The position numbers were made by a program, and so were the translations under genes. Positions 1 through 64,000 of a stretch of 64,000 bases of DNA are shown here, in pieces. The notes beneath the pieces were generated by a model, which did not search any database, was not told the DNA's origin, and worked only from the letters and a program-made list of their open reading frames with translations. Location of the stretch: contig DASWWS010000002.1 in assembly GCA_036405895.1 (NCBI GenBank), positions 124,029 to 188,028 of the forward strand, in the 5' to 3' direction. Source of the DNA: Minisyncoccota bacterium. GTDB lineage: Bacteria > Patescibacteriota > Minisyncoccia > Phycocordibacterales > UBA9973. Positions within the stretch are counted from its first letter, which is position 1. The number at the start of each line of letters is the position of its first letter.

Positions 1-207
1 GCTCTTTCCGCGCAAAGACGCATTCATGTCCATCATCATAGTTGCCATGTCTGAGCCGTCATTGTGCATCATAGTGCCGTCGGGCATCCTATGCTGCCCC
101 TGGTTAACGGCCAAAGATGCAGTATCCCCGCCCCAGATAATAAATCCTGCGAATACGCCGATAATAAGAGCTCCAAGTGCGCTGAATAGTGTTGTATGAT
201 TTTGCAT
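1..207 (-). CDS. DUF305-like metal-homeostasis protein, N-terminal part (gene continues beyond window start)
   Basis: ATG (rc) at 205-207. A TM helix is followed by an H/M-rich stretch, HRMPDGTMMHNDGSDMATMMMDMNASLRGKS, resembling DUF305 N-termini. Truncated, so absent from the ORF track. Confidence 0.5.
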   Translation of the reverse strand, partial: MQNHTTLFSALGALIIGVFAGFIIWGGDTASLAVNQGQHRMPDGTMMHNDGSDMATMMMDMNASLRGKS

Positions 208-248
208 ATTTTTAGAAGTTAAATAAATAATAAAAGAGCTTTTAAGGA

Positions 249-620
249 CTATGGCGCCTTGGGGTGAAGAATGCCTTGAGAAAAAAGGGTTGTTATGAAA
301 TTTTCACGACATGGCCTCGCATAGTAGCGATTCCTCGCAAGGTTCGGTGGATGAAGCAGTATGAAAAAGGAGACAAAAAAGAGTGGAACAAGAAGAAGCA
401 CTAGCTCCCCAACGGTTCCCGTTATAAGGTTTTTCCATGACACGACATGCTCCGTAAAATTCATTGCACAAAGAGAATGCTGTCCAACCATGAAGGGGCA
501 GTTACTCATGGAGCCCGTTGAGTGCTGATGGAGATATCCCGTAGCAAGAAGGCCGAATACGGCAAGGAATACATACCCTGCCAGAGCGAACGGTGCGACT
601 GTTTGCCTTAAAGCGTTCAT
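249..620 (-). CDS. hypothetical membrane protein with Cys/His/Met motifs (CPFM...H..C.M...H), possible metal handling
   Basis: ORF 249..626. Start moved to the ATG at 620, which sits 6 nt after TGATACAAT. Two or three TM segments. Adjacent to the DUF305 gene. Confidence 0.5.
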   Translation of the reverse strand: MNALRQTVAPFALAGYVFLAVFGLLATGYLHQHSTGSMSNCPFMVGQHSLCAMNFTEHVVSWKNLITGTVGELVLLLVPLFFVSFFILLHPPNLARNRYYARPCRENFITTLFSQGILHPKAP

Positions 621-657
621 ATTCAAATTGTATCAGAAAAAAGAGTGTTTTCTTCAG

Positions 658-1110
658 TTACCACGCCGGATTCATATTTACTCCGAAACAAGACCAATAC
701 GGTGCATTGCTGTTGCACCCGGTATTTGGTTTTCCTTCAAAGTGCACGAACACCACATATCCTTGGCGATCTACCGTTGTCGCATATTGCATGCCGCAAT
801 TGGTTCCTAAAGGATCTACAGGATATGTAGGCAGGAGATTATTGGTCACCAGCGACTGCATAAAGTTATTATTAACAACCGTATACCCTTCGGTTCCCAC
901 ACATTCGTTTTCAGTGATGGGAGGATATGCGCCGTAGGTGTCATAATAGAACTCAAGCGCCGTCTGGATCTGCTTCATATCGGCGAGACGCCTTGTGTCC
1001 CGTGCTTTCACTCGAGCACTGTTGAGGCTCGCCATCACAACGGATGCCAAAATACCGATCACTGCGATGACTACAAGAAGTTCAATAAGAGTGAGCCCGC
1101 GGTTTTTCAC
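658..1110 (-). CDS. type IV pilin-like protein (prepilin N-terminal methylation motif)
   Basis: N-terminus MKNRGLTLIELLVVIAVIGILASV is a class III signal. GTG start 6 nt after TATACT. Paralog of 16537, 17000 and 17546. Confidence 0.85.
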   Translation of the reverse strand: MKNRGLTLIELLVVIAVIGILASVVMASLNSARVKARDTRRLADMKQIQTALEFYYDTYGAYPPITENECVGTEGYTVVNNNFMQSLVTNNLLPTYPVDPLGTNCGMQYATTVDRQGYVVFVHFEGKPNTGCNSNAPYWSCFGVNMNPAW

Positions 1111-1156
1111 AAAAGCAGTATACCGCAGCTTTGGGGGTTGTGGCAGTTTAGAGCCT

Positions 1157-1777
1157 TTATTCAGCAGGAGTGAAGAAGTAAACCGTTTTAAACATTACAA
1201 GTTCTTCATACATTTCATTTTCTACAACGTATTCTTTTCCAAACTGGTTTAGTTCGCTTAAATCAAAATTCTTTGGTATTTGCATTACGACTTTTTCAAA
1301 ATGTTTAAATGCAAGATCAAGTATTTCCTTTCCGGAAGGACTAAAATCTTCGAGAGTAAATTTCTCTTTTTGAGAATAATCAGGTCCGCCCCACGGTGGG
1401 GCTATGAACACTGCTTCCGCCTGAAGCTTTGGGGCTTCTTGGAAGTAGTCGCCAGTGATAAAAGTTACCTTGTCTTCAAGGCCATACACTCTAAGATTGT
1501 TTTTTGCCATTTCAATTCTTTGAGAATCAATTTCGATAGCATAGACATGCTCTGCGTGCTTTGCAAAACCGATTGTATTCCCTCCTATTCCGCAAAAGCC
1601 ATCTACTACAGTTCGAGCTCCGGTCTTTCGAGCATTCTTATCCGCAATATCTTCCGGTCCTACAGAATACAACCCTTCAATATCCGTCTGAATCCCCTCG
1701 TCAAATTTACTGAACTTGTTATATCTTCTGTCCCAGTATTTTTGATATTTTTCTCCAAAAGGATTTTCCTGTTTCAT
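1157..1777 (-). CDS. Tgs1-like RNA (cap) guanine-N2 methyltransferase family protein
   Basis: VVDGFCGIGGNTIGFA SAM motif, VYAIEID, and FIAPPWGGPDY match the Tgs1/PF09445 pattern. Start set at the internal ATG 1777 (TGGTATACT-N6-ATG); the longer ORF overlaps a repeat. Confidence 0.75.
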   Translation of the reverse strand: MKQENPFGEKYQKYWDRRYNKFSKFDEGIQTDIEGLYSVGPEDIADKNARKTGARTVVDGFCGIGGNTIGFAKHAEHVYAIEIDSQRIEMAKNNLRVYGLEDKVTFITGDYFQEAPKLQAEAVFIAPPWGGPDYSQKEKFTLEDFSPSGKEILDLAFKHFEKVVMQIPKNFDLSELNQFGKEYVVENEMYEELVMFKTVYFFTPAE

Positions 1778-1798
1778 ATGTATAGTATACCAAAAGAG

Positions 1799-1950
1799 TT
1801 TGCGGAGTTTCGGTTTATAGTCGCTGTCGTTAAGAGACGAATAAATCGCTTGCGGAGGCATTATGTAGTCGCTAACGCTTCTTATAATGCACTGCGCAAA
1901 ATATGGTCGTATCTTCGATACTCCCTATTTTGCGGGCGTTGTGGCAGGAT
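1799..1950. repeat. ~130-150 bp intergenic module, copy X (paralog of 3351-3500)
   Basis: Long near-identical stretch, cgcttgcggaggcattatRtagtcgctRacgctYcttataatgcactgcgcaaaatatggtcg...cctattttgcgg, shared with 3351-3500. Contains internal TGCGGAG(G)/TAGTCGCT sub-repeats. Confidence 0.85.
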
Positions 1951-1970
1951 GTTGGAACTTATTTAAGCAA

Positions 1971-2447
1971 CTACTCTTCTTTAAATATTCTAGAGTAATC
2001 AGACAACCCGGTATCTTTTAAGTCTTCTTCGATTAAATTCTTCGCTAAATCAAAATTTACAACAAAGCATAAAACTTCCATCGTACCACCCCCAATACTT
2101 CCTCCGTCACAATGACCCAAACCTCTCCATCCGAGAAATTCATTCATCCTACTTTCCAGATTGTGTCGCTTAGTCAAATCATTTTCTGATTCTATTTCAT
2201 CAACCTTGTATTCAATAACAAGCCTTTCTAAAAGTTCATCTGCTACTTCAGTATATCCCTCAATTATTTTCTGATCGTATTCTTTTTGAACTTCTTTTTT
2301 AAAACTTGAGAATATTCCTGAGCTGATTTCTCTCGATTGACCTTCTTCGCCAACCTTACCCCAATGAATAATTCCTGCTCTACCGCTTTTATCCCAAGTT
2401 TCCCAATAGAGTAAGCCGTCTCCAGTTTCTTTATATAGTTTTTCCAT
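1971..2447 (-). CDS. WGR-domain-like protein with uncharacterised C-terminal domain
   Basis: N-terminus LLYWETWDKSGRAGIIHWGKVGEEGQ resembles the WGR motif. TGATATAAT-N6-ATG promoter. AT-rich gene. Confidence 0.6.
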   Translation of the reverse strand: MEKLYKETGDGLLYWETWDKSGRAGIIHWGKVGEEGQSREISSGIFSSFKKEVQKEYDQKIIEGYTEVADELLERLVIEYKVDEIESENDLTKRHNLESRMNEFLGWRGLGHCDGGSIGGGTMEVLCFVVNFDLAKNLIEEDLKDTGLSDYSRIFKEE

Positions 2448-2531
2448 GACAAAATTATATCACGGTATAGCTGCGGGCGTTGTGGCAGAAGTTAGAATCT
2501 TTTTAATCAATTCCAAATTCTAATAACCTTT

Positions 2532-3329
2532 CTATTTAAAAACCGTATCAATCTCTTTCACCAACCAGCTTCCGAGATTCTCTAGAGTATCCACTATTGT
2601 ATTTTTGTCAGAAGTTGGATTAACGGCAAGCTCTAACGCTTTGTACATTTCTTCCTTTTTCTCTGGATAGTATTTTGAGAATTCTTCATAACAAGGATAG
2701 AGGTCGCGTGTGTATTTCTGGGACCGTTCCATCACAAGCTCAAACCCTGAACGTATAATACGCTTCATAATCCAAGTACATCGACGCTTTATCTCTTCTT
2801 CACTACGCTCTTCTTGCAACCACTCTTTCGTCTTATTGATTTCTCGTTCGATGCCTTCAAAATGTTGAGCTGTATCTACGCCCGGCTTTAGAGCCGGAAG
2901 AGTACTAAAAAGATTGTTACCGTACACGCAGATACTTTGGGTCTTGATCATTATTCGATCCCCTTTCGAGTCTGGTATCTCTTCAAGTGGTACGACGCCT
3001 ATTTCTACTCCGACTATAAATGGAAATTGTTTCTTTACTTTTTCTACAAAATCTTTTGACCATTGGATATCAACGTCATCGTATGACACTGTAACAACAG
3101 CGAAACTGTCTATGTCGGAGATGTTGTTTATCGCTTGCCCCTTCGCTACCGAACCTCTTATATAGACACTGTGCAAATGTTCACCAAGGTGTTTTTGATA
3201 TGCATCTTTGACCATTTCAACCGCGGGCATCCATGCCGCCTGAATCTTTTCTGGTGATGTAGTATTGACGATAAAACCATCGGTATCAGTTTGCAAAAAT
3301 GATCCAATGGCTTGTACTTCGTTTTTCAT
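2532..3329 (-). CDS. Pol-beta superfamily nucleotidyltransferase (ANT/KNTase-like)
   Basis: RGSVAKGQAINNISDIDSFAVV is a GS-x(9-13)-DxD NTase motif, followed by a helical C-terminal domain. Start at ATG 3329 (TGATACAAT-N6-ATG); the track start at 3335 is TTG. Confidence 0.75.
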   Translation of the reverse strand: MKNEVQAIGSFLQTDTDGFIVNTTSPEKIQAAWMPAVEMVKDAYQKHLGEHLHSVYIRGSVAKGQAINNISDIDSFAVVTVSYDDVDIQWSKDFVEKVKKQFPFIVGVEIGVVPLEEIPDSKGDRIMIKTQSICVYGNNLFSTLPALKPGVDTAQHFEGIEREINKTKEWLQEERSEEEIKRRCTWIMKRIIRSGFELVMERSQKYTRDLYPCYEEFSKYYPEKKEEMYKALELAVNPTSDKNTIVDTLENLGSWLVKEIDTVFK

Positions 3330-3350
3330 GTCCAAATTGTATCATGGGAA

Positions 3351-3500
3351 AGCTGCGGAGGTGGGTTTATAGTCGCTCTCGCTAAAAACAGAGTGGGTCG
3401 CTTGCGGAGGCATTATATAGTCGCTGACGCTCCTTATAATGCACTGCGCAAAATATGGTCGCACCTACGGTGCTTCCTATTTTGCGGAGGATGTGAGACG
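3351..3500. repeat. ~130-150 bp intergenic module, copy Y (paralog of 1799-1950)
   Basis: Same sequence as copy X, ending in TTTGCGGAGGATGTGAGA. That end duplicates the 3' end (rc) of tRNA-Ser at 3694-3708. Confidence 0.85.
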
Positions 3501-3648
3501 CTGAGCTATTCGCCCGCGAGTCTTTGTTTGATCAGTCACCAAACAAAGCTCTGGGCACCGGCTCAGTAGATTCTTCTGCTGAAGAATCATACTTCCGCCG
3601 TTCTCATCTCAACGTAAACCAAAGCAGTTTGGTTTACTCATCCTCCGC
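3484..3648 (-). ncRNA. tRNA-Ser-derived structured RNA, copy A (unclassified)
   Basis: The ends reproduce the neighbouring tRNA: 5' GGAGGAT and 3' TCTCACATCCTCCGC. There is a closing stem of about 12 bp. Hairpins TAAACCAAA/TTTGGTTTA, GATTCTTC-AGCA-GAAGAATC and CTTTGTTTG/CAAACAAAG are present. The core is shared with copy B. Strand is inferred from sense identity to the tRNA. Confidence 0.55.
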
Positions 3649-3652
3649 GAAT

Positions 3653-3688
3653 AAAAATGGCCCAGATTTCTCTGGGACGCATTTTTAT
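3653..3688. terminator. bidirectional hairpin with A-run and T-run between element A and tRNA-Ser
   Basis: AAAAATG-G-CCCAGA-TTTC-TCTGGG-ACG-CATTTTT. The equivalent hairpin at 4539-4575 has a different, compensating stem (CCGAC/GTCGG). Confidence 0.7.
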
Positions 3689-3693
3689 ACTCG

Positions 3694-3779
3694 CGGAGGA
3701 TGTGAGATTCGAACTCACGGGCCTTTAAGGGGCCGACGGTTTAGTAAACCGTTGATTTAAACCACTCATCCAATCCTCC
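3694..3779 (-). tRNA. tRNA-Ser, class II, apparent anticodon ACU
   Basis: Manual cloverleaf: acceptor GGAGGAT/ATCCTCC, anticodon arm ACGGT-TTACTAA-ACCGT, long variable arm, T-arm GTGAG-TTCGAAT-CTCAC, discriminator G. No encoded CCA. Confidence 0.8.
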
Positions 3780-3835
3780 AGGACACCAATAAGTGTTTTG
3801 ATATCCTACCATACTCGCCTAAATAGAAAAGAAAA

Positions 3836-3866
3836 CAGCCTAACGAGGACCGTCCTCGTTAGGCTG
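3836..3866. terminator. palindromic hairpin (GGAC-N-GTCC family), bidirectional terminator
   Basis: CAGCCTAACGAGGACCGTCCTCGTTAGGCTG, flanked by an A-run and a T-run. Lies downstream of the DoxX gene. Confidence 0.75.
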
Positions 3867-3880
3867 TTTTTAAGTACGTA

Positions 3881-4312
3881 TTAGTACTGAGGCTGAGGCT
3901 CGTGCTTCATCAAGCGCATCAGGTGCGAAAGCGAGTATCGGCCGGGACCCTGCACCAAAAGCGGGATGAGGGCTGCAATGAATACGAGGTTCACTTCCCA
4001 TCCGCCGAGGAATTCCATGTTCATCAAATTCTTTACAACAAATGCAGCAACAATCATGACAATAATAAGGAGGAATGAAACAATCTCGGTTCCAATACCC
4101 ACAATGAGCGCCAGACCGCCGATTGTTTCAACAAGCGTCACAATCCATGCCATGAGTCCCGCAAGCGGGAATCCCCATGCAACGAAGCCTTCCGTTACCG
4201 CCTCAATCCCCATGTTGAACTTCTGCAAGCCATGAAGGAAGAAAGCAATACCGACAATAATGCGGACAATCAACAGCGCTGTATTTATTTTGCCTTTGAA
4301 TATATTTCTCAT
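3881..4312 (-). CDS. DoxX family membrane protein
   Basis: Four TM helices. LLIVRIIVGIAFFLHGLQKF is a DoxX-type N-terminus. TGATACACT-N7-ATG. Confidence 0.8.
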   Translation of the reverse strand: MRNIFKGKINTALLIVRIIVGIAFFLHGLQKFNMGIEAVTEGFVAWGFPLAGLMAWIVTLVETIGGLALIVGIGTEIVSFLLIIVMIVAAFVVKNLMNMEFLGGWEVNLVFIAALIPLLVQGPGRYSLSHLMRLMKHEPQPQY

Positions 4313-4348
4313 GTACTAAAGTGTATCACTGATAGGTATAACAGAAAA

Positions 4349-4371
4349 CTAGCAAGGACGGTCCTTGCTAG
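4349..4371. terminator. palindromic hairpin (GGAC-N-GTCC family)
   Basis: CTAGCAAGGACGGTCCTTGCTAG followed by TTTTTT. Identical 23-mer at 28059-28081. Confidence 0.7.
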
Positions 4372-4383
4372 TTTTTTATTTTT

Positions 4384-4534
4384 GCGGAGACGGCGAGAAT
4401 TTCTCCCTCGCCTCTCGTTGTGTCAGACACACTTCCTCGGGCTGGTCACCAGCTCAGTAGATTTCTTTGCTAAGAAATCATACTTCCGCTGTTCGAATCT
4501 CACCCGCAATGCAGTTTGCATTGCTCGTCTCCGC
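4384..4534 (-). ncRNA. tRNA-Ser-derived structured RNA, copy B (unclassified)
   Basis: 5' GGAGACG and 3' CTCGCCGTCTCCGC are identical to the adjacent tRNA-Ser(GCU). The T-stem GCGAG/CTCGC is retained with a 9-nt loop. Hairpins CAATGCA/TGCATTG and GATTTCTT-AGCA-AAGAAATC covary with copy A. Confidence 0.55.
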
Positions 4535-4538
4535 GAAT

Positions 4539-4575
4539 AAAAATGGCCCGACATTAGGTCGGACTCATTTTTATA
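4539..4575. terminator. bidirectional hairpin with A-run and T-run between element B and tRNA-Ser
   Basis: AAAAATGG-CCGAC-ATTAG-GTCGG-ACTCATTTTT. Confidence 0.7.
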
Positions 4576-4579
4576 CTCG

Positions 4580-4664
4580 CGGAGACGGCGAGATTCGAAC
4601 TCGCGAGGCTGTGACACCTGCCTCCTTAGCAAGGAGGTACAATCGACCACTCTGACACGTCTCC
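4580..4664 (-). tRNA. tRNA-Ser (anticodon GCU)
   Basis: Acceptor GGAGACG/CGTCTCC, anticodon arm CCTCC-TTGCTAA-GGAGG, long variable arm, T-arm GCGAG-TTCGAAT-CTCGC, discriminator G. Confidence 0.85.
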
Positions 4665-4725
4665 AGTACCGCCACTGTATCATGAAAATACAGTTTTTTA
4701 AAGACTACCCTGCTATACTCTATAC

Positions 4726-5025
4726 ATGACCACTACACACAAAGTACTTGTTGGAATTCTTATCATTATTGTTATTGCGCTTCTTGCGCGCTACGTTGTT
4801 TTTAAAGAAAAGTTCGATGAATGGGGTGCAGGACTCCAGCGTATTGAAGACTGGCAGACTGAGTACAAGCAAAAGAACCCAAATGCTTCCAAAGAAGAAA
4901 TGGATGCTGCATTTGAAGCTGGCATGGACAACATCACTGAGTGGAAAGCAGAGTATAAGCGCGATAATCCAGGCGCGACAGATGCCGAGGCGGATGCTGC
5001 ATTTTCCGCAATGTGGAATAACTAA
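4726..5025 (+). CDS. small membrane-anchored protein with tandem W-x-x-EYK-x-x-NP...DAAF repeats
   Basis: N-terminal TM helix, then two copies of a motif of about 28 aa. TGCTATACT-N6-ATG. Confidence 0.65.
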   Translation: MTTTHKVLVGILIIIVIALLARYVVFKEKFDEWGAGLQRIEDWQTEYKQKNPNASKEEMDAAFEAGMDNITEWKAEYKRDNPGATDAEADAAFSAMWNN

Positions 5026-5041
5026 TTCTATTTACTGATAT

Positions 5042-5626
5042 ATGCAACCAACCGGAAAAATTCGACTTGAGGCATTCAGCGACGGAGTATTCGCTATTGC
5101 CATCACGCTCCTTGCGCTCGAGCTCCATGTCCCCGCCTTTCTTGGGACCACTTTCTTAGGTTCTCTCCACGAACTCATCCCACTGATTCCTTCAATGCTC
5201 ACCTTTGTACTCTCATTTATCACCATTGCAATCTTTTGGGTCAATCACCACCAGCTCACCCAAAACTTTAGCACCATCACCAAGCGGCGCATTCTTTGGT
5301 CAAATATCCTCTTTCTCCTCTTCTTAACCCTCATCCCCTTTGTTACCGCTGCCGTAAGCATCAGCCCGACTGCGCCCTTAGCAGTATTCTTCTACAGTTT
5401 AGTATTGCTTGGTTCATCGCTCTCCTTCACCCTTATGCGCTATTTTGTGCACAAAGGCTGCGGCCAAAGCCATATCCCCATGACCCGTAGCCTCATTGGA
5501 CCAATCGTGTACCTCCTTGCGGTTATTGCTTCGATTTTTTCAGTCTGGATTGCCTATTTTCTCCTTGCTATCCCGGCATTATTCTATTTCCTCCCAAAAG
5601 GGAGCCTCAAAGAGACAGATGAGTAG
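5042..5626 (+). CDS. TMEM175/DUF1211 family potassium channel-like protein
   Basis: RLEAFSDGVFAIAITLLALEL signature and six TM helices. Confidence 0.8.
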   Translation: MQPTGKIRLEAFSDGVFAIAITLLALELHVPAFLGTTFLGSLHELIPLIPSMLTFVLSFITIAIFWVNHHQLTQNFSTITKRRILWSNILFLLFLTLIPFVTAAVSISPTAPLAVFFYSLVLLGSSLSFTLMRYFVHKGCGQSHIPMTRSLIGPIVYLLAVIASIFSVWIAYFLLAIPALFYFLPKGSLKETDE

Positions 5627-5727
5627 TCCCCATATCTATTTTTACTCAGTCGTGTTATAGTGGAAAAGTTGTAATGTGCTCCTTTGTTAAAGGTCCGTTG
5701 CAAAATAATAGTAAGTAACAACCAATA

Positions 5728-6027
5728 ATGAACAATAAAGTATTCGTCGGTAGCCTCTCATTCAATACCGACCAGAATGGATTAGCAGCATACTTCGCTT
5801 CAGTCGGCACTGTAACAAGTGCAAACATCATCACTGATAAGATGACTGGACGCAGCAAAGGTTTCGGCTTCGTAGAATTTTCTTCTGACGCTGAAGCTCA
5901 GGCTGCTGTTGATAAACTCAACAACACTGAACTCGACGGCCGCACACTTTTCGTTGACCTTGCACAGCCTCGCGCTGACAAGCCAGCAGGTGGCAACCGC
6001 GAGCGCACTGGTGGCTACAACCACTAA
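5728..6027 (+). CDS. RRM-type RNA-binding protein
   Basis: RNP-2 VFVGSL and RNP-1 KGFGFVEF motifs, with a Gly/Arg-rich tail. Confidence 0.9.
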   Translation: MNNKVFVGSLSFNTDQNGLAAYFASVGTVTSANIITDKMTGRSKGFGFVEFSSDAEAQAAVDKLNNTELDGRTLFVDLAQPRADKPAGGNRERTGGYNH

Positions 6028-6117
6028 TCCTCCAAAAAACCAGTCTTCGGACTGGTTTTTTGTTTGCACAGGTTTTTCTATTATTTTCCTTCCCTTGCCG
6101 TGATACACTACTTATAC

Positions 6118-6600
6118 ATGAATCGACACATCATCAAAAACACGCTCTTTGCACTGGTCAGTATCATTTTTCTTCTCAGCGCTATAGGAAAGTTTGCCGA
6201 CCGCGAGGCAATTGTCGAACTCTTTGCCAATGCTGGCATGGCAGACTATCTTATCCGCTTTGCAGTGATACAGCTGATTATTGTTGCGTGCCTGTGGTAC
6301 AAGCCGCTTCGCAGTCTTGGGGTATTGGTTGCAAGCGCATTCCTCGGAGGGGTGATTGTCATGATGATTAACACAGACTGCAGCCCTCTCTCGGCAGGAC
6401 TCACACTTATCATGCTGTGGATCGCGTACAAGCTTGAATGGTGGGGATACTGGAATCACTACACTGACACCTGTTCCTGCGGGTGGTGCAAGCTCCATGG
6501 AAAAGGGAAGGGCAAAAAAGCCGTCTGCCCCAATCCAAAAGACGAATGCGACTGCGGCAACCACTGTAAATGCCCCAAGGGCAAGTGCACCTGTTCGTAA
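6118..6600 (+). CDS. DoxX-like membrane protein with Cys-rich metallothionein-like C-terminal tail
   Basis: Four TM helices, then CSCGWCKLHGKGKGKKAVCPNPKDECDCGNHCKCPKGKCTCS. Start at ATG 6118 (TGATACACT-N8-ATG). Confidence 0.7.
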   Translation: MNRHIIKNTLFALVSIIFLLSAIGKFADREAIVELFANAGMADYLIRFAVIQLIIVACLWYKPLRSLGVLVASAFLGGVIVMMINTDCSPLSAGLTLIMLWIAYKLEWWGYWNHYTDTCSCGWCKLHGKGKGKKAVCPNPKDECDCGNHCKCPKGKCTCS

Positions 6601-6622
6601 TTGTGCGCTACAATAAAAGAAT

Positions 6623-8794
6623 ATGACGCTTGAGTCACCTATCGAAACATTGATCCGACTCAAGGAAGATACCCGAGCCGGCCTTCGCCGTTTGGGTATT
6701 TTTTCTGTGCGCGACCTTTTGTACCACTTCCCCACCCGCTATGCAGACGCAAGTATCTTTACTTCCATCGCAGGCCTGGTCGAAGGCGAGACGGCGACTA
6801 TCCGCGGAACCGTGAAAAAGATTGCCACGAAGAAATCATGGAAGACAAAAGTCCCTATGAGCGAAGGCGTGATCGAAGACATGAGCGGCACCATTACGGT
6901 TGTATGGTTCAATCAGCCATACTTGGCGCGCATGATTCGCACAGGAAGCGTCGTAGAGCTCACTGGAAAAGTCACGCTTTATAAAGACATGCCGGCATTG
7001 GTAAACCCCACCGCGCGCGAAGAGCGCGTGATGCCGATTGATAGCCACGACTCTTTATTTGGCACAGGCGACGCAAATGAGGGTGGAGTGTTGACGCCGG
7101 TGTATGCCGAAACAAAAGACGTATCGAGTTTGTGGTTCTCCCACACGATAGCGCGAGCACTTTCCACGCTCGATAGTATTCCCGACCATATCCCCAACAC
7201 CCTTCTTGAGCAATACTCACTACCAAGCCTCAAGACTGCGCTCATTTGGATACACAGCCCCAAAAACCACAACGATGCAACAATTGCGCGCAAGCGCTTT
7301 GCATATGACGAGATCTTTTCCATCAATGTTGCCCGCGCGCAAGAACGGTTGCGGGTAAAAAGTCAGCGTGCCTACTCTATCGATATGAGCACCATTGATA
7401 TGAATTATTTTTTAAAGCGCTTTTCTTTTCCTCTTACCACAGCGCAAAACTCTTCCATTGAACACATTCTCAAGGACCTCGAACAAGATGTGCCGATGTC
7501 GCGCCTCTTAGAAGGCGATGTAGGCAGCGGCAAAACCGCAGTTGCAGCAGTTGCAGCATATGCAACCGTCATGAACCGTCCGAGCAACTCTGGAAAAAAA
7601 CAAACGTTTGGAAACCTCCAAGTTGCATATATGGCGCCAACAGAGCTTTTAGCAACGCAGCACTTCGAATCCTTCATCGAGCTTTTTGAAGGAACGGGCA
7701 TTTCGCTTGCGCTCATCACCGGAAGCGGCTGCCGCAAGTATCCGAGCAAGGTCGCGTCGAACACAAAAGGATGGACCACTATTTCCCGCGCCCAGCTTTC
7801 AAAATGGATCGCGAACGGCGAGATACCGATAGTGATCGGCACGCACACGCTCATTCAAAAATCCCTTACCTTCAAGCATCTCGCACTCGCCATCATCGAT
7901 GAGCAGCACCGCTTCGGGCTCAAGCAGCGCCAGGGCCTCGCAAAAAAAGACACGCACTTCCCTCACTTGCTTTCAATGACTGCAACTCCCATCCCGCGCA
8001 CACTTGCACTAACCTTGTACGGCGACCTTGATCTCTCAGTGCTCGACGTATTGCCGGCGGGGCGCAAAAAGATCGAGACCTCGCTCGTCACCATTGATAA
8101 GCGCGAAGCAATGTATGAGGCCATCCGCGCCATTCTTAAAGAGGGCCGGCAGCTTTATGTCATCTGCCCGCGCATCGGCGACCCGGATCCGGATAAAGCA
8201 AAAGCAATACAAGCAAAGTCGGTAACAACAGAAGCGGTGCGCCTCCAGAAAGAAGTCTTCCCGGAATTCCGCATTGGTGTACTGCACAGCAAAATGACGA
8301 AAGAAAAAAAGGAGGACGCCATGAAAAGCTTTGCCAATCATGAAACCGATATATTGGTTGCAACAAGTGTGGTTGAAGTCGGGGTAAACGTGCCGAACGC
8401 AACCCAAATAATCATCGAAGGTGCCGAGCGCTTTGGGCTCTCCCAGCTTCACCAGCTTCGCGGCCGCGTTGCGCGCTCAAGCTACCAGGCGCACTGCTAT
8501 TTGTTTGCGGATGCAAAAACCGAGCGCACGCTCGAGCGCATGAACTATTTCCTGAAAGCAGAGGACGGTTTTGCGCTCGCCGAGTACGACCTCGCAATGC
8601 GCGGTACCGGCGAACTTACCGGCACCAGCCAGTGGGGCATCTCCGACATTGGCATGGAGGCGCTTCGCAACATCAAGCTTGTCGAAGCTGCGCGGCAAAG
8701 TGCGCAGGCGCTTGTTGCAAGCGATCCGACATTGGCCGACCACCCCCTCTTGGTTGCAATTGTTTCCAAATACGAAACCATGCATTTTGAATAA
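6623..8794 (+). CDS. recG: ATP-dependent DNA helicase RecG
   Basis: Wedge/OB N-terminus, Walker A GDVGSGKT, DEQH box, QLHQLRGRVAR motif VI, 723 aa. Confidence 0.95.
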   Translation: MTLESPIETLIRLKEDTRAGLRRLGIFSVRDLLYHFPTRYADASIFTSIAGLVEGETATIRGTVKKIATKKSWKTKVPMSEGVIEDMSGTITVVWFNQPYLARMIRTGSVVELTGKVTLYKDMPALVNPTAREERVMPIDSHDSLFGTGDANEGGVLTPVYAETKDVSSLWFSHTIARALSTLDSIPDHIPNTLLEQYSLPSLKTALIWIHSPKNHNDATIARKRFAYDEIFSINVARAQERLRVKSQRAYSIDMSTIDMNYFLKRFSFPLTTAQNSSIEHILKDLEQDVPMSRLLEGDVGSGKTAVAAVAAYATVMNRPSNSGKKQTFGNLQVAYMAPTELLATQHFESFIELFEGTGISLALITGSGCRKYPSKVASNTKGWTTISRAQLSKWIANGEIPIVIGTHTLIQKSLTFKHLALAIIDEQHRFGLKQRQGLAKKDTHFPHLLSMTATPIPRTLALTLYGDLDLSVLDVLPAGRKKIETSLVTIDKREAMYEAIRAILKEGRQLYVICPRIGDPDPDKAKAIQAKSVTTEAVRLQKEVFPEFRIGVLHSKMTKEKKEDAMKSFANHETDILVATSVVEVGVNVPNATQIIIEGAERFGLSQLHQLRGRVARSSYQAHCYLFADAKTERTLERMNYFLKAEDGFALAEYDLAMRGTGELTGTSQWGISDIGMEALRNIKLVEAARQSAQALVASDPTLADHPLLVAIVSKYETMHFE

Positions 8795-8835
8795 AAAAGC
8801 CACACAATATTACTGTGTGGCTTTCTCTCATTGTG

Positions 8836-9372
8836 TTACTTAATGAGAGTAATAATTTGTCCTTTTGGTACAGGAATCGTAACAATGTGCGATACCCCTG
8901 TATCAAGGTTTCGGTACTCGGCCGTGAGCTCAACGCTTGAGCTCATCTTATTTTCCATTGCCGTACTAATGTCGCTCGTGACAAGAACTTTTTGTGTTCC
9001 ATTTTTGTTTGTGTCGAACGATGAAAAATCAGTACCGCTTTGGGTAGCAACGCGCTTAGACGTGCTCGTTCCTCCCAATGTTACTGCGGACTTAATTGCA
9101 CTGTATGCGATAGGGATTGATTCTTCTTGAAGAAATCGCACCCGGCAAAATAGTGTAATCTCCACATTCTCAGGATTGTTGATCGTTAGATCTCCGGCAA
9201 ACATAAGAATGCCGGCCTGAGGTGTTTTCACTTCAGCGTCGTCATAGGTAGTGCTTTTCTTAAATGAAAATGTCGGCGCCTGAAATGCAGGTTCAACATA
9301 TCCTTCTTCCTTTTCGCAGCTTGTAGCGAAAAACAGGGTTGCCGCCAGGGCGCATAACAATACATTTTTCAT
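8836..9372 (-). CDS. lipoprotein, unknown function
   Basis: Signal peptide with lipobox LFFATSC. AT-rich gene. Confidence 0.65.
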   Translation of the reverse strand: MKNVLLCALAATLFFATSCEKEEGYVEPAFQAPTFSFKKSTTYDDAEVKTPQAGILMFAGDLTINNPENVEITLFCRVRFLQEESIPIAYSAIKSAVTLGGTSTSKRVATQSGTDFSSFDTNKNGTQKVLVTSDISTAMENKMSSSVELTAEYRNLDTGVSHIVTIPVPKGQIITLIK

Positions 9373-9576
9373 GGTCTATTTAGTTTTTATGGTTCAAATT
9401 TACTTTGTTTATTTTTTATATTATATCACTTTATTTATAAAAAGTCAATAGAGCTCCTCTGCCTAAAAATTGTCTTTTACGTCAGGACTGATAGAATCAA
9501 AGGGTTCTCATTTCCGCTCTTAGCTGTTTGGTGTACGGGCCAAGCAAGGTAGGGGTTATAGAAAATCAATATACTT

Positions 9577-9650
9577 CCGCTCTTAGCTCAGTTGGTTAGA
9601 GCGCCGAGCTTATACCTCGGTGGTCCATGGTTCGAATCCATGAGGGCGGA
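9577..9650 (+). tRNA. tRNA with anticodon UAU (Ile, AUA-decoding)
   Basis: Acceptor CCGCTCT/AGGGCGG (one G-U), D-arm TAGCTCAGTTGGTTAGAGC, anticodon arm CCGAG-CTTATAC-CTCGG, T-arm CATGG-TTCGAAT-CCATG. Confidence 0.8.
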
Positions 9651-9744
9651 CATTAAGTAAACAAATATGCAGTATGCCTCTGAGGCAATGGCGTGTAGCG
9701 TTTCGACCCCAGGGAGAGGCGGACAAGTGCTATACTGTACACAT

Positions 9745-10215
9745 ATGAATGAATTTGTAGCAAAGAAACTCGGCGAAGTGCTCGCCTTTAACCAAGTCGG
9801 CACGGACACCTATGAAAAAGGAAAAGAAGCACTCATCGCAGTACTGGGAGCTGAACGTTTTGCGGATATTGAAGACAAGAACCGCATTCACGGAGAAGCA
9901 GTGATGAAGATCGCGACCGACGCGGGCATGATCGACACAACGCTTGCAAAAGCCGAAAAGACCGGAGAGAAGCTCAAGGCTATGCGCGACCTCTATGTTG
10001 GTGACCAATGGGACAATGCCACAGAGCTGATGGAATGGAGCGGATTTTTCGAAGGCGCAGCAATCGTGCACTGGGCGCTGGTGCGCGGTGCGGCAGAAGG
10101 CATGAATGACGAAACCCTCCTCGAACTTTCAAACGAAGGAGTGAATTGGCACTATGAGCTTTTGGAAATGGCTGAAAGCGAACTCGGCACCACCGGACAG
10201 AACAAGGCTTCCTAA
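9745..10215 (+). CDS. hypothetical helical protein (possibly a ferritin-like four-helix bundle)
   Basis: ORF 9667..10215. Start moved to ATG 9745 (TGCTATACT-N8-ATG) so it no longer abuts the tRNA. The functional guess is weak. Confidence 0.55.
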   Translation: MNEFVAKKLGEVLAFNQVGTDTYEKGKEALIAVLGAERFADIEDKNRIHGEAVMKIATDAGMIDTTLAKAEKTGEKLKAMRDLYVGDQWDNATELMEWSGFFEGAAIVHWALVRGAAEGMNDETLLELSNEGVNWHYELLEMAESELGTTGQNKAS

Positions 10216-10219
10216 TAAT

Positions 10220-10278
10220 CAGAAGGACCGTCCTTCTGAAAATAAAAACAACCTAACGAGGACCGTCCTCGTTAGGTT
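10220..10278. repeat. two adjacent GGAC-N-GTCC palindromes acting as a convergent terminator
   Basis: CAGAAGGACCGTCCTTCTG (10220-10238) and AACCTAACGAGGACCGTCCTCGTTAGGTT (10250-10278) followed by TTTTT. Confidence 0.8.
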
Positions 10279-10289
10279 GTTTTTATTGT

Positions 10290-12188
10290 TTAAAGCTCGA
10301 TTTTCTTTAATGGAATGCCGTGAGCGGAAATAATTGCTTCATATTCCGGCTGTTCGAGCGTTTCCACTTCGATTAGCTTTGCGGTGATTGCTTCGAGCAC
10401 ACCCTTGTGTTCGGTAAGAACAGTGCGGGCACGCTCAAATCCTTCTTTCATGATGCGCTGCACTTCGGAGTCGACAAGTGCACTAGTCTGCTCTGAATAT
10501 TCTTTTCCTTTCACTCCTTCGCCGAACATTGCGCGGCCTCCGTCGTTTTCAAGGGCAAGCGGGCCGATGGCATCGCTCATCCCCCATCGTGTCACCATGG
10601 CGCGTGCAAGCGCGGTTGCAACCTGAAGGTCGTTTGAAGGACCGGTTGTCACGTCCCCAAAGATTGATTCTTCTGCAACGTATCCTGCAAGCGACATTGC
10701 AATGTCGTCGAGATATTCTTTCTTGGTGGTAAGCTTTCGCTCTTCAAGCGGAAGCTTCAGCGTGTACCCACCGGCGCGCCCTCGTGCAACAATAGAAACT
10801 TTGTGCACCGGGTCAGCATCCGGAAGAACTGATGCAACAAGCGCATGCGCTGCTTCATGATACGCCGTGATTTTCTTTTCTTTCTTTGTCAGCAAATGGC
10901 TCTTGCGCTCAGGCCCGATCATCACTTTTTCAATGGAGCGTACAAGGTCAAACTGCGATATCTTCTTTCGATTTTCGCGTGCTGCCAAGATTGCACCTTC
11001 GTTCATTAATGAGTAGAGGTCGGCTCCGGAGAATCCGGGTGTGCGCTCTGCTATCACCTTGAGATTCACGTCTTCTGCAAACGGCTTTTTGGTGCTGTGC
11101 ACATTCAAAATGTCTTCGCGGTCGCGACGGTCTGGAAGGTCAAGCATCACTCGGCGGTCAAATCGGCCTGGACGCAACAGTGCTGGGTCCAATACATCGC
11201 TTCGGTTCGTTGCCGCCATCACGATTACCTTGTCGTTCGGTTCAAAGCCGTCCATCTCCACCAATATTTGGTTGAGTGTCTGTTCTCGCTCGTCGTTTCC
11301 ACCGCCATATCCGCCTCCGCGTACGCGTCCTACCGCATCAATTTCATCGATAAAAATAATGGACGGTGCTGCGCGCTTTGCCATCTTGAAAAGGTCGCGC
11401 ACGCGCGATGCGCCCACACCGACAAACATCTCAACAAATTCTGATCCTGAAAGATGGAAGAACGGCACACTTGCCTCCCCCGCTACAGCGCGAGCCAAGA
11501 GCGTCTTCCCTGTTCCTGGTGCACCGGCGAGCAATACTCCTTTTGGAATGCGCGCTCCGATATCCAAAAACTTTTTTGGATTCTTCAAAAAGTCCACAAT
11601 TTCTTTGAGTTCTTCCTTGGCTTCGCGCGCACCTGCAACATCTTTGAATGTTACCCTGTTTGTCGTATCGCTTGGGTCAGTGATGCGCGCTTTTGACTGC
11701 CCGAAATTAAATGCCTGCATGCCAGCACCCTTTGCCTGGCGTGTAAGCATCCAAAAAAAGAATCCAATCAATACTACCGGCAAAAGTATTGGGAGAATGG
11801 TAAGGAAAAAGAATGCGAGGCCTGATGCGCTGGCAACAGTAATGTCGACTGCGCTGATGCGAGGCTCTTCAACACCATATGCTGCCAATGTTTCCACCAA
11901 TGAAGCACTTGGTTCTTTTTTGCTTTCAAGAATTGTCTCGTCTGTTTTTGTAACAGTGAGCGCTTGGTCGTCGATGACAATGCTCTTCACCTCCCCTGCC
12001 TGCACAAGGCGTGCAACTTCTGAAAGGGTCACCACTTCGTTCTTTTCTGTCCCCATACCAGAGACAACAGAGTAGCCGGCAGTAAGGAGTGCGAAGATAA
12101 GGAGGGTTGAAAATATATAGGAAGAAAGAGAGCGCTTGGGAGGCGTCTTTTTTATAGGGTTCGGTGTAGGGATTTCTTGTTTGGACAT
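10290..12188 (-). CDS. ftsH: ATP-dependent zinc metalloprotease FtsH
   Basis: Two N-terminal TM helices, AAA+ Walker A GAPGTGKT, an SRH region, HEAAH zinc motif. Confidence 0.97.
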
Positions 12189-12455
12189 AGGCTTTATTAT
12201 ACATAAAAACGATAAAAACGCCTTTTAGGGGGTATCGACCTCCAGGTTACTAAATATTTTTCAGGGTATCGCCTCACAAATCACTAAGCATAATTCTTCG
12301 CTCCACTCGAATTCTGCCAAGTGTTCGCGAGCCCGGCTCGGTTCCGCCATAGGCGGATACCTGCGCCTTTTCGATACCCACGCAAGACAAGCAGTTGCCC
12401 TGTTCCATCTCCACCTAAAAAACAAAAAACGCCCAAGGGCGCTAATGTTGTTACA

Positions 12456-12841
12456 GGTGGAGATGGGGGTATCGAAACCCCGTGCAAATGATCACGAACA
12501 AGTACTTCTCCATGCGTAGTACGATTTAATTGTTAAGACAGAATCTCAAAACCGTACAAAACGATTCATGTCCGAGCCTCGATTGTTTCGGAGTACTGAC
12601 GAGACACGCAGTACTTCCTACGTTCGATGAATGTTGCCGCGACTACGTTATCGAACATCACGTAGAGCGACACCGGATTGACCTAAATTTAGGCGAATGC
12701 CGGAGCGAAGTTTCCAAAATATGGAGACTTCACTGATGCTGTGCTGTTGCCAGGTAAGCGTTCGGACGAATTTTACGAGATACGTCCATTCTCGGCATGC
12801 ATACAGGCCCGATACATCAAATGTCGAAACCTTTCATCCCC
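12456..12841 (-). ncRNA. ssrA: tmRNA (SsrA)
   Basis: 5' GGGGATGAAAGGTTTCGAC and 3' GGGGTTTCGATACCCCCATCTCCACC, with a G3-U70 acceptor. Internal tag frame 12751-12689 reads GNSTASVKSPYFGNFAPAFA-stop. Lies directly downstream of smpB. Confidence 0.9.
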
Positions 12842-12865
12842 AAAGTTGCAATACAGAGCAACTTT

Positions 12866-13009
12866 GGCGCCAGGAGTCGTTTTCGACATTTGTCGAAAAC
12901 TATCGTGGTGCAAAAATTACTGTGCCCTGCTGAAGCTCCATAACAAATTTGGCGCCAGGAGATTTTTTTAGCTTCGCTAAAAAAATTCGTGGTGCAAAAG
13001 CGCCAGGAG
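12866..13009. repeat. 2.5 tandem modules: GGCGCCAGGAG - variable hairpin - TCGTGGTGCAAAA
   Basis: Unit 1 is 12866-12915 (hairpin GTTTTCGACA/TGTCGAAAAC). Unit 2 is 12951-12999 (hairpin TTTTTTTAGC/GCTAAAAAAA). A partial third flank is at 13000-13009. Located in the smpB-ssrA spacer. Confidence 0.8.
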
Positions 13010-13032
13010 TTCTATTTGGAAAATCACACTCT

Positions 13033-13473
13033 CTATTGAGCCCCTTCGCGCCTTAGCTCCCGATCAAGGTCGCGCGCTTTGAGCGTTTCTCGTTTGTCGA
13101 AGTTCTTTTTCCCTTTCGCTATTGCGATTTGTACCTTTACGATACTCCCTTTATTATACAACGATATAGGCACTACCGTCAAACCCTTGCTCGAAAGCGC
13201 CCGTAACAAATCATAGAGCTCTTTTTTATTCACTAAAAGCTTTCGGGTGCGATACGGATCATACGCCGAAGAAACATTCTTCTCCTGCCAGGCAGGAATA
13301 TGAGCGCCAAGAAGATAGAGTTCTCCCCCGAGCACTTGCACATAGGCCCCATTGAGGCTGCCGTGATTTGCTTTGAGGGATTTCACTTCAGTACCGAGAA
13401 GCTGTATGCCCGCTTCGAGTGTTTCCTCGAAAGAGTAGTCATGCGATGCTTTTTTATTCCGGATAAATTCCAT
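13033..13473 (-). CDS. smpB: SsrA-binding protein SmpB
   Basis: IRNKKASHDY...GTEVKSL...RTRKLL motifs. Start at internal ATG 13473 (146 aa), since the upstream extension is non-homologous. Confidence 0.92.
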   Translation of the reverse strand: MEFIRNKKASHDYSFEETLEAGIQLLGTEVKSLKANHGSLNGAYVQVLGGELYLLGAHIPAWQEKNVSSAYDPYRTRKLLVNKKELYDLLRALSSKGLTVVPISLYNKGSIVKVQIAIAKGKKNFDKRETLKARDLDRELRREGAQ

Positions 13474-13557
13474 ACTAGACCAATCGTACCATGTATGAAC
13501 AAATATTGACATATCCGCATAACATGCGATAATAGTGACAAAACAAAATTGATAACT

Positions 13558-13923
13558 ATGCAAAGTGAACAAAAAACCCGGTATTCCGACTCTGAACTAA
13601 GAGAGTTCAAAGCGCTCATAGTGGAAAAACTAAAAAGCAGCCGCGAAGAATTAGCAGACTTTTTAAGCCAGATGAGCATCGACAACGAAAAAGTTTCGTT
13701 GAGTGACTACAGTGCCGTAACAGAGGAAAAAGAATACCTTGGCAAGCAGGCGGGCCGCAAGAAAACATTTATTCAAAACCTGGAAAATGCACTGATACGC
13801 ATTGAAAACAAGACGTACGGTATCTGCCGGATAACAGGTAATCTGATACCGAAAGGGCGTTTACTTGCAGTACCTCACGCTACGTTATGCATGGAGGCAA
13901 AATTGAAACAATCAGCCGCATAA
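13558..13923 (+). CDS. DksA/TraR family protein with degenerate zinc finger
   Basis: Coiled-coil followed by YGICRITGNLIPKGRLLAVPHATLCMEAK. Only 2 of the 4 canonical Cys are present. Confidence 0.75.
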   Translation: MQSEQKTRYSDSELREFKALIVEKLKSSREELADFLSQMSIDNEKVSLSDYSAVTEEKEYLGKQAGRKKTFIQNLENALIRIENKTYGICRITGNLIPKGRLLAVPHATLCMEAKLKQSAA

Positions 13924-13940
13924 CAACACTCATCGAAAAA

Positions 13941-13964
13941 AGCCAAACCGCATGCGGTTTGGCT
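13941..13964. terminator. bidirectional intrinsic terminator
   Basis: AGCCAAACCG-CATG-CGGTTTGGCT flanked by A- and T-runs, between convergent genes. Confidence 0.8.
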
Positions 13965-13971
13965 TTTGTTT

Positions 13972-14559
13972 TTACAGCTCAAGATCAATTCCAATTCCGA
14001 GCATTACGGCTTTTGGTCCGACAGTTGCCGAAACATTAAACAATCCAAGTGTGTACTGAGTACGAATACCGGTCACCGCTTCCGTTTGGCTATAGAGCCC
14101 GAGCGAAAGCTTCTCTCCTACTCCGTACATCACCGACGTCATTTGGAAAAATCCATACGGGCGAGAATAATACGGATTGGTGTACAGCATAAACTTCCCT
14201 TTCTGGCTCTCCTCTTGTGCATGCGATTCAAAATACGCATATGCATTAAGGCTTGCACTGGTGCGGCCCCGAGCAAAATCAATACCCGGGCCAAGTGAAA
14301 GTTCAACATAGTTATCGCCTGGTGCAAATGCAATCAAGGGCCCAAGAGAGACGCCCAGAAGCCCTGGTTCATTTACAACAAATCCAAATACCCCAACTCC
14401 TCGCTTGTTTGTATGAGCAAACGATGCCCATTGAAAAGTTTCAAGACCTTTTGCATCAAACTGTTTGGTTGCTTGAGCTTCGGCGCTTACAAGAGTTTGT
14501 TGCGCCATTGCTGTACTTGTTGCCACCAAGGCAAGAAGTACTGTGAGTAATTTCTTCAT
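13972..14559 (-). CDS. secreted beta-strand-rich protein (small OMP-like barrel candidate)
   Basis: Sec signal ending AMAQ. Alternating hydrophobic pattern with Gly/aromatic girdles. TGCTATAAT promoter plus an AAGGA Shine-Dalgarno sequence. Confidence 0.6.
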   Translation of the reverse strand: MKKLLTVLLALVATSTAMAQQTLVSAEAQATKQFDAKGLETFQWASFAHTNKRGVGVFGFVVNEPGLLGVSLGPLIAFAPGDNYVELSLGPGIDFARGRTSASLNAYAYFESHAQEESQKGKFMLYTNPYYSRPYGFFQMTSVMYGVGEKLSLGLYSQTEAVTGIRTQYTLGLFNVSATVGPKAVMLGIGIDLEL

Positions 14560-14617
14560 TTTCCTTTGTTAATTTGCGTATATTATAGCACAAATTGAAC
14601 AAAAAATCAAGTATATA

Positions 14618-15391
14618 TTATATGGTGTACTCTCCTATTCGCACTCTCTTAATACGGTACGCAAGGGCTGGAATACCCGCTGTTGCTCCTACAACTTCCG
14701 CAAGGGCTCTCATATATGTACCCGAAGTTGCAGTAATACGAATCGTGATAAAAGGAATTTCTTTTTCTCCCTCTTTTGCAATTACTTCCATCCACTTTTT
14801 TATAATTTCTTCTTGCCGAAAGTCTCCTGCAACATTTTGTATAACAGGCAGTGTTTCCTCAATACCTTCTGCAAGTGTTCTGTATTCTATTCCCTGCAAT
14901 TGAACACCGGTAACCTGCACTTTCTTTGTTGGCACCCTTACCACTGTTCCCGCTCTCGCATGAACAAAAAGAGGCATTCCGTCTACCGTTCGAGAGGAAT
15001 ACAGAGGATATGCAAGTTCAGTTACCCCTTCCAAACTTTTAACAGCATTCTCAATAGATTCTTTTACGATAGCTGTGTCTGTATTAATTGCCGTAACAAG
15101 GCCCAGCATATCCGCCGTATCAGTGCTCACCCCTAATAACACCGTGAGCTCATAGGTTTTATCTAGTCCTAAAAGGTCATCTTTATAAAATCGAGCATCG
15201 CCCTTAAGGATAATCACCACTCCTTCGGCCATTGGATCGAGCCTTCCGGCATAGGTAAGCTTGATTGCATCCGTTAGACCCTGTTCACTGCGAAAGCGCT
15301 CTAAAAGGACTGCAAGTGTCTCGCCGGGGTGCTTCCACACAGCAAAAACATCTTGACTATTTGGGCCTTTTTGGGTATCATGTGAAGACAT
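14618..15391 (-). CDS. truB: tRNA pseudouridine-55 synthase TruB
   Basis: Catalytic motif GRLDPMAEG. Start at ATG 15391. Confidence 0.85.
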   Translation of the reverse strand: MSSHDTQKGPNSQDVFAVWKHPGETLAVLLERFRSEQGLTDAIKLTYAGRLDPMAEGVVIILKGDARFYKDDLLGLDKTYELTVLLGVSTDTADMLGLVTAINTDTAIVKESIENAVKSLEGVTELAYPLYSSRTVDGMPLFVHARAGTVVRVPTKKVQVTGVQLQGIEYRTLAEGIEETLPVIQNVAGDFRQEEIIKKWMEVIAKEGEKEIPFITIRITATSGTYMRALAEVVGATAGIPALAYRIKRVRIGEYTI

Positions 15392-15409
15392 TATTGTACT
15401 ACTATAGCT

Positions 15410-15925
15410 TTGAAGGAACGAATCAACAAACAAATACACGCATCAGAACTTCGCGTCGTTGACGAGGAGGGTGAAAACAAAGGAGTCATGTCTCTGACAG
15501 AGGCATTGGCTTTGGCTGAAAGCCTGGGCGTGGACTTGATTGAGACCGGGCCGAATGCGCGCCCCCCTATTGCAAAGCTTATGGAGTTCGGTAAGTACCA
15601 GTACGAACAGAAGAAAAAGCTCCAAAAAGCACGCACAGGAGCTAAGCCTACGGAAACAAAGTCCATTCAGATTAAGATTGGTACCGGCGACCACGACCTC
15701 GAGCTGAAGGCAAAAACCGCCAGCAAGTGGCTCAAGGAAGGACACCGCATCAAAGTAGAGCTTTTCCTTCGAGGACGCTCAAAGGGCATGGAAGAGCCAT
15801 TTTTAAAGGAACGACTCGACCGGGTCTTGCATTTTATCACCGAACAGTATAAGATTGCGGAACCACATAAGCGCTCTCCTAAGGGTTTGGCTATCGTTAT
15901 CGAACGAGACAGAGCAGCAAAATAG
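15410..15925 (+). CDS. infC: translation initiation factor IF-3
   Basis: INKQIHASELRVVDEEGENKGVMSLTEAL. Non-ATG (TTG) start, as is usual for infC. Part of the infC-rpmI-rplT operon. Confidence 0.92.
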   Translation: MKERINKQIHASELRVVDEEGENKGVMSLTEALALAESLGVDLIETGPNARPPIAKLMEFGKYQYEQKKKLQKARTGAKPTETKSIQIKIGTGDHDLELKAKTASKWLKEGHRIKVELFLRGRSKGMEEPFLKERLDRVLHFITEQYKIAEPHKRSPKGLAIVIERDRAAK

Positions 15926-15934
15926 ACATAATAT

Positions 15935-16126
15935 ATGGCAGCAAAGACCAACAAATCATATACAAAACGCCTTAAGCTTACCAAAACAGGTAAGATTATT
16001 GGACGAAAGCCAGGATTTAACCACTTTAATGCAAAGCAGTCACGAGTACACCAGCTCAACGGCAAGCGAGGCGTCGAATTCCCAATGACTCCGAAAGAGA
16101 TTGGCCTTTTTATCCCTCATCGATAA
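15935..16126 (+). CDS. rpmI: 50S ribosomal protein L35
   Basis: Basic 63 aa protein with a KTNKSYTKRLKLTKTGKI pattern. Operon position supports the call. Confidence 0.9.
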   Translation: MAAKTNKSYTKRLKLTKTGKIIGRKPGFNHFNAKQSRVHQLNGKRGVEFPMTPKEIGLFIPHR

Positions 16127-16144
16127 TAATTTTAATATACCTAT

Positions 16145-16492
16145 ATGACACGAGTAAAACGAGGAACAATTGCAAACAAGCGCCGAAAGAACGTATTAGC
16201 CCAGGTAAAGGGGTACCGTTTTGGCCGCAGCACCAAGGAGCGAATGGCAAAGGATGCTATTGCCCACGCTGGGACCTACGCATTTGCACACCGCCGCGAC
16301 AAGAAAAGCGACAAGCGCCGATTGTGGCAGGTGCAGATCAATGCAGCAGTTCGCGAGCTTGGCCTCACCTACTCTGTGTTTATCGATAAGCTCAAGAAAG
16401 CGAACATCGAAGTAGACCGCAAAATCCTCTCTACTCTTGCACAAAACAGCCCTGCATCATTCAAGCGAATCTTTGATACAGTAAATAAATAA
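16145..16492 (+). CDS. rplT: 50S ribosomal protein L20
   Basis: MTRVKRGTIANKRRKNVL...GYRFGRS. Confidence 0.95.
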   Translation: MTRVKRGTIANKRRKNVLAQVKGYRFGRSTKERMAKDAIAHAGTYAFAHRRDKKSDKRRLWQVQINAAVRELGLTYSVFIDKLKKANIEVDRKILSTLAQNSPASFKRIFDTVNK

Positions 16493-16500
16493 GAATAATA

Positions 16501-16530
16501 AAAAATCTCCCGTTAAACGGGAGATTTTTT
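16501..16530. terminator. bidirectional intrinsic terminator
   Basis: AAAAATCTCCCG-TTAA-ACGGGAGATTTTTT. Confidence 0.85.
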
Positions 16531-16536
16531 ATTATT

Positions 16537-16998
16537 TTATGATGGCCAGTACCCTTCAATAAAACAAGAGTACCCGGAATTTGTGTGATTCTGGTCACAG
16601 CGATTGTTCGGTGCCCAGTTTTCAAATATAGTAAAAATAATGTAGCCCTGATTACTGTTTGTCGGAGCATACTGAAGACGGCACTGTATATTAGCGGGAT
16701 CTTTGGGGTACGCCGGAAGAAACCCCTCTGTCACTAAGCTCTGCATAAAGTTATTGTTCGTTGTTGTATACCCCTCAGTTCCCACACATTCGTTTTCAGT
16801 ATAGTTGGGATAGTATCCATACTTATCGTAATAAAACTCAAGCGCTTTTTGTATTTCCCGAATAGTTGAAACGCGCTGTGCATCACGTCCTTTTGCCCGA
16901 GCACTGTTTAACGACGCGAGAACAACTGATGCCAAAATGCCGATCACTGCGATGACGACGAGGAGTTCGATGAGGGTGAAACCGTTTTGTTTTTTCAT
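16537..16998 (-). CDS. type IV pilin-like protein
   Basis: MKKQNGFTLIELLVVIAVIGILASV. Start at ATG 16998, abutting the stop of the upstream pilin gene. Confidence 0.85.
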   Translation of the reverse strand: MKKQNGFTLIELLVVIAVIGILASVVLASLNSARAKGRDAQRVSTIREIQKALEFYYDKYGYYPNYTENECVGTEGYTTTNNNFMQSLVTEGFLPAYPKDPANIQCRLQYAPTNSNQGYIIFTIFENWAPNNRCDQNHTNSGYSCFIEGYWPS

Positions 16999-16999
16999 A

Positions 17000-17524
17000 T
17001 TACCAATTTGTTCGCTCTGCATTCATCATCGCTCCTGGGGTAAACACTCCCGCTGTACACTGTGTCCCAGACCGGTCAGGGTCATAGAAACCAAAGCTTG
17101 CTGGCAAGGGCGGACACGAGACGCTTTCAATGGTTTGGTGGGCAATAAACTTGTAATCAATGCCATCTGAATTATATAAATAGCAGCCGTGCGTGGTAAC
17201 AGGCTTTGGGTCAAGTGGGAGGACTGGTATGTAGGTTGGAGCCAGGTTTGGAATATATCCGGTCGCACCCATGGTACCATATGAACCATAGGCAGAACAG
17301 TTTCCCCGCCATCCTCCTCCGCTCGAAGGATACACACCATAGTCTGCCATATACAGCTCAAGTGCATTCCTGACCTGTGTCAAATCAGCCTTTCTTTTTG
17401 CATCTCTCGACTTTGCCCGAGCACTGTTTAACGACGCGAGAACAACTGATGCCAAAATGCCGATCACTGCGATGACTACTAACAGTTCAATAAGGGTGAA
17501 ACCTCTTTGGCGAGCGCGAAACAT
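17000..17524 (-). CDS. type IV pilin-like protein
   Basis: MFRARQRGFTLIELLVVIAVIGILASV. The 5' coding region is nearly identical in DNA to 16537-16998. Confidence 0.85.
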   Translation of the reverse strand: MFRARQRGFTLIELLVVIAVIGILASVVLASLNSARAKSRDAKRKADLTQVRNALELYMADYGVYPSSGGGWRGNCSAYGSYGTMGATGYIPNLAPTYIPVLPLDPKPVTTHGCYLYNSDGIDYKFIAHQTIESVSCPPLPASFGFYDPDRSGTQCTAGVFTPGAMMNAERTNW

Positions 17525-17545
17525 GTATCCTCAGTATATCAGCAA

Positions 17546-18016
17546 TTACGAAGGCCACTCGCCTTCCATGAAGCAGGAATATCCTACATCCGTATGTTCC
17601 TGATTGCAGCGGCCGTTTGGCGGCAGTTTCTCAAACTTCACAAAAACAATGTAACTTTGATTGTTAGCATTGTATACGCCGTATTGCACATTGCAGTTTA
17701 CATTGTTGGGATCCTTTGGGTATGCCGGCAAAAACCCTTCGGTGACCAAGCTCTGCATAAAATTATTGTTCACTGTTGTGTACCCTTCCGTACCGACGCA
17801 TTCATTTTCCGTCTCGTGCGGATAATACCCATATTTGTCATAATAAAATTCCAGTCCTTTTTGTATTTCACGGATGGTGGCTGCCCGCTGCGCATCGCGT
17901 GCCTTTCCTCTCGCACTGTTCAAGGATGTCATCACAACGGATGCCAAAATCCCAATCACTGCGATGACGACCAAAAGTTCAATAAGGGTGAAGCCTCGAC
18001 TGGCATTAGATTTCAT
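17546..18016 (-). CDS. type IV pilin-like protein
   Basis: SRGFTLIELLVVIAVIGILASV. TGCTATACT-N6-ATG. Confidence 0.85.
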   Translation of the reverse strand: MKSNASRGFTLIELLVVIAVIGILASVVMTSLNSARGKARDAQRAATIREIQKGLEFYYDKYGYYPHETENECVGTEGYTTVNNNFMQSLVTEGFLPAYPKDPNNVNCNVQYGVYNANNQSYIVFVKFEKLPPNGRCNQEHTDVGYSCFMEGEWPS

Positions 18017-18033
18017 GTAAAGAGTATAGCAAA

Positions 18034-18798
18034 CTATAGCGTCAGAATTTCCGGATACCCTTCGGTATTGATAAGCACTGTATGTTCAAAATGAGCCGAG
18101 CGAGAGTTGTCGGAAGTCTTCAGCGTGTAGCCGTCTTTCAAGAGTATCACTTCTTCGCTTCCGCGCGAGAGCATTGGCTCGATAGCAATCACCATACCGG
18201 GAACTAATTTATCCCCTTTGCCTTTTTTGCCGTAGTTTGGAATGAATGGGTCTTCGTGGATATGGCGCCCTACGCCGTGCCCTGAAAGCCCGCGGACAAT
18301 ACCAAGGCGATATGGCTTCACAAACTCCTGGATTGCATAGCCAATGTCACCTACCGTTGCTCCTGGCACAATAGCTGCAATCCCTTCATCAAGCGCGCTT
18401 TTGGTAATAGAGAGGAGTTGCTTGTCCTTCGGAGAAATCTCTCCAATGCCTACAGTAATAGCGTGATCGAGGTACACTCCTTCGTACTTCAGTCCCAAGT
18501 CGAGCGCGACAATATCGCCCTCCTTCAATACATATTCCCCCGGTACACCATGCACCACTTCACTGTTAACTGAAGTAATCAGGCTCGCCGGATAGGGGCG
18601 GTCGGCGCCTTCAGGCGTGTAGTTGAGAAATGCAGGAGTGCAACCGGCATCAATAATAAGCTTGTGTGCAATCGCATCAAGTTCTTTTGTTGAAATGCCA
18701 ACCTTTGTTTGCTCCGCGACCTCGCGCAAAATACGCGCAAGGATTGGCCCTCCCTTTCGGAGCTTTGCTATCTCTTCTTCTGTTTTGATGATTATCAT
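18034..18798 (-). CDS. map: methionine aminopeptidase type I
   Basis: Pita-bread fold motifs: HGVPG, DxGxxxxGYxxD, HGxGxxxHE. Confidence 0.95.
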   Translation of the reverse strand: MIIIKTEEEIAKLRKGGPILARILREVAEQTKVGISTKELDAIAHKLIIDAGCTPAFLNYTPEGADRPYPASLITSVNSEVVHGVPGEYVLKEGDIVALDLGLKYEGVYLDHAITVGIGEISPKDKQLLSITKSALDEGIAAIVPGATVGDIGYAIQEFVKPYRLGIVRGLSGHGVGRHIHEDPFIPNYGKKGKGDKLVPGMVIAIEPMLSRGSEEVILLKDGYTLKTSDNSRSAHFEHTVLINTEGYPEILTL

Positions 18799-18820
18799 GT
18801 ATAAAAAATTACAGTTGCAA

Positions 18821-19408
18821 TTACAATCCTAAAATGTGGCAAATATCGCTGTGCACTTCTTCAATCGTCTGCTCGCCGGCAATATCGTGAAACCGTATCA
18901 GCGGGCTTTCGCGCAAGAGCACGATTGCGGGCTCAACGCTTTGGTGAAACCATTGAATACGCCCCCATACCTCTTCTTCCACGGCATCGTCCGCGCGGCC
19001 GCGCGCCTTGATATGCTCGTACGACCATTCGTCCGATACTTGGAGATTAATCACATGCGCCTCCCATCCGTAAAATTGAATCGCGGAGAGCAGCAACGGC
19101 ACTTCTTCGGGGACGCGCGGTGTTCCGTCAATAAAGACGGCTCCGGTGCCCGTATAGGCTTCTATAAGGCAGTGTGACCACATATGAACGCCGATAAACG
19201 GCGGCGGCAGCTTTCCTTTCTCTACCATTGATTTCACTTTCTTTCCGGTATAGGTGTCATTTGCAATGAGTTCTCGAAATTTCTTGCCGGTTTCAATAAT
19301 GCACGTGGCTAAAAGTGGATCAATTTGCTTGATCTTTGCTTCAAGGAGTTTTACTTGTGTACCCTTACCAGCACCTGAGCGCCCGATAAAGATATATACA
19401 CCGTTCAT
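18821..19408 (-). CDS. adk: adenylate kinase (short, divergent)
   Basis: P-loop GRSGAGKGTQ. Position is secY-adk-map. Start at ATG 19408, which avoids overlap with secY. Confidence 0.8.
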   Translation of the reverse strand: MNGVYIFIGRSGAGKGTQVKLLEAKIKQIDPLLATCIIETGKKFRELIANDTYTGKKVKSMVEKGKLPPPFIGVHMWSHCLIEAYTGTGAVFIDGTPRVPEEVPLLLSAIQFYGWEAHVINLQVSDEWSYEHIKARGRADDAVEEEVWGRIQWFHQSVEPAIVLLRESPLIRFHDIAGEQTIEEVHSDICHILGL

Positions 19409-19454
19409 ACGAACAAAGTATAGCAGTAAAGAGATGAAGAAGTAATAAAGAAGA

Positions 19455-20726
19455 TTAGTACTCTTGCATTGACACCTGAGCGTCAACGCGGCGAATGAGG
19501 TCAATGATAACTGAGACAGTAATCAACAAAGATGTTCCACCAATTGCAAATGCAGTGATACCAGAGAGATTTTGCACAATGATCGGAAGCACGGCAACTG
19601 TACCGAGGAAGAGCGAACCAACGAGCGTGATGCGGGTAACAACGCTTGCAAGGTAGCTGTCAGTTGCCTGTCCTGGGCGAGTACCCGGGATAAATGCGCC
19701 GTTTTTCTGAAGATTGTCGGCAATCTGTTTTGGATCAAAGGTGACCGCTGTATAGAAGTAGGTAAAGAACACTACAAGAACAAAGTAGATAGCAGCATAG
19801 AGCCATGTGTTCTGCAAAAACGCAGTGAGTCCCTGGCTGACCGCATAGAGCGCTGGCACTGTCGAAGTCTGCAGGAGTGTGGCAATAAACTGCGGGAAAA
19901 GGAGGAATGAAGACGCAAAGATGATCGGCATCACACCAGCCTGAGTAAGGCGAAGCGGGATGTACGAGTCGCTTCCACTAAAGCCACGCACTCCGCGCAC
20001 TTGGCGCGCGTACGTCACATGTACTGGGCGCTCCGCTTCGTAGATATACACCACTCCTGCAATAACGAGAAGTCCGATTGCAAGATAGAGAAGCACTGTT
20101 GGGAGCATGTCTATTGTGAACGTAAAGAGGAATTGTGAAATACTTGTTGGAAGAACGGCCAAGATACCAGCCAAGATGATGATGGATGTACCATTCCCGA
20201 TACCAAACTCATTAATAAGTTCACCGAGCCACAAAAGGAGCATTGAACCTGCAGTGATGATGACGATATTTGTAAGGAGGGATCCTGCTGAAAGAGTACC
20301 AATAGCGCCCTGAGTCTGAAGGTATTTCAAAAAAGCAAAGGCTTGCAGTACGGAAATAGGCAGCGTCAAAAGACGGGTGTACTGGTTAAAAGTACGGCGG
20401 CCCGCTTCCCCGCTCTCCTGCATCAATTCCTTCATTGAAGGAATCATCATGCCGAGCACCTGCATAATGATAGATGCGGTGATGTAAGGAGAAACACCAA
20501 GCATAACGATAGAGAATGAAGAAAGTCCTCCACCAGAGAGCGTGCTAAAGAGCGAGAGAAGCTGGTTGTTTGCAAGAAATTCTGTCAAACGGCTCGTGTC
20601 TACTCCGGGAACCGGGATAGTACCGAGAAGTCGGAAAATAACAAGAACACCGAGCACAAAAAGGATGCGGTTTCGAAGAGACCGATCCATTATTGCTGTT
20701 TTTAGTTTTTTGAAAAAAGTGTTCAT
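19455..20726 (-). CDS. secY: preprotein translocase subunit SecY
   Basis: Ten TM helices, 423 aa, canonical position after rplO. Confidence 0.96.
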   Translation of the reverse strand: MNTFFKKLKTAIMDRSLRNRILFVLGVLVIFRLLGTIPVPGVDTSRLTEFLANNQLLSLFSTLSGGGLSSFSIVMLGVSPYITASIIMQVLGMMIPSMKELMQESGEAGRRTFNQYTRLLTLPISVLQAFAFLKYLQTQGAIGTLSAGSLLTNIVIITAGSMLLLWLGELINEFGIGNGTSIIILAGILAVLPTSISQFLFTFTIDMLPTVLLYLAIGLLVIAGVVYIYEAERPVHVTYARQVRGVRGFSGSDSYIPLRLTQAGVMPIIFASSFLLFPQFIATLLQTSTVPALYAVSQGLTAFLQNTWLYAAIYFVLVVFFTYFYTAVTFDPKQIADNLQKNGAFIPGTRPGQATDSYLASVVTRITLVGSLFLGTVAVLPIIVQNLSGITAFAIGGTSLLITVSVIIDLIRRVDAQVSMQEY

Positions 20727-20746
20727 GGGGCGGATGGATATAATGC

Positions 20747-21187
20747 CTAGCCGAGGACAGTACCTCCAGCTGCTTCAATTTTTGCTTTCGCAATGTCAGT
20801 AATCTGACATTCGCGGATAGTAACTGCCTTGGTGATTTCCCCTCCTGCGAGGATTTTCACAACCGGGATGCGGCCTTGTGAGCGGCGTACGAGACCTGCT
20901 GCAAAGAGTGCTGCTGGTGTAACTGATGCGCCTGCTGTAAATACGCGTTCGATTTGAGACACGTTTACAGGAGATGGCTTGATAGCAAAGGCCTTGTTGG
21001 TGTTCTTGCCGCGACCGCGAAGTTTTGGCAACTTCTTGATCATATCACGAATCATCGGGCGAATCTTGTGACCTGCACGAGCGCGCTGACCTTTGGTACC
21101 GCGACCAGAAGTCTTACCGCGCTTGCTACCGCGGCCGACGAGCTTTGCTTTCTTGTTTTCAGTTGTGCGCTTGATAGTGTTTAACAT
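20747..21187 (-). CDS. rplO: 50S ribosomal protein L15
   Basis: GRGSKRGKTSGRGTKGQ motif. Confidence 0.95.
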   Translation of the reverse strand: MLNTIKRTTENKKAKLVGRGSKRGKTSGRGTKGQRARAGHKIRPMIRDMIKKLPKLRGRGKNTNKAFAIKPSPVNVSQIERVFTAGASVTPAALFAAGLVRRSQGRIPVVKILAGGEITKAVTIRECQITDIAKAKIEAAGGTVLG

Positions 21188-21197
21188 GGTAGTGATA

Positions 21198-21836
21198 TTA
21201 TTTCTTCTCTTGTGGAGCTACAGGAGCTGCTACAAATGTTTCTGCTGGCTTAGGAGCCGTGAACACGTGCTTAGTGCTGATAGTAGAAAGTGCCTTCATC
21301 ACCGCGCGCGCTGTGTTGAGCTTGTTCTTGCTTCCTGAAATTACTTTCCCTGAAACGTCTTTGAGTCCTGCGATAACAGCGATGTCGCGAAGTGCTGCAC
21401 CTACTACAAGCCCCTTACCATTGTTTGGGAAAAGCATCACCTTGCTTGAAGTGTACTTTGCATTCACATCGTGAGGAATAGAGTGCTTCTCTGTGCGCTT
21501 GATTTTGATTGCGTTTTTCTTTGCATCCTTGAGAGCCTTTGCAATAGCGAGGGCTGTGTCATTACCCTTCCCTGTTCCAACACCAACCACTCCGAGAAGC
21601 TTGTCTCCGATAATCATAGAAACGGCAAAACTCATACGGCGACCACCTGCAACCACGCGAGTAACTCGGCGGATATCAAGAATTTTTTGGTCAACGTCTT
21701 TTACGCGCTCTGTAAACGGTTTGCCGTCACGGCGAGGTCCGCGAGGACCTGAGCCACCTGCACCACCAGTGCGAGGACCGCGGCTTTGGTAGCTTGATGT
21801 GTTTGATGGAGTTGTAGGTGTAGTAGGTGTAGTCAT
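21198..21836 (-). CDS. rpsE: 30S ribosomal protein S5 with Pro/Gly/Arg-rich N-terminal extension
   Basis: RVTRVVAGGRRMSF...GVGTGKG core, with an N-terminal extension of about 45 aa. Confidence 0.95.
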   Translation of the reverse strand: MTTPTTPTTPSNTSSYQSRGPRTGGAGGSGPRGPRRDGKPFTERVKDVDQKILDIRRVTRVVAGGRRMSFAVSMIIGDKLLGVVGVGTGKGNDTALAIAKALKDAKKNAIKIKRTEKHSIPHDVNAKYTSSKVMLFPNNGKGLVVGAALRDIAVIAGLKDVSGKVISGSKNKLNTARAVMKALSTISTKHVFTAPKPAETFVAAPVAPQEKK

Positions 21837-21844
21837 AAAAATGT

Positions 21845-22192
21845 TTAGAAGTTAAGTCCCGCTTCTCGAGCTGCGTCAGCTAAAGCTTTCACGCGACCTG
21901 CGTACTTAAAGCCGTTTCGGTCAAACACTACTGTGTCGATTCCTTTTGCTTTTGCAGCTGCTGCAATGCCCTTCCCGACCGTTTGCGCACTTTCCATCTT
22001 TGTTCCCTTTGCTTTTGGAAGATCGTTGAATGCCAAGAGGGTTACTGCTTTTACGTCATCAATAAGCTGAGCGTAGATATGTGTACTTGAACGAAAGACG
22101 CTCAAACGAGGGCGAGTGTCTGTGCCTGAAATAGTAGCACGAATCTTGCGCTTGATGCGGAGTTTCTTCTGTTGTGGCGTTTGTCGTGACAT
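21845..22192 (-). CDS. rplR: 50S ribosomal protein L18
   Basis: [20 protein letters not shown]. Confidence 0.95.
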
Positions 22193-22208
22193 ATAATTGA
22201 TTTATTGA

Positions 22209-22748
22209 TTATGCAGTCTTCTTACCTGCCTTGCGACGAATCACTTCGTTATCGTAGCGGAAGCCCTTACCCTTATATGGTTCTGGCTTTTTCTTTGCGC
22301 GTACTGATGCAGCGAATTCTCCCACAACTTCCTTGTTAATACCAGTGATAGTGATGTTATTCTTCTCTGCTGTTACAGTGAGGCCTTCAGGAATTGCAAT
22401 CACAACAGGGTGAGAGAAACCGAGTGCAAGGTGAAGATCAGTGCCTTTGACTTCGCTCTTAAAACCAACCCCTTCGAGGATAAGCTTTTTCACATACGGT
22501 GTGTTTACTCCAGCAATCATGTTCTTCACGTGTGAAGCATGTGTTCCCCAAATAGCGCGAGCAAATGAATCAGTCCCCTTTTGTTCAAAGGTAACGAGCG
22601 CGTTTGCAGCATCGATGTTGATAGTTACCACTTCAGGAAGATTTTTTTCGAGTGTGCCAAGTGGCCCCTTCACGCGGAGAATGCCTCCTTCGTATGTAAC
22701 TTCAGTATTAGCTGGGATTACCAATTGTTGTTTTCCTACTCTGCTCAT
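22209..22748 (-). CDS. rplF: 50S ribosomal protein L6
   Basis: MSRVGKQQLVIP...PEPYKGKG. Start at ATG 22748. Confidence 0.95.
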   Translation of the reverse strand: MSRVGKQQLVIPANTEVTYEGGILRVKGPLGTLEKNLPEVVTINIDAANALVTFEQKGTDSFARAIWGTHASHVKNMIAGVNTPYVKKLILEGVGFKSEVKGTDLHLALGFSHPVVIAIPEGLTVTAEKNNITITGINKEVVGEFAASVRAKKKPEPYKGKGFRYDNEVIRRKAGKKTA

Positions 22749-22752
22749 ATAA

Positions 22753-23142
22753 TTACCAAATTTTGAATAACGCTTCTCCACCGACCAATTCTTTCTTTGC
22801 CTGCTTGTCGCTGAGGATTCCTTTCGGAGTTGAAAGGATGATAAGACCGTGGCCGTTTTTCACTGGGCGAAGGTCGCGAGTGCCCATGTATACGCGGCGA
22901 GAAGACTTTGAAATACGCGCAACATCCTGAATCTTTGCAACACCGTCTTTGTACAAGAGTCCGATTTCAATAACAGGAATATTGTTCTTTTCTGTCTTCT
23001 TTGAAACATCAGAAACAAAGCCGTGCTCCTTAAGGCACTGTGCGATTGCGTACTTAAGCGCTGAAAAAGGCACTACCACACGGTCTTTTGAAACCATGGA
23101 AGCGTTTTTCATTGTGATGATCATGTTTGAGATTGAATCCAT
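22753..23142 (-). CDS. rpsH: 30S ribosomal protein S8
   Basis: DSISNMIITMKNA...LSTPKGILSD. Confidence 0.95.
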   Translation of the reverse strand: MDSISNMIITMKNASMVSKDRVVVPFSALKYAIAQCLKEHGFVSDVSKKTEKNNIPVIEIGLLYKDGVAKIQDVARISKSSRRVYMGTRDLRPVKNGHGLIILSTPKGILSDKQAKKELVGGEALFKIW

Positions 23143-23155
23143 AAAAATAGTGAGA

Positions 23156-23341
23156 TTACCAAGAAGACTTGCGAATACCCGGAATCATGCCCTCGTTGGC
23201 AAGTTCGCGGAAACAAATACGGCATAGCCCGAAATCGCGCATGTAGCCATGACGACGACCACACTTGAAACAGCGGTTTACAATGCGGGTGCTAAATTTT
23301 GGCGTCTTTTTGGAACGCGCAATAACGGATGTCTTTGCCAT
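23156..23341 (-). CDS. rpsN: 30S ribosomal protein S14 type Z (zinc-binding)
   Basis: 61 aa with CxxC...CxxC ([20 protein letters not shown]). Start at ATG 23341. Confidence 0.93.
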
Positions 23342-23439
23342 ATTGATTGAACGTTCTGTGGAATATCGCGCGTTGCTTTCTTCTGTACTCAAAACTTGGG
23401 TAAAAAAGAGAGAAATGCGGATTACCAAAGAACTCGAGT

Positions 23440-23468
23440 ATCTTATCAAATGAAGCTTCTTTCGTCAA
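23440..23468 (-). promoter_or_regulatory. sigma70-type promoter for rpsN and downstream genes (TTGACG-17-TAAGAT)
   Basis: -35 at 23463-23468 and -10 at 23440-23445 (rc). Follows the terminator of the inserted gene and is about 95 nt upstream of rpsN. Confidence 0.55.
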
Positions 23469-23487
23469 CCCGACTTCCCTATTAATA

Positions 23488-23513
23488 ATAAAAGCCCCTT
23501 ATACAGGGGCTTT
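23488..23513 (-). terminator. intrinsic terminator overlapping the stop of the inserted gene
   Basis: AAAGCCCCT-GTATA-AGGGGCTTTTATTATT on the minus strand. Confidence 0.75.
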
Positions 23514-24050
23514 CGCTTCTTTTTGTAAGGCTATTTTCTGTGAAAAATGCTCATACACTTTTGAGTCCGCAAACAATGGATTTTTTACTATGAGCCATAA
23601 ATTATGGTCATACTCTGTCTCGACCAAAGCAATCACCTTCTCAACCATAGAGGGGGCGAGAAATGCGCCCCTTAAAACAAGAAAAGCATCTGGGGAAAGC
23701 TCTTTTGTTGAATAGCCATGCAATATGGTCAATCGATAGTCGTTTTCGGTTTGATCGATCCACGACTCGAGGTATGGCCCTAATAGCTTAGCAAAGTCAG
23801 AAATAAACCCTCCCGCTTCTTGATAGCATTCGAAAAGCTTGTTGATGTTTCTTAGGAAACCAAAACGCTCATCACTTTGAGGGTGAAGGGTTCCTATTCC
23901 ATATGAAAGAGTACTTTCAACATGAGTTCGTGTTGCCGCTTTTTTCTCTTTCAAAAGGGCTTCAGCATTATGATTCGATTTCAAGTAAAGAACCATTAAA
24001 GGGATTCCTGCGATGAAACCTCCTGTAAAGAAATAAATAATTCCATTCAT
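23499..24050 (-). CDS. hypothetical membrane-anchored protein inserted between rplE and rpsN
   Basis: One N-terminal TM helix and a soluble domain of about 150 aa with no motif I recognise. AT-rich. ATG at 24050 (TTG at 24059 is also possible). Confidence 0.65.
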   Translation of the reverse strand: MNGIIYFFTGGFIAGIPLMVLYLKSNHNAEALLKEKKAATRTHVESTLSYGIGTLHPQSDERFGFLRNINKLFECYQEAGGFISDFAKLLGPYLESWIDQTENDYRLTILHGYSTKELSPDAFLVLRGAFLAPSMVEKVIALVETEYDHNLWLIVKNPLFADSKVYEHFSQKIALQKEAKAPV

Positions 24051-24069
24051 AGTCTTCAATTTTTTCCTG

Positions 24070-24097
24070 ATACTACTCCCTTCCCCTTAAATGTCAA
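24070..24097 (-). promoter_or_regulatory. sigma70-type promoter (TTGACA-16-TAGTAT) for the inserted gene
   Basis: -35 at 24092-24097 and -10 at 24070-24075 (rc), with an AGGAAA Shine-Dalgarno sequence. The -35 overlaps the rplE terminator hairpin AAGACCGCCC/GGGCGGTCTT at about 24097-24122. Confidence 0.6.
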
Positions 24098-24131
24098 AGA
24101 CCGCCCTTGCGGGCGGTCTTTTAGTAAAAAA

Positions 24132-24680
24132 TTATTTCTCTACTTCTTTCTTGAATGGGATTCCAAGGTGTTCGAAGAATGCGAGGGCTTCAGCTTTGGT
24201 CTTTGCAGAAGACACAAGAGTGATAGCAAGACCGAAGACATCGCGGAGGTCTTCGTCGGAAGTTTCCGGGAAGATAGAATGCTCCTTGATGCCGATAGTC
24301 ATGTTCCCGATTGAGTCCACAACCTTGCGATCAATTCCGCGGAAGTCTTTTGTACGAGGAAGCGCAATGTGGATGAGCTTGTCGACAAAGTGGTTCATGC
24401 GAGCGCCGCGAAGCGTTACCGTGAGTCCTACAGGATCCCCTTCACGGATCTTGAAGCTTGCCACTGACATCTTTGCCACGCGAAGCGTAGGCTTTTGGCC
24501 GGTGATGCGCATAAGGCGGTCTGCCACAAGGTTATTTCGTTCGCGGTCCTTCTTCATTCCTGAACCGGTTCCGCTTGAAACTACCACCTTCATGAGCTTC
24601 GGTGCTGCCATCTTGTTCTTGTAGCCAAACGCGCTGAGCGCTTCAGGTACTTTTTCTTGTTGTGCTTTAGTGAGTTGCAT
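24132..24680 (-). CDS. rplE: 50S ribosomal protein L5
   Basis: NKMAAPKLMKVVVSSG...FRGI motifs. Confidence 0.95.
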   Translation of the reverse strand: MQLTKAQQEKVPEALSAFGYKNKMAAPKLMKVVVSSGTGSGMKKDRERNNLVADRLMRITGQKPTLRVAKMSVASFKIREGDPVGLTVTLRGARMNHFVDKLIHIALPRTKDFRGIDRKVVDSIGNMTIGIKEHSIFPETSDEDLRDVFGLAITLVSSAKTKAEALAFFEHLGIPFKKEVEK

Positions 24681-24684
24681 AAAA

Positions 24685-24993
24685 TTATTTTAGAGTCTTA
24701 CCGCTTTTCTTCTCAAATCGAACCTTTTTGCCGTCTTCAGTGCGTACACCGATGCGAGTACCGGTACCGGTCTTACTATCGATAAGCATAACATTTGATG
24801 CGTTGAATGCTACTTCAACTTCAACAATAGAGCCTTTCTCGGTCTTTGAACGAGCCTTGATGTGGCGCTTTGCCTTGTTTACACCGTCAACGATAACGCG
24901 ATTGGTTTCTTTGATAACACGCGCAACAGTCCCCTTCTGACCCTTGTTCTTGCCGGCTGTTACTATTACATTGTCTCCTTTTTTGATCTTCAT
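24685..24993 (-). CDS. rplX: 50S ribosomal protein L24
   Basis: KIKKGDNVIVTAGKNKGQKG (KOW motif). Confidence 0.95.
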   Translation of the reverse strand: MKIKKGDNVIVTAGKNKGQKGTVARVIKETNRVIVDGVNKAKRHIKARSKTEKGSIVEVEVAFNASNVMLIDSKTGTGTRIGVRTEDGKKVRFEKKSGKTLK

Positions 24994-25005
24994 AAAAATT
25001 TTGTA

Positions 25006-25377
25006 TTAGAGGACTTCAGGTGCCAATGACACGATTTTCTGATAGCCAAGTTCACTGATCTCACGTGGGATCGGTCCAAAGATGCGTCCAGCCTTCGGCT
25101 CTTTCTTTCCTTTATCAATGATAACAACAGCGTTGTCGTCAAAGCGGATGTATGAACCGTCCTTTCGGCGAAATGCTGTCTTTTGGCGTACTACTACACC
25201 ATATACCACATCCTTTTTCTTAATCGGCTTGCGAGGTTCTGCAACCTTTACAGAAAGCACTACCAAGTCGCCAATCATCGCATAGCGACGTCGTGAGCCG
25301 CCGAGCACCTTAAAAATCTTACCGATTTTACCGCCGCCGTTGTCTGTGATTTTTACTACTGTTCCTGCTTGTAACAT
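25006..25377 (-). CDS. rplN: 50S ribosomal protein L14
   Basis: MLQAGTVVKITDNGG...IRFDDNA. Confidence 0.96.
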   Translation of the reverse strand: MLQAGTVVKITDNGGGKIGKIFKVLGGSRRRYAMIGDLVVLSVKVAEPRKPIKKKDVVYGVVVRQKTAFRRKDGSYIRFDDNAVVIIDKGKKEPKAGRIFGPIPREISELGYQKIVSLAPEVL

Positions 25378-25387
25378 ATAATTGAAA

Positions 25388-25633
25388 TTATGCTTTTACT
25401 ACTGAAAAGCGCTTGTCTTTTGAAATTGGGCGACCTTCAACAATAGAAACCAAGTCCCCTTTCTTTGCAGCATTGTCTTCGCTGTGAGCCTTGAACTTCT
25501 TTGTAATCTTGAGGTACTTTTTGTACTTCGGGTGCTTCACAAAACGGGTAACAGCAACAACCACCGTCTTGTCCATTTTGTCGGAGACGACTGTGCCTTT
25601 GAGTATTTTGTTTGTAGTGGTTGTTGTAGTCAT
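25388..25633 (-). CDS. rpsQ: 30S ribosomal protein S17
   Basis: [16 protein letters not shown]...HPKYKK. Confidence 0.95.
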
Positions 25634-25682
25634 ATTGCGTGTGTATAGTACTTATTTTTCAGTGTTTGGCAAGTTTGGGCGT

Positions 25683-26099
25683 TTATGCGCGTGCAACGAT
25701 GCGGGTCTTCACAGGAAGTTTTGTTCCCGCTTTGCGAAGGGCTTCGCGAGCGATAGCTTCATCAACTCCGTCTACCTCAAAGAGGATACGGCCAGGGAGC
25801 ACTTCTACGTGGTACCCTTCGAGATCACCCTTACCCTTACCCATCGGCTGCTGTGCAGCTTTTTCTGTAAACGGACGGTCTGGGAATACGCGAATCCACA
25901 TGCGGCCAACTTTTGTAAGGTGGCGAGATGCTGCCTTGCGGGCTGCTTCGATCTGGTTTGAAGTAACGCGGCCCATAGATTCTGTCTTAAGACCAAATGA
26001 TCCGAAGTTCACAAGCGTTCCGCGAGTTTCAACGCGCTCACTCATGTCAGTTCGTTTCTTTTGCCATTTTCGGTATTTTACTTTTTTAGGGAATAACAT
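25683..26099 (-). CDS. rplP: 50S ribosomal protein L16
   Basis: MLFPKKVKYRKWQK...MGKGKG. Confidence 0.96.
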   Translation of the reverse strand: MLFPKKVKYRKWQKKRTDMSERVETRGTLVNFGSFGLKTESMGRVTSNQIEAARKAASRHLTKVGRMWIRVFPDRPFTEKAAQQPMGKGKGDLEGYHVEVLPGRILFEVDGVDEAIAREALRKAGTKLPVKTRIVARA

Positions 26100-26110
26100 G
26101 ATAGTAACTC

Positions 26111-26776
26111 TTATTTCTTAGCGCCGTTAAAGACCATACCCTTGTAAATCCATACTTTGATACCGATACCACCGTATGCGAGGCGTGCTGTTTCGTGTGC
26201 GTAGTCAATATCCGCTCGAAGGGTCTGAAGTGGAACACTTCCGCGCTTTACCACTTCTGTACGAGAAATTTCAGCGCCGCCAAGACGTCCGCCAACATAG
26301 AACTTTGCACCCTGTACTCCGCGAACAGACATCACTTTCTCAATAAGAGTCTTCATAACACGACGGTACGGCATGCGCTTTTCAAGCCCTTCAGCAATCA
26401 TAAATGCAACGATTTTCGCATCCCCTTCTGGGTTTGTTACTTCGATGATTTCAAGCTTGATGTCGTCAGTGACAGTAAGGCCTGCCTGCTTAAGCGCCTT
26501 TACTAAGTCAGTCTTAAGCTTTGTTGCACCTTCACCACTTCGTCCGATAACCATACCTGGGCGTGAGGTGCGGATGATAACGCGGATAGACTTTTGCGCG
26601 CGTTCAAGTTCAACGCTTGATACATAAAAACCGCGAAGACGCTTTTCGAGGAACTGACGAATTGTTACATCAACCGCAAGGTTGTTAACATAGTTCTTGT
26701 CAGTTGCAAACCAGCGTGATTTCCAATCACGGAGGATAACAAGGCGGTGTGCATAAGGGTGTACTACTTTAGACAT
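26111..26776 (-). CDS. rpsC: 30S ribosomal protein S3
   Basis: KVVHPYAHRL...KH domain...GRLGGAEI. Start at ATG 26776. Confidence 0.95.
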   Translation of the reverse strand: MSKVVHPYAHRLVILRDWKSRWFATDKNYVNNLAVDVTIRQFLEKRLRGFYVSSVELERAQKSIRVIIRTSRPGMVIGRSGEGATKLKTDLVKALKQAGLTVTDDIKLEIIEVTNPEGDAKIVAFMIAEGLEKRMPYRRVMKTLIEKVMSVRGVQGAKFYVGGRLGGAEISRTEVVKRGSVPLQTLRADIDYAHETARLAYGGIGIKVWIYKGMVFNGAKK

Positions 26777-26786
26777 ATTATAAAAA

Positions 26787-27131
26787 TTATTTAGATGATT
26801 TCTTAACTGGCGCTTCACCCAAAGTGACGTCGACATGGCTGGTGCGTTTATTGATGCGTTTTGCAACACCCATCGCACGAGCGCGGATACGCTTCATTAC
26901 GAGTCCCTTGTTTACTTCGATATTCTGGATAACGAGAGTAGAGGTGTCGGCACCGAGGTTGTAGGCATTTGCAGCAGCGCTCTTGATAAGCTTCTGGATA
27001 GGCTCAGCAGCGCGCTTTGGCATATATGAGAGCACAGTGTCAGCAGCAGCAAGTGACTTGCCTTTAACAGCGTTCGCTACGAGGCGGACTTTGCGGGGAC
27101 TTTGACGATAGTTAGTGAGTGATGCTTTCAT
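26787..27131 (-). CDS. rplV: 50S ribosomal protein L22
   Basis: YRQSPRKVRLVANAVKG. Confidence 0.95.
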   Translation of the reverse strand: MKASLTNYRQSPRKVRLVANAVKGKSLAAADTVLSYMPKRAAEPIQKLIKSAAANAYNLGADTSTLVIQNIEVNKGLVMKRIRARAMGVAKRINKRTSHVDVTLGEAPVKKSSK

Positions 27132-27155
27132 ACGAATGTGTTAACTGAATAGAGT

Positions 27156-27503
27156 TTATTTCTTCTTAGCGTCTCCGCCTGAAGCTTTTGCTGACTTAGC
27201 AGCAGTGATTTCAGCTTCTTTTTTCTTCTGGTCGATATCCTTCTGCATCTTACCTCCGTGACGGGTAAACTTGCGAGTCGGTGAGAATTCACCCAAGCGG
27301 TGCCCTACCATATCTTCTGTTACGAGGACTTCGAGGTGAGCGCGTCCGTTGTGCACTCCAAAAGTGAAGCCAACCATTTCAGGCGCGATTTGTGAATCGC
27401 GTGACCATGTCTTGATAACGCCTGCAGCCATAGGCTGCTTGCCTTCAATCTTTTTGAGTAATTTTGGGTCAATGTATGGCCCTTTTGCGAGTGATCGTGT
27501 CAT
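27156..27503 (-). CDS. rpsS: 30S ribosomal protein S19 with Lys-rich C-terminal extension
   Basis: [12 protein letters not shown]...GHRLGEF. Start at ATG 27503. Confidence 0.95.
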
Positions 27504-27623
27504 GTGAGAAAAAAAGAGGCTCTTTTTGAGCTCCGCATATCTTAGCAAATTACAGGGCAATGTCAAATATATGCTTTAACTAAAAAATTATTATGGATAA
27601 AAAGAGAAAAACCAAGGAATTAC

Positions 27624-28022
27624 TTACACCAAAAAGAGTAGTTTTGGAATGAAAATGATCGCTCCTATTGAGGCTGCACTGAGAACCGAGATAAGCACAG
27701 CGCCGGCTGCGACGTCTTTGGTATCTTTTGCGTACGGATGATACTCGGGGCTGGTGAGATCGATATCTATCTCAAAGGCGGTATTAATCGCTTCTGTTAC
27801 CAAAACAGCCGCCATCGCCAAAATAAGGATGCACCACTCCACCGGAGCGATGCGTAGCCATACCCCAAGAGCGGTTACAAGAGCTGCTGCGGCAATTTGG
27901 ATCCAAAAGTTGTGCTGGGTGCGCACAATGATGCGAAGTCCCCGTACGGCGTATTTAAAGCTTCGAGCGCGTGCGATAAGCGAGAACCGTTTCTTTTCCG
28001 AAATATGTTTTACAGCATTCAT
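27624..28022 (-). CDS. dgkA: diacylglycerol/undecaprenol kinase family (DgkA-like) membrane protein
   Basis: Three TM helices, FKYAVRGL...EAINTAFE motif. TGCTATACT-N6-ATG. Lies between rplB and rpsS. Confidence 0.8.
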   Translation of the reverse strand: MNAVKHISEKKRFSLIARARSFKYAVRGLRIIVRTQHNFWIQIAAAALVTALGVWLRIAPVEWCILILAMAAVLVTEAINTAFEIDIDLTSPEYHPYAKDTKDVAAGAVLISVLSAASIGAIIFIPKLLFLV

Positions 28023-28058
28023 AGCGTGAGTATAGCAAACAAACAGCAGATACCCCTC

Positions 28059-28162
28059 CTAGCAAGGACGGTCCTTGCTAGATTTGTTTAACGAGGAAAT
28101 TCCCTTCTCTCAGAAGGACTGTCCTTCTGAGAGAACAAAAAACTCCCGAACGGGAGTTTTTT
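28059..28162. repeat. three consecutive hairpins: two GGAC-N-GTCC palindromes plus a canonical terminator
   Basis: CTAGCAAGGACGGTCCTTGCTAG (28059-28081), CTCTCAGAAGGACTGTCCTTCTGAGAG (28107-28133), AAAAAACTCCCG-AA-CGGGAGTTTTTT (28137-28162). Confidence 0.85.
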
Positions 28163-28181
28163 GCGATAGTTACTATAGAGA

Positions 28182-29027
28182 TTATCGAGTGCCGTTTTTG
28201 CGGCGAGTGATAACGTTCTTGTTTGAGTATTTCTTCGGAGTACGAGTGCGAACACCGTATGCCTGCTTACCGTGACGAGTCTTAGGACCTCGGCGAAGAC
28301 CAATACCTTGAACACCCTCACCACCACCGTGTGGGTGGTCAACCGGGTTCATGGCAGTACCACGAACAGTTGGGCGAATACCCTTCCATCGTGAGCGTCC
28401 AGCCTTACCGTACTTCACGAGCTTGTGTTCGTGGTTAGACACTTCACCAACTGATGCCCATGCAATGTCCTGCACGCGGCGAATTTCGGTCGAAGGCATC
28501 TTGAGCTGTGTGTAGCCCTCCTGCTGCGCAACAACTTGTGCGAATGAACCGGCTGAGCGAACCATCTTTGCTCCTGCTCCTGGCTTGATTTCGATATTGT
28601 ATACAAAAGTACCAGAAGGGATTTTGTTCAAAGGAAGGCGGTTCCCTACTTCAATAGGAGCGTTTTCTGAAACGAGGAATGTGTGTCCTGCAGTAACGTT
28701 CTTTGGAACTACTACATAGCGCTTTTCACCATCGGCATAGACTGCAACACCTACGAATGCTGATCGGTTTGGATCGTATTCAACAGTGGTGATTTTCGCT
28801 GGGATATCGTGCTTGTTGTAGTGGAAGTCCACCAAACGGTATAAACGCTTGTTACCACCGCCCTTGTGAGCTGTAGTGATGCGGCCCATGTTGTTTCGTC
28901 CAACAGAGCGCTTGCGACCCATAGTCAAAGACTTCAAGGGCGTGTCTGTTGTGAGAACCTTGCGGTAATCGATCGTAACGGTGTTACGGCGAGACTGTGT
29001 TGTTGGTTTGTATGTTTTCATTGCCAT
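28182..29027 (-). CDS. rplB: 50S ribosomal protein L2
   Basis: GRNNMGRITT...HPHGGGEG. Confidence 0.97.
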   Translation of the reverse strand: MAMKTYKPTTQSRRNTVTIDYRKVLTTDTPLKSLTMGRKRSVGRNNMGRITTAHKGGGNKRLYRLVDFHYNKHDIPAKITTVEYDPNRSAFVGVAVYADGEKRYVVVPKNVTAGHTFLVSENAPIEVGNRLPLNKIPSGTFVYNIEIKPGAGAKMVRSAGSFAQVVAQQEGYTQLKMPSTEIRRVQDIAWASVGEVSNHEHKLVKYGKAGRSRWKGIRPTVRGTAMNPVDHPHGGGEGVQGIGLRRGPKTRHGKQAYGVRTRTPKKYSNKNVITRRKNGTR

Positions 29028-29040
29028 AATAATAACTCGG

Positions 29041-29352
29041 TTAGATTACATCAATCGTTACGCCCTTTGGAAGGAATACGTACGCTTTCTTGGTAAAGTT
29101 CCCGCGACCGACACGTCCACCGCGAACATGAATCTTTGGAAGAGAGTTCACAGTGTTCACCTTGAGGGGCTTCTTGTTGTACTTTGCCTGAAATGCTTTT
29201 GCAATTTCGCTCTTTGTAGAGCCCACTGCTACGTTGAAAAGGTATACGCTGAACTGCGCGTAGCCAGCTGCTTTCTCAGTGATGCGCGCATCTTTGAGGA
29301 TGAGATTCTTTGGAGCTTCGACTTCTTTAGTTGTTGTCTTTTTTGTAGCCAT
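29041..29352 (-). CDS. rplW: 50S ribosomal protein L23
   Basis: Size, operon position, and the ITEKA...FNVA pattern. Confidence 0.9.
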   Translation of the reverse strand: MATKKTTTKEVEAPKNLILKDARITEKAAGYAQFSVYLFNVAVGSTKSEIAKAFQAKYNKKPLKVNTVNSLPKIHVRGGRVGRGNFTKKAYVFLPKGVTIDVI

Positions 29353-29356
29353 ATAA

Positions 29357-30133
29357 TTATTTCATCTTAGCTTCTAGAACTGCTACTGCATCCGACGGAT
29401 TCACCACCACAATTGCGTGGAAGGTTGCAACAACAAGTGCGTTGAGCGCTACAGCTGTCGTAAGTGTTACTCCTGGAAGGTTTGCAAAGCTTAGTGCAAG
29501 CGTGTCATTGGTTTCCGGAAGCACGATAAGAACCCCGGTCTTTTTCTTTGTTGTAAGCTTTTCAAAGCCTGCAATACTAGCGAGAGTAGAGAGTACGCTT
29601 GAAGCGTCTTTTGTCTTGATTGCGTCGAGTGAAAGGGTGTCCACAAAAAGGATAGCACTGTCAGCAAACTTCTTAGAGAGCACAGTATAGAGAGCTTTTA
29701 CGCGCATCTTCTTGTTGATCTTCTGAGAGTAGTCTTTGTCGTTGCGTGGACCGAATGTCACACCACCGCCAACCCAAATTGGGGAGCGATTTGAACCGTG
29801 ACGAGCGCGTCCTGTTCCCTTCTGCTTCCATGGCTTTTTACCGCCACCGCGTACTTCGCTGCGGTCTTTAGTGTGTGCTGTTCCTGCACGCATGTTTGCC
29901 TGCATTCCAACAACAACCTGGTGCACAAGGTCGCCATTCCATTTCAGTCCAAATACTGACCCAGGAAGCGCGATTGTTCCGGCTGCCTTTGCAGACTGGC
30001 TGTAGATAGGAGCTGAAAGTTCAGCAACTGCCTTTTTCTCTTTTGGCACTTTTGCTACAACTGACTTAGGCGCCGCTGTCTTGGCAACTGTCTTCTTCGC
30101 AACTGTTTTCTTTGTAGGAGTTGTTTCTTTCAT
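29357..30133 (-). CDS. rplD: 50S ribosomal protein L4 with Lys/Ala-rich N-terminal extension
   Basis: RGGGKKPWKQKGTGRARHGS. Start at ATG 30133, 4 nt after the rplC stop. Confidence 0.95.
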   Translation of the reverse strand: MKETTPTKKTVAKKTVAKTAAPKSVVAKVPKEKKAVAELSAPIYSQSAKAAGTIALPGSVFGLKWNGDLVHQVVVGMQANMRAGTAHTKDRSEVRGGGKKPWKQKGTGRARHGSNRSPIWVGGGVTFGPRNDKDYSQKINKKMRVKALYTVLSKKFADSAILFVDTLSLDAIKTKDASSVLSTLASIAGFEKLTTKKKTGVLIVLPETNDTLALSFANLPGVTLTTAVALNALVVATFHAIVVVNPSDAVAVLEAKMK

Positions 30134-30137
30134 AAAA

Positions 30138-30761
30138 TTATTTGTTGATCGTCTCAAAAATCTGGACAATAGTGCCTCGACGACCTGGTACTGCTCCGCT
30201 AATAGCAATAGTGTTTGTTGCTACATCCACTGCCACTACTTTGAGGCCTTTTACAGTCACGATATCTCCACCAGTACGTCCTGCCATGCGCATGCCTTTT
30301 ACAACACGTCCGCCAGCGCGTCCTGGACCTCCACCGATAGAACCAGCTTCGCGTTCAGAGTGCTTCTGACCGTGAGAGCGAGGACCTCCTTTAAAGCCGT
30401 GGCGCTTAACCACACCCTGGAAACCTTTCGCCTTTGAAGTACTGGTAACAGTAACATCGTCTCCAGCTTCGAACATTTCTACATTGATAGTGTCGCCAAT
30501 AGCCTGTCCAACTTCGTCTGCACGGAATTCCTTCACTGCTTTGTAGCCTTTGCCGCCGTGCGCGCCAAGAACAGCCTTTGTAACGCGGCTTTCCTTCTGT
30601 TCTTCTGTAGCAAGTGCGATAGCGCTGTAGCCGTCACGTTCAAGCGTTTTGATAGCAGTTACCACGTTAGGCATCGCCTGAATAAGGGTAACTGGGGTGA
30701 CACGGCCGCTTTCATCAAAGCGCTGTGACATATTGATTTTTCTTCCGAGGATATATTTCAT
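30138..30761 (-). CDS. rplC: 50S ribosomal protein L3
   Basis: ILGRKINMSQRF...PVTLIQA...FKGGPRSHG. Confidence 0.96.
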   Translation of the reverse strand: MKYILGRKINMSQRFDESGRVTPVTLIQAMPNVVTAIKTLERDGYSAIALATEEQKESRVTKAVLGAHGGKGYKAVKEFRADEVGQAIGDTINVEMFEAGDDVTVTSTSKAKGFQGVVKRHGFKGGPRSHGQKHSEREAGSIGGGPGRAGGRVVKGMRMAGRTGGDIVTVKGLKVVAVDVATNTIAISGAVPGRRGTIVQIFETINK

Positions 30762-30852
30762 ACTGTTCGTGCCCCTCCGCCCCTTATAAATGCGGGACTG
30801 GAGTTATTGGGTATTGGACCATTGCATATAGTAATACGTGCAAGTGGGTAGG

Positions 30853-30880
30853 ATTATACACGGCTTCAAAAAAAGTGCAA
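30853..30880 (-). promoter_or_regulatory. sigma70-type promoter (TTGCAC-16-TGTATAAT) with ~90 nt leader ahead of rplC
   Basis: -35 at 30875-30880 and -10 at 30853-30858 (rc). Lies directly after the rpsJ terminator. Confidence 0.6.
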
Positions 30881-30900
30881 CTTTTCTTATAAAACCTAAT

Positions 30901-30937
30901 GATGTAAACAAAAAGCCCCCTTTCGGGGGCTTTTTGT
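30901..30937 (-). terminator. strong intrinsic terminator after rpsJ
   Basis: GATGTAAACAAAAAGCCCCC-TTTC-GGGGGCTTTTTGTTTACATC, a long inverted repeat. Confidence 0.85.
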
Positions 30938-31282
30938 TTACATCATCTTAACGTCGATGTCGACACCAGAAGGCATGGATAGGTTCGTCAGAGATTCGAT
31001 TACCTTCGGAGAAGGGTTTTCGATATCGATGAGGCGCTTGTGAACGCGCATCTCGAACTGCTCGCGCGAGTTCTTGTAGATGAACGGAGAGCGGTTCACA
31101 GTGTACTTCTTGATTTCAGTCGGAAGCGGGATCGGACCGCGCACTACTGCGTCATAACGCACTGCAGTGTCGATGATCTGCTTGACTGAAGCGTCAAGAA
31201 TTTTGTTTTCGTAGGCGCGTACGCGAATGCGGAGCATGCTTTGTACGTCGTCTTTTTTAGGTTTTGCTGTTTTTGTTGCCAT
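30938..31282 (-). CDS. rpsJ: 30S ribosomal protein S10
   Basis: LRIRVRAYENKILD...PLPTEIKKYTVNRSP. Confidence 0.96.
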   Translation of the reverse strand: MATKTAKPKKDDVQSMLRIRVRAYENKILDASVKQIIDTAVRYDAVVRGPIPLPTEIKKYTVNRSPFIYKNSREQFEMRVHKRLIDIENPSPKVIESLTNLSMPSGVDIDVKMM

Positions 31283-31381
31283 GTTGTGAAGAGCTCGGTG
31301 AGGGTCGGACTGTCGCAGTGGTGAGTTCTGATGTTTTCACGCTCTACGCCCCGGTTCCGCAAACCATTATTCTAATACTGA

Positions 31382-32575
31382 TTAGGCAATAACCTTAGTT
31401 ACCACTCCGGCACCGACTGTGCGGCCACCTTCGCGGATAGCGAAACGCATTTGGTCTTCAACACCAACTGGAACAACAAGTTTAACGTTGATCTTCACAG
31501 TGTCCCCTGGCATAACCATTTCTGTTCCTGCTGGGAGTGTTACTTCACCGGTAACGTCAGTTGTACGGATGTAGAACTGAGGCTTGTAACCGTTGATGAA
31601 AGGAGTGTGACGACCACCTTCTTCCTTTTTAAGAACGTAGATTTCACCTTCGAATTCTGTGTGAGGTTTTACTGAGCCAGTCTTTGCGAGCACCTGTCCA
31701 CGAGTAAGGTCTTCCTTTTTCACACCACGGAGGAGAATACCTGCGTTGTCACCTGCCATACCTTCAGTCAACTGCTTGTTGAACATTTCGATACCGGTAA
31801 CAGTAGTCTTCATAGTATCTTTGATACCAACGATTTCTACTTCTTCACCAACTTTCACGATACCGCGCTCGATACGGCCAGTTACCACTGTACCGCGACC
31901 TTCAATAGAGAAGATGTCTTCGATCGGCATAAGGAAAGGCTTGTCGATGTCACGTTCTGGAAGTGGGAAGTACGTGTCGAGAGCGTTTGTAAGCTCAAGA
32001 ACCTTCTGTGCCCATTCGTCGTCGATAGAAGTAGCTTCAAGTCCCTTAAGACCTGATCCGCGGATGATAGGACAATCCTTGTCAAAGCCCTGTTTCTCAA
32101 GGATTTCACGGATTTCTTCTTCCACGAGTTCGATCATGTCAGGATCATCAACCATGTCGCACTTGTTGAGGAACACGATGATTTTTGGAACACCCACCTG
32201 CTTCGCAAGGAGGATGTGTTCGCGAGTCTGAGGCATAGCACCGTCAGTCGCAGCAACCACGAGCACAGCACCGTCCATCTGAGCGGCACCAGTAATCATG
32301 TTCTTGATGTAGTCGGCGTGGCCTGGTGCATCAATGTGAGCGTAGTGACGAGACGCTGTTTCGTACTCGTTGTGTGAGATGTTGATAGTAATACCACGCG
32401 CCTTTTCTTCAGGTGCGCCGTCAATATCGCTAACTCCTTTCATTTTAACTTTGTCTCCGTTCATGTTCAAAACATGAAGGATCGCCGCTGTAAGGGTAGT
32501 CTTACCGTGGTCAACGTGACCGATGGTACCTACGTTTACGTGCGGCTTTGAGCGATCAAATGCTTCTGCAGCCAT
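31382..32575 (-). CDS. tuf: elongation factor Tu
   Basis: [27 protein letters not shown]. Start at ATG 32575. Confidence 0.98.
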
Positions 32576-32716
32576 AATAATATACTGATTAATTAAGTAA
32601 TAAGTTCCAAACAAAAACAATCTGCCCGACGCCGTTTAAAGAGCGCGGACGCAAAAATGATTGTGGGCGTATCGTACTATAAATTGGAAGCCTCTGTCAA
32701 ACCACTCTTCTATACA

Positions 32717-32742
32717 AAATCCCCTCTTATGAGGGGATTTTG
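32717..32742 (-). terminator. intrinsic terminator after the small-ORF pair
   Basis: AAAATCCCCTC-ATAA-GAGGGGATTTTGT on the minus strand. Confidence 0.8.
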
Positions 32743-32922
32743 TTATTTTGCTGCAGCAAGCGCTGCTTCTCCTTCTCTAATTTTTGCCAACAATGCTTTT
32801 GATTCTTTGTCGAGATTTTCCTCTCCACCAATGGAGTTTAATTCGGCTTGTATTTCTTGGCTCTGTCGGGCAATTTTCTGATCCAAAGTTTCAGGAGAAA
32901 GGGTTTTTTCAAAATTTTCCAT
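32743..32922 (-). CDS. small acidic helical protein, 59 aa (MENFEKTLSPETLDQKIARQSQEIQAELNSIGGEENLDKESKALLAKIREGEAALAAAK)
   Basis: Hand-translated; below the ORF-track length cutoff. Its ATG is 2 nt after the upstream ORF stop (TAATTATG). A terminator follows. Confidence 0.5.
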   Translation of the reverse strand: MENFEKTLSPETLDQKIARQSQEIQAELNSIGGEENLDKESKALLAKIREGEAALAAAK

Positions 32923-32924
32923 AA

Positions 32925-33086
32925 TTATCCTTGTGCTGCTGTTAATGCGTCCTTTATATTCTTGATATATTTCTTCAATACGTCATAAGAAAAGCTGATT
33001 TCCTGAAGCAGTTCTTCTTGCTCAAGGTCTGTAGCCTCCCCCATTTGTACTTTTTCGATTAGCTCGTCCATTCGTGCCTGATCCAT
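32925..33086 (-). CDS. small acidic helical protein, 53 aa (MDQARMDELIEKVQMGEATDLEQEELLQEISFSYDVLKKYIKNIKDALTAAQG)
   Basis: Hand-translated. Has its own TGCTATACT -10 (33120-28, rc) and a GGAAAGAG Shine-Dalgarno sequence. Sits between the fusA terminator and the second small ORF. Confidence 0.5.
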   Translation of the reverse strand: MDQARMDELIEKVQMGEATDLEQEELLQEISFSYDVLKKYIKNIKDALTAAQG

Positions 33087-33136
33087 AGTGTTGTACTACT
33101 CTTTCCTTGTAATAGCAACAGTATAGCATTTTAAGA

Positions 33137-33161
33137 CAAAGACCGGCATAACCGGTCTTTG
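33137..33161 (-). terminator. intrinsic terminator after fusA
   Basis: CAAAGACCGG-TTATG-CCGGTCTTTG on the minus strand, followed by a T-rich tail. Confidence 0.7.
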
Positions 33162-33168
33162 TTGAGTA

Positions 33169-35310
33169 CTATTTTCGAGATTCGATAATCGTTGCCGCAA
33201 CGTTTTGCGGAACAATGTCGTAGCGGAGGAATTCCATCGTAAACGATGCGCGTCCTTCGGTCATAGAACGAAGCGTTGTCATGTATCCGAACATTTCTGA
33301 AAGAGGAACAATGGCGTTGACCACCTGGTTCATACCGCGAGATTCCATGCCCTCAATGATTCCACGGCGAGATGACATAGAACCCGTAACGTCGCCGAAG
33401 AATTTCTCAGGGGTCACCACTTCCACCTTCATCATCGGTTCGAGGATCACCGGCTTTGCAGCATTTGCTGCGTCTGTGATTGCCATTGAAGCGGCAATTT
33501 TAAACGCCATTTCGTTTGAGTCGACTTCGTGGTAGCTACCGTCATAGAGTTCAACGGAAACATTTTCCATTTTAAAGCCTGCAAGAATACCGCGGTCCAA
33601 GCCTTCCTTGAATCCTTTTTCGATCGGCGGAATGTATTCACCCGGAATCGCACCACCTTTGATAGTGTTGACGATTTCAAGCGTACCGATGCGCTTCACA
33701 TTTTTTGGAAGGTCTTTCGGATCAGCTGACTGATCAAGCGGCTTGATGCGGATTTTTACGTGACCGTAGTTACCCTTACCACCAGACTGTTTGATGTACT
33801 TCCCTTCAGCCTGCGCTTCAGCGGTGATTGTTTCGCGATATGCAACCTGTGGCTTCCCTACATTTGCTTCCACGTTGAACTCGCGCTTCATGCGGTCAAC
33901 AATGATTTCCAAATGAAGTTCACCCATGCCGGCAATAATTGTTTCTTCTGTTTCAGGATCGGTCGACACTTTGAATGTCGGGTCTTCCTGGGCAAGGCGG
34001 TTGAGTGCAAGACCCATTTTTTCTTGGTCTGCCTTTGTCTTTGGTTCAATGCGAAGGTTAATCACGGGTTCCGGGAAGGTAATACGGTCAAGGAGAATTG
34101 GTGTCTTTTCGTCACAGAGTGTGTCAGAAGTGTTTGTCTCTTTAAGACCAACAGCTGCAGCGATTTCACCTGCAAACACTTTTTTCACTTCTTCACGCTG
34201 GTCAGCCTGCATACGAACAATACGGCTCATGCGCTCTTTGTTTCCAGTGCGCGGGTTGTATACATATGACCCTGCTTCAAGTGTACCTGAGTACACACGG
34301 AAGAAGACGAGCTGTCCGACGAACGGGTCAGCCATGGACTTAAACGCAAGCGCTGCAAAAGGAGCCTTGTCGTCGGCTGGGCAAAGCACTTCTTCGTCAG
34401 TGTCAGGGTTCGTTGCACTAACAGGCTTAATATCAGTCGGAGCCGGAAGATAATCGACAACAGCATCAAGCACGAGCTGAACGCCTTTGTTCTTCAAAGC
34501 AGACCCTGCGTATACAGGGAAGATATCGTTGGCAATAACTGCCTTTCGAAGCATTTTCTTAAGGTCAGCGTATGCAGGCTCGTTTCCTTCAAGATATGCA
34601 TTCATCATTGCTTCGTCGTTTTCAACAATGCGTTCAACGAATTCTGCATGGTACTTCTTGGCATCCTCCATCATGTTTTCAGGGATATCCTTTTCGATCA
34701 CTTTATTTCCCATTTCGCCCTCAAAGTAAAATGCTTTCATTTTCAAAAGGTCTACTACCCCTTCGTGGTTTTCCTCAAGTCCTATCGGAAGCTGTGCGCG
34801 AACCGCTTTCTTTGAAAGACGGTCAAGGATGGTTTTGTATGAGTGTTCAAATGATGCACCGGTACGGTCAAGCTTGTTCACAAAACAAATACGAGGAACA
34901 TTGGCCTCATCGGCATAGCGCCAGTTGGTTTCGGACTGCGGTTCAACACCTGCAACACCGTCAAACACCACAACAGCGCCGTCGAGTACGCGAAGTGAGC
35001 GCTTCACTTCAACAGTAAAGTCGATGTGTCCCGGAGTGTCGATAACGTTGAATCGGAAACGACTGTCCTTTGATCCATTTGCGTACGTTGGAATCCAGGT
35101 ACAAGAAACTGCAGCAGCAGTAATAGTGATACCTCGCTCGCGCTCCTGTTCCATCCAGTCGGTAGTTGTTTCGCCGTCGTGCACTTCCCCGATCTTGTGG
35201 CTCTGTCCTGTGTAGTAGAGCACGCGTTCTGAAGTAGTGGTCTTACCCGCATCAATGTGCGCGATAATACCGAAGTTTCTTGTTTTTTCGAGTGAATATT
35301 CCCGTTCCAT
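33169..35310 (-). CDS. fusA: elongation factor G
   Basis: AHIDAGKTT, DTPGH, NKLD, 713 aa. Confidence 0.98.
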   Translation of the reverse strand: MEREYSLEKTRNFGIIAHIDAGKTTTSERVLYYTGQSHKIGEVHDGETTTDWMEQERERGITITAAAVSCTWIPTYANGSKDSRFRFNVIDTPGHIDFTVEVKRSLRVLDGAVVVFDGVAGVEPQSETNWRYADEANVPRICFVNKLDRTGASFEHSYKTILDRLSKKAVRAQLPIGLEENHEGVVDLLKMKAFYFEGEMGNKVIEKDIPENMMEDAKKYHAEFVERIVENDEAMMNAYLEGNEPAYADLKKMLRKAVIANDIFPVYAGSALKNKGVQLVLDAVVDYLPAPTDIKPVSATNPDTDEEVLCPADDKAPFAALAFKSMADPFVGQLVFFRVYSGTLEAGSYVYNPRTGNKERMSRIVRMQADQREEVKKVFAGEIAAAVGLKETNTSDTLCDEKTPILLDRITFPEPVINLRIEPKTKADQEKMGLALNRLAQEDPTFKVSTDPETEETIIAGMGELHLEIIVDRMKREFNVEANVGKPQVAYRETITAEAQAEGKYIKQSGGKGNYGHVKIRIKPLDQSADPKDLPKNVKRIGTLEIVNTIKGGAIPGEYIPPIEKGFKEGLDRGILAGFKMENVSVELYDGSYHEVDSNEMAFKIAASMAITDAANAAKPVILEPMMKVEVVTPEKFFGDVTGSMSSRRGIIEGMESRGMNQVVNAIVPLSEMFGYMTTLRSMTEGRASFTMEFLRYDIVPQNVAATIIESRK

Positions 35311-35420
35311 ATATATTGTGTGTATTTGTTGTGTTAATGCTTGTTATCGTCCGTTAAATAGAGTGTGCATACTATACCGAGAGATGGCTTTTTTCGCAAT
35401 AGCAAAGACTGCATTTGCCG

Positions 35421-35513
35421 AAAATAAAAATCCGCCGGAGTATGAAGCCGGCGGACCTGTTAACCTTTATTAAAACAATGAAAAAGCTTCAAATTCGGCG
35501 TAAGAGCCCTTTC
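35421..35513 (-). ncRNA. candidate ~90 nt small RNA (orphan promoter-terminator pair) in the rpsG-fusA spacer
   Basis: TGGTATAGT extended -10 (35521-29, rc), an internal hairpin, and terminator GGTCCGCCGG-CTTCATACT-CCGGCGGATTTTTATTTT (35421-35457). Only an 8-codon ORF lies inside. Confidence 0.3.
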
Positions 35514-35696
35514 ATATCGGACTATACCACTCTCAAAACAAAAAGCAACCATGGGTGGCTGCTTTTTGTTTTTGTGTAAAAAAAGTGATTACCAAGCGAA
35601 GTGAGGGACTACGACTCTACAGCGGCGTTGCCGCTAAGACCTGCATGCTCCACTTTGCAACTGGAAAAACAAAATCCTCTTGCGGGGACTTGGTTT

Positions 35697-36167
35697 TTAC
35701 CAGGCAAAGTGGGCAAATGCCTTGTTGGATTCTGCCATTTTGTGGGTATCCTTGCGCTTTTTAACCGCATTTCCTTCACCTTTTGCAGCAAGCATCAACT
35801 CATCAGCAAGAGCAATAGATGTTTTCACACCCTTGCGAGCGCGCGCTGAGTCAATAATCCATCGCATTGCGAGTGCATTACGGCGTTCTGTACGAACTTC
35901 GCGAGGAACCTGGTAGTTAGCACCTCCGATGCGACGTGAGCGAACTTCCACCAATGGTCCAGCATTCTTCATTGCTGTTTCAAAAGTTTCGAGAGGGTCC
36001 TCTACCGCTTCCTTTTCCTTGATGATATCCATCGCGCCATACACCACAGTGCGAGCAGTGTTTTTCTTGCCGTCCTGCATGATGCAGTTAATAAACTTCT
36101 CGAGTCTCTCTGAAGAGTACTTGATGTCAGGCTTAACGATATTTCGATTTGTTACTTTTCTTCGCAT
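35697..36167 (-). CDS. rpsG: 30S ribosomal protein S7
   Basis: MRRKVTNRNIVKPD...RRIGGANYQVP. Confidence 0.96.
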   Translation of the reverse strand: MRRKVTNRNIVKPDIKYSSERLEKFINCIMQDGKKNTARTVVYGAMDIIKEKEAVEDPLETFETAMKNAGPLVEVRSRRIGGANYQVPREVRTERRNALAMRWIIDSARARKGVKTSIALADELMLAAKGEGNAVKKRKDTHKMAESNKAFAHFAW

Positions 36168-36173
36168 AATAGT

Positions 36174-36596
36174 TTATTTCTTTGCTGCCTTAGGAAGCTT
36201 GGTACCGTAGAGTGAGCGGCTCTTTCGGCGCTTTTCAATACCCTGAGTATCAAGAACACCGCGTACTACGTGGTAGCGTACACCGATCAAGTCCTTTACG
36301 CGGCCTCCGCGGATCATTACCACTGAGTGTTCCTGAAGGTTGTGCCCTTCACCTGGGATGTAGCCGGTTACTTCCTGACCGTTGGTAAGGCGAATACGAG
36401 CAATTTTTCGAATCGCAGAGTTAGGCTTCTTTGGAGTAGTGGTAGTTACCTTTGTACACACGCCACGCTTAAACGGAGACGGATAGAATACCGGCTTGTT
36501 GTGGATGTGGTTCATGCCGCGCGACAAAGCAATCGCTTTTGGTTTGCGACGGACATTTACGCGGGGTCGTTTGATAAGTTGACTGATTCGAGCCAT
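36174..36596 (-). CDS. rpsL: 30S ribosomal protein S12
   Basis: [20 protein letters not shown]. Confidence 0.97.
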
Positions 36597-36635
36597 GTCC
36601 GAGCATGGTACTACAGGTAGGAAAAAGAATCAAGC

Positions 36636-38564
36636 CTATACGCCAAATCGCTTTCGAAAGAGCCCGGCGCGGGTCGAAAACGGCGCTGTTACCGTACTGG
36701 TTCCCTGCCCTACTACCGCTCCTGGGTCGGAGACAACTGCATAAAAAGTGCCATCCGGCAGGTTAAGATACGCCCGCCCATATACTGAGGAGAGTGCCTT
36801 TACTACCGGAGTATTAGTCTCCTTTTCAAAGACCGTGATAAGCTTCCCGTCAATCGGAAGCTCGGCGGCTTTTGAAAGGAACACGCTCGCATAAGACCCG
36901 AATACTCCCACCGCTCGAAAGAGAGCAACAAGAACATATCCGGCACACAGCAAGAGTGAAACAAGGCTTGGGAAGAAAATGACATGCAATACTGACGCCA
37001 ATAAGCCGATGCCGAAAATGAGAAAGGCTCCATTGGTAAGCGCCACCTCATGATAGAGCAAGAACTCTTTAAATGAAGTAATAACAGGAGCAATGGGCGC
37101 ACCGCCCTGCACTGGAACATCAAATGGCTGTACTGGCTGGTTACCTCGAATAAGGATTGGTTGGTCGCTATATATAGTGTTGTACAAAAGTGGCGCTGCT
37201 GTAGCAAAGCCTAAGGGCGCATTCTGTGCGTCAATGCGAAGCGTGTATGCGCCGTCCGGAACTGCTGCGCTAAACGACCCGTCGCTTTGCGTAATAGCCA
37301 CAACCGCAACCGCACCGTAAGAATTCGTAAGAGTTACGTGCGCAAGCGCGACCGGGCGATGTGTTGCACTGTCATAGACTATCCCCCACGGCTTGACCGC
37401 AGGAGTAATGCCAAGCACCACCAGCAGGTTCTGCCATAAAAGATACGGGAAAAGAAGAAGCTCTTCAGCACCTGCAACTGGTACAACAATAAACAATGCA
37501 AGCGCGAGGGCGATAACAATGATCAGTCCAGCGATAGCAAGAGTACGGAGAAGAGTTTGAACAAAGGGGTCAGCCATCAATTCCGCCAGTGCGCGGTTCA
37601 TTGCATCAAACAGTGTCTGTATCCATGCAATCACCATGCGCAAAAATTCGATGACACGATCACGCGCTTCGGGGAGCTCTATGGTAACAACATTCGTAAT
37701 CGTATCAATGACCGGTGTAATGATAGGGATGCCGGGGTCAGCAGGAGCTGGCTCCTCTATTTCACCGCCGCCTGGGGTAACAGCCCCCGGAGTACCGGGG
37801 GTACCGGGGTTTTGAGAGGGCGGGGTGACAGGAGTGCCCGGTTCTGTTGGCTCTGTAGGATCTATTGGGTAGACAGGGTCAGGATATTCACTGTTTCCTC
37901 CGTCAATACACTCGGGGTCCTCATCATCAACAAATCCATCATTGTCATCGTCAGCGCTGTTGCTGCACTGCGTTACGGTTCCCTCTGGCTGGTCTGGACG
38001 GTAGCGCACAGGACGGTAGTCAGTACGCAAACAGTCGGCTCGAACGGTACAGTTAAATTCGATCCAACCGTAATTCTCGCTCCATGCATACCCAATATCG
38101 CCTCCCACGCCCCTAAAGTATCCCGCTCCATCAATCTGCACTTGCGGTGCATCATTGTTTTCAAACGGACCAAAATTAATCCAGCCGGTATTTTCTCCCC
38201 ATGCAAAACCGTACAGTGTACCGTTTCGGTCAATATCCACTTCAAAGCGCCCGTTCTCATCATTACATCCGCTCGAAGTACTGTCACAGCTCATCACGAT
38301 ATAGCCTGCAATCACCCCCCATGCAAAACCGTACAAGCCGTCATCGGTGATATGGATGTTGTAGTCTTCGGCTGTCGAGAATTTTCCGAAGTTAATTCGG
38401 TCGTCAGTATTGCCGTTGCCCACGTCCGGTGGATTCAAAAAATGAACGAGATAGTTTCCGTCTTCATACGGATCAATCGTACCGTCGTCTACGGCTGCAT
38501 GTGCGCTTGCGCTAAAAAATAATCCGAGAAGGATTAGAAGGAGAGATGCAAGGCGCAATTTCAT
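36636..38564 (-). CDS. large multi-domain surface/membrane protein (WxxxGW repeats, Asp-rich Ca-binding-like module, Pro-rich linker, TM bundles, two CarboxypepD_reg-like domains)
   Basis: Signal MKLRLASLLLILLGLFFSASAHA (start at 38564, TATAAT-N6-ATG). Repeats YGFAWG..GWINF. CSNSADDDNDGFVDDEDPEC. VTLTN...SDGSFSAAVPDGAYTLRI. Confidence 0.75.
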   Translation of the reverse strand: MKLRLASLLLILLGLFFSASAHAAVDDGTIDPYEDGNYLVHFLNPPDVGNGNTDDRINFGKFSTAEDYNIHITDDGLYGFAWGVIAGYIVMSCDSTSSGCNDENGRFEVDIDRNGTLYGFAWGENTGWINFGPFENNDAPQVQIDGAGYFRGVGGDIGYAWSENYGWIEFNCTVRADCLRTDYRPVRYRPDQPEGTVTQCSNSADDDNDGFVDDEDPECIDGGNSEYPDPVYPIDPTEPTEPGTPVTPPSQNPGTPGTPGAVTPGGGEIEEPAPADPGIPIITPVIDTITNVVTIELPEARDRVIEFLRMVIAWIQTLFDAMNRALAELMADPFVQTLLRTLAIAGLIIVIALALALFIVVPVAGAEELLLFPYLLWQNLLVVLGITPAVKPWGIVYDSATHRPVALAHVTLTNSYGAVAVVAITQSDGSFSAAVPDGAYTLRIDAQNAPLGFATAAPLLYNTIYSDQPILIRGNQPVQPFDVPVQGGAPIAPVITSFKEFLLYHEVALTNGAFLIFGIGLLASVLHVIFFPSLVSLLLCAGYVLVALFRAVGVFGSYASVFLSKAAELPIDGKLITVFEKETNTPVVKALSSVYGRAYLNLPDGTFYAVVSDPGAVVGQGTSTVTAPFSTRAGLFRKRFGV

Positions 38565-38571
38565 AGAAGCA

Positions 38572-39195
38572 TTATAACGCAATGCCGGTAAGGAGTGAAT
38601 ACAACTTATACGCAAACGGTATTATTACGGTAAATTTGTATTCCAAAACAATAAGAAGAACAAGTGCGGGGAGACTGTATTGTTCGAGTACTCGCATTGT
38701 TGGGAGTGCGCGCCACGGCAACACCGATGAAAGAAATCGAAAGCCGTCCAGAGGTGCAAGTGGAATGCTATTGAAAATAGCAAGAACAATATTGATAATA
38801 ACAATGATGCTAAGAATTTCAATAACGGGAATAGAAACGTTGTGCGTTGCCATAAGTACACGAATCACTAAGCCGCACACGATTGCAACAGCAAAGTTTA
38901 CAGCGATGCCTGCAATAGCAACCCTTGCCTCGCTTTTTCTTCCATTCCGAAGATTCTCCGCTACATAGGGTACTGGCTTTGCCCAACCAACTACAAACCC
39001 GGTTGGTATTAAAAGAAGGGGTACCAATACAGATCCTACCCAATCAAGATGCTTTAACGGATTAAGGGTGATACGCCCCAGCATACGCGCCGTCGGGTCC
39101 CCTTCCCGCTCAGCAGCAAGCCCGTGCGCCACTTCATGCACAATGATGCTGGCGATTAAAATGAGGAAGTGAAAGACGGAAATTTGCCATGTCAT
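38572..39195 (-). CDS. M50 family (site-2 protease-like) membrane metalloprotease
   Basis: HEVAHGLAAE zinc motif and FNSIPLAPLDG. Start at ATG 39195 (TGTATACT-N6-ATG). Confidence 0.85.
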   Translation of the reverse strand: MTWQISVFHFLILIASIIVHEVAHGLAAEREGDPTARMLGRITLNPLKHLDWVGSVLVPLLLIPTGFVVGWAKPVPYVAENLRNGRKSEARVAIAGIAVNFAVAIVCGLVIRVLMATHNVSIPVIEILSIIVIINIVLAIFNSIPLAPLDGFRFLSSVLPWRALPTMRVLEQYSLPALVLLIVLEYKFTVIIPFAYKLYSLLTGIAL

Positions 39196-39259
39196 GGCAC
39201 CAGTATACATCAAAAAAGGAGTTGCATATCCCTATGCCCTATGGTACTATCTGTCCACT

Positions 39260-39505
39260 ATGGCAAAAGAATGCATGATTACAGGAAAGAGCTCTCAGAT
39301 GGGCGGAAAATACGCAAACCGCACCCGTGCGACTATCTTTACTCCGACGGGCAACCACCGCAAGTATGCAAACCTTCAAAAGAAGCGCGTATACGTGCCA
39401 GAAATCGATAAGACCCTTACTCTTACCGTTTCTACCAAAGGCCTTCGCACTATCCAAAAGAACGGTGCCTACAACGCTCTCCGAACAGCAGGCGTACTCA
39501 AATAA
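39260..39505 (+). CDS. rpmB: 50S ribosomal protein L28
   Basis: MAKECMITGKSSQMGGKYANRTRA... Start at ATG 39260. Confidence 0.9.
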   Translation: MAKECMITGKSSQMGGKYANRTRATIFTPTGNHRKYANLQKKRVYVPEIDKTLTLTVSTKGLRTIQKNGAYNALRTAGVLK

Positions 39506-39601
39506 TTAAAACAAAAGACCCCGCGAATCGGGGTCTTTTGTTTTGAGACTATTTGTCAGTCTGCCTTACTCGTGTTAGAGTGTGGGCAAAACCGAGACCA
39601 C

Positions 39602-39763
39602 ATGAAAAAATTTTTTACTTCCACCGGACTTTTTTTACTCAGTATTCTTCTTCTAGGATTTTTTAAAAAAGAAGAACCGTCCGAACAGCAGCCTGTTTCA
39701 GAGCCTGACAGTACTAAAGAATACACAGGAGAAGCTGCTGGCGAACTCGGTATTGGGGCGTAA
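39602..39763 (+). CDS. small membrane-anchored acidic protein (53 aa)
   Basis: MKKFFTSTGLFLLSILLLGFF anchor. TGTTAGAGT -10 upstream and a terminator downstream. Confidence 0.45.
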   Translation: MKKFFTSTGLFLLSILLLGFFKKEEPSEQQPVSEPDSTKEYTGEAAGELGIGA

Positions 39764-39775
39764 TGCGAATCAATG

Positions 39776-39801
39776 CACTCTTCCACTATGTGGAAGAGTG
39801 C
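39776..39801. terminator. bidirectional intrinsic terminator
   Basis: GCACTCTTCCAC-TA-TGTGGAAGAGTGC followed by TTTTTT. Confidence 0.8.
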
Positions 39802-39806
39802 ATTTT

Positions 39807-40670
39807 TTATTTCATATACCATTTTACCCCGTCGGTCTGAAGCGTTACTGTCCCCTTTTGCTGCGTACTGATGAAGGGGATAGAAAATTGCTCTAACCGA
39901 TTAGTCACTTCTTTTGCCGGGTGTCCGTAGCTATTAGCAACGCCAGCAGAAACAAGGCCGAGCATCGGACTGGTCGCGGTGAGAAATGCTGCACTGGTCG
40001 AAGTTTTTGACCCATGGTGTCCAAGTTTCAAAATGTCCACATCTACTGCCTTCGGATTTTCTGCTGAAAGAAAATGCTCAACAGATGACGGCGAGTCTCC
40101 TGTTAAGAGCATGCTCGTATCCCCCATCTGCAACCTTCCCACAACAGACGAGCTGTTTGTTTCCCAAAATGCCGTAGACCTGTCGGGAAACAGAATACTA
40201 AAATCTGTTTTTAGGAGTGGGTCGCTATCAAGCGCAATATTCATTCCGCGACGCGCATAGTATGCGGGAATAGTTCTCTTCTGCAGTTCTGCAAACAATG
40301 CTCGAAACTGCTCCGTATCAGTCACAGTATTGGGTGTAAGAAACAACCCCACATCATAGCGCGCGAATACAAGCGGAAGCCCTCCAATATGGTCGGCATC
40401 CGGGTGTGTGGCTATCACTACATCAATACTGCGGTCACCTCGCGGCATCACGCGCGCAAGCTCAGTCAATACTTTTGCATCCTTGCCCGCATCAACAAGT
40501 ATTTGCCTTCCGTTTTTTGCCTGTATCAAAAAACTGTCGCCTTGTCCCACGTTGAGCATATAGACCTCTGCCCGGCCGTCCTCTTTTTTCGGAATCATGA
40601 GAATACACCCTAAACCAAGACCGAGTGTGATGAGTATCATCGTTGCCAGTGTTTGAGGTTTACGGTTCAT
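39807..40670 (-). CDS. ComEC-type metallo-beta-lactamase domain protein with N-terminal anchor
   Basis: VGQGDSFLI...ATHPDADHIGG...LKLGHHGS. Start at ATG 40670 (TATACT-N6-ATG). Confidence 0.85.
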   Translation of the reverse strand: MNRKPQTLATMILITLGLGLGCILMIPKKEDGRAEVYMLNVGQGDSFLIQAKNGRQILVDAGKDAKVLTELARVMPRGDRSIDVVIATHPDADHIGGLPLVFARYDVGLFLTPNTVTDTEQFRALFAELQKRTIPAYYARRGMNIALDSDPLLKTDFSILFPDRSTAFWETNSSSVVGRLQMGDTSMLLTGDSPSSVEHFLSAENPKAVDVDILKLGHHGSKTSTSAAFLTATSPMLGLVSAGVANSYGHPAKEVTNRLEQFSIPFISTQQKGTVTLQTDGVKWYMK

Positions 40671-40692
40671 GATAATAGTATATGATGAAAGT

Positions 40693-41274
40693 ATGTATAC
40701 CGAAAAAACATTCACTATTGCTCCGTTTGCAAGTCTGTCCAAGAAATCAATAGAAGAGCACAAAAAGCTGTATGCGGGCTATGTAAAGAACGCAAACCTT
40801 GTTTTGGAAAAACTTGCTTCCTATAAGGATGACGAGTCAAAAGCATATGAGACCGCTGAGCTATATCGCCAATTTTCTTTTGAATTCAACGGCATGCGCA
40901 ATCACGAATGTTACTTTGCACTTCTTGATGGAAAGAGTGAGCTTGATAATGACAGCACACTTCTCGGTGCCATCAGTGCACAATGGGGCGATATGCAAAC
41001 ATTTAAAGACGCATTCCTCACACTTGCGCTTACCCGCGGTATCGGCTGGGCAATGCTCTCATACGACAAAGCGCAGAACAATTTAGTAATGCACTGGGTG
41101 GACGAACAGCACCTTGGACAGCTGCAAGGCACAACTGCAATCATCGCGCTCGATATGTGGGAGCACTCCTATGTTGCCGACTATCAGCCGTCCGGTAAAA
41201 AACAGTATGTAACAGACTTCATTGAGAATATGAACTGGTCTGCGGCAGAAGATTTTTTCGCACGCGCGAAATAA
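40693..41274 (+). CDS. Fe/Mn superoxide dismutase family protein (divergent N-terminal metal motif)
   Basis: FNGMRNHECYF and DMWEHSYV motifs. The canonical HHxKHH region reads EEHKKLY. The 3' end overlaps the convergent comEC-N gene by 56 nt. Confidence 0.8.
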   Translation: MYTEKTFTIAPFASLSKKSIEEHKKLYAGYVKNANLVLEKLASYKDDESKAYETAELYRQFSFEFNGMRNHECYFALLDGKSELDNDSTLLGAISAQWGDMQTFKDAFLTLALTRGIGWAMLSYDKAQNNLVMHWVDEQHLGQLQGTTAIIALDMWEHSYVADYQPSGKKQYVTDFIENMNWSAAEDFFARAK

Positions 41275-42685
41275 ATTCCGAGAGCTCTCCCTTAAAGAGG
41301 GTGAGAAAAAATAAACAGTAGATTCCAACAACACTCCATGCCGAAAGGTCTGGAGTGTTATAGAGAGGAAGCAATGAAAACAATTGGAGTCCCTCTATCA
41401 CTACAGTTCCCACAAATGAAAGCAGTGCGCCTAACGCAGCCGCAACAGGAGCAATAAAAGAGCTTATGAGAACAACGGCTCCTCCTATCATAATCACGGG
41501 GGTAGCAACACCAAGAAAAATATTTGCTGGCACTGACGCAAGCGGAGCTATTCCTGCAAAATACATGAGATATGGCAGCATAAACAACGGCAGTAGCACC
41601 GCAAGCATCACAAGCTCCCGTATATTTACTATTGCGGTTTTTGGAATAAATGAAAACAGCATTTCGGCTTTTGGAATCACAGTGACCATACAAAGCGTTG
41701 CAAGAAATGAGAGATGAAAGCCGGGGTCGTAAAAAACCATTAGGGGCGACCAGAAGAAAAATACTATATAGCTAATAAACAGCGCTCGGAGGGCATTGTA
41801 TTCTTGAAGTCCCATCGTTGCCAAAAGTGCAATAGAACCCATCACTCCTGCACGCACAGCGGCAACCCCGGCCCCGCTGATAAGAACAAGAAAAATGATC
41901 CCAAAAAATGTCAGTACAAGGCGCACTCGAGTAGGAACACTGCGAAACATCACTCCAATAAATCCGCCCAAGAGGGTAATGTTGTAGCCTGAAAGGACTA
42001 ATACATGAAGCACTCCTGTAGTGCGAAAGAGGTCTTCTGTATCTTTTGGTATGCCGCCTTGGTACCCAAGCACCATACCAGAAACAATGCCGTCGACAGG
42101 AAATGAAATATGCCGGACAAATATATCAGAGAGCACATAGCGAGCAGTTGCAGCAACCCGTCGTGCGCTGAGAGCTCCAACGTGAACAAGAGCAATTTCG
42201 CTATCGTACATCACTGCAACAATACCTTTGCTTTCCAAATAATCCTTGTATGCAAAAAGCCTCCCTGTATCAGTAATAAAATCCTGTGGTTGCTCAACAA
42301 TACCGGTGATACTAACAATATCTCCGGGTACTACTGAAAGTGCTTCATATACAGTGACCTGTATTCTTTGGGAATAAGCCTCATCGCGTACTGTAAGGTT
42401 TGTACGGTCAAGCTCTCTGTTAACTGAGAGTACTGTTGCTTCAACTCTTCGCTCTCCAAACAATTCCAGCTGTAGCACCGTTTGCCGACTCCACACCAAA
42501 AGTCCTCCGATGATGCAAAAAATCACTACTGCACTTCCGGCTACCATCCCCTTTTTACTCGATACATACAGCCATGTGCACGCACCGAAAAATATACTAA
42601 TAAGGGCTAATTGTAAAAACGATACTCCAAACACATGGAACAATGCCGCACCGAAAGTAAGAAAAAGTATGGCAATCTCTACCAT
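41219..42685 (-). CDS. comEC: ComEC/Rec2 DNA internalisation channel, N-terminal OB (DUF4131) plus competence TM domain
   Basis: 488 aa polytopic protein with a DUF4131-like N-terminus and a competence-domain TM core. No beta-lactamase domain in this ORF. Confidence 0.8.
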   Translation of the reverse strand: MVEIAILFLTFGAALFHVFGVSFLQLALISIFFGACTWLYVSSKKGMVAGSAVVIFCIIGGLLVWSRQTVLQLELFGERRVEATVLSVNRELDRTNLTVRDEAYSQRIQVTVYEALSVVPGDIVSITGIVEQPQDFITDTGRLFAYKDYLESKGIVAVMYDSEIALVHVGALSARRVAATARYVLSDIFVRHISFPVDGIVSGMVLGYQGGIPKDTEDLFRTTGVLHVLVLSGYNITLLGGFIGVMFRSVPTRVRLVLTFFGIIFLVLISGAGVAAVRAGVMGSIALLATMGLQEYNALRALFISYIVFFFWSPLMVFYDPGFHLSFLATLCMVTVIPKAEMLFSFIPKTAIVNIRELVMLAVLLPLFMLPYLMYFAGIAPLASVPANIFLGVATPVIMIGGAVVLISSFIAPVAAALGALLSFVGTVVIEGLQLFSLLPLYNTPDLSAWSVVGIYCLFFLTLFKGELSEFISRVRKNLLPQTSSYSQ

Positions 42686-42730
42686 ACTTTCACTCTAGCA
42701 AAACCACTATTAAATTTTCTTTAAGAGTAC

Positions 42731-42770
42731 CTAACGAGGACGGTCCTCGTTAGAAGGACCGTTCTTCTGA
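42731..42770. repeat. two abutting GGAC-N-GTCC palindromes
   Basis: CTAACGAGGACGGTCCTCGTTAG (42731-42753), then AGAAGGACCGTTCTTCT (one mismatch). Confidence 0.8.
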
Positions 42771-42773
42771 AAT

Positions 42774-43505
42774 TTAGAGAAGGCTTGCGAGGGTGTACTC
42801 TTGGATAAGTCCTGTTTCTTCACCCTTTGAAAATACCTTTTTATACTTTGCACCCTTCTTTCCTTTCACCCGCGCTTCGCATTCTGCCCATGTCTTATCG
42901 GTGTACACTTTTCCGCCCACCGATGAAACATAGGAGTATGCGGGACCTGTCTCTTTTTTTGCCCCTGGTTTTTTTACAGGCTTTTGCACTGATTTCGGTG
43001 GAGTATCAATCAGCTGTTGCTCGTATGCTTTCAGTGTTCCGTTAAAAAGGGTGTGGGGATTTTTCAACGCAGCCGCAACAGCAAGTTCGTCGCAGCGGTC
43101 ATTGTATTGGTGCCCGCTGTGTCCTTCGACTTTCACCAATTCAAGTTGTTTTCCAAAGTGGTCGCGCAGTTCCAAAAGCGCCTGCCACTGTATTTTGTTT
43201 TCCACGGGCTTTTTTGTTGCCGTGAGCCAGCCATTTCTTTTCCACCCATCGAGCCAGCTCTCAAGGCCACGGAGTACGTAGATCGAGTCGGCGTGCACCA
43301 ACACTTTCGCATCAGGAAAATGCTTCTTTGCATATTCCAATCCCTTTTCTACTGCCAAAAGCTCCATTTGGTTATTGGTCGCAGGGGTAACATTGCCGGC
43401 AAGCTCTACTGCTTTTGTGTCAGTCATCACTATTGCCGCCCACCCCCCGGGGCCTGGGTTTCCACGTGAAGCGCCGTCAGTATAAATCGTTACAGTGTTT
43501 TTCAT
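42774..43505 (-). CDS. rnhA: ribonuclease HI with C-terminal hybrid-binding (RNase H1 N-terminal/caulimovirus VI-like) domain
   Basis: YTDGASRGNPGPGG, NNQMEL, HADS, HSGHQYNDRCDELA. The C-terminus YSYVSSVGGKVYTDKTWAECEARVKGKKGAKYKKF fits the HBD pattern. Start at ATG 43505. Confidence 0.85.
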   Translation of the reverse strand: MKNTVTIYTDGASRGNPGPGGWAAIVMTDTKAVELAGNVTPATNNQMELLAVEKGLEYAKKHFPDAKVLVHADSIYVLRGLESWLDGWKRNGWLTATKKPVENKIQWQALLELRDHFGKQLELVKVEGHSGHQYNDRCDELAVAAALKNPHTLFNGTLKAYEQQLIDTPPKSVQKPVKKPGAKKETGPAYSYVSSVGGKVYTDKTWAECEARVKGKKGAKYKKVFSKGEETGLIQEYTLASLL

Positions 43506-43647
43506 CGAATCATTATATGACAAAAAACAAGAATAGTCCCTGAGAACCGACTAACGGAGCCTGTCTGAGGCGAGTTGGAAGAATTCAACAGCCAGAAAAA
43601 TATGTGTGTGGTTCGAAGGGAGCTATTCTTATTTTTTGGAGTATTTC

Positions 43648-45288
43648 TTATAAAACCTCCCGTATTCTGAGGCGCACTCCGCTTCGAAAGCCTGGTTCGA
43701 GTGTTGCAGTAAAAGAAATGGTTGCGCCTGGAGAACACTGTGCGCACAGTTCATCGCTCGCAAAAAACGTAAACGCTGTCATGCTTGCAGTCGCGTCCTG
43801 CACCACACATTCCAAATGCTCGCGTGTTTTGCCGAACTTTTTCGCACTTACCACTTCAACATCTTTGAACAAAAACAATGGTTCAGGATTTCCTACCCCA
43901 AACGGTGCAAATCTTCTGATAACCTGATGGTGGCGAGTCGTTGCAATAGCAAGTGGGACTTCTATCGGTGTATGCGCAATGACTGCCTTTTCTGTATCCC
44001 CCACAGTTTCAATCGCACCATTGAGCGCATCTTCTAAAAAGTGTACCTGTTCTTTGCTCACAGAAAACCCGCCCGCTGCCTGGTGTCCTCCTGCGTGAAG
44101 AATCGCTCCTTCGGGAAGCGCCTGAAACAAATACGCGGCATGGTGCACTGCAATCATCCGGCATGAGCCTTTGAGGCTTCCGTCCCCCGCCTCGCCCCAC
44201 ACAAAAAAGCTTCGCTCGTACGTTTCCTGCAGCTTGTTTGCAACCAATCCTAAGACTGCTGGGCGCCATGTCGGGTCGCCAATTACCACAATAGCAGGCA
44301 GTTCGCGCGTGGAGAGGCGCGCATGCGCTTCTTTTACAATGCGTGCCACCAAAAGCTTTCGCTCGTTATTTATCTTGTCGAGTTCAGTAACGATAGTCAT
44401 CGCCTCTGATCGGTCCTCAGTTGCAAGCAAATTAAATGCGAGCATCGGGGTACGCATGCGCGACGCAGCATTGAGGCGCGGCGCAACAGTGAATGTCAGA
44501 TCAGTCTCGGAGAGCTTGTCCATCATCAGTCCATTGTTGGCAAAGAGTGTCTTCAAACCAACGCGACGCGTCTTTTTCATCACCATCATGCCGTATGCTA
44601 CAAGGACGCGGTTTTCGCCGGTCAGCGGGACCATGTCTGAGAGTGTTGCGAATCCCACCATGTCGAGGAGCCACTTCTCCCAGCCCGCTACAATGCCGTA
44701 CTCTTTCCCGTATTTTTCCAAAAATGCACGCACAAGCGTGAACGCAACACCTGCTCCGCAAAGGTCTTGATTAGAGTAGGTACCTTTTGCGGGATGCACA
44801 ACAGCGTATGCTGCGGGGTATTCCGGGAGTGGTGCGTGGTGGTCGGTCACTATGCAATCTATCCCGCGGCTTTGCGCGTCTGCAATTTCAGCAAGGGCGG
44901 TAATACCAACGTCCACGGTGAGCATCAGCGTTACTCGCTGTTTTTGCATCTCGTTAATACCAAGCACGCTCACGCCATATCCTTCATCATGGCGGTCCGG
45001 GATATATACTCGTACATAGTCTGCAACACCGAGTGCCTTAAAAAAATCGAGGAGGATTACTGCAGCCGGAATGCCATCGCAGTCATAGTCGGCGTAAATG
45101 CCAATAAATTCTTTCGCATCCACTGCGCGCTTGATGCGTTCAACCGCACGCTCCATGTCCTCAAATTTCCACACGTCGCCAAGGCTGTATGAAGGGAAAA
45201 GGAATTCTTGCTGTGCCTCTGGTGTGAGCCCCATTCGATCAATTAAAATAGCCTGCAATTCATCAGGCGTCGGAGTAGTTGGTTCCAT
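43648..45288 (-). CDS. recJ: single-stranded-DNA-specific exonuclease RecJ
   Basis: DHH motifs (YADYDCDGI, DHH at VTDHH) and a DHHA1 GGHQAAGG motif. Start at ATG 45288. Confidence 0.92.
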   Translation of the reverse strand: MEPTTPTPDELQAILIDRMGLTPEAQQEFLFPSYSLGDVWKFEDMERAVERIKRAVDAKEFIGIYADYDCDGIPAAVILLDFFKALGVADYVRVYIPDRHDEGYGVSVLGINEMQKQRVTLMLTVDVGITALAEIADAQSRGIDCIVTDHHAPLPEYPAAYAVVHPAKGTYSNQDLCGAGVAFTLVRAFLEKYGKEYGIVAGWEKWLLDMVGFATLSDMVPLTGENRVLVAYGMMVMKKTRRVGLKTLFANNGLMMDKLSETDLTFTVAPRLNAASRMRTPMLAFNLLATEDRSEAMTIVTELDKINNERKLLVARIVKEAHARLSTRELPAIVVIGDPTWRPAVLGLVANKLQETYERSFFVWGEAGDGSLKGSCRMIAVHHAAYLFQALPEGAILHAGGHQAAGGFSVSKEQVHFLEDALNGAIETVGDTEKAVIAHTPIEVPLAIATTRHHQVIRRFAPFGVGNPEPLFLFKDVEVVSAKKFGKTREHLECVVQDATASMTAFTFFASDELCAQCSPGATISFTATLEPGFRSGVRLRIREVL

Positions 45289-45329
45289 GCTCTGAGTATA
45301 GCATTTATCAAATTTGCTATACTCAGAGC
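45289..45329. promoter_or_regulatory. perfectly palindromic divergent promoter region (recJ / HIT)
   Basis: GCTCTGAGTATAGCA-N11-TGCTATACTCAGAGC fills the entire 41 bp between the two start codons. Each arm is TGCTATACT plus 6 nt, followed by the ATG. Confidence 0.75.
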
Positions 45330-45722
45330 ATGACGGACACAATATTTGGAAAAATCATTTTGGGAGAAATCCCTTCCACAAAAGTATATGAGGATGGCGA
45401 CTGTCTGGCCTTTATGGATATCAACCCTGTTGCCAAAGGGCACGTATTATTAATACCGAAAGCGCACTTTGTATGGATGCAAGACGTCCCCGATGTACTC
45501 CTTTCTATGCTTTTTATCCGTGCAAAACGACTGATGATCGCAATGAAAGAGTCTTTAGGGTGCGACTATGTACAAGTTTCGGTTGTCGGGAAAGACGTAC
45601 CACACTTTCACATTCACCTTATCCCGCGCTATATGAACGATGAACTGCACGGCTGGCGCACGGGTACGTATGAAGAAGGCGAGGTTATTGAATTTGCCAA
45701 AAAAATAACAACTGCACTGTAA
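45330..45722 (+). CDS. HIT (histidine triad) family hydrolase
   Basis: HFHIHLIPR triad. INPVAKGHVLLIPK. Confidence 0.92.
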   Translation: MTDTIFGKIILGEIPSTKVYEDGDCLAFMDINPVAKGHVLLIPKAHFVWMQDVPDVLLSMLFIRAKRLMIAMKESLGCDYVQVSVVGKDVPHFHIHLIPRYMNDELHGWRTGTYEEGEVIEFAKKITTAL

Positions 45723-45756
45723 AATAAAAATTCCTGGGGTTTGGCCTCAGGAATTT

Positions 45757-46890
45757 TTATTTGAGTGCATCAATCCCAGGCAATGTACCGTTTGAGAGAT
45801 AGTCGAGTGCCGCGCCACCACCAGTTGAGACGAATACTCGTTTTGAAAGTGCAGTATTGCTTGAGAGGATCTTTTCAAGTGCAGCACCAGTGTCCCCACC
45901 CCCAATGACAGCTGTCGCTTTTGATTCCACGATTGCTTGTGCAAGAGAAACAGTTCCTTTGGTAAATCCTTTTTCATACCAACCAGTTGGGCCGTTCCAT
46001 ACGACAAGCTTTGCCTTCTCAATTTTCTTCGCAATGAGTGCAGTGCTCTGGGGGCCAATATCGGCAATAATGTCATCTGCCTCCACTTCGTCGGGAGTCA
46101 GCGTTACTTTTTTAGTGCCTCGAGCGACAATGACATCGATCGGAAGAAGAAGTTTTGGGTTGCCCAGAAGCGGCTTGATTGCCTTGTCATAGCCTTCTTC
46201 TACCACTGACTTCCCTACAGGAAATCCGGCACTCTTGTAGAAATTATTTAAAATAGCGCCTCCTATTACTACATTGTCCGCACTTTCAGCAAAGCGCTTG
46301 AGAAGTGGGATTTTTGTACTGAATTTCGCACCTCCAAGAATAAAAAGAAAGGGGTGCTTTGGCTTTTCTACCACAACAGAGAGCGCTTTTACTTCTGCCT
46401 GCAGAGTGAACCCTGCGTACGAAGGAAGGAATTTTGGCACGCCCACAATGGATGCATGCTTTCTGTGCGATACTGAAAACGCATCATTTACATACGCGTC
46501 TCCATATGAGGCAAGTACTTTTGCAAAAGATTTATCGTTCTTCTCTTCACCCTCATATCGGCGAATATTTTCAAACAGTATCACTGTTCCCTTTGGAACT
46601 TTCGCTACAATATCATGCGTTCGGGAGTCCGCAAGATCGTTATCAATAAATACGATGTTGTAGCGTTTGGAAAGCACTGTTGCAACAGGGCGCAGGCTTC
46701 CCTCTCCGTCGCCCACATGCGCAAGAAGGAGTGGGGTGCCGCCCTTTTTCAATACTGCATCAATACTTCCGTACGCAGCTTCTATGCGACGAGTATCGGC
46801 AACCTTTCCGTTTTTCAGCGGCACATTAAAGTCAACACGGATAAGCACGCGTTTGTTTTTTATTGAGGGAATTTTTTGCAGTGGTGTCAT
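45757..46890 (-). CDS. pgk: phosphoglycerate kinase
   Basis: RVDFNVP...GGGDT..., 377 aa. Confidence 0.95.
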   Translation of the reverse strand: MTPLQKIPSIKNKRVLIRVDFNVPLKNGKVADTRRIEAAYGSIDAVLKKGGTPLLLAHVGDGEGSLRPVATVLSKRYNIVFIDNDLADSRTHDIVAKVPKGTVILFENIRRYEGEEKNDKSFAKVLASYGDAYVNDAFSVSHRKHASIVGVPKFLPSYAGFTLQAEVKALSVVVEKPKHPFLFILGGAKFSTKIPLLKRFAESADNVVIGGAILNNFYKSAGFPVGKSVVEEGYDKAIKPLLGNPKLLLPIDVIVARGTKKVTLTPDEVEADDIIADIGPQSTALIAKKIEKAKLVVWNGPTGWYEKGFTKGTVSLAQAIVESKATAVIGGGDTGAALEKILSSNTALSKRVFVSTGGGAALDYLSNGTLPGIDALK

Positions 46891-46905
46891 ATGGTATTCA
46901 AAAAG

Positions 46906-47658
46906 TTATTGCAGCGATTTAGCGAGCATGCCAAAGCGCTTTGCATCGAGTGAAACGCGTCCTACCAATAGTCCCTGTACAGTGCCTTCCACAACAAACT
47001 GCTTTGCATTTTGCTCATTCACTGACCCGCCGTAGAGGACCGTAATACCTGCAGCAAATTTCTCTCCATGAACATCGCGGATGAGCTTGCGGATATATAT
47101 CACCATTTCTCGGCACTCAAGTGCTGTTGCTTCGCGCTTTGCATCCTTGCCAATTGCCCAGACGGGCTCGTACGCTATCACAATGTTTTTAAATGCAGCC
47201 TTTGAAACGCTTGAAAGCAGCAAGTCGAGTTGGTCTTTTACGACGCTCAAATACCACCCCTGTGCATCGCGCTCGCGCTCTCCGATGCAAACGATAGGGA
47301 TAATCTTTTTTTCGATTAAACGCGTTACTTGAAGATTTACCGTTTCGTTGGTCTCTCCGCGCTCCCGACTCTCAGAGTGCCCTACGATGCAGTAGTCCAC
47401 CCCTATTCCTTTGAGCTGTGTTGCACTGACAAGCCCCGTATTGGCAACTTCTGTTTCAACAGAGACACTTTGTGCTCCAATCAAAAGCGGTGCGTGTGCA
47501 GACTTAACAACAGGAGCTAGGTGCACAAATGAAGGGCACACTGCCACTTTCAGAAATTTTTTGTAGGTGCGTGCAAGTGCTGCTGTCTTTTTCGCAAGTT
47601 CAAGTGCGAGAGAAGGCTTTTCAGGAGCCATTTTCCAGTTTCCGACCAATAGTATCAT
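46906..47658 (-). CDS. tpiA: triosephosphate isomerase
   Basis: GNWKM...GHSERR-like (GHSESRE)...AYEPVWAIG. Confidence 0.95.
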   Translation of the reverse strand: MILLVGNWKMAPEKPSLALELAKKTAALARTYKKFLKVAVCPSFVHLAPVVKSAHAPLLIGAQSVSVETEVANTGLVSATQLKGIGVDYCIVGHSESRERGETNETVNLQVTRLIEKKIIPIVCIGERERDAQGWYLSVVKDQLDLLLSSVSKAAFKNIVIAYEPVWAIGKDAKREATALECREMVIYIRKLIRDVHGEKFAAGITVLYGGSVNEQNAKQFVVEGTVQGLLVGRVSLDAKRFGMLAKSLQ

Positions 47659-47679
47659 TGTCTTAGTATAGCAGATTTT

Positions 47680-49434
47680 TTATACCTCTTTCCACGAATC
47701 AATATTCCATGATCCGCTCGGTCCGCTCGAAAAATTGAGGTTTGCAATTCCACTCTCATAGGTAACAGAGCTGCCTCCAGAAATACTAATGGCATAGCCC
47801 GTCACTTGTTTTGCAGTCACCCCTCCTGTAAGGCTAATAGTTCCGTTCTGGGCGACAAGGATAACCGCCCCTGATCCTCCGTCTTGGGTGATTGCATTGC
47901 TTGCAGTCGACTTCGAAACAAGCAGAATGTAGCTGCCTGTTGTACCGGAACCATTCGCCGTCCCGCCCCCCGAAAGAGCAATTCTACCGTTTACCAAGAC
48001 CGCATCGCTTGCTGTTCCATAGGCGCTCGAGAGCCGTATTGTTGAGCCTCCACTAATCGTCAGTGTCCCCGTTACCCAGAGCGTTCCGTCAAGTATTACT
48101 GTTGACCCACCCGTTACAGTAAGATTGCCAACAATTTTTCTCGGCCCCATATTGACCGTAGTCCCGCTTCCGACAGTAATATTTCCGGTAGTAGTTGTTC
48201 CGAGAACGGCTTTTTCTTCCCATGAAGCAATTGCATCTTCAGATACCGGCCACTCCCCTTCAGCATCAACCGCTCCAGTTGTCGTGCAGGCCTTATTGTT
48301 TCCAGTTCCGCTTTGGCAATGAATGGTTCCACCCACAATGGAATCGTTTACTGTGTACGCCCGCGCATCTCCACCAATGCCCCCTCCTTTTAAGTTATCA
48401 ATCAGTCCGGTGCTTCCCCCCATAAATACGCCAAAATATCCATCCAAACCGTTTGGCGTGGTTGCACTAAAGCTTCCGCCAAATACCCCGACCTTCGCCA
48501 TGCCATTTGCATAGGTGCTGTTTGTCGCACCAAGCGTATAGTACGAGCCATAGGTTGAGCTGGTATCAAGCACTATCCAATACGTGCTCCCTGCATTGAG
48601 TGTAGGAGCGGCTCCGAACGGAACAGAGATGTATGAATACCCGGTTCCTATGTCCTCATGGTCAAGCGTTGCAGAGGCAATTGTTGTTCCCGGATTTCCA
48701 CCACTATTTGCAGTGATGCGCACGGTGATATCTCCCATCCACGCCGCTGAACTTTTTTTAATATATAGCCGGACATTTGAAAGCGTATTGGATTCGGACA
48801 CCTGAAAACTCTGCGCCATGTCGTCGGTGTAGTTCGTCTGCCAGTCCACGCTCCCACCAAAGCGTATCTCTGCCGGAGGAACAGCAGCACCGTCATTTTG
48901 CTGGTTGGCAGTCGGGCTTGAAACAGTAGCGCTCACTGCAGTGCCGCTGATACTGTTTGAGCCGCTGTTGTTTGCGGTGATAGGGCCATTGGAATAGACG
49001 TTACCGACAATGCTCCCGCTCTGAAGCGATATGCCTCCGCGGCCCGCTTGCAGTCCGTATTGAAATGATGCACCCGCGCCCTGCGAAACGGTGACAGAAA
49101 CGCTTCGATTGCGGTCTTTTGCATCCCCCACAGAAGTAATCTGCTTTTCCGTAAGATTGACCGTTGTTACCGTAGTAGTTGTTTCAGCGGTACCTAAAAC
49201 AAGCGTCTCGCTTGCCGAAAGCTGCTTGCCGGTGCGCAGTCGGTACAACACATCCTCAACCCCGCTCTCGGCAATAAAATAGCTTTGCTTTGCCTGAAGC
49301 GAGTCTTCCGCGATGCGGTTTGCGTGCAGCGCCGGCACCACCAGCCCCAATGCAATAGAAAGAGAGAGTGCGACAAAGAGCACCATGGTGATAATCAGAA
49401 CGCTTCCTTGATTATACGAGTTTCTTTTTTTCAT
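47680..49434 (-). CDS. PilX-N-like minor pilin fused to a large beta-helix/Gly-Ser-Thr-rich domain (putative pilus tip/adhesin)
   Basis: N-terminal hydrophobic segment plus QAKQSYFIAESGVEDVLYRL (PilX_N pattern). C-terminal repeats such as TVTGGSTVILDGTLWVTGTLTISGGSTI. Confidence 0.7.
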   Translation of the reverse strand: MKKRNSYNQGSVLIITMVLFVALSLSIALGLVVPALHANRIAEDSLQAKQSYFIAESGVEDVLYRLRTGKQLSASETLVLGTAETTTTVTTVNLTEKQITSVGDAKDRNRSVSVTVSQGAGASFQYGLQAGRGGISLQSGSIVGNVYSNGPITANNSGSNSISGTAVSATVSSPTANQQNDGAAVPPAEIRFGGSVDWQTNYTDDMAQSFQVSESNTLSNVRLYIKKSSAAWMGDITVRITANSGGNPGTTIASATLDHEDIGTGYSYISVPFGAAPTLNAGSTYWIVLDTSSTYGSYYTLGATNSTYANGMAKVGVFGGSFSATTPNGLDGYFGVFMGGSTGLIDNLKGGGIGGDARAYTVNDSIVGGTIHCQSGTGNNKACTTTGAVDAEGEWPVSEDAIASWEEKAVLGTTTTGNITVGSGTTVNMGPRKIVGNLTVTGGSTVILDGTLWVTGTLTISGGSTIRLSSAYGTASDAVLVNGRIALSGGGTANGSGTTGSYILLVSKSTASNAITQDGGSGAVILVAQNGTISLTGGVTAKQVTGYAISISGGSSVTYESGIANLNFSSGPSGSWNIDSWKEV

Positions 49435-49435
49435 A

Positions 49436-49921
49436 CTACTGCGTACGCAACAAAGCGGTCGAATAAAATGACGCAGTCCTGATAACCCCTCCGGTTGCCG
49501 TAAGCGTAAGCTCCACCTTCACTCCTTCCCCAACTGGAGTGGTGATGCGGCGAAAGACCATATTCGTTACAGCTACCTGGCTGGTAGAAAGAATTCCTGT
49601 TGTACTGTTTTCCGTTATAGTAGCTGCGCCATTTGAAACAGCAAACGCAACCGTATCTCCCCCGCTTGCAAGCGTAAGTGTTCCAGGGTGAGTGCCAAAC
49701 GTACCCGTTGAAATGCTTTCGGCGTCGCGCACTTCGCGCGTAATGCGCTCAATGATAAGTTCGCCGTTGTTCTGAAGTCTTCGGAATCCTTGTGCGCTTG
49801 CGTACGTGCGCATCAACACCACCAATGAATGCACCAAAAGAACCGAAATCATGGCAAAAAGCGCGACATAGACCAATAGTTCGAGCAATGAATATCCTTT
49901 GTTTGTATTTTTTATTTTCAT
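49436..49921 (-). CDS. pseudopilin/minor pilin
   Basis: KGYSLLELLVYVALFAMISVLL is a prepilin-type N-terminus. Confidence 0.75.
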   Translation of the reverse strand: MKIKNTNKGYSLLELLVYVALFAMISVLLVHSLVVLMRTYASAQGFRRLQNNGELIIERITREVRDAESISTGTFGTHPGTLTLASGGDTVAFAVSNGAATITENSTTGILSTSQVAVTNMVFRRITTPVGEGVKVELTLTATGGVIRTASFYSTALLRTQ

Positions 49922-49922
49922 A

Positions 49923-50390
49923 CTATTGCCTAATGTTTGCTATATAAAATGCCAAACTTTTTGTTTGCAAGCCGGTTGATGCAGACCAGGAAACAGTTAC
50001 CGTCACAAGCTTTGTTCCCGAATCAGTTGTTCCGCTTGCCGCAATGTCGTCCGTTGCATTTCGGGAAACGTTCGTTACGACAATGCTTCTGGTAAAGCGG
50101 TCAATTACAACAGGAGTTGTGGTAAATACCCACGCGCTTCCATTGTATGACAAATAGTACGTCGTGCCCGGAGTAAGCGAGCTGATGCTGCTCCATGAGG
50201 TATCGCGAATCGCCTTTGTAGCTTCTGCCCCCTCTTCAAGAAGAAATGACGCTTGTGTTCGCTCAAGCGCACGCTGGGAGACTTCTACTGTGTTCTGTAT
50301 TGAACCAATCAATAAAATAAGCACCACCGCAATAACAGACGATGCGATAATCACTTCTATAAGAAAAAATCCGCGTTGTGAAGAATGCAT
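49923..50390 (-). CDS. pseudopilin/minor pilin
   Basis: QRGFFLIEVIIASSVIAVVL. Start at ATG 50390, 2 nt after the upstream stop. Confidence 0.7.
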   Translation of the reverse strand: MHSSQRGFFLIEVIIASSVIAVVLILLIGSIQNTVEVSQRALERTQASFLLEEGAEATKAIRDTSWSSISSLTPGTTYYLSYNGSAWVFTTTPVVIDRFTRSIVVTNVSRNATDDIAASGTTDSGTKLVTVTVSWSASTGLQTKSLAFYIANIRQ

Positions 50391-50391
50391 A

Positions 50392-50841
50392 TTAATTTCG
50401 TGCGACAGTACCAGTGGCGGTAACAGTGATAGTGCGGAGTGTCCCGCTTGGCAATTGCAATTGTAGTGTACCATGATGCGCAGTTGTTCCGCGCAGTCGG
50501 TCAAACGTTATTGTTGACCCCCCGCCGGAAAGAGCAACTGTTCCAAGCACTACAGGTGATTCGTATAAAAAGATTTGATTGGTGGGAGCTGCGCTTTGAT
50601 ATGTTGCCCCGCGAAACAAAATTGCGCGGTCGGCCTCCAGCCGAACGCTGTAGTTCGTGTTCTCGGTCCCCGCAAGCGTTTTTGCGCGCGCCTCATTGAT
50701 GACAGTAAGCACTGCATTGGTCGTATTTTGCAGCGCTTGCTCTCGTCTGAATCGAATAATCGGCAAAGATGCAATACCCATCAATACTCCAACAATAGTC
50801 AGGACAATCAAAAGCTCAATAATGGTAAACCCTTTTTTCAT
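50392..50841 (-). CDS. pseudopilin/minor pilin (GspH/FimT-like)
   Basis: MKKGFTIIELLIVLTIVGVLMGIA. Confidence 0.8.
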   Translation of the reverse strand: MKKGFTIIELLIVLTIVGVLMGIASLPIIRFRREQALQNTTNAVLTVINEARAKTLAGTENTNYSVRLEADRAILFRGATYQSAAPTNQIFLYESPVVLGTVALSGGGSTITFDRLRGTTAHHGTLQLQLPSGTLRTITVTATGTVARN

Positions 50842-50842
50842 A

Positions 50843-52048
50843 CTATTGAATACTGTCCATCAGTGAATACATAGGCGAAAGCATTGAAATGGCAAAAAAT
50901 CCCACCGCGCCTCCGATAAAGATCATCAGTACAGGCTCGATGATAGTAGAGAGATCCTTTGTCTTTGCATCAACCTCCGCTTCGTAAAATACCGCAATAT
51001 CGAGCAGCATGTTTGCAAGCTTCCCCGTCTCTTCTCCGACCGCTACCATTTCGCCAACCATCACCGGATAAAGATTGGTGTGTCGCTGAAGCACGCTCGA
51101 CATCGTTTCACCTTTTTCCACGCGCTCTTCAATTTCGGCAAGCACGCTCTTATAATAGCTGTTTTGCAGCACTTCTTTGGTGATGCCGATTGCGCGCGAA
51201 ATGCTCACTCCTGCAACCAAGAGAGATGAGAGCGTGCGGGCAGTACGGGCTGCATTCACCTCTTGTACCAATACGCCAACCACCGGCACGCGAGTGCTCA
51301 TATAGTCTGAAAACTTCTGCACTGCCGGGCGCTTAAACGCAAAGTAGCCTCCCACCACTATCACTGCAATGCCCAGGAGAAGAAATGCAATATGGTTTGA
51401 AATCATATCCGAAACCCATACCACAATGCGCGTTGAAGTCGGCAGGTCAACATTGAGTTCTTTGAATGTTTTTGTCAGTACTGGCACAACATAAATAAAC
51501 ATGAGTATTCCGATAATGAATATAGCGACAATAATAATCGCCGGGTACATGAGGGCACTTTTTATTTTTCGGTTGAGGTTGTAGCTTTTTTCAAGATTCC
51601 CGCCGACTTCCATTAATGCCTCAGGCAATCCTCCCGACTCTTCCCCTGCTTTCACCATTGCCACAAAAAGGCTGGAGAAAATAGCCGGGTACTTGGAAAG
51701 TCCCGCTGAAAAGGTCTCCCCATTGTCGATACTCGCAATCAGCGACTCAAGAATTGTTTTAAAATAATTGTTTGTTGTCTGTTTTTTCAATACAACAAGG
51801 GCTCGTGCAAGCGGAAGGCCCGCGCGAAGCATGCCGGCAAGGTTTTTTGTGAAAATGATTTTCTCGCTGAGTTTTACGCGCTTGAATATGCCGTCGAGCG
51901 TCAGCGTGCGCTTCTTTTTTTCTGTCACCGTAATCGGTGTAAGGCCGGTCTCGCGCAAGGTAATAATCGCTTCGGTCTTAGTAGGCTCCTCAATCACTCC
52001 CTCAACCAATGCTCCGGTTGTGTTTCGCGCCGTGTAGGTAAATAGCAT
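50843..52048 (-). CDS. pilC: type II secretion/type IV pilus platform protein (GspF/PilC family)
   Basis: Duplicated T2SSF domains and three TM segments, 401 aa. Confidence 0.92.
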   Translation of the reverse strand: MLFTYTARNTTGALVEGVIEEPTKTEAIITLRETGLTPITVTEKKKRTLTLDGIFKRVKLSEKIIFTKNLAGMLRAGLPLARALVVLKKQTTNNYFKTILESLIASIDNGETFSAGLSKYPAIFSSLFVAMVKAGEESGGLPEALMEVGGNLEKSYNLNRKIKSALMYPAIIIVAIFIIGILMFIYVVPVLTKTFKELNVDLPTSTRIVVWVSDMISNHIAFLLLGIAVIVVGGYFAFKRPAVQKFSDYMSTRVPVVGVLVQEVNAARTARTLSSLLVAGVSISRAIGITKEVLQNSYYKSVLAEIEERVEKGETMSSVLQRHTNLYPVMVGEMVAVGEETGKLANMLLDIAVFYEAEVDAKTKDLSTIIEPVLMIFIGGAVGFFAISMLSPMYSLMDSIQ

Positions 52049-52116
52049 AGGATAAGTGTAACAGATTTATAATAAAAAAAGCGCTCCCCTGGGGAGCGCA
52101 AAGTGCAAAAAAATAA

Positions 52117-52548
52117 TTATTTGAAGAGTGTTCGATACTTTGTCGGACTGGTTTCGTTTTCAAGCTCAAGCGAGGTTGCTGTCAAAGTGATAATTCCGTA
52201 CGTAATGGTGCTATTAGAAGCTTTCAGTACAATTTTAGTATCGTTTGCAGTCGGCTCCCAGGTGCCATTAAAACTTCCGCTTCCTCCAAATTCAACATAG
52301 GAAAATGTTTTGTCGGACTTAAAGGTGTAGGTATCCTTTTTTTCTTCCACGGACAGAGGGTCGTTAACACGAGTGCCGGAAACAATTTGCGTCGCAGAAA
52401 CAGGTGTCCACGTTTTTACCAAGAGCAGTGCTTTTGCACTAAGGCCGGGTTGTTCTGTTTTCGGAGTAGGGTTGTCTTTTTTGCAAGAAACAAAAGAAGA
52501 ACTGATAATCATTACCAATCCCGCTAAATAGAGAGAAATCTTTTTCAT
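52117..52548 (-). CDS. lipoprotein (lipocalin-like beta-rich) between pilB and pilC
   Basis: Lipobox SSFVSC. AT-rich. Own promoter (TTGACA...TAGTAT) and terminator GCGCTCCCC/GGGGAGCGC (52081-52099). Confidence 0.65.
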   Translation of the reverse strand: MKKISLYLAGLVMIISSSFVSCKKDNPTPKTEQPGLSAKALLLVKTWTPVSATQIVSGTRVNDPLSVEEKKDTYTFKSDKTFSYVEFGGSGSFNGTWEPTANDTKIVLKASNSTITYGIITLTATSLELENETSPTKYRTLFK

Positions 52549-52627
52549 TGTTTTTATTTTTATGTGAAAGATAAGTGATTTTCAATACTATGCACCCTAT
52601 GCAATATTTTGTCAACCCTTTGGAGCA

Positions 52628-54373
52628 CTATTCGCTGACAACTCGCAATACGTCATCAATGGTTGTTTTTCCTTGAGCAGCCTGGAAAATGCCATCTTCA
52701 AGCATTGTCATCATCCCCTCTTTTTTTGCTTGTGCTTCCACTTCGTCCGCGGTGCCATTGCGTAAAATAATTTCCTTGATTGTCGGCGTGATTTTCATTA
52801 CCTCATGAATGCCGATACGGCCCTTGTATCCGTCTTCGCTTTCTTCTGAGGCCTTTGGTTTATAAAAGGGAATCTTCTCCCATGGCATACCCTTTTCAAT
52901 TATGTGCTCAGCTTCCAAAAACTTTCTCATTCGATCAAGGTCAAGCGAGTGCCCGAGCGTTGAAACTTCCACTGCGGTAAGAAAATATGTTTCTTTAGCA
53001 GCAGTCAGACGGCGCACCAAGCGCTGTGCCAAAATGGCTTTTGCGGTCGAAACGATAAGAAACGGCTCAACGCCCATATCAATCAATCGAGGGATAGCGC
53101 CAGCGGCTGAGCTTGTGTGGATAGTGGAGAGCACCAAGTGCCCGGTAAGGGCCGCATTCACTGCCAAGTCTGCAGTTTCGCCATCGCGCACCTCTCCAAC
53201 CATGATGATGTTGGGGTCTTGTCGCAAAAGCGCACGCAAGCCGTTGGCAAAGGTCATACCGATGTCAGACTTTACTTGCGTTTGATTGATGCGCGGCATC
53301 TGATACTCGATCGGGTCTTCAACGGTTGAGATGTTTACCTCCGGCGTATTTAAAATATCGAGCAATGTATAGAGCGTAGTAGTTTTTCCGCTTCCAGTCG
53401 GCCCTGACGCCAAGATAATGCCTGAGTGCTGGCGAAGTGCTTCGTGGATTGCTTCGAGCCCGCTTCCATGAAAGCCTAAGCCTTCAAGCGTAAAGCCGTG
53501 CGTGCTTTCGCGCAAAATACGGACTACTGCCTTTTCGCCATAGTATGTTGGAATGGTCGAGACACGAAACGATACGGGCGTCTCATCAAGCACCATTTTA
53601 AAGCGCCCATCCTGCGGCAAGCGCTTCTCGTCGAGCTTAAGACTCGAGAGCACTTTGATTCGCGCCGTAATTGCCGGAGCTGCACCCTTTGGCAAAGTCA
53701 TTGCGTCATGAAGAATGCCATCGATACGGTAGCGGATTATCATTTCATTTTCTCCGGGCTCCATGTGGATGTCAGACGCGCCCTGCATGATAGCGTGCGA
53801 AATCAATGAGTCCACAATCTTGATTACCGGCAAGTCTTCAGCAAGGGCCTTGAGGTCTCCCACTGATGCGTCCGCATTCACTTGCGGAACATTCTTCAGC
53901 GACAATGCTTCAGTTTGAATAATAGAGTCGAACTCTGCTTGGAGGCTCTTTCGATACTGCTGGAGCACGGCTTTGATAGTTTCGGTATCTGTCAGGCGCG
54001 GCAAGATGCGGAGCTGCGTCTTTTTTTTGATAAAGTCGATAGCGGGCAAGTTATCGATGTCGAGCATTGCAACCTCCAAATCGCTTCCCGACTTTTTATA
54101 CGCAACAATATTGTAGCGGCGCGCGATTGATTCAGGAATCAGCGCAAGCGTGTCCGGGTCGAGACGCTCTTTTGTCAGCCCAATAAATGGAATACCCAAT
54201 ACATATGCCTCTAATCGCTTGATCTCGCTTTCTTTCACTTTTCCCGCATTCAAAAGGAAGTCTGAAAGCGACTGATCTTTATTTTCTCGAGCATCGTAGG
54301 ATTCAATGTCGGCAAGAGATGCGATATTTGCATCAAGTACAAGATTGCGGAGTTTTATTTGATCGATCACCAT
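52628..54373 (-). CDS. pilB: type IV pilus/T2SS assembly ATPase (GspE/PilB family)
   Basis: Walker A GPTGSGKTT, Asp box, Walker B, His box, N-terminal T2SSE_N domain, 581 aa. Confidence 0.95.
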   Translation of the reverse strand: MVIDQIKLRNLVLDANIASLADIESYDARENKDQSLSDFLLNAGKVKESEIKRLEAYVLGIPFIGLTKERLDPDTLALIPESIARRYNIVAYKKSGSDLEVAMLDIDNLPAIDFIKKKTQLRILPRLTDTETIKAVLQQYRKSLQAEFDSIIQTEALSLKNVPQVNADASVGDLKALAEDLPVIKIVDSLISHAIMQGASDIHMEPGENEMIIRYRIDGILHDAMTLPKGAAPAITARIKVLSSLKLDEKRLPQDGRFKMVLDETPVSFRVSTIPTYYGEKAVVRILRESTHGFTLEGLGFHGSGLEAIHEALRQHSGIILASGPTGSGKTTTLYTLLDILNTPEVNISTVEDPIEYQMPRINQTQVKSDIGMTFANGLRALLRQDPNIIMVGEVRDGETADLAVNAALTGHLVLSTIHTSSAAGAIPRLIDMGVEPFLIVSTAKAILAQRLVRRLTAAKETYFLTAVEVSTLGHSLDLDRMRKFLEAEHIIEKGMPWEKIPFYKPKASEESEDGYKGRIGIHEVMKITPTIKEIILRNGTADEVEAQAKKEGMMTMLEDGIFQAAQGKTTIDDVLRVVSE

Positions 54374-54470
54374 TGCTTGTAGTATAGCAACAACACTGCA
54401 AGTATGCGCAATAAAAAAACCACTTCCGTGTTGAAAGTGGTTTTTTTATTTTTTCTACAATGCCCGCAAA

Positions 54471-55667
54471 TTATGGATTAAGAGTAATGTCGATAATAGT
54501 GGCACTTCTGTCGATATAGTAGTCAAAATTTGCTTTTATACCTCCAAAAAGTCCTCCACGCCATGACATACCGTACAAGTATGCATAGAGGTCAACTGTG
54601 TCTCCCGGCTGAAGTACTATCGTTTTTTCAAAGCTGAAATTATACGGAACATCTCCAAATGACTTCCATTTATTCACCTGACTCAAAGAATATTGTGCGT
54701 AGAAATAATTATCCACTGGAACATCTTCGCCTGGTTGGTTGTTCCAGATATCGTAAAATCCTGATCCTACTGGAGCGAGAGGGTAATGGTCATTGTTGAT
54801 TTTTACAAAGAAATTTGTATTTCCAAATGCTATCGCACTGTTATACCTATTCTTAAGCCCCATAGAACCTCTTGCACTGATTTTGATCGAGTATGTTCCT
54901 GCCTCTTGAACTGTTAAGAGACGTCCCTTGTCGAGAGCAAACTCTGTTTTACTGATACCAGGAAGAGTATCAATAATAACACCCTCAGGCCTACTGTTAT
55001 CAATACCTATTTTGCCAATATAAGGAACAGTAACAAATTTCTGTGTCCATGCATGGTTAGGGCTTGGTCCATCTATTTCAACCCACTGTCGAAGAGTAGG
55101 GAAGGTAAAATCTTGACGCTTATATGATGGAGCTACTGAATAGAAACGCTTGAGAGTAGGGGCGTTACAAGTGCCGTCTGAAGAACGGGTATGACCCTGC
55201 GGGATAGTATACTGGTGCCCAGAAATGTTTGAACACAAGTCATCAGTACACAAACCAATAACTCCGCTACCATCCGCACATAATCGCGAGTTATCCGGAT
55301 TGGCGACAAATTGATTTTGTATATAATCTGCTGCTGCAAGATTACCACTGATAGCCGCATCGGTCACAGTACTCATAGGAACACTACCGAGCTGAAGGGT
55401 GCTTGTAGTATCAAGAGGGGTTCCTCCTCGTACTGTCCCCCGAAGCGAAAGGTCTTGCTCGAATGAAGCGTTTTGCGAAACAATAAAATTATTAACAGAG
55501 AGTCCTCCTGTCTTTATTTGAGCTGGGCCCACATGGATTGGTATACCCGTATTGCTTCCATAGGGAATGCTTGCGGGTGCTGTCCACTGAGCAAGAGTAC
55601 TTGCAGCAAATGCGAGCGTTAGACCGAAAGCGATATATTTAAGGTTGGTGAGGAGTGTTTTTTTCAT
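54471..55667 (-). CDS. secreted protein P1, unknown family (shared N-terminal module plus unique C-terminal beta domain)
   Basis: Sec signal MKKTLLTNLKYIAFG (DNA-identical to P2). QIKTGGLSV...RGG.P module, LCADGSGVIGLC knot, LCSNISGHQYTIPQGH repeat. Confidence 0.75.
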   Translation of the reverse strand: MKKTLLTNLKYIAFGLTLAFAASTLAQWTAPASIPYGSNTGIPIHVGPAQIKTGGLSVNNFIVSQNASFEQDLSLRGTVRGGTPLDTTSTLQLGSVPMSTVTDAAISGNLAAADYIQNQFVANPDNSRLCADGSGVIGLCTDDLCSNISGHQYTIPQGHTRSSDGTCNAPTLKRFYSVAPSYKRQDFTFPTLRQWVEIDGPSPNHAWTQKFVTVPYIGKIGIDNSRPEGVIIDTLPGISKTEFALDKGRLLTVQEAGTYSIKISARGSMGLKNRYNSAIAFGNTNFFVKINNDHYPLAPVGSGFYDIWNNQPGEDVPVDNYFYAQYSLSQVNKWKSFGDVPYNFSFEKTIVLQPGDTVDLYAYLYGMSWRGGLFGGIKANFDYYIDRSATIIDITLNP

Positions 55668-55671
55668 ATAA

Positions 55672-56445
55672 TTAACAGTTCAATTCAATAATGTAAGCAT
55701 CTCCTGGATTAAGATAAAAGTCTGTTGCACCACCTGGCAAAGGAACAGGAGACCATCCTGGCAAGCAACTAATGTCAGACGAGGTGATGTTATAGCTGCC
55801 CGGGTCCACTTGATATACATCCGACATACCCATATTGGTTCCTAACGGTAATTCGATAGTATACATATTCGCATTATCACTGTTGCGAATAACTACATTA
55901 GTTCCAACCTGCATTGATCCGTTAACATACAGTCTCACAACCGTTTCAACAGTAGCAACAGGAGGGGGCGGAGGAGGTATTACGGTTACAGTTGAATCAC
56001 ATAATACAAGTGTTCCCGATTCATCAGCGCAAACACCCGCATTTATAGGGTTGGCTAGTTGAGCGCTTTGTACTGTATATACAGTGTTGGCGACTCCCCC
56101 AGAAATAGCAACATGCGCCATTGCGCCATCTGCACCAAATTCCACCGTTCCCCGCTGCTCAGTAGGATTACCCCCTCGAAGTGCTCCAGTAAAAAATGAT
56201 TGACCATCAATCTGTGCGTCTGCCATCGCCATAAACCATCCACCCAAGGAAAGTGAACCCTCCTTGATCTGGTCAGCACTACCGCTCGTAATTACAGTCG
56301 GCGCATTATTGTTAGGGAACGAAGCGCTTGGTCCTGTATAAGAATTGGAAGGTGTCCCCCAACTTGCGTGGGCATAGCTTGCAAGTGTCGCCAAAACAAT
56401 GCCGAAAGCGATATATTTAAGGTTGGTGAGGAGTGTTTTTTTCAT
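55672..56445 (-). CDS. secreted protein P2, paralog of P1 (N-terminus) and P3 (C-terminus)
   Basis: Same signal as P1. VCADESGTLVLC, poly-Pro linker, and a C-terminal domain ...GTNVVIRNS.NANMY.IELP...SSDISCLP.WSPVPLPG...LNC shared with P3. Confidence 0.75.
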   Translation of the reverse strand: MKKTLLTNLKYIAFGIVLATLASYAHASWGTPSNSYTGPSASFPNNNAPTVITSGSADQIKEGSLSLGGWFMAMADAQIDGQSFFTGALRGGNPTEQRGTVEFGADGAMAHVAISGGVANTVYTVQSAQLANPINAGVCADESGTLVLCDSTVTVIPPPPPPVATVETVVRLYVNGSMQVGTNVVIRNSDNANMYTIELPLGTNMGMSDVYQVDPGSYNITSSDISCLPGWSPVPLPGGATDFYLNPGDAYIIELNC

Positions 56446-56449
56446 ATAA

Positions 56450-57187
56450 TTAACAGTTCAAGGTAATAATAACGTGCTCTCCTTCATTAAGGACAAAGTC
56501 TGTTGCAGCACCGGGCAAAGGAACAGGAGACCATGTCGGCAAGCAACTAATGTCAGACGAGGTGATGTTATAGCTGCCCGGGTCGACACGATATGGATTT
56601 GACATACCCATATTGCTTCCTATTGGAAGCTCGATGTTGTACATATTCGCATTATTACTGTTGCGAATAACTACATTAGTTCCCACCTGGTTTGTATTGT
56701 CGACATAAAGACTGACTTGGCCATATGGAGTTTGAGAGGGTGGTGGTACTGCCGGAGGTTGGGGCGCCTGATCTCCGCAAAGAAAGAATGTTCCGTCTTG
56801 ATTTGCGCATACCGGCTTTTTTCCTCCCCCTGAAGCGAGCGAGTTTGATTGTATTGTCCCTTTTGTACTGATAGAACCGTTGATCAGTGCGTTTACTTTA
56901 TAACTTGAGTCTCCAACAGCAACAGTACTAGTGCCGTTTCCTTGTATGTTACCCCCCGTTATCACTCCTTTAACAAAAGTGTCCTGACTGAAAAGTGCGC
57001 TTCCGCGACCATAAAATGTCCCAACAGAAAGTCCTCCTGTCTTATCTTGATTAATTGCCGTGATATTAAGCGGTGCGTCAGTATTTGCACCAAATGCACC
57101 AGTTGTCGGAGGGGTATATGCAGAAACCACTCCTGCAACACCGAGCAAGATTCCAAGTGCAATAAGGCGATAGTAGGTGGTTTTCAT
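56450..57187 (-). CDS. secreted protein P3, paralog of P2
   Basis: Signal MKTTYYRLIALGILLGVAGVVSA (start at ATG 57187). DKTGGLSV module, VCANQDGTFFLC. The C-terminal domain is nearly identical to P2 over about 85 aa. Confidence 0.75.
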   Translation of the reverse strand: MKTTYYRLIALGILLGVAGVVSAYTPPTTGAFGANTDAPLNITAINQDKTGGLSVGTFYGRGSALFSQDTFVKGVITGGNIQGNGTSTVAVGDSSYKVNALINGSISTKGTIQSNSLASGGGKKPVCANQDGTFFLCGDQAPQPPAVPPPSQTPYGQVSLYVDNTNQVGTNVVIRNSNNANMYNIELPIGSNMGMSNPYRVDPGSYNITSSDISCLPTWSPVPLPGAATDFVLNEGEHVIITLNC

Positions 57188-57188
57188 A

Positions 57189-57521
57189 TTACTGGTTAAA
57201 ACTGTTAAGCATTTGTAATCGATCACTTGAAGTTGTCGTTGTCGGCGTAGAAGTAGATCCAAGAAGTTGTCCTTGTGCATACGTGTTCTGTACGTCTTCA
57301 TTTACGGGAAGAGAAGATTCTCTCAACCGCTCGAGGACACCTTCCGGGGTCTTCTCTTTTTGCTTTGCAATAAAATACCATACCCCCAAAAGAATCAACA
57401 CAATAACCAAAATAATAGCAATCATGGTGCGCTGTTTTTTCTGGTCGTAATCACTGGGAACACCGTGCTCTTCAAGAACGCGAGGGTTATAGTTATTGTT
57501 TTGTGCAACAGATGTGGGCAT
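57189..57521 (-). CDS. single-pass membrane protein
   Basis: Central TM helix IAIILVIVLILLGVWYFI and a Thr-rich tail. Its stop abuts the P3 start. Confidence 0.6.
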   Translation of the reverse strand: MPTSVAQNNNYNPRVLEEHGVPSDYDQKKQRTMIAIILVIVLILLGVWYFIAKQKEKTPEGVLERLRESSLPVNEDVQNTYAQGQLLGSTSTPTTTTSSDRLQMLNSFNQ

Positions 57522-57534
57522 GATGATAAATATA

Positions 57535-59019
57535 CTAGAATTCTATGAATATTGGCTTCTTTTTCTCGATTGCAACTGTAGCCGCCGCTTCGCTTCCACA
57601 TTGTACCGTGACAGAGGTTATTGCGGGAGGAACTATAATGTCGCTCATTATGCTCCATATACCACTGTTGCCTTGCTGCACCAGGTTTACAGTACGAGTG
57701 CTCGCACCCCATGTAATATTACAACTTGCGCCTGCACCGATGCGAGAAATGATAATTCGCTGTCGACTTCCTGGGGTGGTACCAACCGGACAAGCAGAGA
57801 GGCCGCCAGCCGGAATAGGAGAACCATCAGGACAGTATGGATCATGGGCAACTCCATCACATCCCGTACAATTTGGACCAGGATCAGGAAGAACAGTAAT
57901 GGTTGTTTTTACACACATTCCTCCTTCGAGAATATAGCCGGTAGGAATCGTCTGTTGTGCACCGTCGATATTAGGACACATATCGTCTTGAACACAATTA
58001 GCACCTGATGCCGTGTATCCGTACGGGATGGTTGTCTGCGTACCGTCTATGTTTGCACACATATCAGGCGGTGTTATTTCACAACTAAAGCTTGTACTCA
58101 CCGCATCTGAGAAAAATGGTGCAGTTGCAGGACTTCGGGAGTGCGCCCATGCACCATAGCTCGCTCCTGGAATGCCGGCGGTAGTATAGCTCGTTGCGGC
58201 CCCTTCCCAACAGCTGTCTCCTGGATTATTACAAGGACCTGCACCTTCTTCCCATCCGTTTGCAAGATTATTAACACGGAAACTGTACCAATCGGCACCC
58301 GATACTGGAGCAACTGTTACAGTAATTTGATCTCCTGGAGCTGGACATGATGCAGTAATAGCAGGCACCGGAGGGCGGCACTGGAATGAAGGGTCAACAG
58401 TGGGCGCTCCCTGTGACCACACAGTCCCAGCCGGACAAGAGACACTTCCTACAGATCCATTCACACTTGTCCACCCTATCACTTCAGACCCCCATAGAGA
58501 GCCAGTGAGTGTGCGTGTCCCACCACTATCGGGCCCCAGTGTAAGGCCGTACCCGCTTCCCGAAAGGGAAAGAAAGCCATCCCAGTCTCCCAAATAAGCA
58601 TTATTTGCCAAGGCACCACTACACCCTGAAGCAAAAACAGAACAAGCGCGAGCCCATCCTTTTATTCCATATGATCCGTCAGGACCTGGATATGCCAAGT
58701 CTACATAGGCGCCTTGCGTGCAGCCACTCGTCGGACATCCAGCCGGAGAAAAAGTGATCCATCCGATATTTGAAGACCACGCGGTCCCTGAAATAGCTCC
58801 ACTTGCCGGATCAACAGAAACGCCATAGTCAGAACCGGTACAGGAGGAGGTATTGGTTGGGTCAGTACAGTTATTGAGCGATATCCACCCGATATTTGAA
58901 GACCACATATTCCCACTTGCATTGCTATTGGTACCAGCGCGCAATGATGATGCAGCAAAGAGCGCAAGAGTGGTCATAGTGGCGAGAGCGATGAGAAGTA
59001 CTTTGGTGCGAGTCTTCAT
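57535..59019 (-). CDS. secreted Cys-rich repeat protein P4 (WSSNIGWI repeats and C-x-N-I-D-G-x-Q-x-T-I-P-x-G-Y repeats)
   Basis: Signal MKTRTKVLLIALATMTTLALFAA (start at ATG 59019). Promoter TTGCAC-18-TATACT. Repeats MWSSNIGWISL, AWSSNIGWITF, DMCANIDGTQTTIPYGY, DMCPNIDGAQQTIPTGY. Confidence 0.75.
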   Translation of the reverse strand: MKTRTKVLLIALATMTTLALFAASSLRAGTNSNASGNMWSSNIGWISLNNCTDPTNTSSCTGSDYGVSVDPASGAISGTAWSSNIGWITFSPAGCPTSGCTQGAYVDLAYPGPDGSYGIKGWARACSVFASGCSGALANNAYLGDWDGFLSLSGSGYGLTLGPDSGGTRTLTGSLWGSEVIGWTSVNGSVGSVSCPAGTVWSQGAPTVDPSFQCRPPVPAITASCPAPGDQITVTVAPVSGADWYSFRVNNLANGWEEGAGPCNNPGDSCWEGAATSYTTAGIPGASYGAWAHSRSPATAPFFSDAVSTSFSCEITPPDMCANIDGTQTTIPYGYTASGANCVQDDMCPNIDGAQQTIPTGYILEGGMCVKTTITVLPDPGPNCTGCDGVAHDPYCPDGSPIPAGGLSACPVGTTPGSRQRIIISRIGAGASCNITWGASTRTVNLVQQGNSGIWSIMSDIIVPPAITSVTVQCGSEAAATVAIEKKKPIFIEF

Positions 59020-59208
59020 GAATACATAGAGTATAGTGCACATACGACAACACGTGCAAGCGTTGTAAAGAAAATGTGTGGATAAAAAGTTTTTCTCCTC
59101 TGTCTTGCGTCCTGTAGCGAGTATGCTATACATATATATGTACATGTCCCGGGCACACCTATGGGGCATTTTTAGTAAATTAGTAGGACAAAATAATAAC
59201 AATCACAT

Positions 59209-60501
59209 ATGTTAGACATCAAAGCATTAAAATTAGCACTCGAACAATTGGAAACTGAACGCCGCATCGGCCGCGACAAGCTCGTCGATGCGATCGAGCA
59301 GTCACTCGCAGCAGCGTATAAGAAAGAATACGGCAAAAAGGGCCAGGTCATCCGCGCGATGATCGACCTTGATGCAGGCGCTGTTTCATTTGAACAAGTA
59401 AAGACCGTTGTTGACGACACGCTCGTGCGCTTTTTGGCAGAAGACGAGGAGATTGCAGAAGACGATACAGATCTTCGCGAGCGCTTCAACGAAGAGAAGC
59501 ATATTCTTCTCGACGACGCCCAGATGATTAAAGCTGGCGCCACTATCGGCGACGAGCTAGTATTCACTCTCGAACCAAAAGACGATTTTGGCCGCATTGC
59601 TGCACAAACTGCAAAGCAAGTCATCATGCAGCGCATCCGCGAAGCGGAACGCACCAGCATCATGGAAGAGTTCGGCGGAAAAGAAGGCGATATTATCTCA
59701 GGCTACATTCAAAAAGTTGACCGAGGAAGCGTATTCGTGGACTTCAACCGCGCAACAGGCATTATCCCGATTAGCGAGCAGATTCCCGGCGAGCGCTACG
59801 TTCGCGGTGCCCGCATTCGAGCATACCTCTACCATGTCGAAGACACTCCTCGCGGAATCACCCTTCGCCTCTCCCGCACTCATCCAAAATTCCTCGAAAA
59901 GCTCTTTGCGCTTGAAAGCCCAGAAGTTGCAAGCGGCGTAGTTGAAATCAAAGCAATTGCTCGCGAACCAGGAAGTCGTTCGAAAATTGCTGTATGGACA
60001 GACGACGCAAACATTGACCCAGTTGGTTCATGTGTAGGCCAGAAAGGTGTGCGCGTTTCAACTGTAATGAACGAGCTCGGGGGTGAAAAAATCGATATCA
60101 TCGAATGGTCTCCTGAGACTGCAGAGTTCGTGCAGAAGTCTCTCTCACCTGCGAGAGTACTCGACCTTGAGCTCAACGATGAAGAACACAAAGTAAGCGT
60201 TGAAGTTACTCCCGACCAACTCTCTCTTGCAATCGGTAAGGGTGGACAAAACGTGCGCCTTGCAGCAAAGCTCACTGGCTGGAAAATCGACATCAAGGGC
60301 TCTGAAGCAGAGGTAACCGAAGAGAGTGAAAGCACAGAGGGCGACGACTTTGTTTCACTCAAAGATCTCGCCGTGTCTGACACGGCAACAGAAGAATCTT
60401 CTGAAGAAGTTGCAGAAGAAACTGTAACAGAAGCTGAACCAGTTGCAGAAGAAACAACTGAAAAAGTTGCTGACGAAGTATCAGAAGAAGAATCAAAATA
60501 A
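59209..60501 (+). CDS. nusA: transcription termination/antitermination factor NusA with acidic C-terminal tail
   Basis: N-terminal domain, S1, two KH domains (GKGGQNVRLA), 430 aa. Confidence 0.95.
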   Translation: MLDIKALKLALEQLETERRIGRDKLVDAIEQSLAAAYKKEYGKKGQVIRAMIDLDAGAVSFEQVKTVVDDTLVRFLAEDEEIAEDDTDLRERFNEEKHILLDDAQMIKAGATIGDELVFTLEPKDDFGRIAAQTAKQVIMQRIREAERTSIMEEFGGKEGDIISGYIQKVDRGSVFVDFNRATGIIPISEQIPGERYVRGARIRAYLYHVEDTPRGITLRLSRTHPKFLEKLFALESPEVASGVVEIKAIAREPGSRSKIAVWTDDANIDPVGSCVGQKGVRVSTVMNELGGEKIDIIEWSPETAEFVQKSLSPARVLDLELNDEEHKVSVEVTPDQLSLAIGKGGQNVRLAAKLTGWKIDIKGSEAEVTEESESTEGDDFVSLKDLAVSDTATEESSEEVAEETVTEAEPVAEETTEKVADEVSEEESK

Positions 60502-60505
60502 TTCT

Positions 60506-61036
60506 ATGAATCTCCTTCACGAAATTACTGCAGGAAACAATGTGCCCGACATCATCAATGTCATCATTGAAATTCCAAAAGGTTCAAAAAATAAATACGA
60601 AATCGACAAGGAAACCGGCCTCATCATGCTCGACCGTGCAATGCACACGAGCCAAGACTATCCTTTCGACTACGGCTTCATGCCGCAAAGCCACTGGGAA
60701 GACGGCGACCCATTGGATGTTGTAGTCCTCACCACCTATCCGCTCGCGCCCGGCATCTTGGTAAAGGTTCGCCCAGTCGGGATTGTAAACATGATCGACG
60801 ACGGCGACTCTGATGCGAAGATCATCGCAGTGCCTGACAAGGATCCTCGATTCGACCATGTACAAGACCTCTCTGACGTAAACAAGCACACCATCAAAGA
60901 GATCGAGCATTTTTTTCTGACGTACAAACAAATTCAGAAGAAAGACGTTTCGATTGATGGAATCGGGAACAAGGCAGACGCTCAAGCTGCAATCCTCAAA
61001 AGCCAAGAACTCTACAAAGAAAAGTTTCAGAAATAA
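60506..61036 (+). CDS. ppa: inorganic pyrophosphatase (family I)
   Basis: IEIPKGSKNKYE...DGDPLDVVVL...DDGDSDAKIIAV. Start at ATG 60506. Confidence 0.95.
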   Translation: MNLLHEITAGNNVPDIINVIIEIPKGSKNKYEIDKETGLIMLDRAMHTSQDYPFDYGFMPQSHWEDGDPLDVVVLTTYPLAPGILVKVRPVGIVNMIDDGDSDAKIIAVPDKDPRFDHVQDLSDVNKHTIKEIEHFFLTYKQIQKKDVSIDGIGNKADAQAAILKSQELYKEKFQK

Positions 61037-61060
61037 TCAAACCAATAGGTTTATACAAAA

Positions 61061-61085
61061 ACGAGCAAGGACGGTCCTTGCTCGT
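61061..61085. terminator. GGAC-N-GTCC family palindromic terminator
   Basis: ACGAGCAAGGACGGTCCTTGCTCGT flanked by AAAA and TTTTT. Confidence 0.8.
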
Positions 61086-61171
61086 TTTTGTATTACATAA
61101 GAAATCCCAGCAAAAGCAAGTAATACCCTTCCCTTTCGGTCGTCTCTATGCTATAAATACCTATATATAGT

Positions 61172-61630
61172 ATGAAATACCTTATTACTACATTCGCCCT
61201 TGTTATCGGCCTCATGGCACCAACGGTAACACTTGCACAAACAACCCAACCGGCTCCTGCCCCAACCCTTTTTGACGTTAATGCAAATGCGCCCCTTTCA
61301 GCGCGCAAGGTCTATGTTGAGACCAATCTCCGCGACCTTTTGACACAGCTAAGCGATATCCGCTTTCGCGTCCAGACAGCGAGCAATCGCCTTGCCCAAA
61401 ACGGCATTAACGTAAACGCATCGAATACAAGTCTCAATCTTGCGCACGCAGCGCTATTGACTGCACAAACAAATCTCGACATTTTTGCACAAACCCCTAT
61501 TGATGAAAGCCCTGCTACCGTTGCAACCCTTCGCGCACGTGCAAAGGCTGCTGAAGACTCCCTTAAAACAGCGCGCGCAAGCCTTATTGAAAGCATTGCA
61601 ACGCTCAAGCTTACGCTCAGCTCACAATAG
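61172..61630 (+). CDS. secreted helical protein, unknown function
   Basis: Sec signal ...APTVTLAQ followed by Ala/Leu-rich helices. Confidence 0.6.
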   Translation: MKYLITTFALVIGLMAPTVTLAQTTQPAPAPTLFDVNANAPLSARKVYVETNLRDLLTQLSDIRFRVQTASNRLAQNGINVNASNTSLNLAHAALLTAQTNLDIFAQTPIDESPATVATLRARAKAAEDSLKTARASLIESIATLKLTLSSQ

Positions 61631-61656
61631 CCAATACTGGGGTATACTAAGAGTAT

Positions 61657-61935
61657 ATGGATAACACAACTCTCGGCCACACCTCTTTCGAACATATCCC
61701 CCACGAAGTTTTGCACCCAAAACGCAAGACCAATCGCCTGTGGACCCTTGTTCTTATTCTTATAATACTCGGATTATTCGGAACATTTTGGTATATCAAG
61801 CGCGATGAAATCATGGCAACCCCCGCGGCCGTTGTTTCTGTTTCCCCGGCTACAGCAACTGAATCACCAAGCGTAACCGATCTTGAAAGCGACCTTGCGA
61901 ACACCACAATTGCGGACTTTCACGAGGTGCTCTAA
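61657..61935 (+). CDS. membrane-anchored small protein
   Basis: TM helix LWTLVLILIILGLFGTFWYI. TATACT-N8-ATG. Confidence 0.55.
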   Translation: MDNTTLGHTSFEHIPHEVLHPKRKTNRLWTLVLILIILGLFGTFWYIKRDEIMATPAAVVSVSPATATESPSVTDLESDLANTTIADFHEVL

Positions 61936-61989
61936 GAGATTTTTCATACCCTCGTCATAGCGGAGTGCCTGTGTTAGAATGCCCCCACT

Positions 61990-63039
61990 ATGGCTACAGA
62001 AAAACAATACACAATCGAAACAACCAAACTTCCCGGAAGCCTTGTCGAAATGAAAGGCGAATTGTCTTGGGAGGCATTTTCAGCATTTGAAGATAAAACA
62101 TTTAAAGACATTGCAAGCCAGCTCGCTGTAGACGGATTCCGCAAAGGAAATGTTCCTGAAGCGGTTGCAAAGAAGCATATCGACGACGACATGTTGCTTG
62201 CTGAAATGGCACAACGCGCTATGGAGGAGTACTATCCAGAAATCGTGAAGGAACAAAAGCTCGACCTCATCGGACGCCCCGACCTTTCTATTACCAAACT
62301 CGCCCGCGGTAATGCGCTTGGTTTTACTATTCGCGCTGCAGTACTTCCTGATATCACTTTGCCTGACTACAAGGTACTTGCAAAAAAAGCATCTCCTGTT
62401 GAAACAGTAGAAACAACAGAAGAAGATATCGACAAAGTTGTTGAAGACCTCCGCCACATGCGCGCATACGGACACGTGCACAAAGGCGAAGACGCCCACA
62501 CTCACGGCCACACCGAAGAGCTTCCTGAAGTGAATGATGAATTTGCAAAATCATTCGGAAGTTTTGAAACGGTTGCATCAATGCGCGAAAAAATCCGCGA
62601 AAACATCACCCGTGAAAAAGGCCAAGAAGCGCAAGATAAACGCCGCATTGCGATCATGGAGAGTATTATCGCCGAGACATCATTTGATGTTCCTGACCTG
62701 GTGCTCAAAAGCGAACAGGAAAAAATGCTCTCTCAAATCGAAGCCGATGTAGCGCGCGCAGGATTTACCCTCGACGCGTACCTTACCCAAAGCCAGAAAA
62801 CAAAAGAAGGATTGCTTGAAGAATTCAAGCCCGAAGCCGAGAAGCGCGCGCGCTTCCAGCTCGTGATTAATGCAATTGCACGTGACGCAAAGATCATGCC
62901 AACAGATGAAGAAGTTGAGAAAGAAGCGGACCGCATGATGGCAACCTACCCCGGCGCCGACAAGGCCCGCGCCATGGCCTACGCTGACATGCTCCTAACC
63001 AACGAGCAGACACTCTCCCTTCTGGAGTCCGAAAAATAA
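61990..63039 (+). CDS. tig: trigger factor lacking the PPIase domain
   Basis: GFRKGNVP ribosome-binding signature and a C-terminal chaperone arm. Only 349 aa. A His-rich linker GHVHKGEDAHTHGHTE sits where the FKBP domain should be. Confidence 0.85.
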   Translation: MATEKQYTIETTKLPGSLVEMKGELSWEAFSAFEDKTFKDIASQLAVDGFRKGNVPEAVAKKHIDDDMLLAEMAQRAMEEYYPEIVKEQKLDLIGRPDLSITKLARGNALGFTIRAAVLPDITLPDYKVLAKKASPVETVETTEEDIDKVVEDLRHMRAYGHVHKGEDAHTHGHTEELPEVNDEFAKSFGSFETVASMREKIRENITREKGQEAQDKRRIAIMESIIAETSFDVPDLVLKSEQEKMLSQIEADVARAGFTLDAYLTQSQKTKEGLLEEFKPEAEKRARFQLVINAIARDAKIMPTDEEVEKEADRMMATYPGADKARAMAYADMLLTNEQTLSLLESEK

Positions 63040-63074
63040 AATAAAAAGGCCCCCGCTCACGCGGGGGTTTTTTG

Positions 63075-63395
63075 TTAATTGAATGCCGGAGTAAGTTCTT
63101 CACATTTTTTCCAGGCAACAATTACATGATCTTTTCGTTTTCGCTTCAATATCCGATTACATAAACGATGCAATCCTTGTGCTCGATGAGGTGAACGGGC
63201 TATAAGAGCAGCGAATAGCATTTTCACTCTAATGCAATACTGCGTTCCACTTTCACATTCTTCACTAATAACAGTAATTGATCGCAGTGCCTGAGCAAGT
63301 TTGAAGGGAATAATTTTTTTAAGAGCTGGGAGGGCGCATGAAACGTTTATCGTCCGTTCGCTTGCAGGTAGTTCTTTCATATAAAAGGGTTTCAT
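63075..63395 (-). CDS. hypothetical basic protein between tig and clpP
   Basis: ORF 63075..63398 (GTG, then ATG at 63395), with no recognisable motif. Coding status is uncertain. Confidence 0.35.
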   Translation of the reverse strand: MKPFYMKELPASERTINVSCALPALKKIIPFKLAQALRSITVISEECESGTQYCIRVKMLFAALIARSPHRAQGLHRLCNRILKRKRKDHVIVAWKKCEELTPAFN

Positions 63396-63522
63396 CACAG
63401 TCTAGTACACATTTTCCAATAGTCAATAGAGCTTCCGATTTTTATAAAAAATCGCTATAGTACAGGAGTCAGCATTCAGTCATTGCCGCATTCCCTTTTT
63501 AGTTTTAATTTATTTTCACACC

Positions 63523-64000
63523 ATGTTAATCCCAACCGTTATCGAAAAAACAGTCGGCGGCGAGCGCGCCTACGACATCTACTCACGCCTACTTAAGGAC
63601 CGCATTATTTTTCTTGGAGGGCCGATTGATGACCACACCGCAAACCTTGTTATTGCACAACTTCTCTTTTTGACCAACGAAGACTCCAAAAAAGATATTT
63701 ACCTCTATATCAATTCTCCAGGAGGAGTTATTACATCCGGCATGGCCATTTATGACACCATGCAATTCATCAAACCCGACGTAGCAACTATTTGCATCGG
63801 TATGGCGGCATCAATGGGGGCATTTCTCCTTGCAGGAGGGGCCAAAGGAAAGCGCTTTGCACTTCCAAATTCTGAAATTATGATTCACCAGCCATCCGGA
63901 GGCGCCGAAGGTCAGGCAACTGATATCGAAATCAGCGCGAAGCGCATTTTGAAAATGCGTTCAAAACTCAATCAGATTATGGCAAAAAATACTGGCCAAA
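63523..64000 (+). CDS. clpP: ATP-dependent Clp protease proteolytic subunit, N-terminal 159 aa (runs off window end)
   Basis: [33 protein letters not shown]...[11 protein letters not shown] (catalytic Ser)...IHQP (catalytic His). Confidence 0.95.

What the first reader, a model, noticed from the sequence alone, without database searches (positions are those of the whole stretch)
1122..3500. AT-rich array of single-gene cassettes bounded by iterated tRNA-3'-end-like motifs and a duplicated ~130 bp module
Downstream of the tRNA-Ser/element pair, three co-oriented accessory genes each end in a short related motif. The genes are the NTase (2532-3329), the WGR protein (1971-2447) and the Tgs1-like MTase (1157-1777). 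On the minus strand the motif reads CTGCCACAACGCCCGCA at 2472-2488 and 1931-1947, and CTGCCACAACCCCCAAAGC at 1125-1143. It aligns with the element/tRNA terminus TCTCACATCCTCCGCA and looks like T-stem-3'-half plus acceptor plus discriminator of another tRNA. The NTase and MTase are each preceded by the same ~130-150 bp module (3351-3500; 1799-1950). That module carries further copies of the tRNA-Ser terminus (CCTCCGCA at about 3354, 3403, 3484; 1801, 1851) and TAGTCGCT sub-repeats. Each gene has its own leaderless-type promoter. The genes are visibly more AT-rich than the flanks. This is the pattern expected from repeated site-specific insertion at tRNA 3' ends, or from an integron-like cassette array. 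No recombinase is in the window.
Basis: partly seen in the sequence, partly recalled or inferred. Interest (0 to 1): 0.65.

Follow-up and report, generated by a model that had tools for sequence, protein, structure and literature searches.

The report
Gene-cassette hot spot behind tRNA-Ser
Behind a serine tRNA gene of an uncultured Paceibacterota (CPR) bacterium lies a small, fast-changing array of single-gene cassettes, each ending in a short tRNA-end look-alike sequence; this is the footprint of repeated site-specific DNA insertion, a known way to build genomic islands that is seen here in an unusually miniature, integron-like form.

Summary
Three co-oriented, AT-rich genes with leaderless-type promoters (NTase, WGR, Tgs1-like MTase) each end in CTGCCACAAC(G/C)CCC..A. 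A ~130-nt module occurs twice at 83% identity. None of this recurs elsewhere in the 64 kb.

Related genomes decide what it is. Two close relatives keep the flanks (DoxX 88-91%, RRM 99-100%; the pilin, 85%, only in L246). Between tRNA-Ser(ACU) and those flanks they carry entirely different genes, and L246 uses the same motif and module as separators. A third genome has the 28-nt motif 11 times in 12 kb, always in one orientation whatever the gene strand. NTase homologues (75-79%) sit in six further contexts, twice directly after a tRNA-Ser gene or the structured element that follows it.

In one relative the motif takes the exact place of the tRNA-Ser 3' end. Every unit ends at ...GCA|.

Best reading: a tRNA-Ser-anchored insertion hot spot made by serial site-specific recombination. 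The window holds no recombinase. IS-like large serine recombinases abut tRNA-Ser genes at the same junction in two other genomes and are the prime suspect.

It is not an integron: no attC palindrome and no IntI, and each cassette has its own promoter. I rate it a new variant of tRNA-anchored tandem islands.

The parts
3693..3779 (-). tRNA-Ser(ACU), the conserved anchor of the array
   Evidence: ARAGORN and Rfam tRNA at 55 bits. The same tRNA sits at the same place in L246 and L248.
3651..3692 (-). Terminator-like hairpin spacer between the tRNA and the structured element
   Evidence: An identical arrangement follows a motif copy in L246 at 14234-14272.
3483..3650 (-). ~170-nt structured element. 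Its 5' end is the reverse complement of the tRNA-Ser 3' end and its 3' end is a direct copy of it (...TCTCACATCCTCCGCA). The first cassette junction lies at its 3' end.
   Evidence: Fold z-score -9.2. 14 of 39 pairs show compensatory changes across 5 copies. No Rfam family matches. Homology with L246 stops at about window 3490.
3354..3482 (-). Module A: a weak terminator hairpin (3461-3473) plus two ~48-nt sub-repeats, each ending in CCTCCGCA (3403-3410 and 3354-3361)
   Evidence: (D1). Homologous modules occur in L246 at 11377-11454, 13355-13432 and 14483-14564.
3330..3353 (-). NTase promoter (TGATACAAT), with the ATG 6 nt downstream (leaderless type)
   Evidence: Sequence.
2532..3329 (-). 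Cassette 1 gene: nucleotidyltransferase
   Evidence: Homologues at 75-79% identity lie in six other genomic contexts.
2472..2499 (-). Boundary motif copy 1 (GATTCTAACTTCTGCCACAACGCCCGCA|), which closes cassette 1
2448..2471 (-). WGR promoter (GCTATACCGTGATATAAT), leaderless type
   Evidence: The layout is the same as the L023 and L246 cassette starts (GCTACTTT..TATAAT).
1971..2447 (-). Cassette 2 gene: WGR-domain protein
   Evidence: It has no homologue in any related locus fetched.
1931..1958 (-). Boundary motif copy 2 (GTTCCAACATCCTGCCACAACGCCCGCA|), full 28-nt form
   Evidence: It is identical to L246 13327-13354 and differs at 1 of 28 positions from the L023 consensus.
1801..1930 (-). Module B, a paralogue of module A. 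Its hairpin stem carries two compensatory changes relative to module A.
   Evidence: (D1).
1778..1800 (-). MTase promoter (TGGTATACT), leaderless type
1157..1777 (-). Cassette 3 gene: Tgs1-like (PF09445) methyltransferase
   Evidence: It also hits the PADLOC mad2 model at 1.6e-17.
1130..1154 (-). Boundary motif copy 3, degenerate (GGCTCTAAACTGCCACAACCCCCAAA|), the last junction before the conserved flank
   Evidence: (E=0.047).
658..1129 (-). Conserved distal flank: pilin promoter (GCTGCGGTATACT) and a type IV pilin-like gene
   Evidence: The protein is 85% identical to L246 15971-16462, and the promoter is also conserved.
4385..4664 (-). Second pair: tRNA-Ser(GCU) (4579-4664), hairpin and element 2 (4385-4535). 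The closing stem of element 2 matches this tRNA instead.
   Evidence: (D2, D4). The tRNA is inverted here relative to L246, L247 and L248, which lack element 2.

Best explanation
The region is a small hypervariable islet anchored at the 3' side of tRNA-Ser(ACU). It was built by serial site-specific insertion, and sometimes deletion, of DNA units at a junction that always reads ...C(C/T)CCGCA|. The primary site is the tRNA-Ser 3' end, or the direct copy of that end that closes the ~170-nt structured element. Each gene cassette brings its own extended -10 promoter with a leaderless start, one or two genes, and a terminal pseudo-tRNA-3'-end site: GTTCyAAy, 13-15 variable bases, then CCGCA, 28 nt in this lineage. 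Each insertion therefore regenerates a usable site, and cassettes stack up between the anchor and the conserved pilin gene. The hairpin-plus-element unit and the ~130-nt module behave as non-coding units of the same kind, because each also ends in ...CTCCGCA. The recombinase acts in trans and is not in the window. The prime suspect is an IS-like large serine recombinase (LSR) that is very common in Patescibacteria. What is shown: the anatomy, the local restriction, the single orientation, the turnover between relatives, the recurrence of one cassette gene at different tRNA-Ser genes, and the motif standing in for a tRNA end. What is inferred: that the junctions come from site-specific recombination, the order of insertion, and the identity of the enzyme.
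For: (1) Turnover with fixed flanks. The window, L246 and L248 share TruB, SmpB, FtsH, tRNA-Ile, RecG, RRM, TMEM175, tRNA-Ser(GCU), DoxX and tRNA-Ser(ACU). RRM is 99-100% identical, DoxX 88-91% and the pilin 85%. No gene between tRNA-Ser(ACU) and the pilin is shared: the window has 3 genes in 2.35 kb and L246 has 6 in 5.1 kb. (2) Same separators, different genes. L246 carries the motif at 11357, 12730, 13327, 14207 and 15340, all on the + strand, and the module at three sites plus a partial copy. (3) L023 has 11 full copies plus one partial duplicate and a sub-family variant over 12 kb. All are on the + strand, in nearly every intergenic gap, although 5 genes are on the minus strand. Five copies are identical 28-mers. 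(4) The NTase is mobile. In L244 it lies 85 nt after tRNA-Ser(UGA). In L245 it follows tRNA-Ser plus an element. In L023 it is inside the array. In L020 and L024 it is inside islands that carry an LSR; the L020 island abuts tRNA-Asn. In L243 it follows ddl. In L243 and L245 the shared upstream sequence begins right after ...CCGCA|. (5) Positional equivalence. In L246 at 14207 the motif is followed by the same hairpin and a full second element, just as tRNA-Ser(ACU) is. In L248 the tRNA end and a 23-nt variant are both followed by ATWAGCAGRTAGCACG. (6) A nested junction series (motif|element, motif|module, motif|promoter, element|module, module|promoter) breaks at the same ...GCA| position each time. 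(7) The cassettes are compositionally foreign: GC3 0.28-0.39 against 0.48-0.60. (8) Candidate enzyme. An uncalled LSR in L248 (Resolvase, Recombinase and Zn-ribbon domains) and a 62% homologue in L252 both lie convergent with, and next to, the 3' end of a tRNA-Ser gene. Both are flanked by 60-120-nt inverted repeats. In L252 those repeats start right after ...CCGCA| on both sides; in L248 the inner pair starts after ...CGCCA|. More than 7,400 homologues exist, many on ~2-kb contigs.
Against: No recombinase was found in the 64-kb window or in the 20 kb of L246. No excised circle or empty site was seen. The same window arrangement occurs in 10 samples of one study, so there is no sign of ongoing movement there. 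The repeats are not copies of the anchor tRNA's own 3' end, which is what simple re-integration into that tRNA would give; they are a distinct sequence 5 nt longer. Classical LSR integration destroys attB, so tandem stacking would need an SCC/Ccr-like or transposase-like mode. The link between the LSR and the cassettes is by association only. In 5 cases the motif ends exactly 12 nt before the -10 box, so part of its conservation could reflect promoter function. Only three genomes carry this exact motif. The large-collection scans I ran used too short a pattern and gave no usable information.
Confidence: 0.6

Rival explanations
1. Cassette exchange by homologous recombination. The conserved intergenic pieces (motif, module, promoter, element) are ordinary regulatory sequence. 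They act as homology anchors, so that DNA taken up by the competence machinery replaces whole genes between them, as with 'minimal mobile elements'. No dedicated recombinase is needed.
For: The window encodes ComEC and type IV pilus genes. The modules are 80-130 nt and 80-90% identical within and between genomes, which is long enough for RecA. No recombinase lies nearby.
Against: Many junctions have only the 28-nt motif as shared sequence. Breakpoints fall at one fixed position (...GCA|) and not anywhere within the shared sequence. The motif keeps one orientation around minus-strand cassettes. The same junction bounds LSR elements and real tRNA-Ser ends.
Confidence: 0.17
2. Shared regulatory element. 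The motif, together with GCTACTTT and the -10 box, is a lineage-specific promoter or operator for a co-regulated set of accessory genes. The array grew by local duplication of this promoter region and not by insertion.
For: The motif ends exactly 12 nt before the -10 hexamer in 5 cassettes (WGR in the window; L023 6804, 7371 and 10443; L246 15369). The module is a plain local duplication within the window.
Against: Several L023 copies are followed by something other than a promoter. Those at 1142 and 5096 run into the terminators of minus-strand genes; those at 583, 9573 and 12049 are followed by a different module. The motif can be followed by a whole element or module before any promoter. 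Duplication does not explain unrelated genes at the same locus in relatives, nor the NTase appearing at three different tRNA-Ser genes.
Confidence: 0.08
3. Eroded remains of a few large tRNA-integrated islands or prophages. Ordinary integrase-carrying elements inserted in tandem and then lost their integrases and most of their genes, leaving partial-tRNA scars between surviving cargo genes.
For: Tandem islands with scattered partial tRNAs are well documented (10.1101/2020.12.28.424599). NTase homologues do ride in larger LSR-carrying islands (L020, L024).
Against: No integrase or phage gene fragments lie between the repeats. There is a repeat at almost every gene boundary. Five of the L023 copies are identical 28-mers, which is not what old scars look like. 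Every unit has an intact promoter.
Confidence: 0.1

Closest known systems
Tandem genomic islands at tRNA/tmRNA genes, including Prochlorococcus tycheposons and their cargo-only remnants (10.1101/2020.12.28.424599; Islander concept, PMC4383910)
   Same: Both are anchored at the 3' side of a tRNA gene. New arrivals push older ones further in. Partial-tRNA repeats mark the boundaries. The content varies between close relatives, the units often lack an integrase, and the cargo is compositionally distinct.
   Different: Here the units are single genes of 0.5-2 kb, each with its own leaderless-type promoter. The boundary repeat is not a copy of the anchor tRNA's end but a separate, conserved 28-nt pseudo-end, 5 nt longer. 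A structured ~170-nt element sits between the tRNA and the array. No tyrosine integrase was seen; the recombinases found nearby in relatives are large serine recombinases.
SCC composite islands at rlmH (orfX) in staphylococci, mobilised by Ccr large serine recombinases (PMC12648241 for repeats, ccr and psiSCC; composite arrays from my own knowledge)
   Same: Both stack elements serially at the 3' end of one conserved gene. Each element is bounded by short direct repeats of the target end, plus inverted repeats. Many units lack their own recombinase and depend on one supplied in trans. The enzyme class is a large serine recombinase.
   Different: The target here is a tRNA-Ser end and not a protein gene. 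The units are roughly 10-50 times smaller. The LSR family is IS-like, with 60-120-nt inverted repeats. No experiment links it to the cassettes.
Chromosomal integrons and CALINs (attC clusters without an integrase)
   Same: Both are co-oriented arrays of mostly single-gene cassettes, each closed by a repeated site. The repeats within one genome are homogeneous, content differs between relatives, and insertion seems to occur next to a fixed platform.
   Different: There is no IntI. The site is 28 nt and not palindromic, so it lacks the R''-L''/L'-R' hairpin and a GTTRRRY/RYYYAAC pair. The cassettes carry their own promoters. The platform is a tRNA plus a structured element and not attI.

Membership tests
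Integron / CALIN | attC sites: imperfect palindromes of 57-141 nt with paired R''/L'' and L'/R' boxes (RYYYAAC ... GTTRRRY) | tested here: not met
   The conserved unit is 28 nt with no internal or flanking inverted partner. A TTCTAAC/TTCCAAC stretch resembles R'', but no GTTRRRY partner follows it.
Integron / CALIN | An IntI tyrosine recombinase next to attI (not required for a CALIN) | tested here: not met
   No Phage_integrase or other recombinase domain in the 38 window ORFs scanned.
Integron / CALIN | Promoterless cassettes expressed from a common Pc promoter | tested here: not met
   Each cassette has its own TGnTAnAAT box 6-7 nt before the ATG. This rests on sequence only; there is no transcript data.
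Integron / CALIN | A co-oriented array of mostly single-gene cassettes, each ending in the repeated site, with content that varies between relatives | tested here: met
   Window 3 cassettes, L246 6, L023 at least 11, with no shared genes between the window and L246.
tRNA-anchored tandem genomic islands (Islander type, tycheposons) | Location directly 3' of a tRNA or tmRNA gene | tested here: met
   tRNA-Ser(ACU) at 3693-3779. The same anchor is present in L246 and L248. NTase cassettes also follow tRNA-Ser in L244 and L245.
tRNA-anchored tandem genomic islands (Islander type, tycheposons) | Boundaries marked by direct repeats of the target tRNA's 3' fragment | tested here: inconclusive
   The element and module ends do repeat (C)CTCCGCA from the tRNA-Ser end. 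The cassette-closing 28-mer only resembles a tRNA end and is 5 nt longer. Its equivalence by position is shown in L246 and L248. No source tRNA was found.
tRNA-anchored tandem genomic islands (Islander type, tycheposons) | An integrase gene inside the island, usually next to the tRNA | tested here: not met
   None in the window array or in the L246 array. LSRs do lie next to tRNA-Ser in L248 and L252, and next to tRNA-Asn in L020.
tRNA-anchored tandem genomic islands (Islander type, tycheposons) | Presence/absence polymorphism between related genomes with conserved flanks | tested here: met
SCC-like composite islands (LSR-driven) | Ccr-type large serine recombinase shown to recombine the boundary repeats | not testable with these tools
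   Only association is available. In L252 the LSR element's inverted repeats start right after ...CCGCA| on both sides; in L248 the inner pair starts after ...CGCCA|.
REP/BIME/MITE-type or uptake-sequence-type dispersed repeats | Genome-wide scatter in both orientations, usually palindromic | tested here: not met
   There are no copies in the other 61 kb of the window. All 11 profile hits in L023, all 4 in L246 and all 3 in the window lie on one strand of their locus, which in the window and L246 is the strand of the anchor tRNA. The motif is not palindromic.

The most novel reading that the evidence does not exclude
Patescibacteria may possess an integron-like gene-capture system of their own. 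Self-promoted, mostly single-gene cassettes, each ending in a 23- or 28-nt pseudo-tRNA site, would be captured at tRNA-Ser 3' ends. The enzyme would be an abundant IS-like large serine recombinase working in trans. The ~170-nt structured element, whose ends mimic the neighbouring tRNA-Ser in inverted and direct orientation, would serve as the docking platform, either as folded DNA or as RNA. This would be a main route of accessory-gene turnover in these reduced genomes.
Probability: 0.25. Interest if true: 0.85.

Novelty: new variant of a known kind. Interest (0 to 1): 0.6.

Why it matters
CPR/Patescibacteria have tiny genomes and few recognised mobile elements, so how they gain and lose accessory genes is poorly understood. 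This locus, with its relatives, shows a compact and recurring architecture for swapping single genes at tRNA-Ser genes: anchor tRNA, structured element, pseudo-tRNA boundary sites and self-promoted cassettes. It also gives concrete, testable parts: a defined 28-nt site, a fixed junction, and a candidate recombinase family with thousands of members. If the recombinase link holds, it would add a serine-recombinase counterpart to integrons. It might also supply small, well-defined recombination sites for tool building.

Tried and rejected
1. Known RNA family for the element or module. Rfam at E<=1 gave only the three tRNAs and chance hits.

2. A small protein encoded antisense through the module. 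The frame is open in both window copies (59% identity) but carries a stop in all L246 copies. Rejected.

3. Integron attC. No palindrome or R'/R'' pair. Rejected.

4. A canonical tRNA 3' half. No tRNA with a matching acceptor was found in any locus.

5. Genome-wide repeat or uptake sequence. Rejected on local restriction and strict orientation.

6. Searches that led nowhere:
- The genome-contig scan with the element core gave 1 true hit in 16 (L005).
- The metagenome protein scan with DoxX found nothing.
- The metagenome and viral scans with a 16-mer of the motif returned only single chance hits in GC-rich DNA; the pattern was too short and this was my error.
- Three further viral scans with longer patterns gave only coding-sequence chance hits.
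- Exact-protein look-ups of the three cassette proteins returned only the same population.

7. A loose bipartite regex for motif variants is no better than shuffles in the window: 28 hits against 22.8 expected. Variant copies in other lineages were therefore accepted only when supported by context.
Full report
**What is in the window**

On the minus strand the order is as follows:
- tRNA-Ser(ACU), 3693-3779
- a terminator-like hairpin
- a ~170-nt structured element (3483-3650) that ends ...TCTCACATCCTCCGCA
- module A (3354-3482)
- NTase (2532-3329)
- motif copy 1 (2472-2499)
- WGR protein (1971-2447)
- motif copy 2 (1931-1958)
- module B (1801-1930)
- Tgs1-like methyltransferase (1157-1777)
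- a degenerate motif copy 3 (1130-1154)
- the promoter and gene of a type IV pilin-like protein (658-1129)

Each of the three genes has a TGnTAnAAT box 6-7 nt before its ATG.

The 17-mer CTGCCACAACGCCCGCA occurs twice exactly and once with 3 mismatches. It occurs nowhere else in the 64 kb. The chance expectation is 0.25, and 0 of 100 shuffles reach 3. The two modules are 83% identical over 132 nt. Each holds two ~48-nt sub-repeats ending in CCTCCGCA, an 8-mer found only here in the window.

The three genes have GC3 of 0.28-0.39, against 0.48-0.60 for the flanking genes.

**The surroundings**

The window is a core chromosomal region of a Candidatus Paceibacterota MAG. It holds the ribosomal-protein cluster, EF-Tu/EF-G, FtsH, RecG, SmpB, ComEC and type IV pilus genes. 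No recombinase domain was found in 38 ORFs scanned.

A second pair, tRNA-Ser(GCU) plus element 2, lies at 4385-4664. In each pair the element's closing stem has the sequence of its own tRNA's acceptor and T-stem 3' strand. Its 5' end is the reverse complement of that strand. The cores of the two elements are about 80% identical.

The element has no Rfam match. It folds far better than shuffled sequence (z = -9.2 and -7.8). Across five copies from three genomes, 14 of 39 predicted pairs keep pairing through double changes.

**Comparative evidence: the decisive part**

*Syntenic relatives.* Homologues of the DoxX protein that sits between the two tRNA-Ser genes led to two close, syntenic relatives. 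These are L246 (DoxX 91%) and L248 (88%).

All three genomes share TruB, SmpB, FtsH, tRNA-Ile, RecG, RRM (99-100% aa), TMEM175 (88-93%), tRNA-Ser(GCU), DoxX and tRNA-Ser(ACU). L246 also has the pilin gene (85%) further on. Between tRNA-Ser(ACU) and the pilin, the window has its three genes in 2.35 kb. L246 has six unrelated genes in 5.1 kb. L248 has yet other genes. No cassette gene is shared.

In L246 the separators are the same motif (11357, 12730, 13327, 14207, 15340; all on the gene strand) and the same module (three full copies and one partial).

*A longer array.* A further genome, L023, was reached through a 78%-identical NTase. It carries the 28-nt motif GTTCCAACATCCTGCCACAGCGCCCGCA 11 times, plus one partial duplicate and one sub-family variant, within 12 kb. 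All copies are on one strand and lie in almost every intergenic gap, although five of the genes lie on the other strand. Five copies are identical.

*The NTase moves.* Homologues at 75-79% identity occur in these places:
- inside the L023 array
- 85 nt after tRNA-Ser(UGA) in L244
- after a tRNA-Ser plus a different element in L245, where the 20-mer CGAATCCCTTACCCTCCGCA is repeated 201 nt apart
- after ddl in L243
- inside larger islands with a large serine recombinase in L020 and L024; the L020 island abuts tRNA-Asn

In L243 and L245 the shared sequence upstream of the NTase begins immediately after ...CCGCA|.

**What the motif is**

In L246 at 14207, the motif GTTCCAACTTCCTGCCACAACGCCCGCGA is followed by the same hairpin and by a complete second copy of the element. 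That is exactly what follows tRNA-Ser(ACU) 3.6 kb upstream.

In L248, the true tRNA-Ser end (GTTCGAATCTCACATCCTCCGCC) and a 23-nt variant (GTTCTAACACGACGCTCTCCGCC) are each followed by ATWAGCAGRTAGCACG.

So the motif stands where a tRNA 3' end, from T-loop to terminus, would stand. It is nevertheless not a usable tRNA half. The 28-nt class is 5 nt too long, and no matching tRNA was found.

Across lineages (L005, L245, L248, L252, L243) the ends GTTCyAAy and CCGCA, and the length of 23 or 28 nt, are kept while the middle varies. That is the pattern of a protein-recognition site.

A table of about 50 junctions shows that every unit ends at the same ...GCA| position. This holds for tRNA ends, element ends, module sub-repeats and cassette motifs. 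What follows the junction falls into a few interchangeable classes: promoter GCTACTTT..TATAAT, module AAATAGG.., hairpin plus element, or unique sequence. The nested series motif|element|module|promoter, motif|module|promoter and motif|promoter is what recombination between directly repeated core sites would produce.

**Mechanism proposed**

I propose serial site-specific insertion at the tRNA-Ser or element 3' end. Each cassette would bring a site that mimics that end, so the site is regenerated and older cassettes are pushed towards the pilin gene. The most degenerate copy is indeed the distal one.

The enzyme is not in the window. The gene callers missed a large serine recombinase in L248 (8314-9780; Resolvase, Recombinase and Zn-ribbon domains). 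It lies convergent with, and about 50 nt from, the 3' end of tRNA-Ser(GCU). It sits between 60-nt inverted repeats whose outer parts are GTTC...CGCCA pseudo-tRNA ends.

A 62% homologue in L252 lies the same way against tRNA-Ser(UGA). Its ~120-nt inverted repeats begin right after ...CCGCA| on both sides. On one side that junction belongs to the real tRNA. On the other it belongs to a 28-nt motif variant.

The family has more than 7,400 members, mostly labelled Patescibacteria. Many sit on ~2-kb contigs, as multi-copy IS-like elements do.

The layout 'tRNA end | hairpin | inverted tRNA end' at the start of the window's element is the same palindrome with the recombinase gene missing (I1). This makes the LSR the prime suspect, but only by association. 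Confidence in this specific enzyme is about 0.3.

**Rivals**

- *Homologous recombination through the shared intergenic pieces after DNA uptake.* This is possible, since ComEC and pili are present and the modules reach 130 nt. It does not explain the fixed breakpoint, the 28-nt-only junctions, or the link to real tRNA ends.
- *A purely regulatory motif.* Five cassettes have a constant 12-nt distance from motif to the -10 box. But several L023 copies run into terminators of opposite-strand genes or into other modules, and the gene turnover argues against it.
- *Eroded large islands.* This is unlikely given the absence of integrase or phage debris, the repeat at nearly every gene boundary, and the identical 28-mers.

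**Comparison with known systems**

It works like tandem tRNA-anchored islands and tycheposon remnants. [quoted passage not shown]

It also works like SCC composite islands, which are bounded by direct and inverted repeats and mobilised by Ccr serine recombinases, with ccr-less units (PMC12648241). The composite-array part of that comparison comes from my own knowledge.

It looks like an integron array but fails the defining tests. There is no attC palindrome and no IntI, and each cassette has its own promoter.

The differences from all of these are:
- single-gene units that carry their own promoter
- a conserved pseudo-tRNA site that differs from the anchor tRNA's own end
- the structured element between the tRNA and the array
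- the CPR host

I rate it a new variant of a known kind.

**Limits**

Only three genomes carry this exact motif. My wide scans with a 16-mer were too unspecific to count copies genome-wide. No circles or empty sites were observed. The arrangement is stable across 10 samples of one study. The function of the element, as RNA or as folded DNA, is unknown.

Noticed in passing
window 3693-3779; L246 10544-10630; L248 11118-11206: A tRNA-Ser with anticodon ACU (A at position 34) is conserved in three genomes, next to a normal tRNA-Ser(GCU) that already reads AGY. As far as I know, A34 tRNAs other than tRNA-Arg(ACG) are unusual in bacteria.
   Followed up: partly
window 3483-3650 and 4385-4535; L005 about 2943-3098 (-); L246 10667-10833 and 14272-14482: A ~170-nt structured element with no Rfam family. 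It has a nearly invariant core (GAACAGCGGAAGTATGATT..AATCTACTGAGC), and its closing stem copies the neighbouring tRNA-Ser's 3' end. 14 of 39 pairs show compensatory changes. In L005 it stands without a tRNA. L245 has a different core with the same end logic.
   Followed up: partly
L248 8089-9762; L252 151-1949: An IS-like large serine recombinase unit flanked by 60-120-nt inverted repeats. It abuts the 3' end of a tRNA-Ser gene in two genomes, and the gene was not called in the L248 source record. It has more than 7,400 homologues, many on ~2-kb contigs.
   Followed up: partly
window 4385-5025 compared with L246 9760-10000, L247 and L248: tRNA-Ser(GCU) is inverted in the window relative to three relatives. 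Only in the window is it followed by element 2 and accompanied by a 99-aa ORF (4726-5025). This suggests a second rearrangement hot spot at this tRNA.
   Followed up: partly
window 9577-9651: A tRNA-Ile with anticodon UAU, instead of the usual lysidine-modified CAU type. It is also present in L246 and L248.
   Followed up: no
L245 2849-2928 and 3659-3738: An 80-nt repeat (95% identical) covers a promoter plus the first ~14 codons. It is shared by two unrelated genes, a HAD hydrolase and an ornithine/DAP decarboxylase.
   Followed up: no
L023 7960-7975; L243 about 1262-1290; L245 about 240-270 and 2133-2150; L248 11206-11225 and 12069-12090: An AGCTAGCACGAG box recurs at the start of cassettes right after the junction. 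It is often part of an inverted repeat, and in L023 it forms the perfect 16-nt palindrome CTCGTGCTAGCACGAG. It could be an operator or a recombinase accessory site.
   Followed up: no
L246 11455-11530; L023 584-640, 9574-9630, 12050-12110: A second ~60-nt module (GCTTTTTGAACCTTATTTTCCAGTGCTC.TTTTTGAGA..). Its far end reads as an inverted partial tRNA-Ser T-arm (GTGAGATTCGAAC in L246). It follows some motif copies.
   Followed up: no
window 13033-13572: SmpB is encoded here, but ARAGORN finds no tmRNA gene anywhere in the 64 kb.
   Followed up: no
window 1157-1777 and 2532-3329: The cassette methyltransferase hits the PADLOC 'mad2' model (1.6e-17). The NTase weakly hits oligonucleotide-cyclase models (about 1e-5). 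The cargo may therefore be defence-related.
   Followed up: no

Follow-up and report, generated by a model that had tools for sequence, protein, structure and literature searches.

Small folded elements behind tRNA and tmRNA genes of Patescibacteria: a probable family of miniature non-coding insertion elements

Pairing of nucleic acids directs the insertion of several guide-directed mobile elements, through EBS/IBS pairing in group II introns, a bridge RNA in IS110 and guide/cleavage-site pairing in IS608. In phages of the CTX type, a single-stranded circle needs a target copy, a spacer and an inverted target copy in order to present a duplex att site. RNAs are also derived from tRNA 3' external transcribed spacers, and the TLD of tmRNA and YrlA are tRNA-like modules. 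Finally, the 3' ends of tRNA and tmRNA (t(m)RNA) genes are the sites of integrative elements, of which the CIMEs are integrase-less derivatives (PMC5704250). The elements described here share features with each of these systems.

The window (the whole stretch of DNA analysed, 64,000 nt) carries two minus-strand tRNA-Ser genes, each followed by a terminator hairpin and an element of 151-165 nt. This arrangement was first described in a sequence-only reading. The tRNA genes were recovered by ARAGORN and Rfam, and the two loci comprise the following.

3694-3779, minus strand: tRNA-Ser(ACU), host of element A (ARAGORN; Rfam, 55 bits)
3693-3707, minus strand: left copy of repeat a, the last 15 nt of tRNA-Ser(ACU), TCTCACATCCTCCGC
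3649-3692, minus strand: spacer sA, a G+C hairpin between an A-run and a T-run, resembling a terminator in either direction
3484-3648, minus strand: element A, 165 nt (CM, 162 bits)
3639-3648, minus strand: antisense arm of element A, half 1
3614-3637, minus strand: P2 hairpin of element A
3605-3611, minus strand: antisense arm of element A, half 2/P1b
3559-3600, minus strand: P3 domain of element A, with its AGCA loop at 3577-3580
3513-3555, minus strand: P4 domain of element A
3494-3500, minus strand: 3' strand of P1b of element A
3484-3498, minus strand: right repeat a of element A, an exact match of 3693-3707 over 15 nt
3354-3425, minus strand: two decayed repeats of ~45 nt, ending in CCTCCGCA, downstream of element A
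4580-4664, minus strand: tRNA-Ser(GCU), host of element B (ARAGORN; Rfam, 50 bits)
4579-4593, minus strand: left repeat a of tRNA-Ser(GCU)
4535-4578, minus strand: spacer sB, a bidirectional terminator-like hairpin
4384-4534, minus strand: element B, 151 nt (CM, 143 bits)
4526-4534, minus strand: antisense arm of element B, half 1
4507-4523, minus strand: P2 of element B
4492-4505, minus strand: antisense arm of element B, half 2, GGTGAGATTCGAAC, whose complement lies, over 14 nt, in the tRNA T-loop and T-stem
4450-4491, minus strand: P3 domain of element B
4406-4445, minus strand: P4 domain of element B
4384-4398, minus strand: right repeat of element B, an exact match of 4579-4593 over 15 nt
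4343-4377, minus strand: terminator-like hairpin with A- and T-runs, 3' of element B

The ends of each element fit its own neighbouring tRNA, as had been claimed, by way of exact 15-nt direct repeats at both loci, and both elements have a closing helix of 9-10 bp (GCGGAGGATG/CATCCTCCGC in element A, GCGGAGACG/CGTCTCCGC in element B). The core common to the two, GCGGAAGTATGAT...TCTACTGAGCYGGTG, was again found at these two places in the window and at no other; two matches to its 15-mer occurred in 0 of 100 shuffles. Elements A and B are real, but the set was not complete, as a third homologue, element C, had been overlooked directly behind the tmRNA.

12455-12841, minus strand: tmRNA gene, host of element C (Rfam, 108.7 bits)
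12417-12454, minus strand: spacer sC, a terminator hairpin 3' of the tmRNA
12264-12416, minus strand: element C, the tmRNA-linked (type 2) member (CM match, E=6e-6)
within element C, minus strand: AGGTGGAGATGG, antisense to the tmRNA 3' end
12383-12402, minus strand: P2 of element C, with two G.U pairs
within element C, minus strand: GGGTATCGAAA, antisense to the tmRNA T-arm
12335-12367, minus strand: core of element C
12228-12254, minus strand: remnant of a second tmRNA-linked element, of the beta variant, of which the 3' end is left, TTTAGTAACCTGGAGGTCGATACCCCC

It is this tmRNA-linked copy that settles the nature of the 5' arm, which had been read as a same-sense repeat of the 5' acceptor strand; at the tRNAs such a repeat cannot be told from a complement of the 3' strand. 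Element C has GGAGATG where the 5' strand of the tmRNA is GGGGATG, so that the arm is the complement of the 3' strand, and the G3.U70 pair of the tmRNA is replaced in it by A-U. This arm, a', corresponds to ~25 nt at the end of the gene upstream and is antisense to the T-loop, the 3' strands of T-stem and acceptor, and the first 2-4 bases of the trailer. The P2 hairpin splits it exactly at the acceptor/T-stem boundary, half 1 being complementary to the gene over 13-15 nt (where intact) and half 2 over 6-14 nt. Pairing of a' is better with the true gene end and its trailer than with the right repeat, and the closing helix pairs through the discriminator G73 and C74. Gene 3' end, spacer (s) and a' together form an unbroken palindrome of 30-32 nt per arm; at element A the stem of sA runs on into the tRNA 3' end and the 5' arm of the element, giving an imperfect palindrome of 32 nt. 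A primer-binding site for mature tRNA was rejected, as a' fits the genomic trailer and not CCA.

Folding compared with shuffles gave z = -8.7 for element A and -6.4 for element B. In a MAFFT alignment of six copies, 94.4% of the cells were paired, against 32-48% when the partners were slid, and 12 pairs showed changes on both sides, which 0 of 500 shuffles attained; the helices and hairpins do therefore covary, as had been proposed, and sB is almost identical to sA except in the stem. Pair counts over ten copies, made with our own script on a manual alignment, came to 351 Watson-Crick, 11 G.U, 1 A.C and 3 mismatches for the gene-sense strand, and the loops CUGC, AGCA and GACUG are kept whilst the stems vary. 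The ratio of G.U to A.C of 11:1 on the tRNA-sense strand points to a single strand under selection, and the core, P2 and closing helices are selected for pairing in one strand, which reads in the sense of the host gene. That strand is probably RNA. Expression of the element as RNA is less certain, because both flanks carry bidirectional terminator-like hairpins and no sigma-70-like promoter was found inside the element.

With regard to known RNAs, the elements are structured and non-coding and match no described family, in keeping with what had been suggested. Using cmscan and Rfam 15, only the true tRNAs were matched and no family was found on the elements (E<=10 over 3300-4800; E<=5 over 12180-12460); the best stray matches, sX4 and group-II-D1D4-4, fell far under threshold, the sX4 score being owed to the tRNA itself. 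ARAGORN called no extra tRNA gene at the elements and no ORF was found within the unit. Group I introns, which have a conserved catalytic core (P3-P9) and a length of ~200 nt or more and sit within an RNA gene, likewise had no Rfam match at E<=10; the core here is ~110 nt, and the whole of the host gene precedes the element. On inspection by eye no consensus for K-turn, box C/D, hammerhead, sarcin-ricin or 8-17-like motifs was recognised. We also rejected a plus-strand tRNA-like gene with a GCU 'anticodon', as P3 is a tetraloop hairpin of 7-8 bp, its loop persists in the copies for tRNA-Ile and tRNA-Gln, and G.U exceeds A.C by 11:1 on the minus strand. A riboswitch for the next gene was dismissed as the genes that follow (nucleotidyltransferase, DoxX, FtsH and others) are not related to one another.

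Ten copies from six genomes were assembled, at five different host genes: tRNA-Ser(ACU), tRNA-Ser(GCU), tRNA-Ile(UAU) (in L021), tRNA-Gln(UUG) and tmRNA (in the window, L009, L013 and L011). The copy in L024 is cognate to tRNA-Gln(UUG), and a tRNA ending in CCCTGTCGGGTA was predicted from it and then confirmed. This distribution does not support an origin from tRNA-Ser, nor paralogues specific to tRNA-Ser, since the same family stands behind tmRNA and tRNA-Ile(UAU) and is cognate to tRNA-Gln(UUG). A CM built from type-1 copies only recovers the tmRNA-linked copies at full length (E = 4.5e-8 to 3.4e-4). The exact patterns used for wider scans were too strict (the L021 copy, for example, carries GGAAGTGTATCC): a scan of genome contigs for the exact core gave one true homologue (L001) and one chance match, scans of metagenome contigs and viral contigs gave chance matches only, and a third viral scan gave none. 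BLAST searches of phage and plasmid collections found no match to the element.

Comparison of relatives showed sites at which the gene is followed directly by its terminator (L011, L009/L010, L019 and L029, the last at the tmRNA), and at occupied sites the same A-rich terminator is found 3' of the right repeat; the hairpin at 4343-4377 is of the A-run/hairpin/T-run type, like the terminators directly 3' of tRNA genes at empty sites. Element B is missing in a relative with 97% identical RecG (L009/L010), and the tmRNA-linked copies of the window and of L009 are different variants, each closer to some more distant genome. Direct repeats of 15, 15, 18-19 and 13 nt begin at the end of the T-loop, with the host gene intact; a length varying over 13-19 nt is at odds with a fixed staggered cut. 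The 3' repeat is decayed in 3 of the 10 copies, and that of element C breaks off at CGATACCC, complete tmRNA-linked copies being known from L009 and L013. The remnant at 12228-12254, assigned to the beta variant by comparison with the copies of L009 and L011, shows tandem accretion, and the decayed repeats at 3354-3425, whose CCTCCGCA motif also occurs 3' of both L009 copies, probably remain from earlier insertions at tRNA-Ser(ACU). Given the empty sites, the presence or absence in close relatives, the variant replacement and the tandem remnants, the elements are recent site-specific insertions and not tRNA-Ser paralogues. Their fit to the neighbouring gene follows from insertion at its 3' end, which leaves a direct repeat and an antisense arm lying over the T-loop and the unprocessed trailer.

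We therefore favour, with some reserve, the reading that elements A, B and C are miniature insertion elements of a single family, non-coding and non-autonomous, which target t(m)RNA 3' ends in Paceibacteria-type Patescibacteria. The unit, of ~165-215 nt, comprises four parts: s, a hairpin doubling in most cases as the intrinsic terminator of the host gene; a'; the conserved core, made up of P3 and P4; and a, a copy of 13-19 nt of the gene 3' end. It lies between the intact gene and the original terminator, in the order gene(a)-s-a'-core-a-terminator. Since insertion restores the target and leaves the gene working, arrays grow and old copies decay.

Integrative elements and CIMEs resemble this family in their site at the t(m)RNA 3' end, the intact gene, the flanking 3'-end repeats, the tandem arrays with decayed older copies and the presence/absence polymorphism. 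Direct repeats, empty and occupied sites and accretion are all found here, but no cognate integrase was identified beside the copies or in the loci searched; in addition, the present element is only ~200 nt, gene-free, has one homologous core at five host genes, and contains an internal antisense copy of its target together with strand-specific covarying helices. In being small, non-coding, multi-copy, strongly folding and, as it would seem, mobilised in trans, it is like a MITE or PATE. However, the terminal inverted repeats of MITEs were not detected (a repeat search found only a/a' and inverted repeats of internal hairpins, none of which links the two termini), a short target-site duplication of fixed length is lacking, the t(m)RNA 3'-end site is strict, and the inside of the element is matched to each target.

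As to how such units might move, the folded form would be the element's own active form, most likely as RNA from transcription that starts at the strong t(m)RNA promoter and runs past the gene, or alternatively as a single-stranded DNA intermediate. In the free element a' would hold the element's own a; at the target it would pair with the identical chromosomal a, and an enzyme supplied in trans would recombine or exchange strands at a, thus inserting the unit. The mobilising enzyme is hypothetical: neither integrase, transposase nor reverse transcriptase adjoins any of the 10 copies, and tblastn with three serine recombinases, an Xer-like recombinase and a Rep found none in the window, L009, L011, L013 or L021, all of them parts of genomes; nor was an excised or circular form seen. 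In a more specific and rather improbable form of this proposal, a' would be a programmable guide (RNA or single-stranded DNA) that finds the t(m)RNA 3' end through 20-28 nt of pairing, split by P2, and exchanges its own a for the chromosomal a, and a trans-acting recombinase would insert the unit. As in guide-directed elements, the DNA just upstream of the insertion point has its complement in an internal segment, which changes from copy to copy along with the target. The element differs from them in having neither an intron core nor, close by, a Y1 transposase, DEDD recombinase or reverse transcriptase, in the much longer complementarity (20-28 nt) and in the sense target copy that pairs with the guide. 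DEDD recombinase, TnpB and IscB, looked for with IS110 bridge RNA and IS200-IS605 omega RNA in mind, flank no copy, and no reverse-transcriptase domain, as expected beside a retron ncRNA, was seen among the neighbours. The folded attP of CTX phage has the same arrangement and would yield the observed product a-s-a'-core-a, and the strand-specific G.T/G.U bias of the element is also consistent with it; however, the element targets a t(m)RNA gene where the phage uses dif, its duplex is broken by the P2 branch, and Xer-type recombination or a single-stranded form would be conjectural in this case.

Were the insertion-element reading correct, some of the smallest bacterial genomes would hold gene-less mobile units of ~200 nt that land on the tails of tRNA and tmRNA, and their conserved folded core and target-matched antisense arm would offer a minimal model of insertion specificity held in nucleic acid and not in protein, and possibly a lead to a new trans-acting recombination activity. 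Were a' indeed a guide, this would be a gene-less, self-targeting mobile element whose specificity evolves through changes in the a'/a pair. For annotation, the units would be wrongly called as novel tRNA-like RNAs, which they resemble; they also mark integration hot spots in Patescibacteria genomes.

A tRNA-like small RNA serving the host is an unlikely explanation, although several features recall one. Such an RNA would be co-transcribed with the t(m)RNA, cut by RNase P and RNase Z through mimicry of the acceptor/T-arm, stable, and perhaps CCA-tailed or charged. The topology of the ends is indeed tRNA-like, as first noted, the P1 and P1b closing helices and the P2 branch forming an acceptor-plus-T-stem-like helix with a branch; strong covariation, together with conservation of the loops, points to a single strand that is functional in the tRNA sense, the elements lie directly downstream of highly transcribed genes, and the L021 spacer has no T-run. 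The location in the tRNA 3' flank and the acceptor/T-arm closing helix are also what is seen in tRNA 3' external-transcribed-spacer RNAs, the tmRNA TLD and YrlA. However, the element has no T-loop, unlike the TLD and YrlA-type modules, its discriminator is paired, there is no Rfam match to the tRNA clan (CL00001) and its behaviour is mobile. The 'T-stem' with a 9-nt loop proposed for element B (GCGAG/CTCGC) did not hold, as it overlaps GGCGAGGGAGA, which is conserved in copies beside other tRNAs, and its 3' strand pairs instead with GTGAGA in helix P1b; where a canonical T-arm, of 5 bp, has its 7-nt loop sits the ~100-nt core. A host-serving RNA further fits poorly with patchiness even among 97% relatives, with the swaps of variants, with a 3' strand decayed in 3 of 10 copies, with the terminators between gene and element, with hosts beyond tRNA-Ser, and with a 5' arm that complements the 3' strand and trailer and not the mature tRNA. 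With presence/absence, variant swaps and decay of the 3' repeat, the elements behave as a mobile insertion does, and not as a conserved RNA that tRNA enzymes process. Handling by RNase P/Z, CCA addition or SerRS, which the sequence-only reading had envisaged, is not favoured on the predicted fold, as the discriminator and C74 are taken up in the closing helix.

Still less probable is that the units are inert scars of larger islands, CIME-like attL-attR remnants of an integrase-bearing island with its interior deleted and its structure incidental. Insertion and accretion driven by an integrase classically leave direct repeats of the tRNA 3' end that start in the T-loop, together with tandem arrays and decay (PMC5704250), and large serine recombinase islands do occur at tRNA 3' ends in L016, L024 and L025. 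However, all 10 copies have the same boundaries and a homologous core at five host genes, which independent deletions would not produce, and double-stranded att arms should show no compensatory changes with a strand-specific G.U bias. The islands with Rep and serine recombinase in L025-L028 are also without the element module. The possibility that the module is part of such an island was rejected on the same grounds: in L024 the island lies between tRNA-Gln and the module, and its sisters L025-L028 lack the module. It is more likely that the L024 island was inserted later, between gene and module.

The continuous palindrome of gene 3' end, s and a' could instead be taken for a cis-acting 3' module, in which antisense arm, terminator and gene end form a long hairpin that controls termination, the quality of read-through precursors or their processing by RNase III; a' would then fit the precursor with its trailer, as it does, and not the mature RNA, and the element does bring a terminator right behind the gene. 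We consider this very unlikely, as it leaves the conserved core of ~110 nt and the 3' direct repeat unexplained, close relatives have empty sites, and two copies lie 5.9 kb (L024) and 3.6 kb (L009) from their tRNA.

Lastly, a relic of an inverted tRNA duplication (by fold-back or template switching at the terminator, diversified later) is highly improbable: element B does have short collinear matches to antisense tRNA-Ser(GCU) (GAGATTCGAAC, CTTAGCAA and TCTGACAC), and quasi-palindrome correction could conceivably re-match a' to a new neighbour, but the anticodon-like and D-like matches (8-11 nt) are at chance level (about 0.5-1 expected) and do not change with the host, copies for tRNA-Ile and tRNA-Gln still having the AGCA loop, element A at tRNA-Ser(ACU) has AGC and not AGU, P3 is a tetraloop hairpin of 7-8 bp and not an anticodon arm, and tmRNA-linked and tRNA-linked copies are homologous. 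The genes adjoining the elements include those for an AadA-like nucleotidyltransferase, DoxX and FtsH.

The two tRNA-Ser genes of the window and its tmRNA gene are each followed by a structured unit, listed here with the host genes, which were located with ARAGORN and Rfam; elements A and B were read on the minus strand.

Features of the window
3484-3648, minus strand: element A
3694-3779, minus strand: tRNA-Ser(ACU)
4384-4534, minus strand: element B
4580-4664, minus strand: tRNA-Ser(GCU)
9577-9651: tRNA-Ile(UAU)
12228-12254: remnant of a second tmRNA-linked element, after element C
12264-12416: element C, behind tmRNA and of the same kind as the tmRNA-linked copy in the related contig L009
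12455-12841: tmRNA

In the minus-strand reading, a 44-nt A-run/hairpin/T-run spacer, which a consensus scan scored as a terminator on both strands, separates each tRNA-Ser from its element. Both elements have a closing helix of 9-10 bp and end in an exact 15-nt copy of the 3' end of their own tRNA; as units they are 80% identical, with an invariant core confined, within the window, to these two places, and they fold far better than shuffled sequences (z = -8.7 and -6.4). The sequence-only reading had described two elements beside tRNA-Ser genes with a conserved core, each matched to its own neighbour, and this description stands. The Rfam and tRNA-finder search which it proposed gave no Rfam match to either element, even at E<=10, and identity as a tRNA, tmRNA, intron, retron RNA or any Rfam family was ruled out.

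The same reading took the element ends to repeat the acceptor 5' strand in the same sense. Since such a helix is identical read from either strand, the sense of the repeat cannot be inferred from it. The tRNA 3' end and trailer pair with the 5' arm of the element, extending the spacer stem outwards; each arm of the resulting imperfect palindrome is about 32 nt long. Past an inserted hairpin (P2) the element's arm goes on antisense to the 3' strand of the T-stem and to the T-loop (in element B, the 14 nt GGTGAGATTCGAAC). In all, this arm, a', is antisense to the final ~25 nt of the gene and takes in 2-4 trailer bases but not CCA. Where its first half is intact, a' pairs with the true gene end over 13-15 nt (second half, 6-14 nt), whereas pairing with the element's own 3' repeat is weaker, at 9-10 nt (second half, 7-10 nt). 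The complete tmRNA-linked copy of L009 carries the 5' strand GGAGATG, the Watson-Crick complement of its 3' strand, and not the GGGGATG of the tmRNA itself, which confirms that the arm arose as an antisense copy and overturns the acceptor-copy claim. The architecture is gene(a)-s-a'-core-a, where a is the gene 3' end and its direct repeat, s the spacer hairpin, and the core comprises helices P3 and P4.

Ten copies were recovered in all. Scanning species-representative genomes yielded a single true homologue, in a Minisyncoccia MAG (L001), and contigs of relatives were obtained through RecG, Rep and SmpB homologues. L009, whose RecG is 97% identical, has a copy with a truncated 3' repeat behind tRNA-Ser(ACU) (A') and another (A3) at a distance of 3.6 kb; these two direct copies of module and flank are separated by about 3.6 kb containing four ORFs of unknown function, and A3 has a 42-nt AT-rich insertion (3770-3811) in the junction after GGTGC. 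Directly behind the L009 tmRNA gene is a related element that repeats 18 nt of the tmRNA 3' end, and tmRNA-linked elements were also found in L013 and L011. In L021 a copy of the tRNA-linked type (type 1) follows tRNA-Ile(UAU). No tRNA adjoins the L001 copy, from which a tRNA ending ...CCCTGTCGGGTA past a serine-recombinase gene was predicted; in L024 a tRNA-Gln(UUG) with exactly this end lies 5.9 kb away, with a Rep and large-serine-recombinase island between it and the module; a 12/16 copy of the tRNA-Gln end immediately precedes the hairpin of the module. Trained on type-1 copies alone, a covariance model recovered the tmRNA-linked copies at full length (E = 4.5e-8, 6e-6 and 3.4e-4) with no other matches in the 342 kb searched, and the copies thus form one family. 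The sequence-only interpretation is supported in part. As it proposed, these are novel, structured elements that match their neighbours, but they are not tRNA-Ser-derived paralogues, since the same family stands behind tmRNA and tRNA-Ile and includes a tRNA-Gln-matched copy; the specificity is for the tails of tRNA and tmRNA genes. The suggested handling by tRNA enzymes found no support.

It is a single strand that is under selection for folding. Across the six type-1 copies (MAFFT alignment), 94.4% of cells are paired, compared with 32-48% when the partners are slid, and both sides have changed in 12 pairs, which was matched by none of 500 shuffles. P3 takes four states around a conserved AGCA loop (GATTCTTC/GAAGAATC, GATTTCTT/AAGAAATC, GATTCCTC/GAGGAATC and ATCCGCT/AGCGGAT), P2 at least six, and P4a three (GAG/CTC, GCC/GGC and GGC/GCC). 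A manual alignment of all ten copies gave, on the gene-sense strand, 351 Watson-Crick pairs, 11 G.U, 1 A.C and 3 mismatches; the excess of G.U over A.C identifies the folded strand as the minus strand of the window. The evidence favours RNA over single-stranded DNA as the selected form. No sigma-70-like promoter was found inside the unit and terminators stand on both flanks; the main source of any RNA would be read-through of the tRNA or tmRNA gene.

The element is an insertion. Empty sites were found at tRNA-Ser(ACU) in L011, tRNA-Ser(GCU) in L009 and L010, and tmRNA in L019 and L029; in L029 the tmRNA leads straight into its terminator and into the same ftsH promoter as stands after the element in the window. 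At occupied sites an A-rich terminator comes after the right repeat, and hence the inserted segment is s-a'-core-a, which separates the gene from its original terminator. Behind tmRNA, the window and L009 carry different variants, each resembling that of a more distant genome (L013 and L011, respectively), tandem remnants lie at 12228-12254 and 3354-3425, and the 3' repeat has decayed in three of the ten copies; these features indicate repeated, recent, site-specific insertion, a pattern known from integrative elements and from derivatives of these that lack an integrase (PMC5704250). Element B is absent from L009, where a terminator directly follows tRNA-Ser(GCU); this gene and its leader are inverted between the window (4580-4664) and L009 (8278-8367), coinciding with presence or absence of the element.

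We consider it rather probable that A, B and C are copies of a miniature mobile element targeting tRNA and tmRNA gene 3' ends. In a free form, a single a would be paired with a'; exchange with its identical counterpart in the chromosome would then insert the unit and regenerate the target. No copy has a recombinase, transposase or reverse transcriptase beside it, and the sequence searched contained none. Miniature integrative elements (CIME- or MITE-like) are closest in working, but tests for an integrase and for terminal inverted repeats were both negative here, and the target-matched antisense arm and covarying core are unusual beyond such elements. The logic of the arm is akin to that of guide-directed elements (group II intron EBS/IBS, IS110 bridge RNA, IS608) and of the folded attP of CTX-phage type; the defining proteins or cores of all of these are absent, and we regard a guide-directed reading as improbable.

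Several further observations were made. Short repeats ...AGCGACTATAWA...CCTCCGCA, downstream of element A in the window (3354-3425) and in L009 (~7300-7345 and 3590-3650), look like additional, decayed tRNA-Ser(ACU) 3'-end copies from an insert of a different, unknown kind. Bacterial A34 is normally limited to tRNA-Arg(ACG); here tRNA-Ser(ACU) is conserved together with tRNA-Ser(GCU) across the lineage (window 3694-3779, L009, L011, L013, L015, L017, L019 and L021). All relatives keep tRNA-Ile(UAU), and in L016 (6485-7798) and L015 (16348-17658) the gene for a 437-aa large serine recombinase terminates within the 3' end of this tRNA, suggesting its use by an integrated island. Islands of ~5.5-6 kb in which a CRESS-like Rep (Viral_Rep and S3 helicase) adjoins a large serine recombinase (L024 2946-8917; L025 ~6500-12486) are inserted at tRNA-Gln or tRNA-Pro; among the 148 homologues of the Rep family, the few whose source is named are all from Paceibacteria-type (Patescibacteria) bacteria. 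At the far end of the L025 island, a 600-nt non-coding, G+C-rich stretch (6500-7100) may contain another structured RNA or the att region. The window also encodes, at 1157-1861 and 1971-2447, a protein with a match to the RNA cap guanine-N2 methyltransferase family (Methyltransf_15, E=4e-34) and, next to it, a small WGR-domain protein.

Follow-up and report, generated by a model that had tools for sequence, protein, structure and literature searches.

Palindromes in the non-coding gaps of the window

In six non-coding gaps of the window, the whole 64-kb stretch of DNA analysed here, which derives from an uncultured, Paceibacteria/Nomurabacteria-like member of the Patescibacteria, lie palindromes built around a common AGGAC-N-GTCCT core (Table 1). 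They are found next to the functionally unrelated genes doxX, ftsH, rplB/DAGK (diacylglycerol kinase), RNase H/comEC and ppa. The family comprises nine copies, eight exact and one degenerate. Palindromy is perfect in eight of the nine, whose arms measure 10-23 nt and whose total length is 21-47 nt. The exact core AGGACNGTCCT was matched eight times (centres 3851, 4360, 10229, 10264, 28070, 28120, 42742 and 61073) against 0.05 expected from shuffled sequences, where the maximum was 1; the recurrence described in an earlier note on this DNA is thus real. The motif GGACNGTCC likewise occurs 8 times vs 0.36 expected. With one mismatch permitted, the degenerate copy (42755-42765) is recovered as well, together with two matches in coding regions (32069 and 35059), the chance level for such one-mismatch matches being ~1.

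Table 1 Positions, sequences and surroundings of the palindromes and the associated half-arm in the window
Feature	Positions	Strand	Sequence and arms	Context
Putative REP, subfamily 1	3832-3870	.	Core CTAACGAGGAC-C-GTCCTCGTTAG at 3840-3862, within 39-nt perfect palindrome AAAACAGC...GCTGTTTT; 19-nt arms	11 nt past doxX stop (3881, minus strand); upstream of tRNA-Ser 3693-3779
Putative REP, subfamily 2	4345-4375	.	Core CTAGCAAGGAC-G-GTCCTTGCTAG at 4349-4371; AAAA/TTTT flanks; 15-nt arms	Between tRNA-Ser(GCU) unit and doxX start (4312)
Putative REP, subfamily 3	10219-10239	.	TCAGAAGGAC-C-GTCCTTCTGA; 10-nt arms; first member of doublet	Begins 4 nt after stop of ORF 9667-10215 (+)
Putative REP, subfamily 1	10241-10287	.	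Core at 10253-10275, within 47-nt perfect palindrome; 23-nt arms; A-tract and T-tract flanks	Between convergent ORF 9667-10215 and ftsH (10290-12188, minus strand)
Putative REP, subfamily 2	28059-28081	.	CTAGCAAGGAC-G-GTCCTTGCTAG; no U-tract on transcribed strand	37 nt upstream of diacylglycerol-kinase gene start (28022, minus strand)
Orphan half-arm	28088-28097	+	TTAACGAGGA; like left arm of subfamily 1	Between the two putative REPs of this locus
Putative REP, subfamily 3, extended stem	28105-28135	.	TTCTCTCAGAAGGAC-T-GTCCTTCTGAGAGAA; 15-nt arms	Adjoins unrelated canonical terminator hairpin 28136-28163, which follows rplB (stop 28182, minus strand)
Putative REP, subfamily 1	42731-42753	.	CTAACGAGGAC-G-GTCCTCGTTAG; no U-tract; not called terminator-like by scan	Between RNase H stop (42774) and comEC start (42685), both minus strand
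Putative REP, subfamily 3, degenerate	42752-42768	.	AGAAGGAC-C-GTTCTTCT; one mismatch	2-nt overlap with copy 42731-42753
Putative REP, subfamily 2 variant	61053-61093	.	Core CGAGCAAGGAC-G-GTCCTTGCTCG at 61062-61084; 41-nt perfect palindrome; 20-nt arms; A5/T5 flanks	17 nt past inorganic pyrophosphatase gene stop (61036, +)

The sequences and coordinates that the note had given for three subfamilies stand, except that the third copy of subfamily 2, CGAGCAAGGACGGTCCTTGCTCG, occupies 61062-61084 and not 61063-61083. Most copies are also longer than it had listed (3832-3870, 4345-4375, 10219-10239, 10241-10287, 28105-28135 and 61053-61093). Its statement that all copies are intergenic is borne out: nine of nine fall in non-coding DNA, which makes up 11.6% of the window according to the ORF map (P ~2e-6 for six independent loci). 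Each of the six loci lies beyond the 3' end of one or more genes or tRNAs. The location always at 3' ends therefore applies within the window but not family-wide, since divergent-promoter gaps make up 9 of the 45 classifiable gaps that hold the repeat in other genomes.

Among odd-centred perfect palindromes with arms of at least 9 nt, the family accounts for 8 of the 11 present in the window, where their density is 172 per Mb vs 26 per Mb in relatives (1.32 Mb). Perfect pairing around the common apex is seen in the arm pairs CTAACG/CGTTAG, CTAGCA/TGCTAG, CGAGCA/TGCTCG and TCAGA/TCTGA, and the outer stems of the subfamilies differ by compensatory changes, with the hairpin preserved. Predicted folds reach z-scores of -7.6 to -9.5 at all six loci but one, 42720-42785, where z is -2.8. 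For individual copies, the values are -7.6 at 3832-3870 (RNA fold of -29.2 kcal/mol), -7.8 at 4345-4375, -9.5 and -8.1 on the two strands at 10241-10287, and -8.4 at 61053-61093, while three separate hairpins are predicted at the locus of copy 28105-28135. Comparison with Rfam gave no family covering the hairpins at the gathering or E-value threshold, only noise matches to microRNAs.

Copies of subfamily 3 were described as always accompanying subfamily 1 or 2, and this holds in three of three cases. The resulting three doublets combine unlike subfamilies, with centre-to-centre distances of 35, 50 and 18 nt. Owing to the symmetry of the unit, an inverted (REP/iREP) orientation of doublet members is not definable. 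The flank AAAACAAC...GTTGTTTT of copy 10241-10287 equals that of copy 3832-3870 save one compensated pair. A Logan contig (L001) terminates exactly at 10254, within the repeat 10241-10287. Copy 28059-28081 is identical across six Logan assemblies, and the same-species assemblies obtained by exact-protein look-ups are all 100% identical to the window.

The gene bracketed by the palindrome

At ten loci from different organisms, a gene of ~225 aa is bracketed by the palindrome or by a co-varying variant with the same apex. The exact palindrome flanks it in L097, L125, L129 and L117/L145; the core of window copy 4345-4375 is identical to the palindrome bracketing the gene in L097, L125, L129 and L117. 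A search outward from the protein disclosed the gene between co-varying variants in L158, L161, L164, L165, L167 and L168. The common apex of the bracketing variants is AGGAC-N-GTCCT or AGAAC-N-GTTCT. The flanking palindrome sequence co-varies with the transposase, and a diverged homologue in L122 (42% identity) is flanked by a different palindrome. In seven of nine loci the centre of the upstream REP lies 40-41 nt before the ATG of the gene, and the stop codon often falls within the downstream REP.

The product of this gene is, by sequence and modelled structure, a Y1 HUH tyrosine transposase, and more specifically probably a divergent RAYT with a C-terminal extension of ~70 aa. With the Pfam model Y1_Tnp (cut-off 23), four homologues reach 25-30 bits and a fifth, that of L122, reaches 20.6. 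The sole NCBIfam match is the "REP-associated tyrosine transposase" (REP_Tyr_transpos), at 27-44 bits vs a cut-off of 80. A single-sequence search of PDB with the RAYT gave no match and a profile was needed, for which the best PDB match was 4ER8, the E. coli TnpA-REP/RAYT, although a weak one (E 0.47). The residues H85-F-H87, Y145 and N149 are invariant among homologues and align to H59-M60-H61, Y115 and N119 of 4ER8, which belong to its active site (PMC3479197). An AlphaFold model of moderate confidence (pLDDT 71) has 4er8_A as its top Foldseek match (E 1.6e-3, probability 1.0), followed by the transposases of IS608 and ISDra2. Some homologues are annotated by JGI as "REP element-mobilizing transposase RayT".

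Searching by tblastn, we found no RAYT homologue in the 64-kb window or in L001-L081; a cognate RAYT in the window's own organism is assumed. Type IV pilus clusters also host the RAYT gene, which occupies one position in L158/L161, another in L165 and a third in L117.

Distribution of the repeat and sequence of its flanks

In a metagenome scan, the subfamily 2 palindrome CTAGCAAGGAC-N-GTCCTTGCTAG was detected in 70 stretches from hosts of 28-67% G+C, while a rough estimate puts the chance expectation for matches to this 23-mer at ~1. Intergenic positions are held by 79 of the 91 copies. These loci were picked via the palindrome itself, and their uniformity is in part a selection effect; for instance, CTAG at the stem base is imposed by the search pattern and varies among RAYT-anchored loci. 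The exact 23-mer is rare on long metagenome contigs (~1 per 100-250 kb), and apart from the flanking pair, the 12-20 kb surrounding RAYT genes contain few copies. A high copy number is thus not a general property.

Palindromy extends beyond the arms, declining from 0.74 to 0.39 at positions 12-19 vs a background of ~0.28. Where further half-arms occur close to a REP, the arrangement is nested in all 12 cases and the opposite in none. Of 77 unique copies, 3 have GTAG or CTAC no more than 8 nt from the palindrome and none has CGTC there. No orthologous empty sites could be aligned, as the FtsH loci of relatives are syntenic at the gene level only, with FtsH identity of at most 77%. A literature search with CTAGCAAGGAC and related strings returned unrelated primers only.

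Probable identity as REP elements and alternative readings

In our view, the nine palindromes probably represent REP elements belonging to a RAYT or "REPtron"-type system, in which the apical AGGAC-N-GTCCT is carried on a variable outer stem. On this reading, the family is paired with a dedicated enzyme of the RAYT/TnpA-REP kind in Patescibacteria of the Paceibacteria/Nomurabacteria type and in some Planctomycetes-like contigs at least. Bracketing of a Y1 transposase gene by the same repeat, the "REPtron" arrangement, is diagnostic of REP elements (PMC8266576). Shared with REP/RAYT systems are short extragenic hairpin repeats in multiple copies, often at gene ends and sometimes in doublet-like pairs, a repeat that in other genomes brackets a Y1 HUH gene and co-varies with the enzyme, conservation of the active-site HUH, Tyr and Asn, and the lack of target-site duplication. 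Group 3 REPs of Pseudomonas, Stenotrophomonas and Marinomonas, themselves short perfect palindromes, come closest (PMC8266576, PMC2817692, PMC3116915, PMC5581495).

Several features nevertheless differ from the classical systems. The hairpin foot lacks the GTAG (or CGTC) tetranucleotide, the palindrome is fully symmetric about one free base, and its conserved part is the apex instead of the foot. Palindromy continues into the flanks, and some copies are nested in others. The enzyme is ~225 aa long, has the C-terminal extension and scores below the NCBI RAYT cut-off, and the hosts are ultra-small Patescibacteria, with low copy number in most relatives. With regard to IS200/IS605 elements (IS608, ISDra2), the Y1 HUH enzyme and the absence of target duplication are common features, and their transposases are the next-best structural matches. 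IS200/IS605 enzymes act on subterminal hairpins in single-stranded DNA, and by analogy the enzyme of this repeat may do the same. However, the left and right ends are not distinct here, both flanking hairpins being one symmetric palindrome, the hairpin also occurs dispersed without the gene, and a rough look gave no sign that the gene itself is multi-copy.

Extrapolating from what is known biochemically of TnpA-REP in E. coli and of IS200/IS605 enzymes, the enzyme would recognise the hairpin folded in single-stranded DNA, and cutting and rejoining at the hairpin foot would spread copies into non-coding DNA. The earlier suggestion of a protein-binding site may be retained in this sense, as RAYTs bind a folded single-stranded hairpin in the case known from E. 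coli (PMC3479197). The enzyme might also prefer the apex of existing hairpins; such a preference for insertion would account for both the palindromy of the flanks and the nesting of copies.

A further reading, which we regard as unlikely, treats the RAYT/REP pair of Patescibacteria as a domesticated system for processing single-stranded DNA, tied to natural competence or gene insertion, and as more than a selfish repeat. It is suggested by the RAYT positions in pilus clusters, the core kept over hosts of 28-67% G+C, the apparent entry of new copies at the apex of existing hairpins, and the inserted-looking genes bounded by or next to REPs. The hairpins would then mark incoming single strands or REP-bounded gene cassettes for cutting and joining by the RAYT.

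Ordinary Rho-independent terminators, whose stems became alike through local duplication or convergent selection without a dedicated enzyme or mobility, are a decidedly unlikely explanation. All six loci in the window lie 3' of a gene or tRNA and form very stable hairpins, and a U-tract following the stem was found by the terminator-like scan at three of them: 3832-3870 (minus-strand match), 4345-4375 (plus-strand match) and 10241-10287, which has the appearance of a bidirectional terminator. At a fourth, 61053-61093, a T5 run is visible by eye; the scan missed this locus, as its stem takes up the T-run. At 28059-28135 and 42731-42768, however, the transcribed strand has no U-tract, in agreement with the earlier remark that T-runs accompany only some copies. 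Besides, copy 28105-28135 directly adjoins a separate canonical terminator, and two-hairpin doublets would serve no purpose in termination. Other strong hairpins of the window have G+C-rich stems unrelated to the family, and their comparison confirms that the ordinary terminators are built on unrelated stems, as had been noted. The identical 23-mer moreover recurs across genomes with G+C contents of 28-67%, where it is present in divergent-promoter gaps too and brackets a transposase gene; the RAYT association already largely refutes terminators as the sole explanation. Taking the palindromes as REPs, the copies with A- and T-tracts (3832-3870, 4345-4375, 10241-10287 and 61053-61093) probably double as bidirectional intrinsic terminators or 3'-end stabilisers, and those without U-tracts (28059-28135 and 42731-42768) would be plain insertions.

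It is very unlikely that the palindromes are double-stranded operators, a regulon signal for a dimeric transcription factor reading GGAC-N-GTCC. The 11-bp symmetric core is invariant and its central base free, as in many operators, and in seven loci a copy precedes the start of the RAYT gene by ~40 nt, so that autoregulation is plausible there. Yet the symmetry reaches 10-23 bp and is specific to subfamily or locus, which argues for selection or generation of a hairpin and not for a protein footprint. Copies in the window follow genes instead of occupying promoters, the genes they flank have no function in common, and tandem and nested partial arms are present.

The earlier note had called the family REP/MITE-like; the REP part is upheld by the palindrome bracketing a Y1 HUH gene of RAYT type at ten loci, and the MITE part is not. 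MITEs moved by a conventional DDE-type transposase are highly improbable, even if short length, dispersal, palindromy and intergenic position would suit them. Terminal repeats enclosing an internal segment are lacking, direct flank repeats indicative of target-site duplication are no commoner than in the control, the flanks are inverted and not direct repeats, and the associated gene encodes a Y1 HUH enzyme instead of a DDE transposase.

DNA-uptake signals arranged like the pairs of Neisseria DUS in terminators are extremely improbable. DUS pairs can form terminators. Genes for ComEC and type IV pili are present in the genome, with comEC and a pilus cluster in the window and one doublet directly upstream of comEC. 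The combination of competence genes with a short conserved sequence that is paired in inverted orientation at the ends of genes resembles paired Neisseria DUS and Haemophilus USS. Unlike in DUS/USS, half-sites do not occur singly or within genes: half-arm 8-mers are virtually restricted to the palindromes, two of them having a single stray copy elsewhere, and 6-7-mers are mostly at or below expectation in the window, CGAGGAC being somewhat above (13 vs 5.1). No copies are located in coding DNA, the density of ~1 per 7 kb is far lower than that of DUS/USS, and the association with a Y1 transposase indicates another process.

The remaining candidates were rejected: phage origin (only 2 IMG/VR matches to the 17-nt core), a sigma-54 promoter (GG...TTGC; spacing one base short by eye, symmetry left unexplained), and an assembly or adapter artefact (sites recur in independent assemblies and collections, with locus-specific flanks). 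The previously proposed restriction-modification site found no support, as GGACC/GGNCC, present in some cores, is by eye not common to all copies and the central base varies.

As REP elements, the palindromes would represent a system of known kind that has apparently not been described in Patescibacteria; a literature search found no description of REPs in this group. Work on REP/RAYT has dealt mainly with Proteobacteria. A REP family in streamlined, ultra-small genomes of Patescibacteria appears where repeats are unexpected. The mode by which REPs spread is still unresolved (PMC8266576), and here the nesting of copies, like the palindromy of the flanks, hints that hairpin apices serve as insertion sites. 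A simple symmetric hairpin with an apex-conserved motif and no GTAG guide could offer a compact model for the choice of substrate and target by Y1 enzymes. In practical terms, such repeats break short-read assemblies of these genomes, as in the contig ending at a REP, and the terminator-like hairpins derived from them matter for annotating transcription units in these organisms.

Some single genes bracketed by or adjoining REPs look inserted. They include two genes in L087 as well as doxX, placed between two tRNA-Ser units, and the diacylglycerol kinase gene within the S10 ribosomal operon.

The palindrome family in the window

The 64-kb window contains eight matches to the pattern AGGACNGTCCT, whereas dinucleotide-preserving shuffles predict 0.05. 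Allowing one mismatch adds a single non-coding match, the degenerate copy at 42755-42765, and two matches in coding DNA, which correspond to chance level. Sequences and coordinates assigned to the nine copies in the earlier note were correct, except for the last one, whose 23-nt palindrome occupies 61062-61084, and a perfect-hairpin census of the window revealed that most copies are longer than first described (see the table). As had been claimed, all nine copies, found in six loci, reside in non-coding DNA, which makes up 11.6% of the window (P ~2e-6). Ordinary terminators are indeed unrelated to them: the remaining strong hairpins in the window are built of an A-tract, a G+C stem and a T-tract, with different stems.

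The hairpin is the unit of the family, as 8-nt half-arms hardly ever occur outside the palindromes: two of them have a single stray copy each. The rplB-DAGK gap also contains, between its two REPs, an orphan half-arm of the subfamily-1 type (TTAACGAGGA, 28088-28097), probably what is left of a third copy.

Palindromes in the window (arms from the perfect-hairpin census) and palindromes flanking the RAYT transposase gene in comparison stretches (L-numbers)
Feature	Location	Arms	Context or sequence
REP copy, terminator-like locus	3832-3870	19 nt	after doxX
REP copy, terminator-like locus	4345-4375	15 nt	
REP copy, terminator-like locus	10241-10287	23 nt	between convergent ORF 9667-10215 and ftsH
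REP copy	28105-28135	15 nt	
REP copy, terminator-like locus	61053-61093	20 nt	after ppa
Flanking palindrome	L158		CTAGCAAGAAC-N-GTTCTTGCTAG
Flanking palindrome	L161		CTAGCTAGAAC-N-GTTCTAGCTAG
Flanking palindrome	L164		TTAAGCAAGAAC-N-GTTCTTGCTTAA, 3 copies
Flanking palindrome	L165		TCGCAAGGAC-N-GTCCTTGCGA
Flanking palindrome	L167		TGCAAGGAC-N-GTCCTTGCA
Flanking palindrome	L168		AAGCTAGGAC-N-GTCCTAGCTT

A transposase gene bracketed by the palindrome

Clustering of neighbouring ORFs disclosed a protein of ~225 aa that directly adjoins the palindrome in six loci. In L097, L125 and L129 its gene is enclosed by two copies of the palindrome, and the same layout fits L117 and L145, though both are cut by contig ends. 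Four of five tested homologues matched Pfam Y1_Tnp (IS200-like) with 25-30 bits (cut-off 23), and the sole NCBIfam match, under the curated cut-off, was "REP-associated tyrosine transposase". In a PDB search with a 19-sequence profile, the best match was E. coli TnpA-REP (4ER8). The profile alignment places the HFH motif of the protein on H59-M60-H61 of 4ER8, and Tyr and Asn of "GYIHLNP", both invariant, on Y115 and N119; H59/H61, Y115 and N119 are the reported catalytic and metal-binding residues (PMC3479197). With the AlphaFold model (pLDDT 71) as query, Foldseek ranked 4er8_A first (E 1.6e-3, probability 1.0), followed by the IS608 and ISDra2 transposases. A Y1 transposase gene bracketed by dispersed palindromes of its genome is the defining architecture of the REP/RAYT "REPtron" (PMC8266576). 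RAYT homologues number at least 836 protein clusters; Nomurabacteria, Paceibacterota and Parcubacteria account for most of them, and some are already named RayT in the JGI annotation. No RAYT gene was found in the 64-kb window.

In the reverse approach, the protein was used as the start for six further genomic contexts, and a palindrome of the same design was present at the same places in all of them (see the table). The upstream REP centre is 40-41 nt from the RAYT ATG in seven of nine loci, and the stop codon often lies within the downstream copy. A diverged RAYT (42% identity) in L122 (2300-3140) has another palindrome, CCCTAGGTCTNACCTAGGG, on its flanks. Considering this locus together with the co-varying palindromes at the other RAYT loci, the repeat therefore co-varies with the enzyme. 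Throughout the clade, the palindromes keep their apex, AGGAC-N-GTCCT (or AGAAC-N-GTTCT), and vary in the outer stem, a pattern which the three subfamilies of the window fit.

L122 also carries a canonical AGGAC-type copy 340 nt upstream of the diverged RAYT, within a long ORF. RAYT genes were observed within type IV pilus clusters in L158 (10001-10693), L161 (10001-10681), L165 (6001-6714) and L117 (864-1547), in three positions: in the gap separating pilM from pilN/pilO, in that separating pilins from the prepilin peptidase, and directly upstream of pilB. Further homologues adjoin uvrA/uvrB, rpoB or rplJ.

Hairpin anatomy, possible mechanism and alternative roles

Flanks just outside the conserved 11-nt arms are self-complementary, although their sequence is locus-specific. 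Complementarity at positions 12-19 is 0.74, 0.55, 0.56, 0.40, 0.47, 0.39, 0.40 and 0.47, compared to ~0.28 farther out. One flank, AAAACA(G/A)C...G(C/T)TGTTTT, with one compensated pair, is common to the subfamily-1 copies centred at 3851 and 10264. Extra half-arms were detected up to 60 nt away in 10 of 57 canonical copies (0.25 expected), always in a nested arrangement, left on left and right on right (12 vs 0), and complete REP-within-REP palindromes exist in L142 and L125. No target-site duplication was found at REP borders. Palindromic flanks, nested arms, absence of target duplication and the hairpin as a unit are all consistent with a new copy that would enter the apex of an existing hairpin or, alternatively, would arise by fold-back copying. 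By analogy with E. coli TnpA-REP and IS200/IS605 enzymes (PMC8266576, PMC3479197), we infer that RAYT would recognize the hairpin in single-stranded DNA, and would cut and rejoin it there. Nested palindromes and truncated left-arm ladders were also noted upstream of RAYT genes in L142 (~660-730), L125 (~1100-1170), L084 (~790-900) and L164 (9869-9971).

Among known systems, group-3 REPtrons come closest: GTAG precedes each of their short, perfectly palindromic REPs (PMC8266576). Common to both are a hairpin repeat outside genes, a Y1 enzyme gene bracketed by its own repeat, co-variation of the two, lack of target duplication, and identical active-site residues. In contrast to group-3 REPtrons, no GTAG or CGTC tag was found in a check near the hairpin foot of the present family, its palindrome is fully symmetric about one free base, conservation is at the apex instead of the foot, flanks are palindromic and copies nested, and the enzyme has diverged and carries an extension of ~70 aa at its C-terminus. 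The hosts, ultra-small Patescibacteria, are also unusual; our literature search, of incomplete coverage, found no papers tying REPs or RAYTs to this group.

We have also addressed the possibility that the palindromes are plain terminators. All four terminator-like loci have a G+C-rich REP stem within A-tract/T-tract flanks, and a terminator scan calls three of them, missing 61053-61093 only because its T-run pairs with the A-run. The other two loci are not terminator-like: at 28059-28135, two REPs lie after a separate canonical terminator that follows rplB, and at 42731-42768 the gap from RNase H to comEC contains two REPs that overlap, with no U-tract. Plain terminators do not explain copies lacking the U-tract, doublets, identity across genomes, or the link with the transposase. 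Given the non-terminator loci and the presence of copies in divergent, tandem and convergent gaps, we infer that some copies have been co-opted secondarily for termination or 3'-end stabilisation. Duplex operator sites do not explain symmetry extending over 10-23 bp with a locus-specific sequence, and the flanked genes are unrelated. Of the REP/MITE-like nature proposed in the earlier note, the REP part is borne out by RAYT bracketing in other genomes, while the MITE part is not: a DDE-type MITE is ruled out, as it would have an internal segment and target duplications, and neither is present. An uptake signal is ruled out by half-arms virtually confined to palindromes and by the absence of coding copies, and a phage origin is unlikely, with only two IMG/VR matches.

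Distribution among genomes and neighbouring features

A scan of the metagenome collection with CTARCRAGGACNGTCCTYGYTAG, which covers subfamilies 1 and 2, gave 70 stretches, compared to ~1 chance match by a rough estimate. Nearly all are exactly CTAGCAAGGAC-N-GTCCTTGCTAG with a free central base, a uniformity that is partly a selection effect of the search pattern, and G+C content of the contigs carrying this sequence is 28-67%. According to a crude ORF map, 79 of 91 copies in these stretches are intergenic. Of the REP-bearing gaps in other genomes, 12 are convergent, 24 tandem and 9 divergent, so a 3'-end position is not a requirement of the element; the proposed location at 3' ends of genes holds in the window but fails elsewhere, in the nine divergent gaps. 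The inner 23-mer was also seen within 35-50-nt G+C-rich palindromes of L147 (~1520-1575), L092 (~1185-1235) and L096 (~845-895), on contigs of 59-67% G+C. The neighbour in L147 is a DUF1501 protein with named relatives in Gemmataceae (Planctomycetes), so the REP core extends beyond Patescibacteria.

FtsH, encoded beside one doublet, is most similar (63-77% identity) to proteins from Patescibacteria MAGs, whose labels are Nomurabacteria, Taylorbacteria, Paceibacterota or, loosely, "Saccharibacteria"; these MAGs share with the window the gene order around ftsH and smpB. In 1.32 Mb surrounding ftsH from 80 relatives the motif was counted once, and its expansion is thus lineage-specific. Since long contigs from other genomes seldom carry the exact 23-mer in the metagenome scan, high copy number may be peculiar to the lineage of the window. 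The species, absent from the reference genomes, is present at 100% identity in Logan assemblies of runs SRR11449177-88, with no gain or loss of REP copies seen among them. Contig L001 of the same organism stops at 10254, exactly at the first base of the REP core, as expected for a multi-copy sequence, which suggests that REPs fragment short-read assemblies of such genomes.

The doxX gene (3881-4312) lies between two REPs of unlike subfamilies (3832-4375), and this segment is in turn located between two duplicated units of tRNA-Ser and a structured region. In L087, two single genes, NTPase and subtilase, are each bracketed by REPs. These cases could represent REP-associated gene insertion, or simple clustering in intergenic DNA. 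In segment 27624-28182, the diacylglycerol-kinase gene (27624-28022) interrupts the S10 ribosomal-protein operon at the junction of rplB and rpsS, with a canonical terminator and two REPs ahead of it, in an arrangement identical in six independent Logan assemblies.

Two strongly folding regions of 150-170 nt, at 3478-3649 (-) (z -9.9) and 4382-4535 (-) (z -6.1), each lie ~40 nt downstream of a tRNA-Ser gene, and their closing stems copy the acceptor stem of the preceding tRNA. In places their identity is ~80%, their hairpins differ by compensatory changes, and neither matches an Rfam family. They may represent an undescribed, tRNA-linked structured RNA or what remains of a duplicated tRNA. The second tRNA-Ser, at 3693-3779 (-), has the unusual anticodon ACU (A34), while the copy at 4579-4664 has the normal GCU. 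Unusual is also the anticodon UAU of tRNA-Ile at 9577-9651 (+), which in other bacteria accompanies loss of the lysidine pathway.
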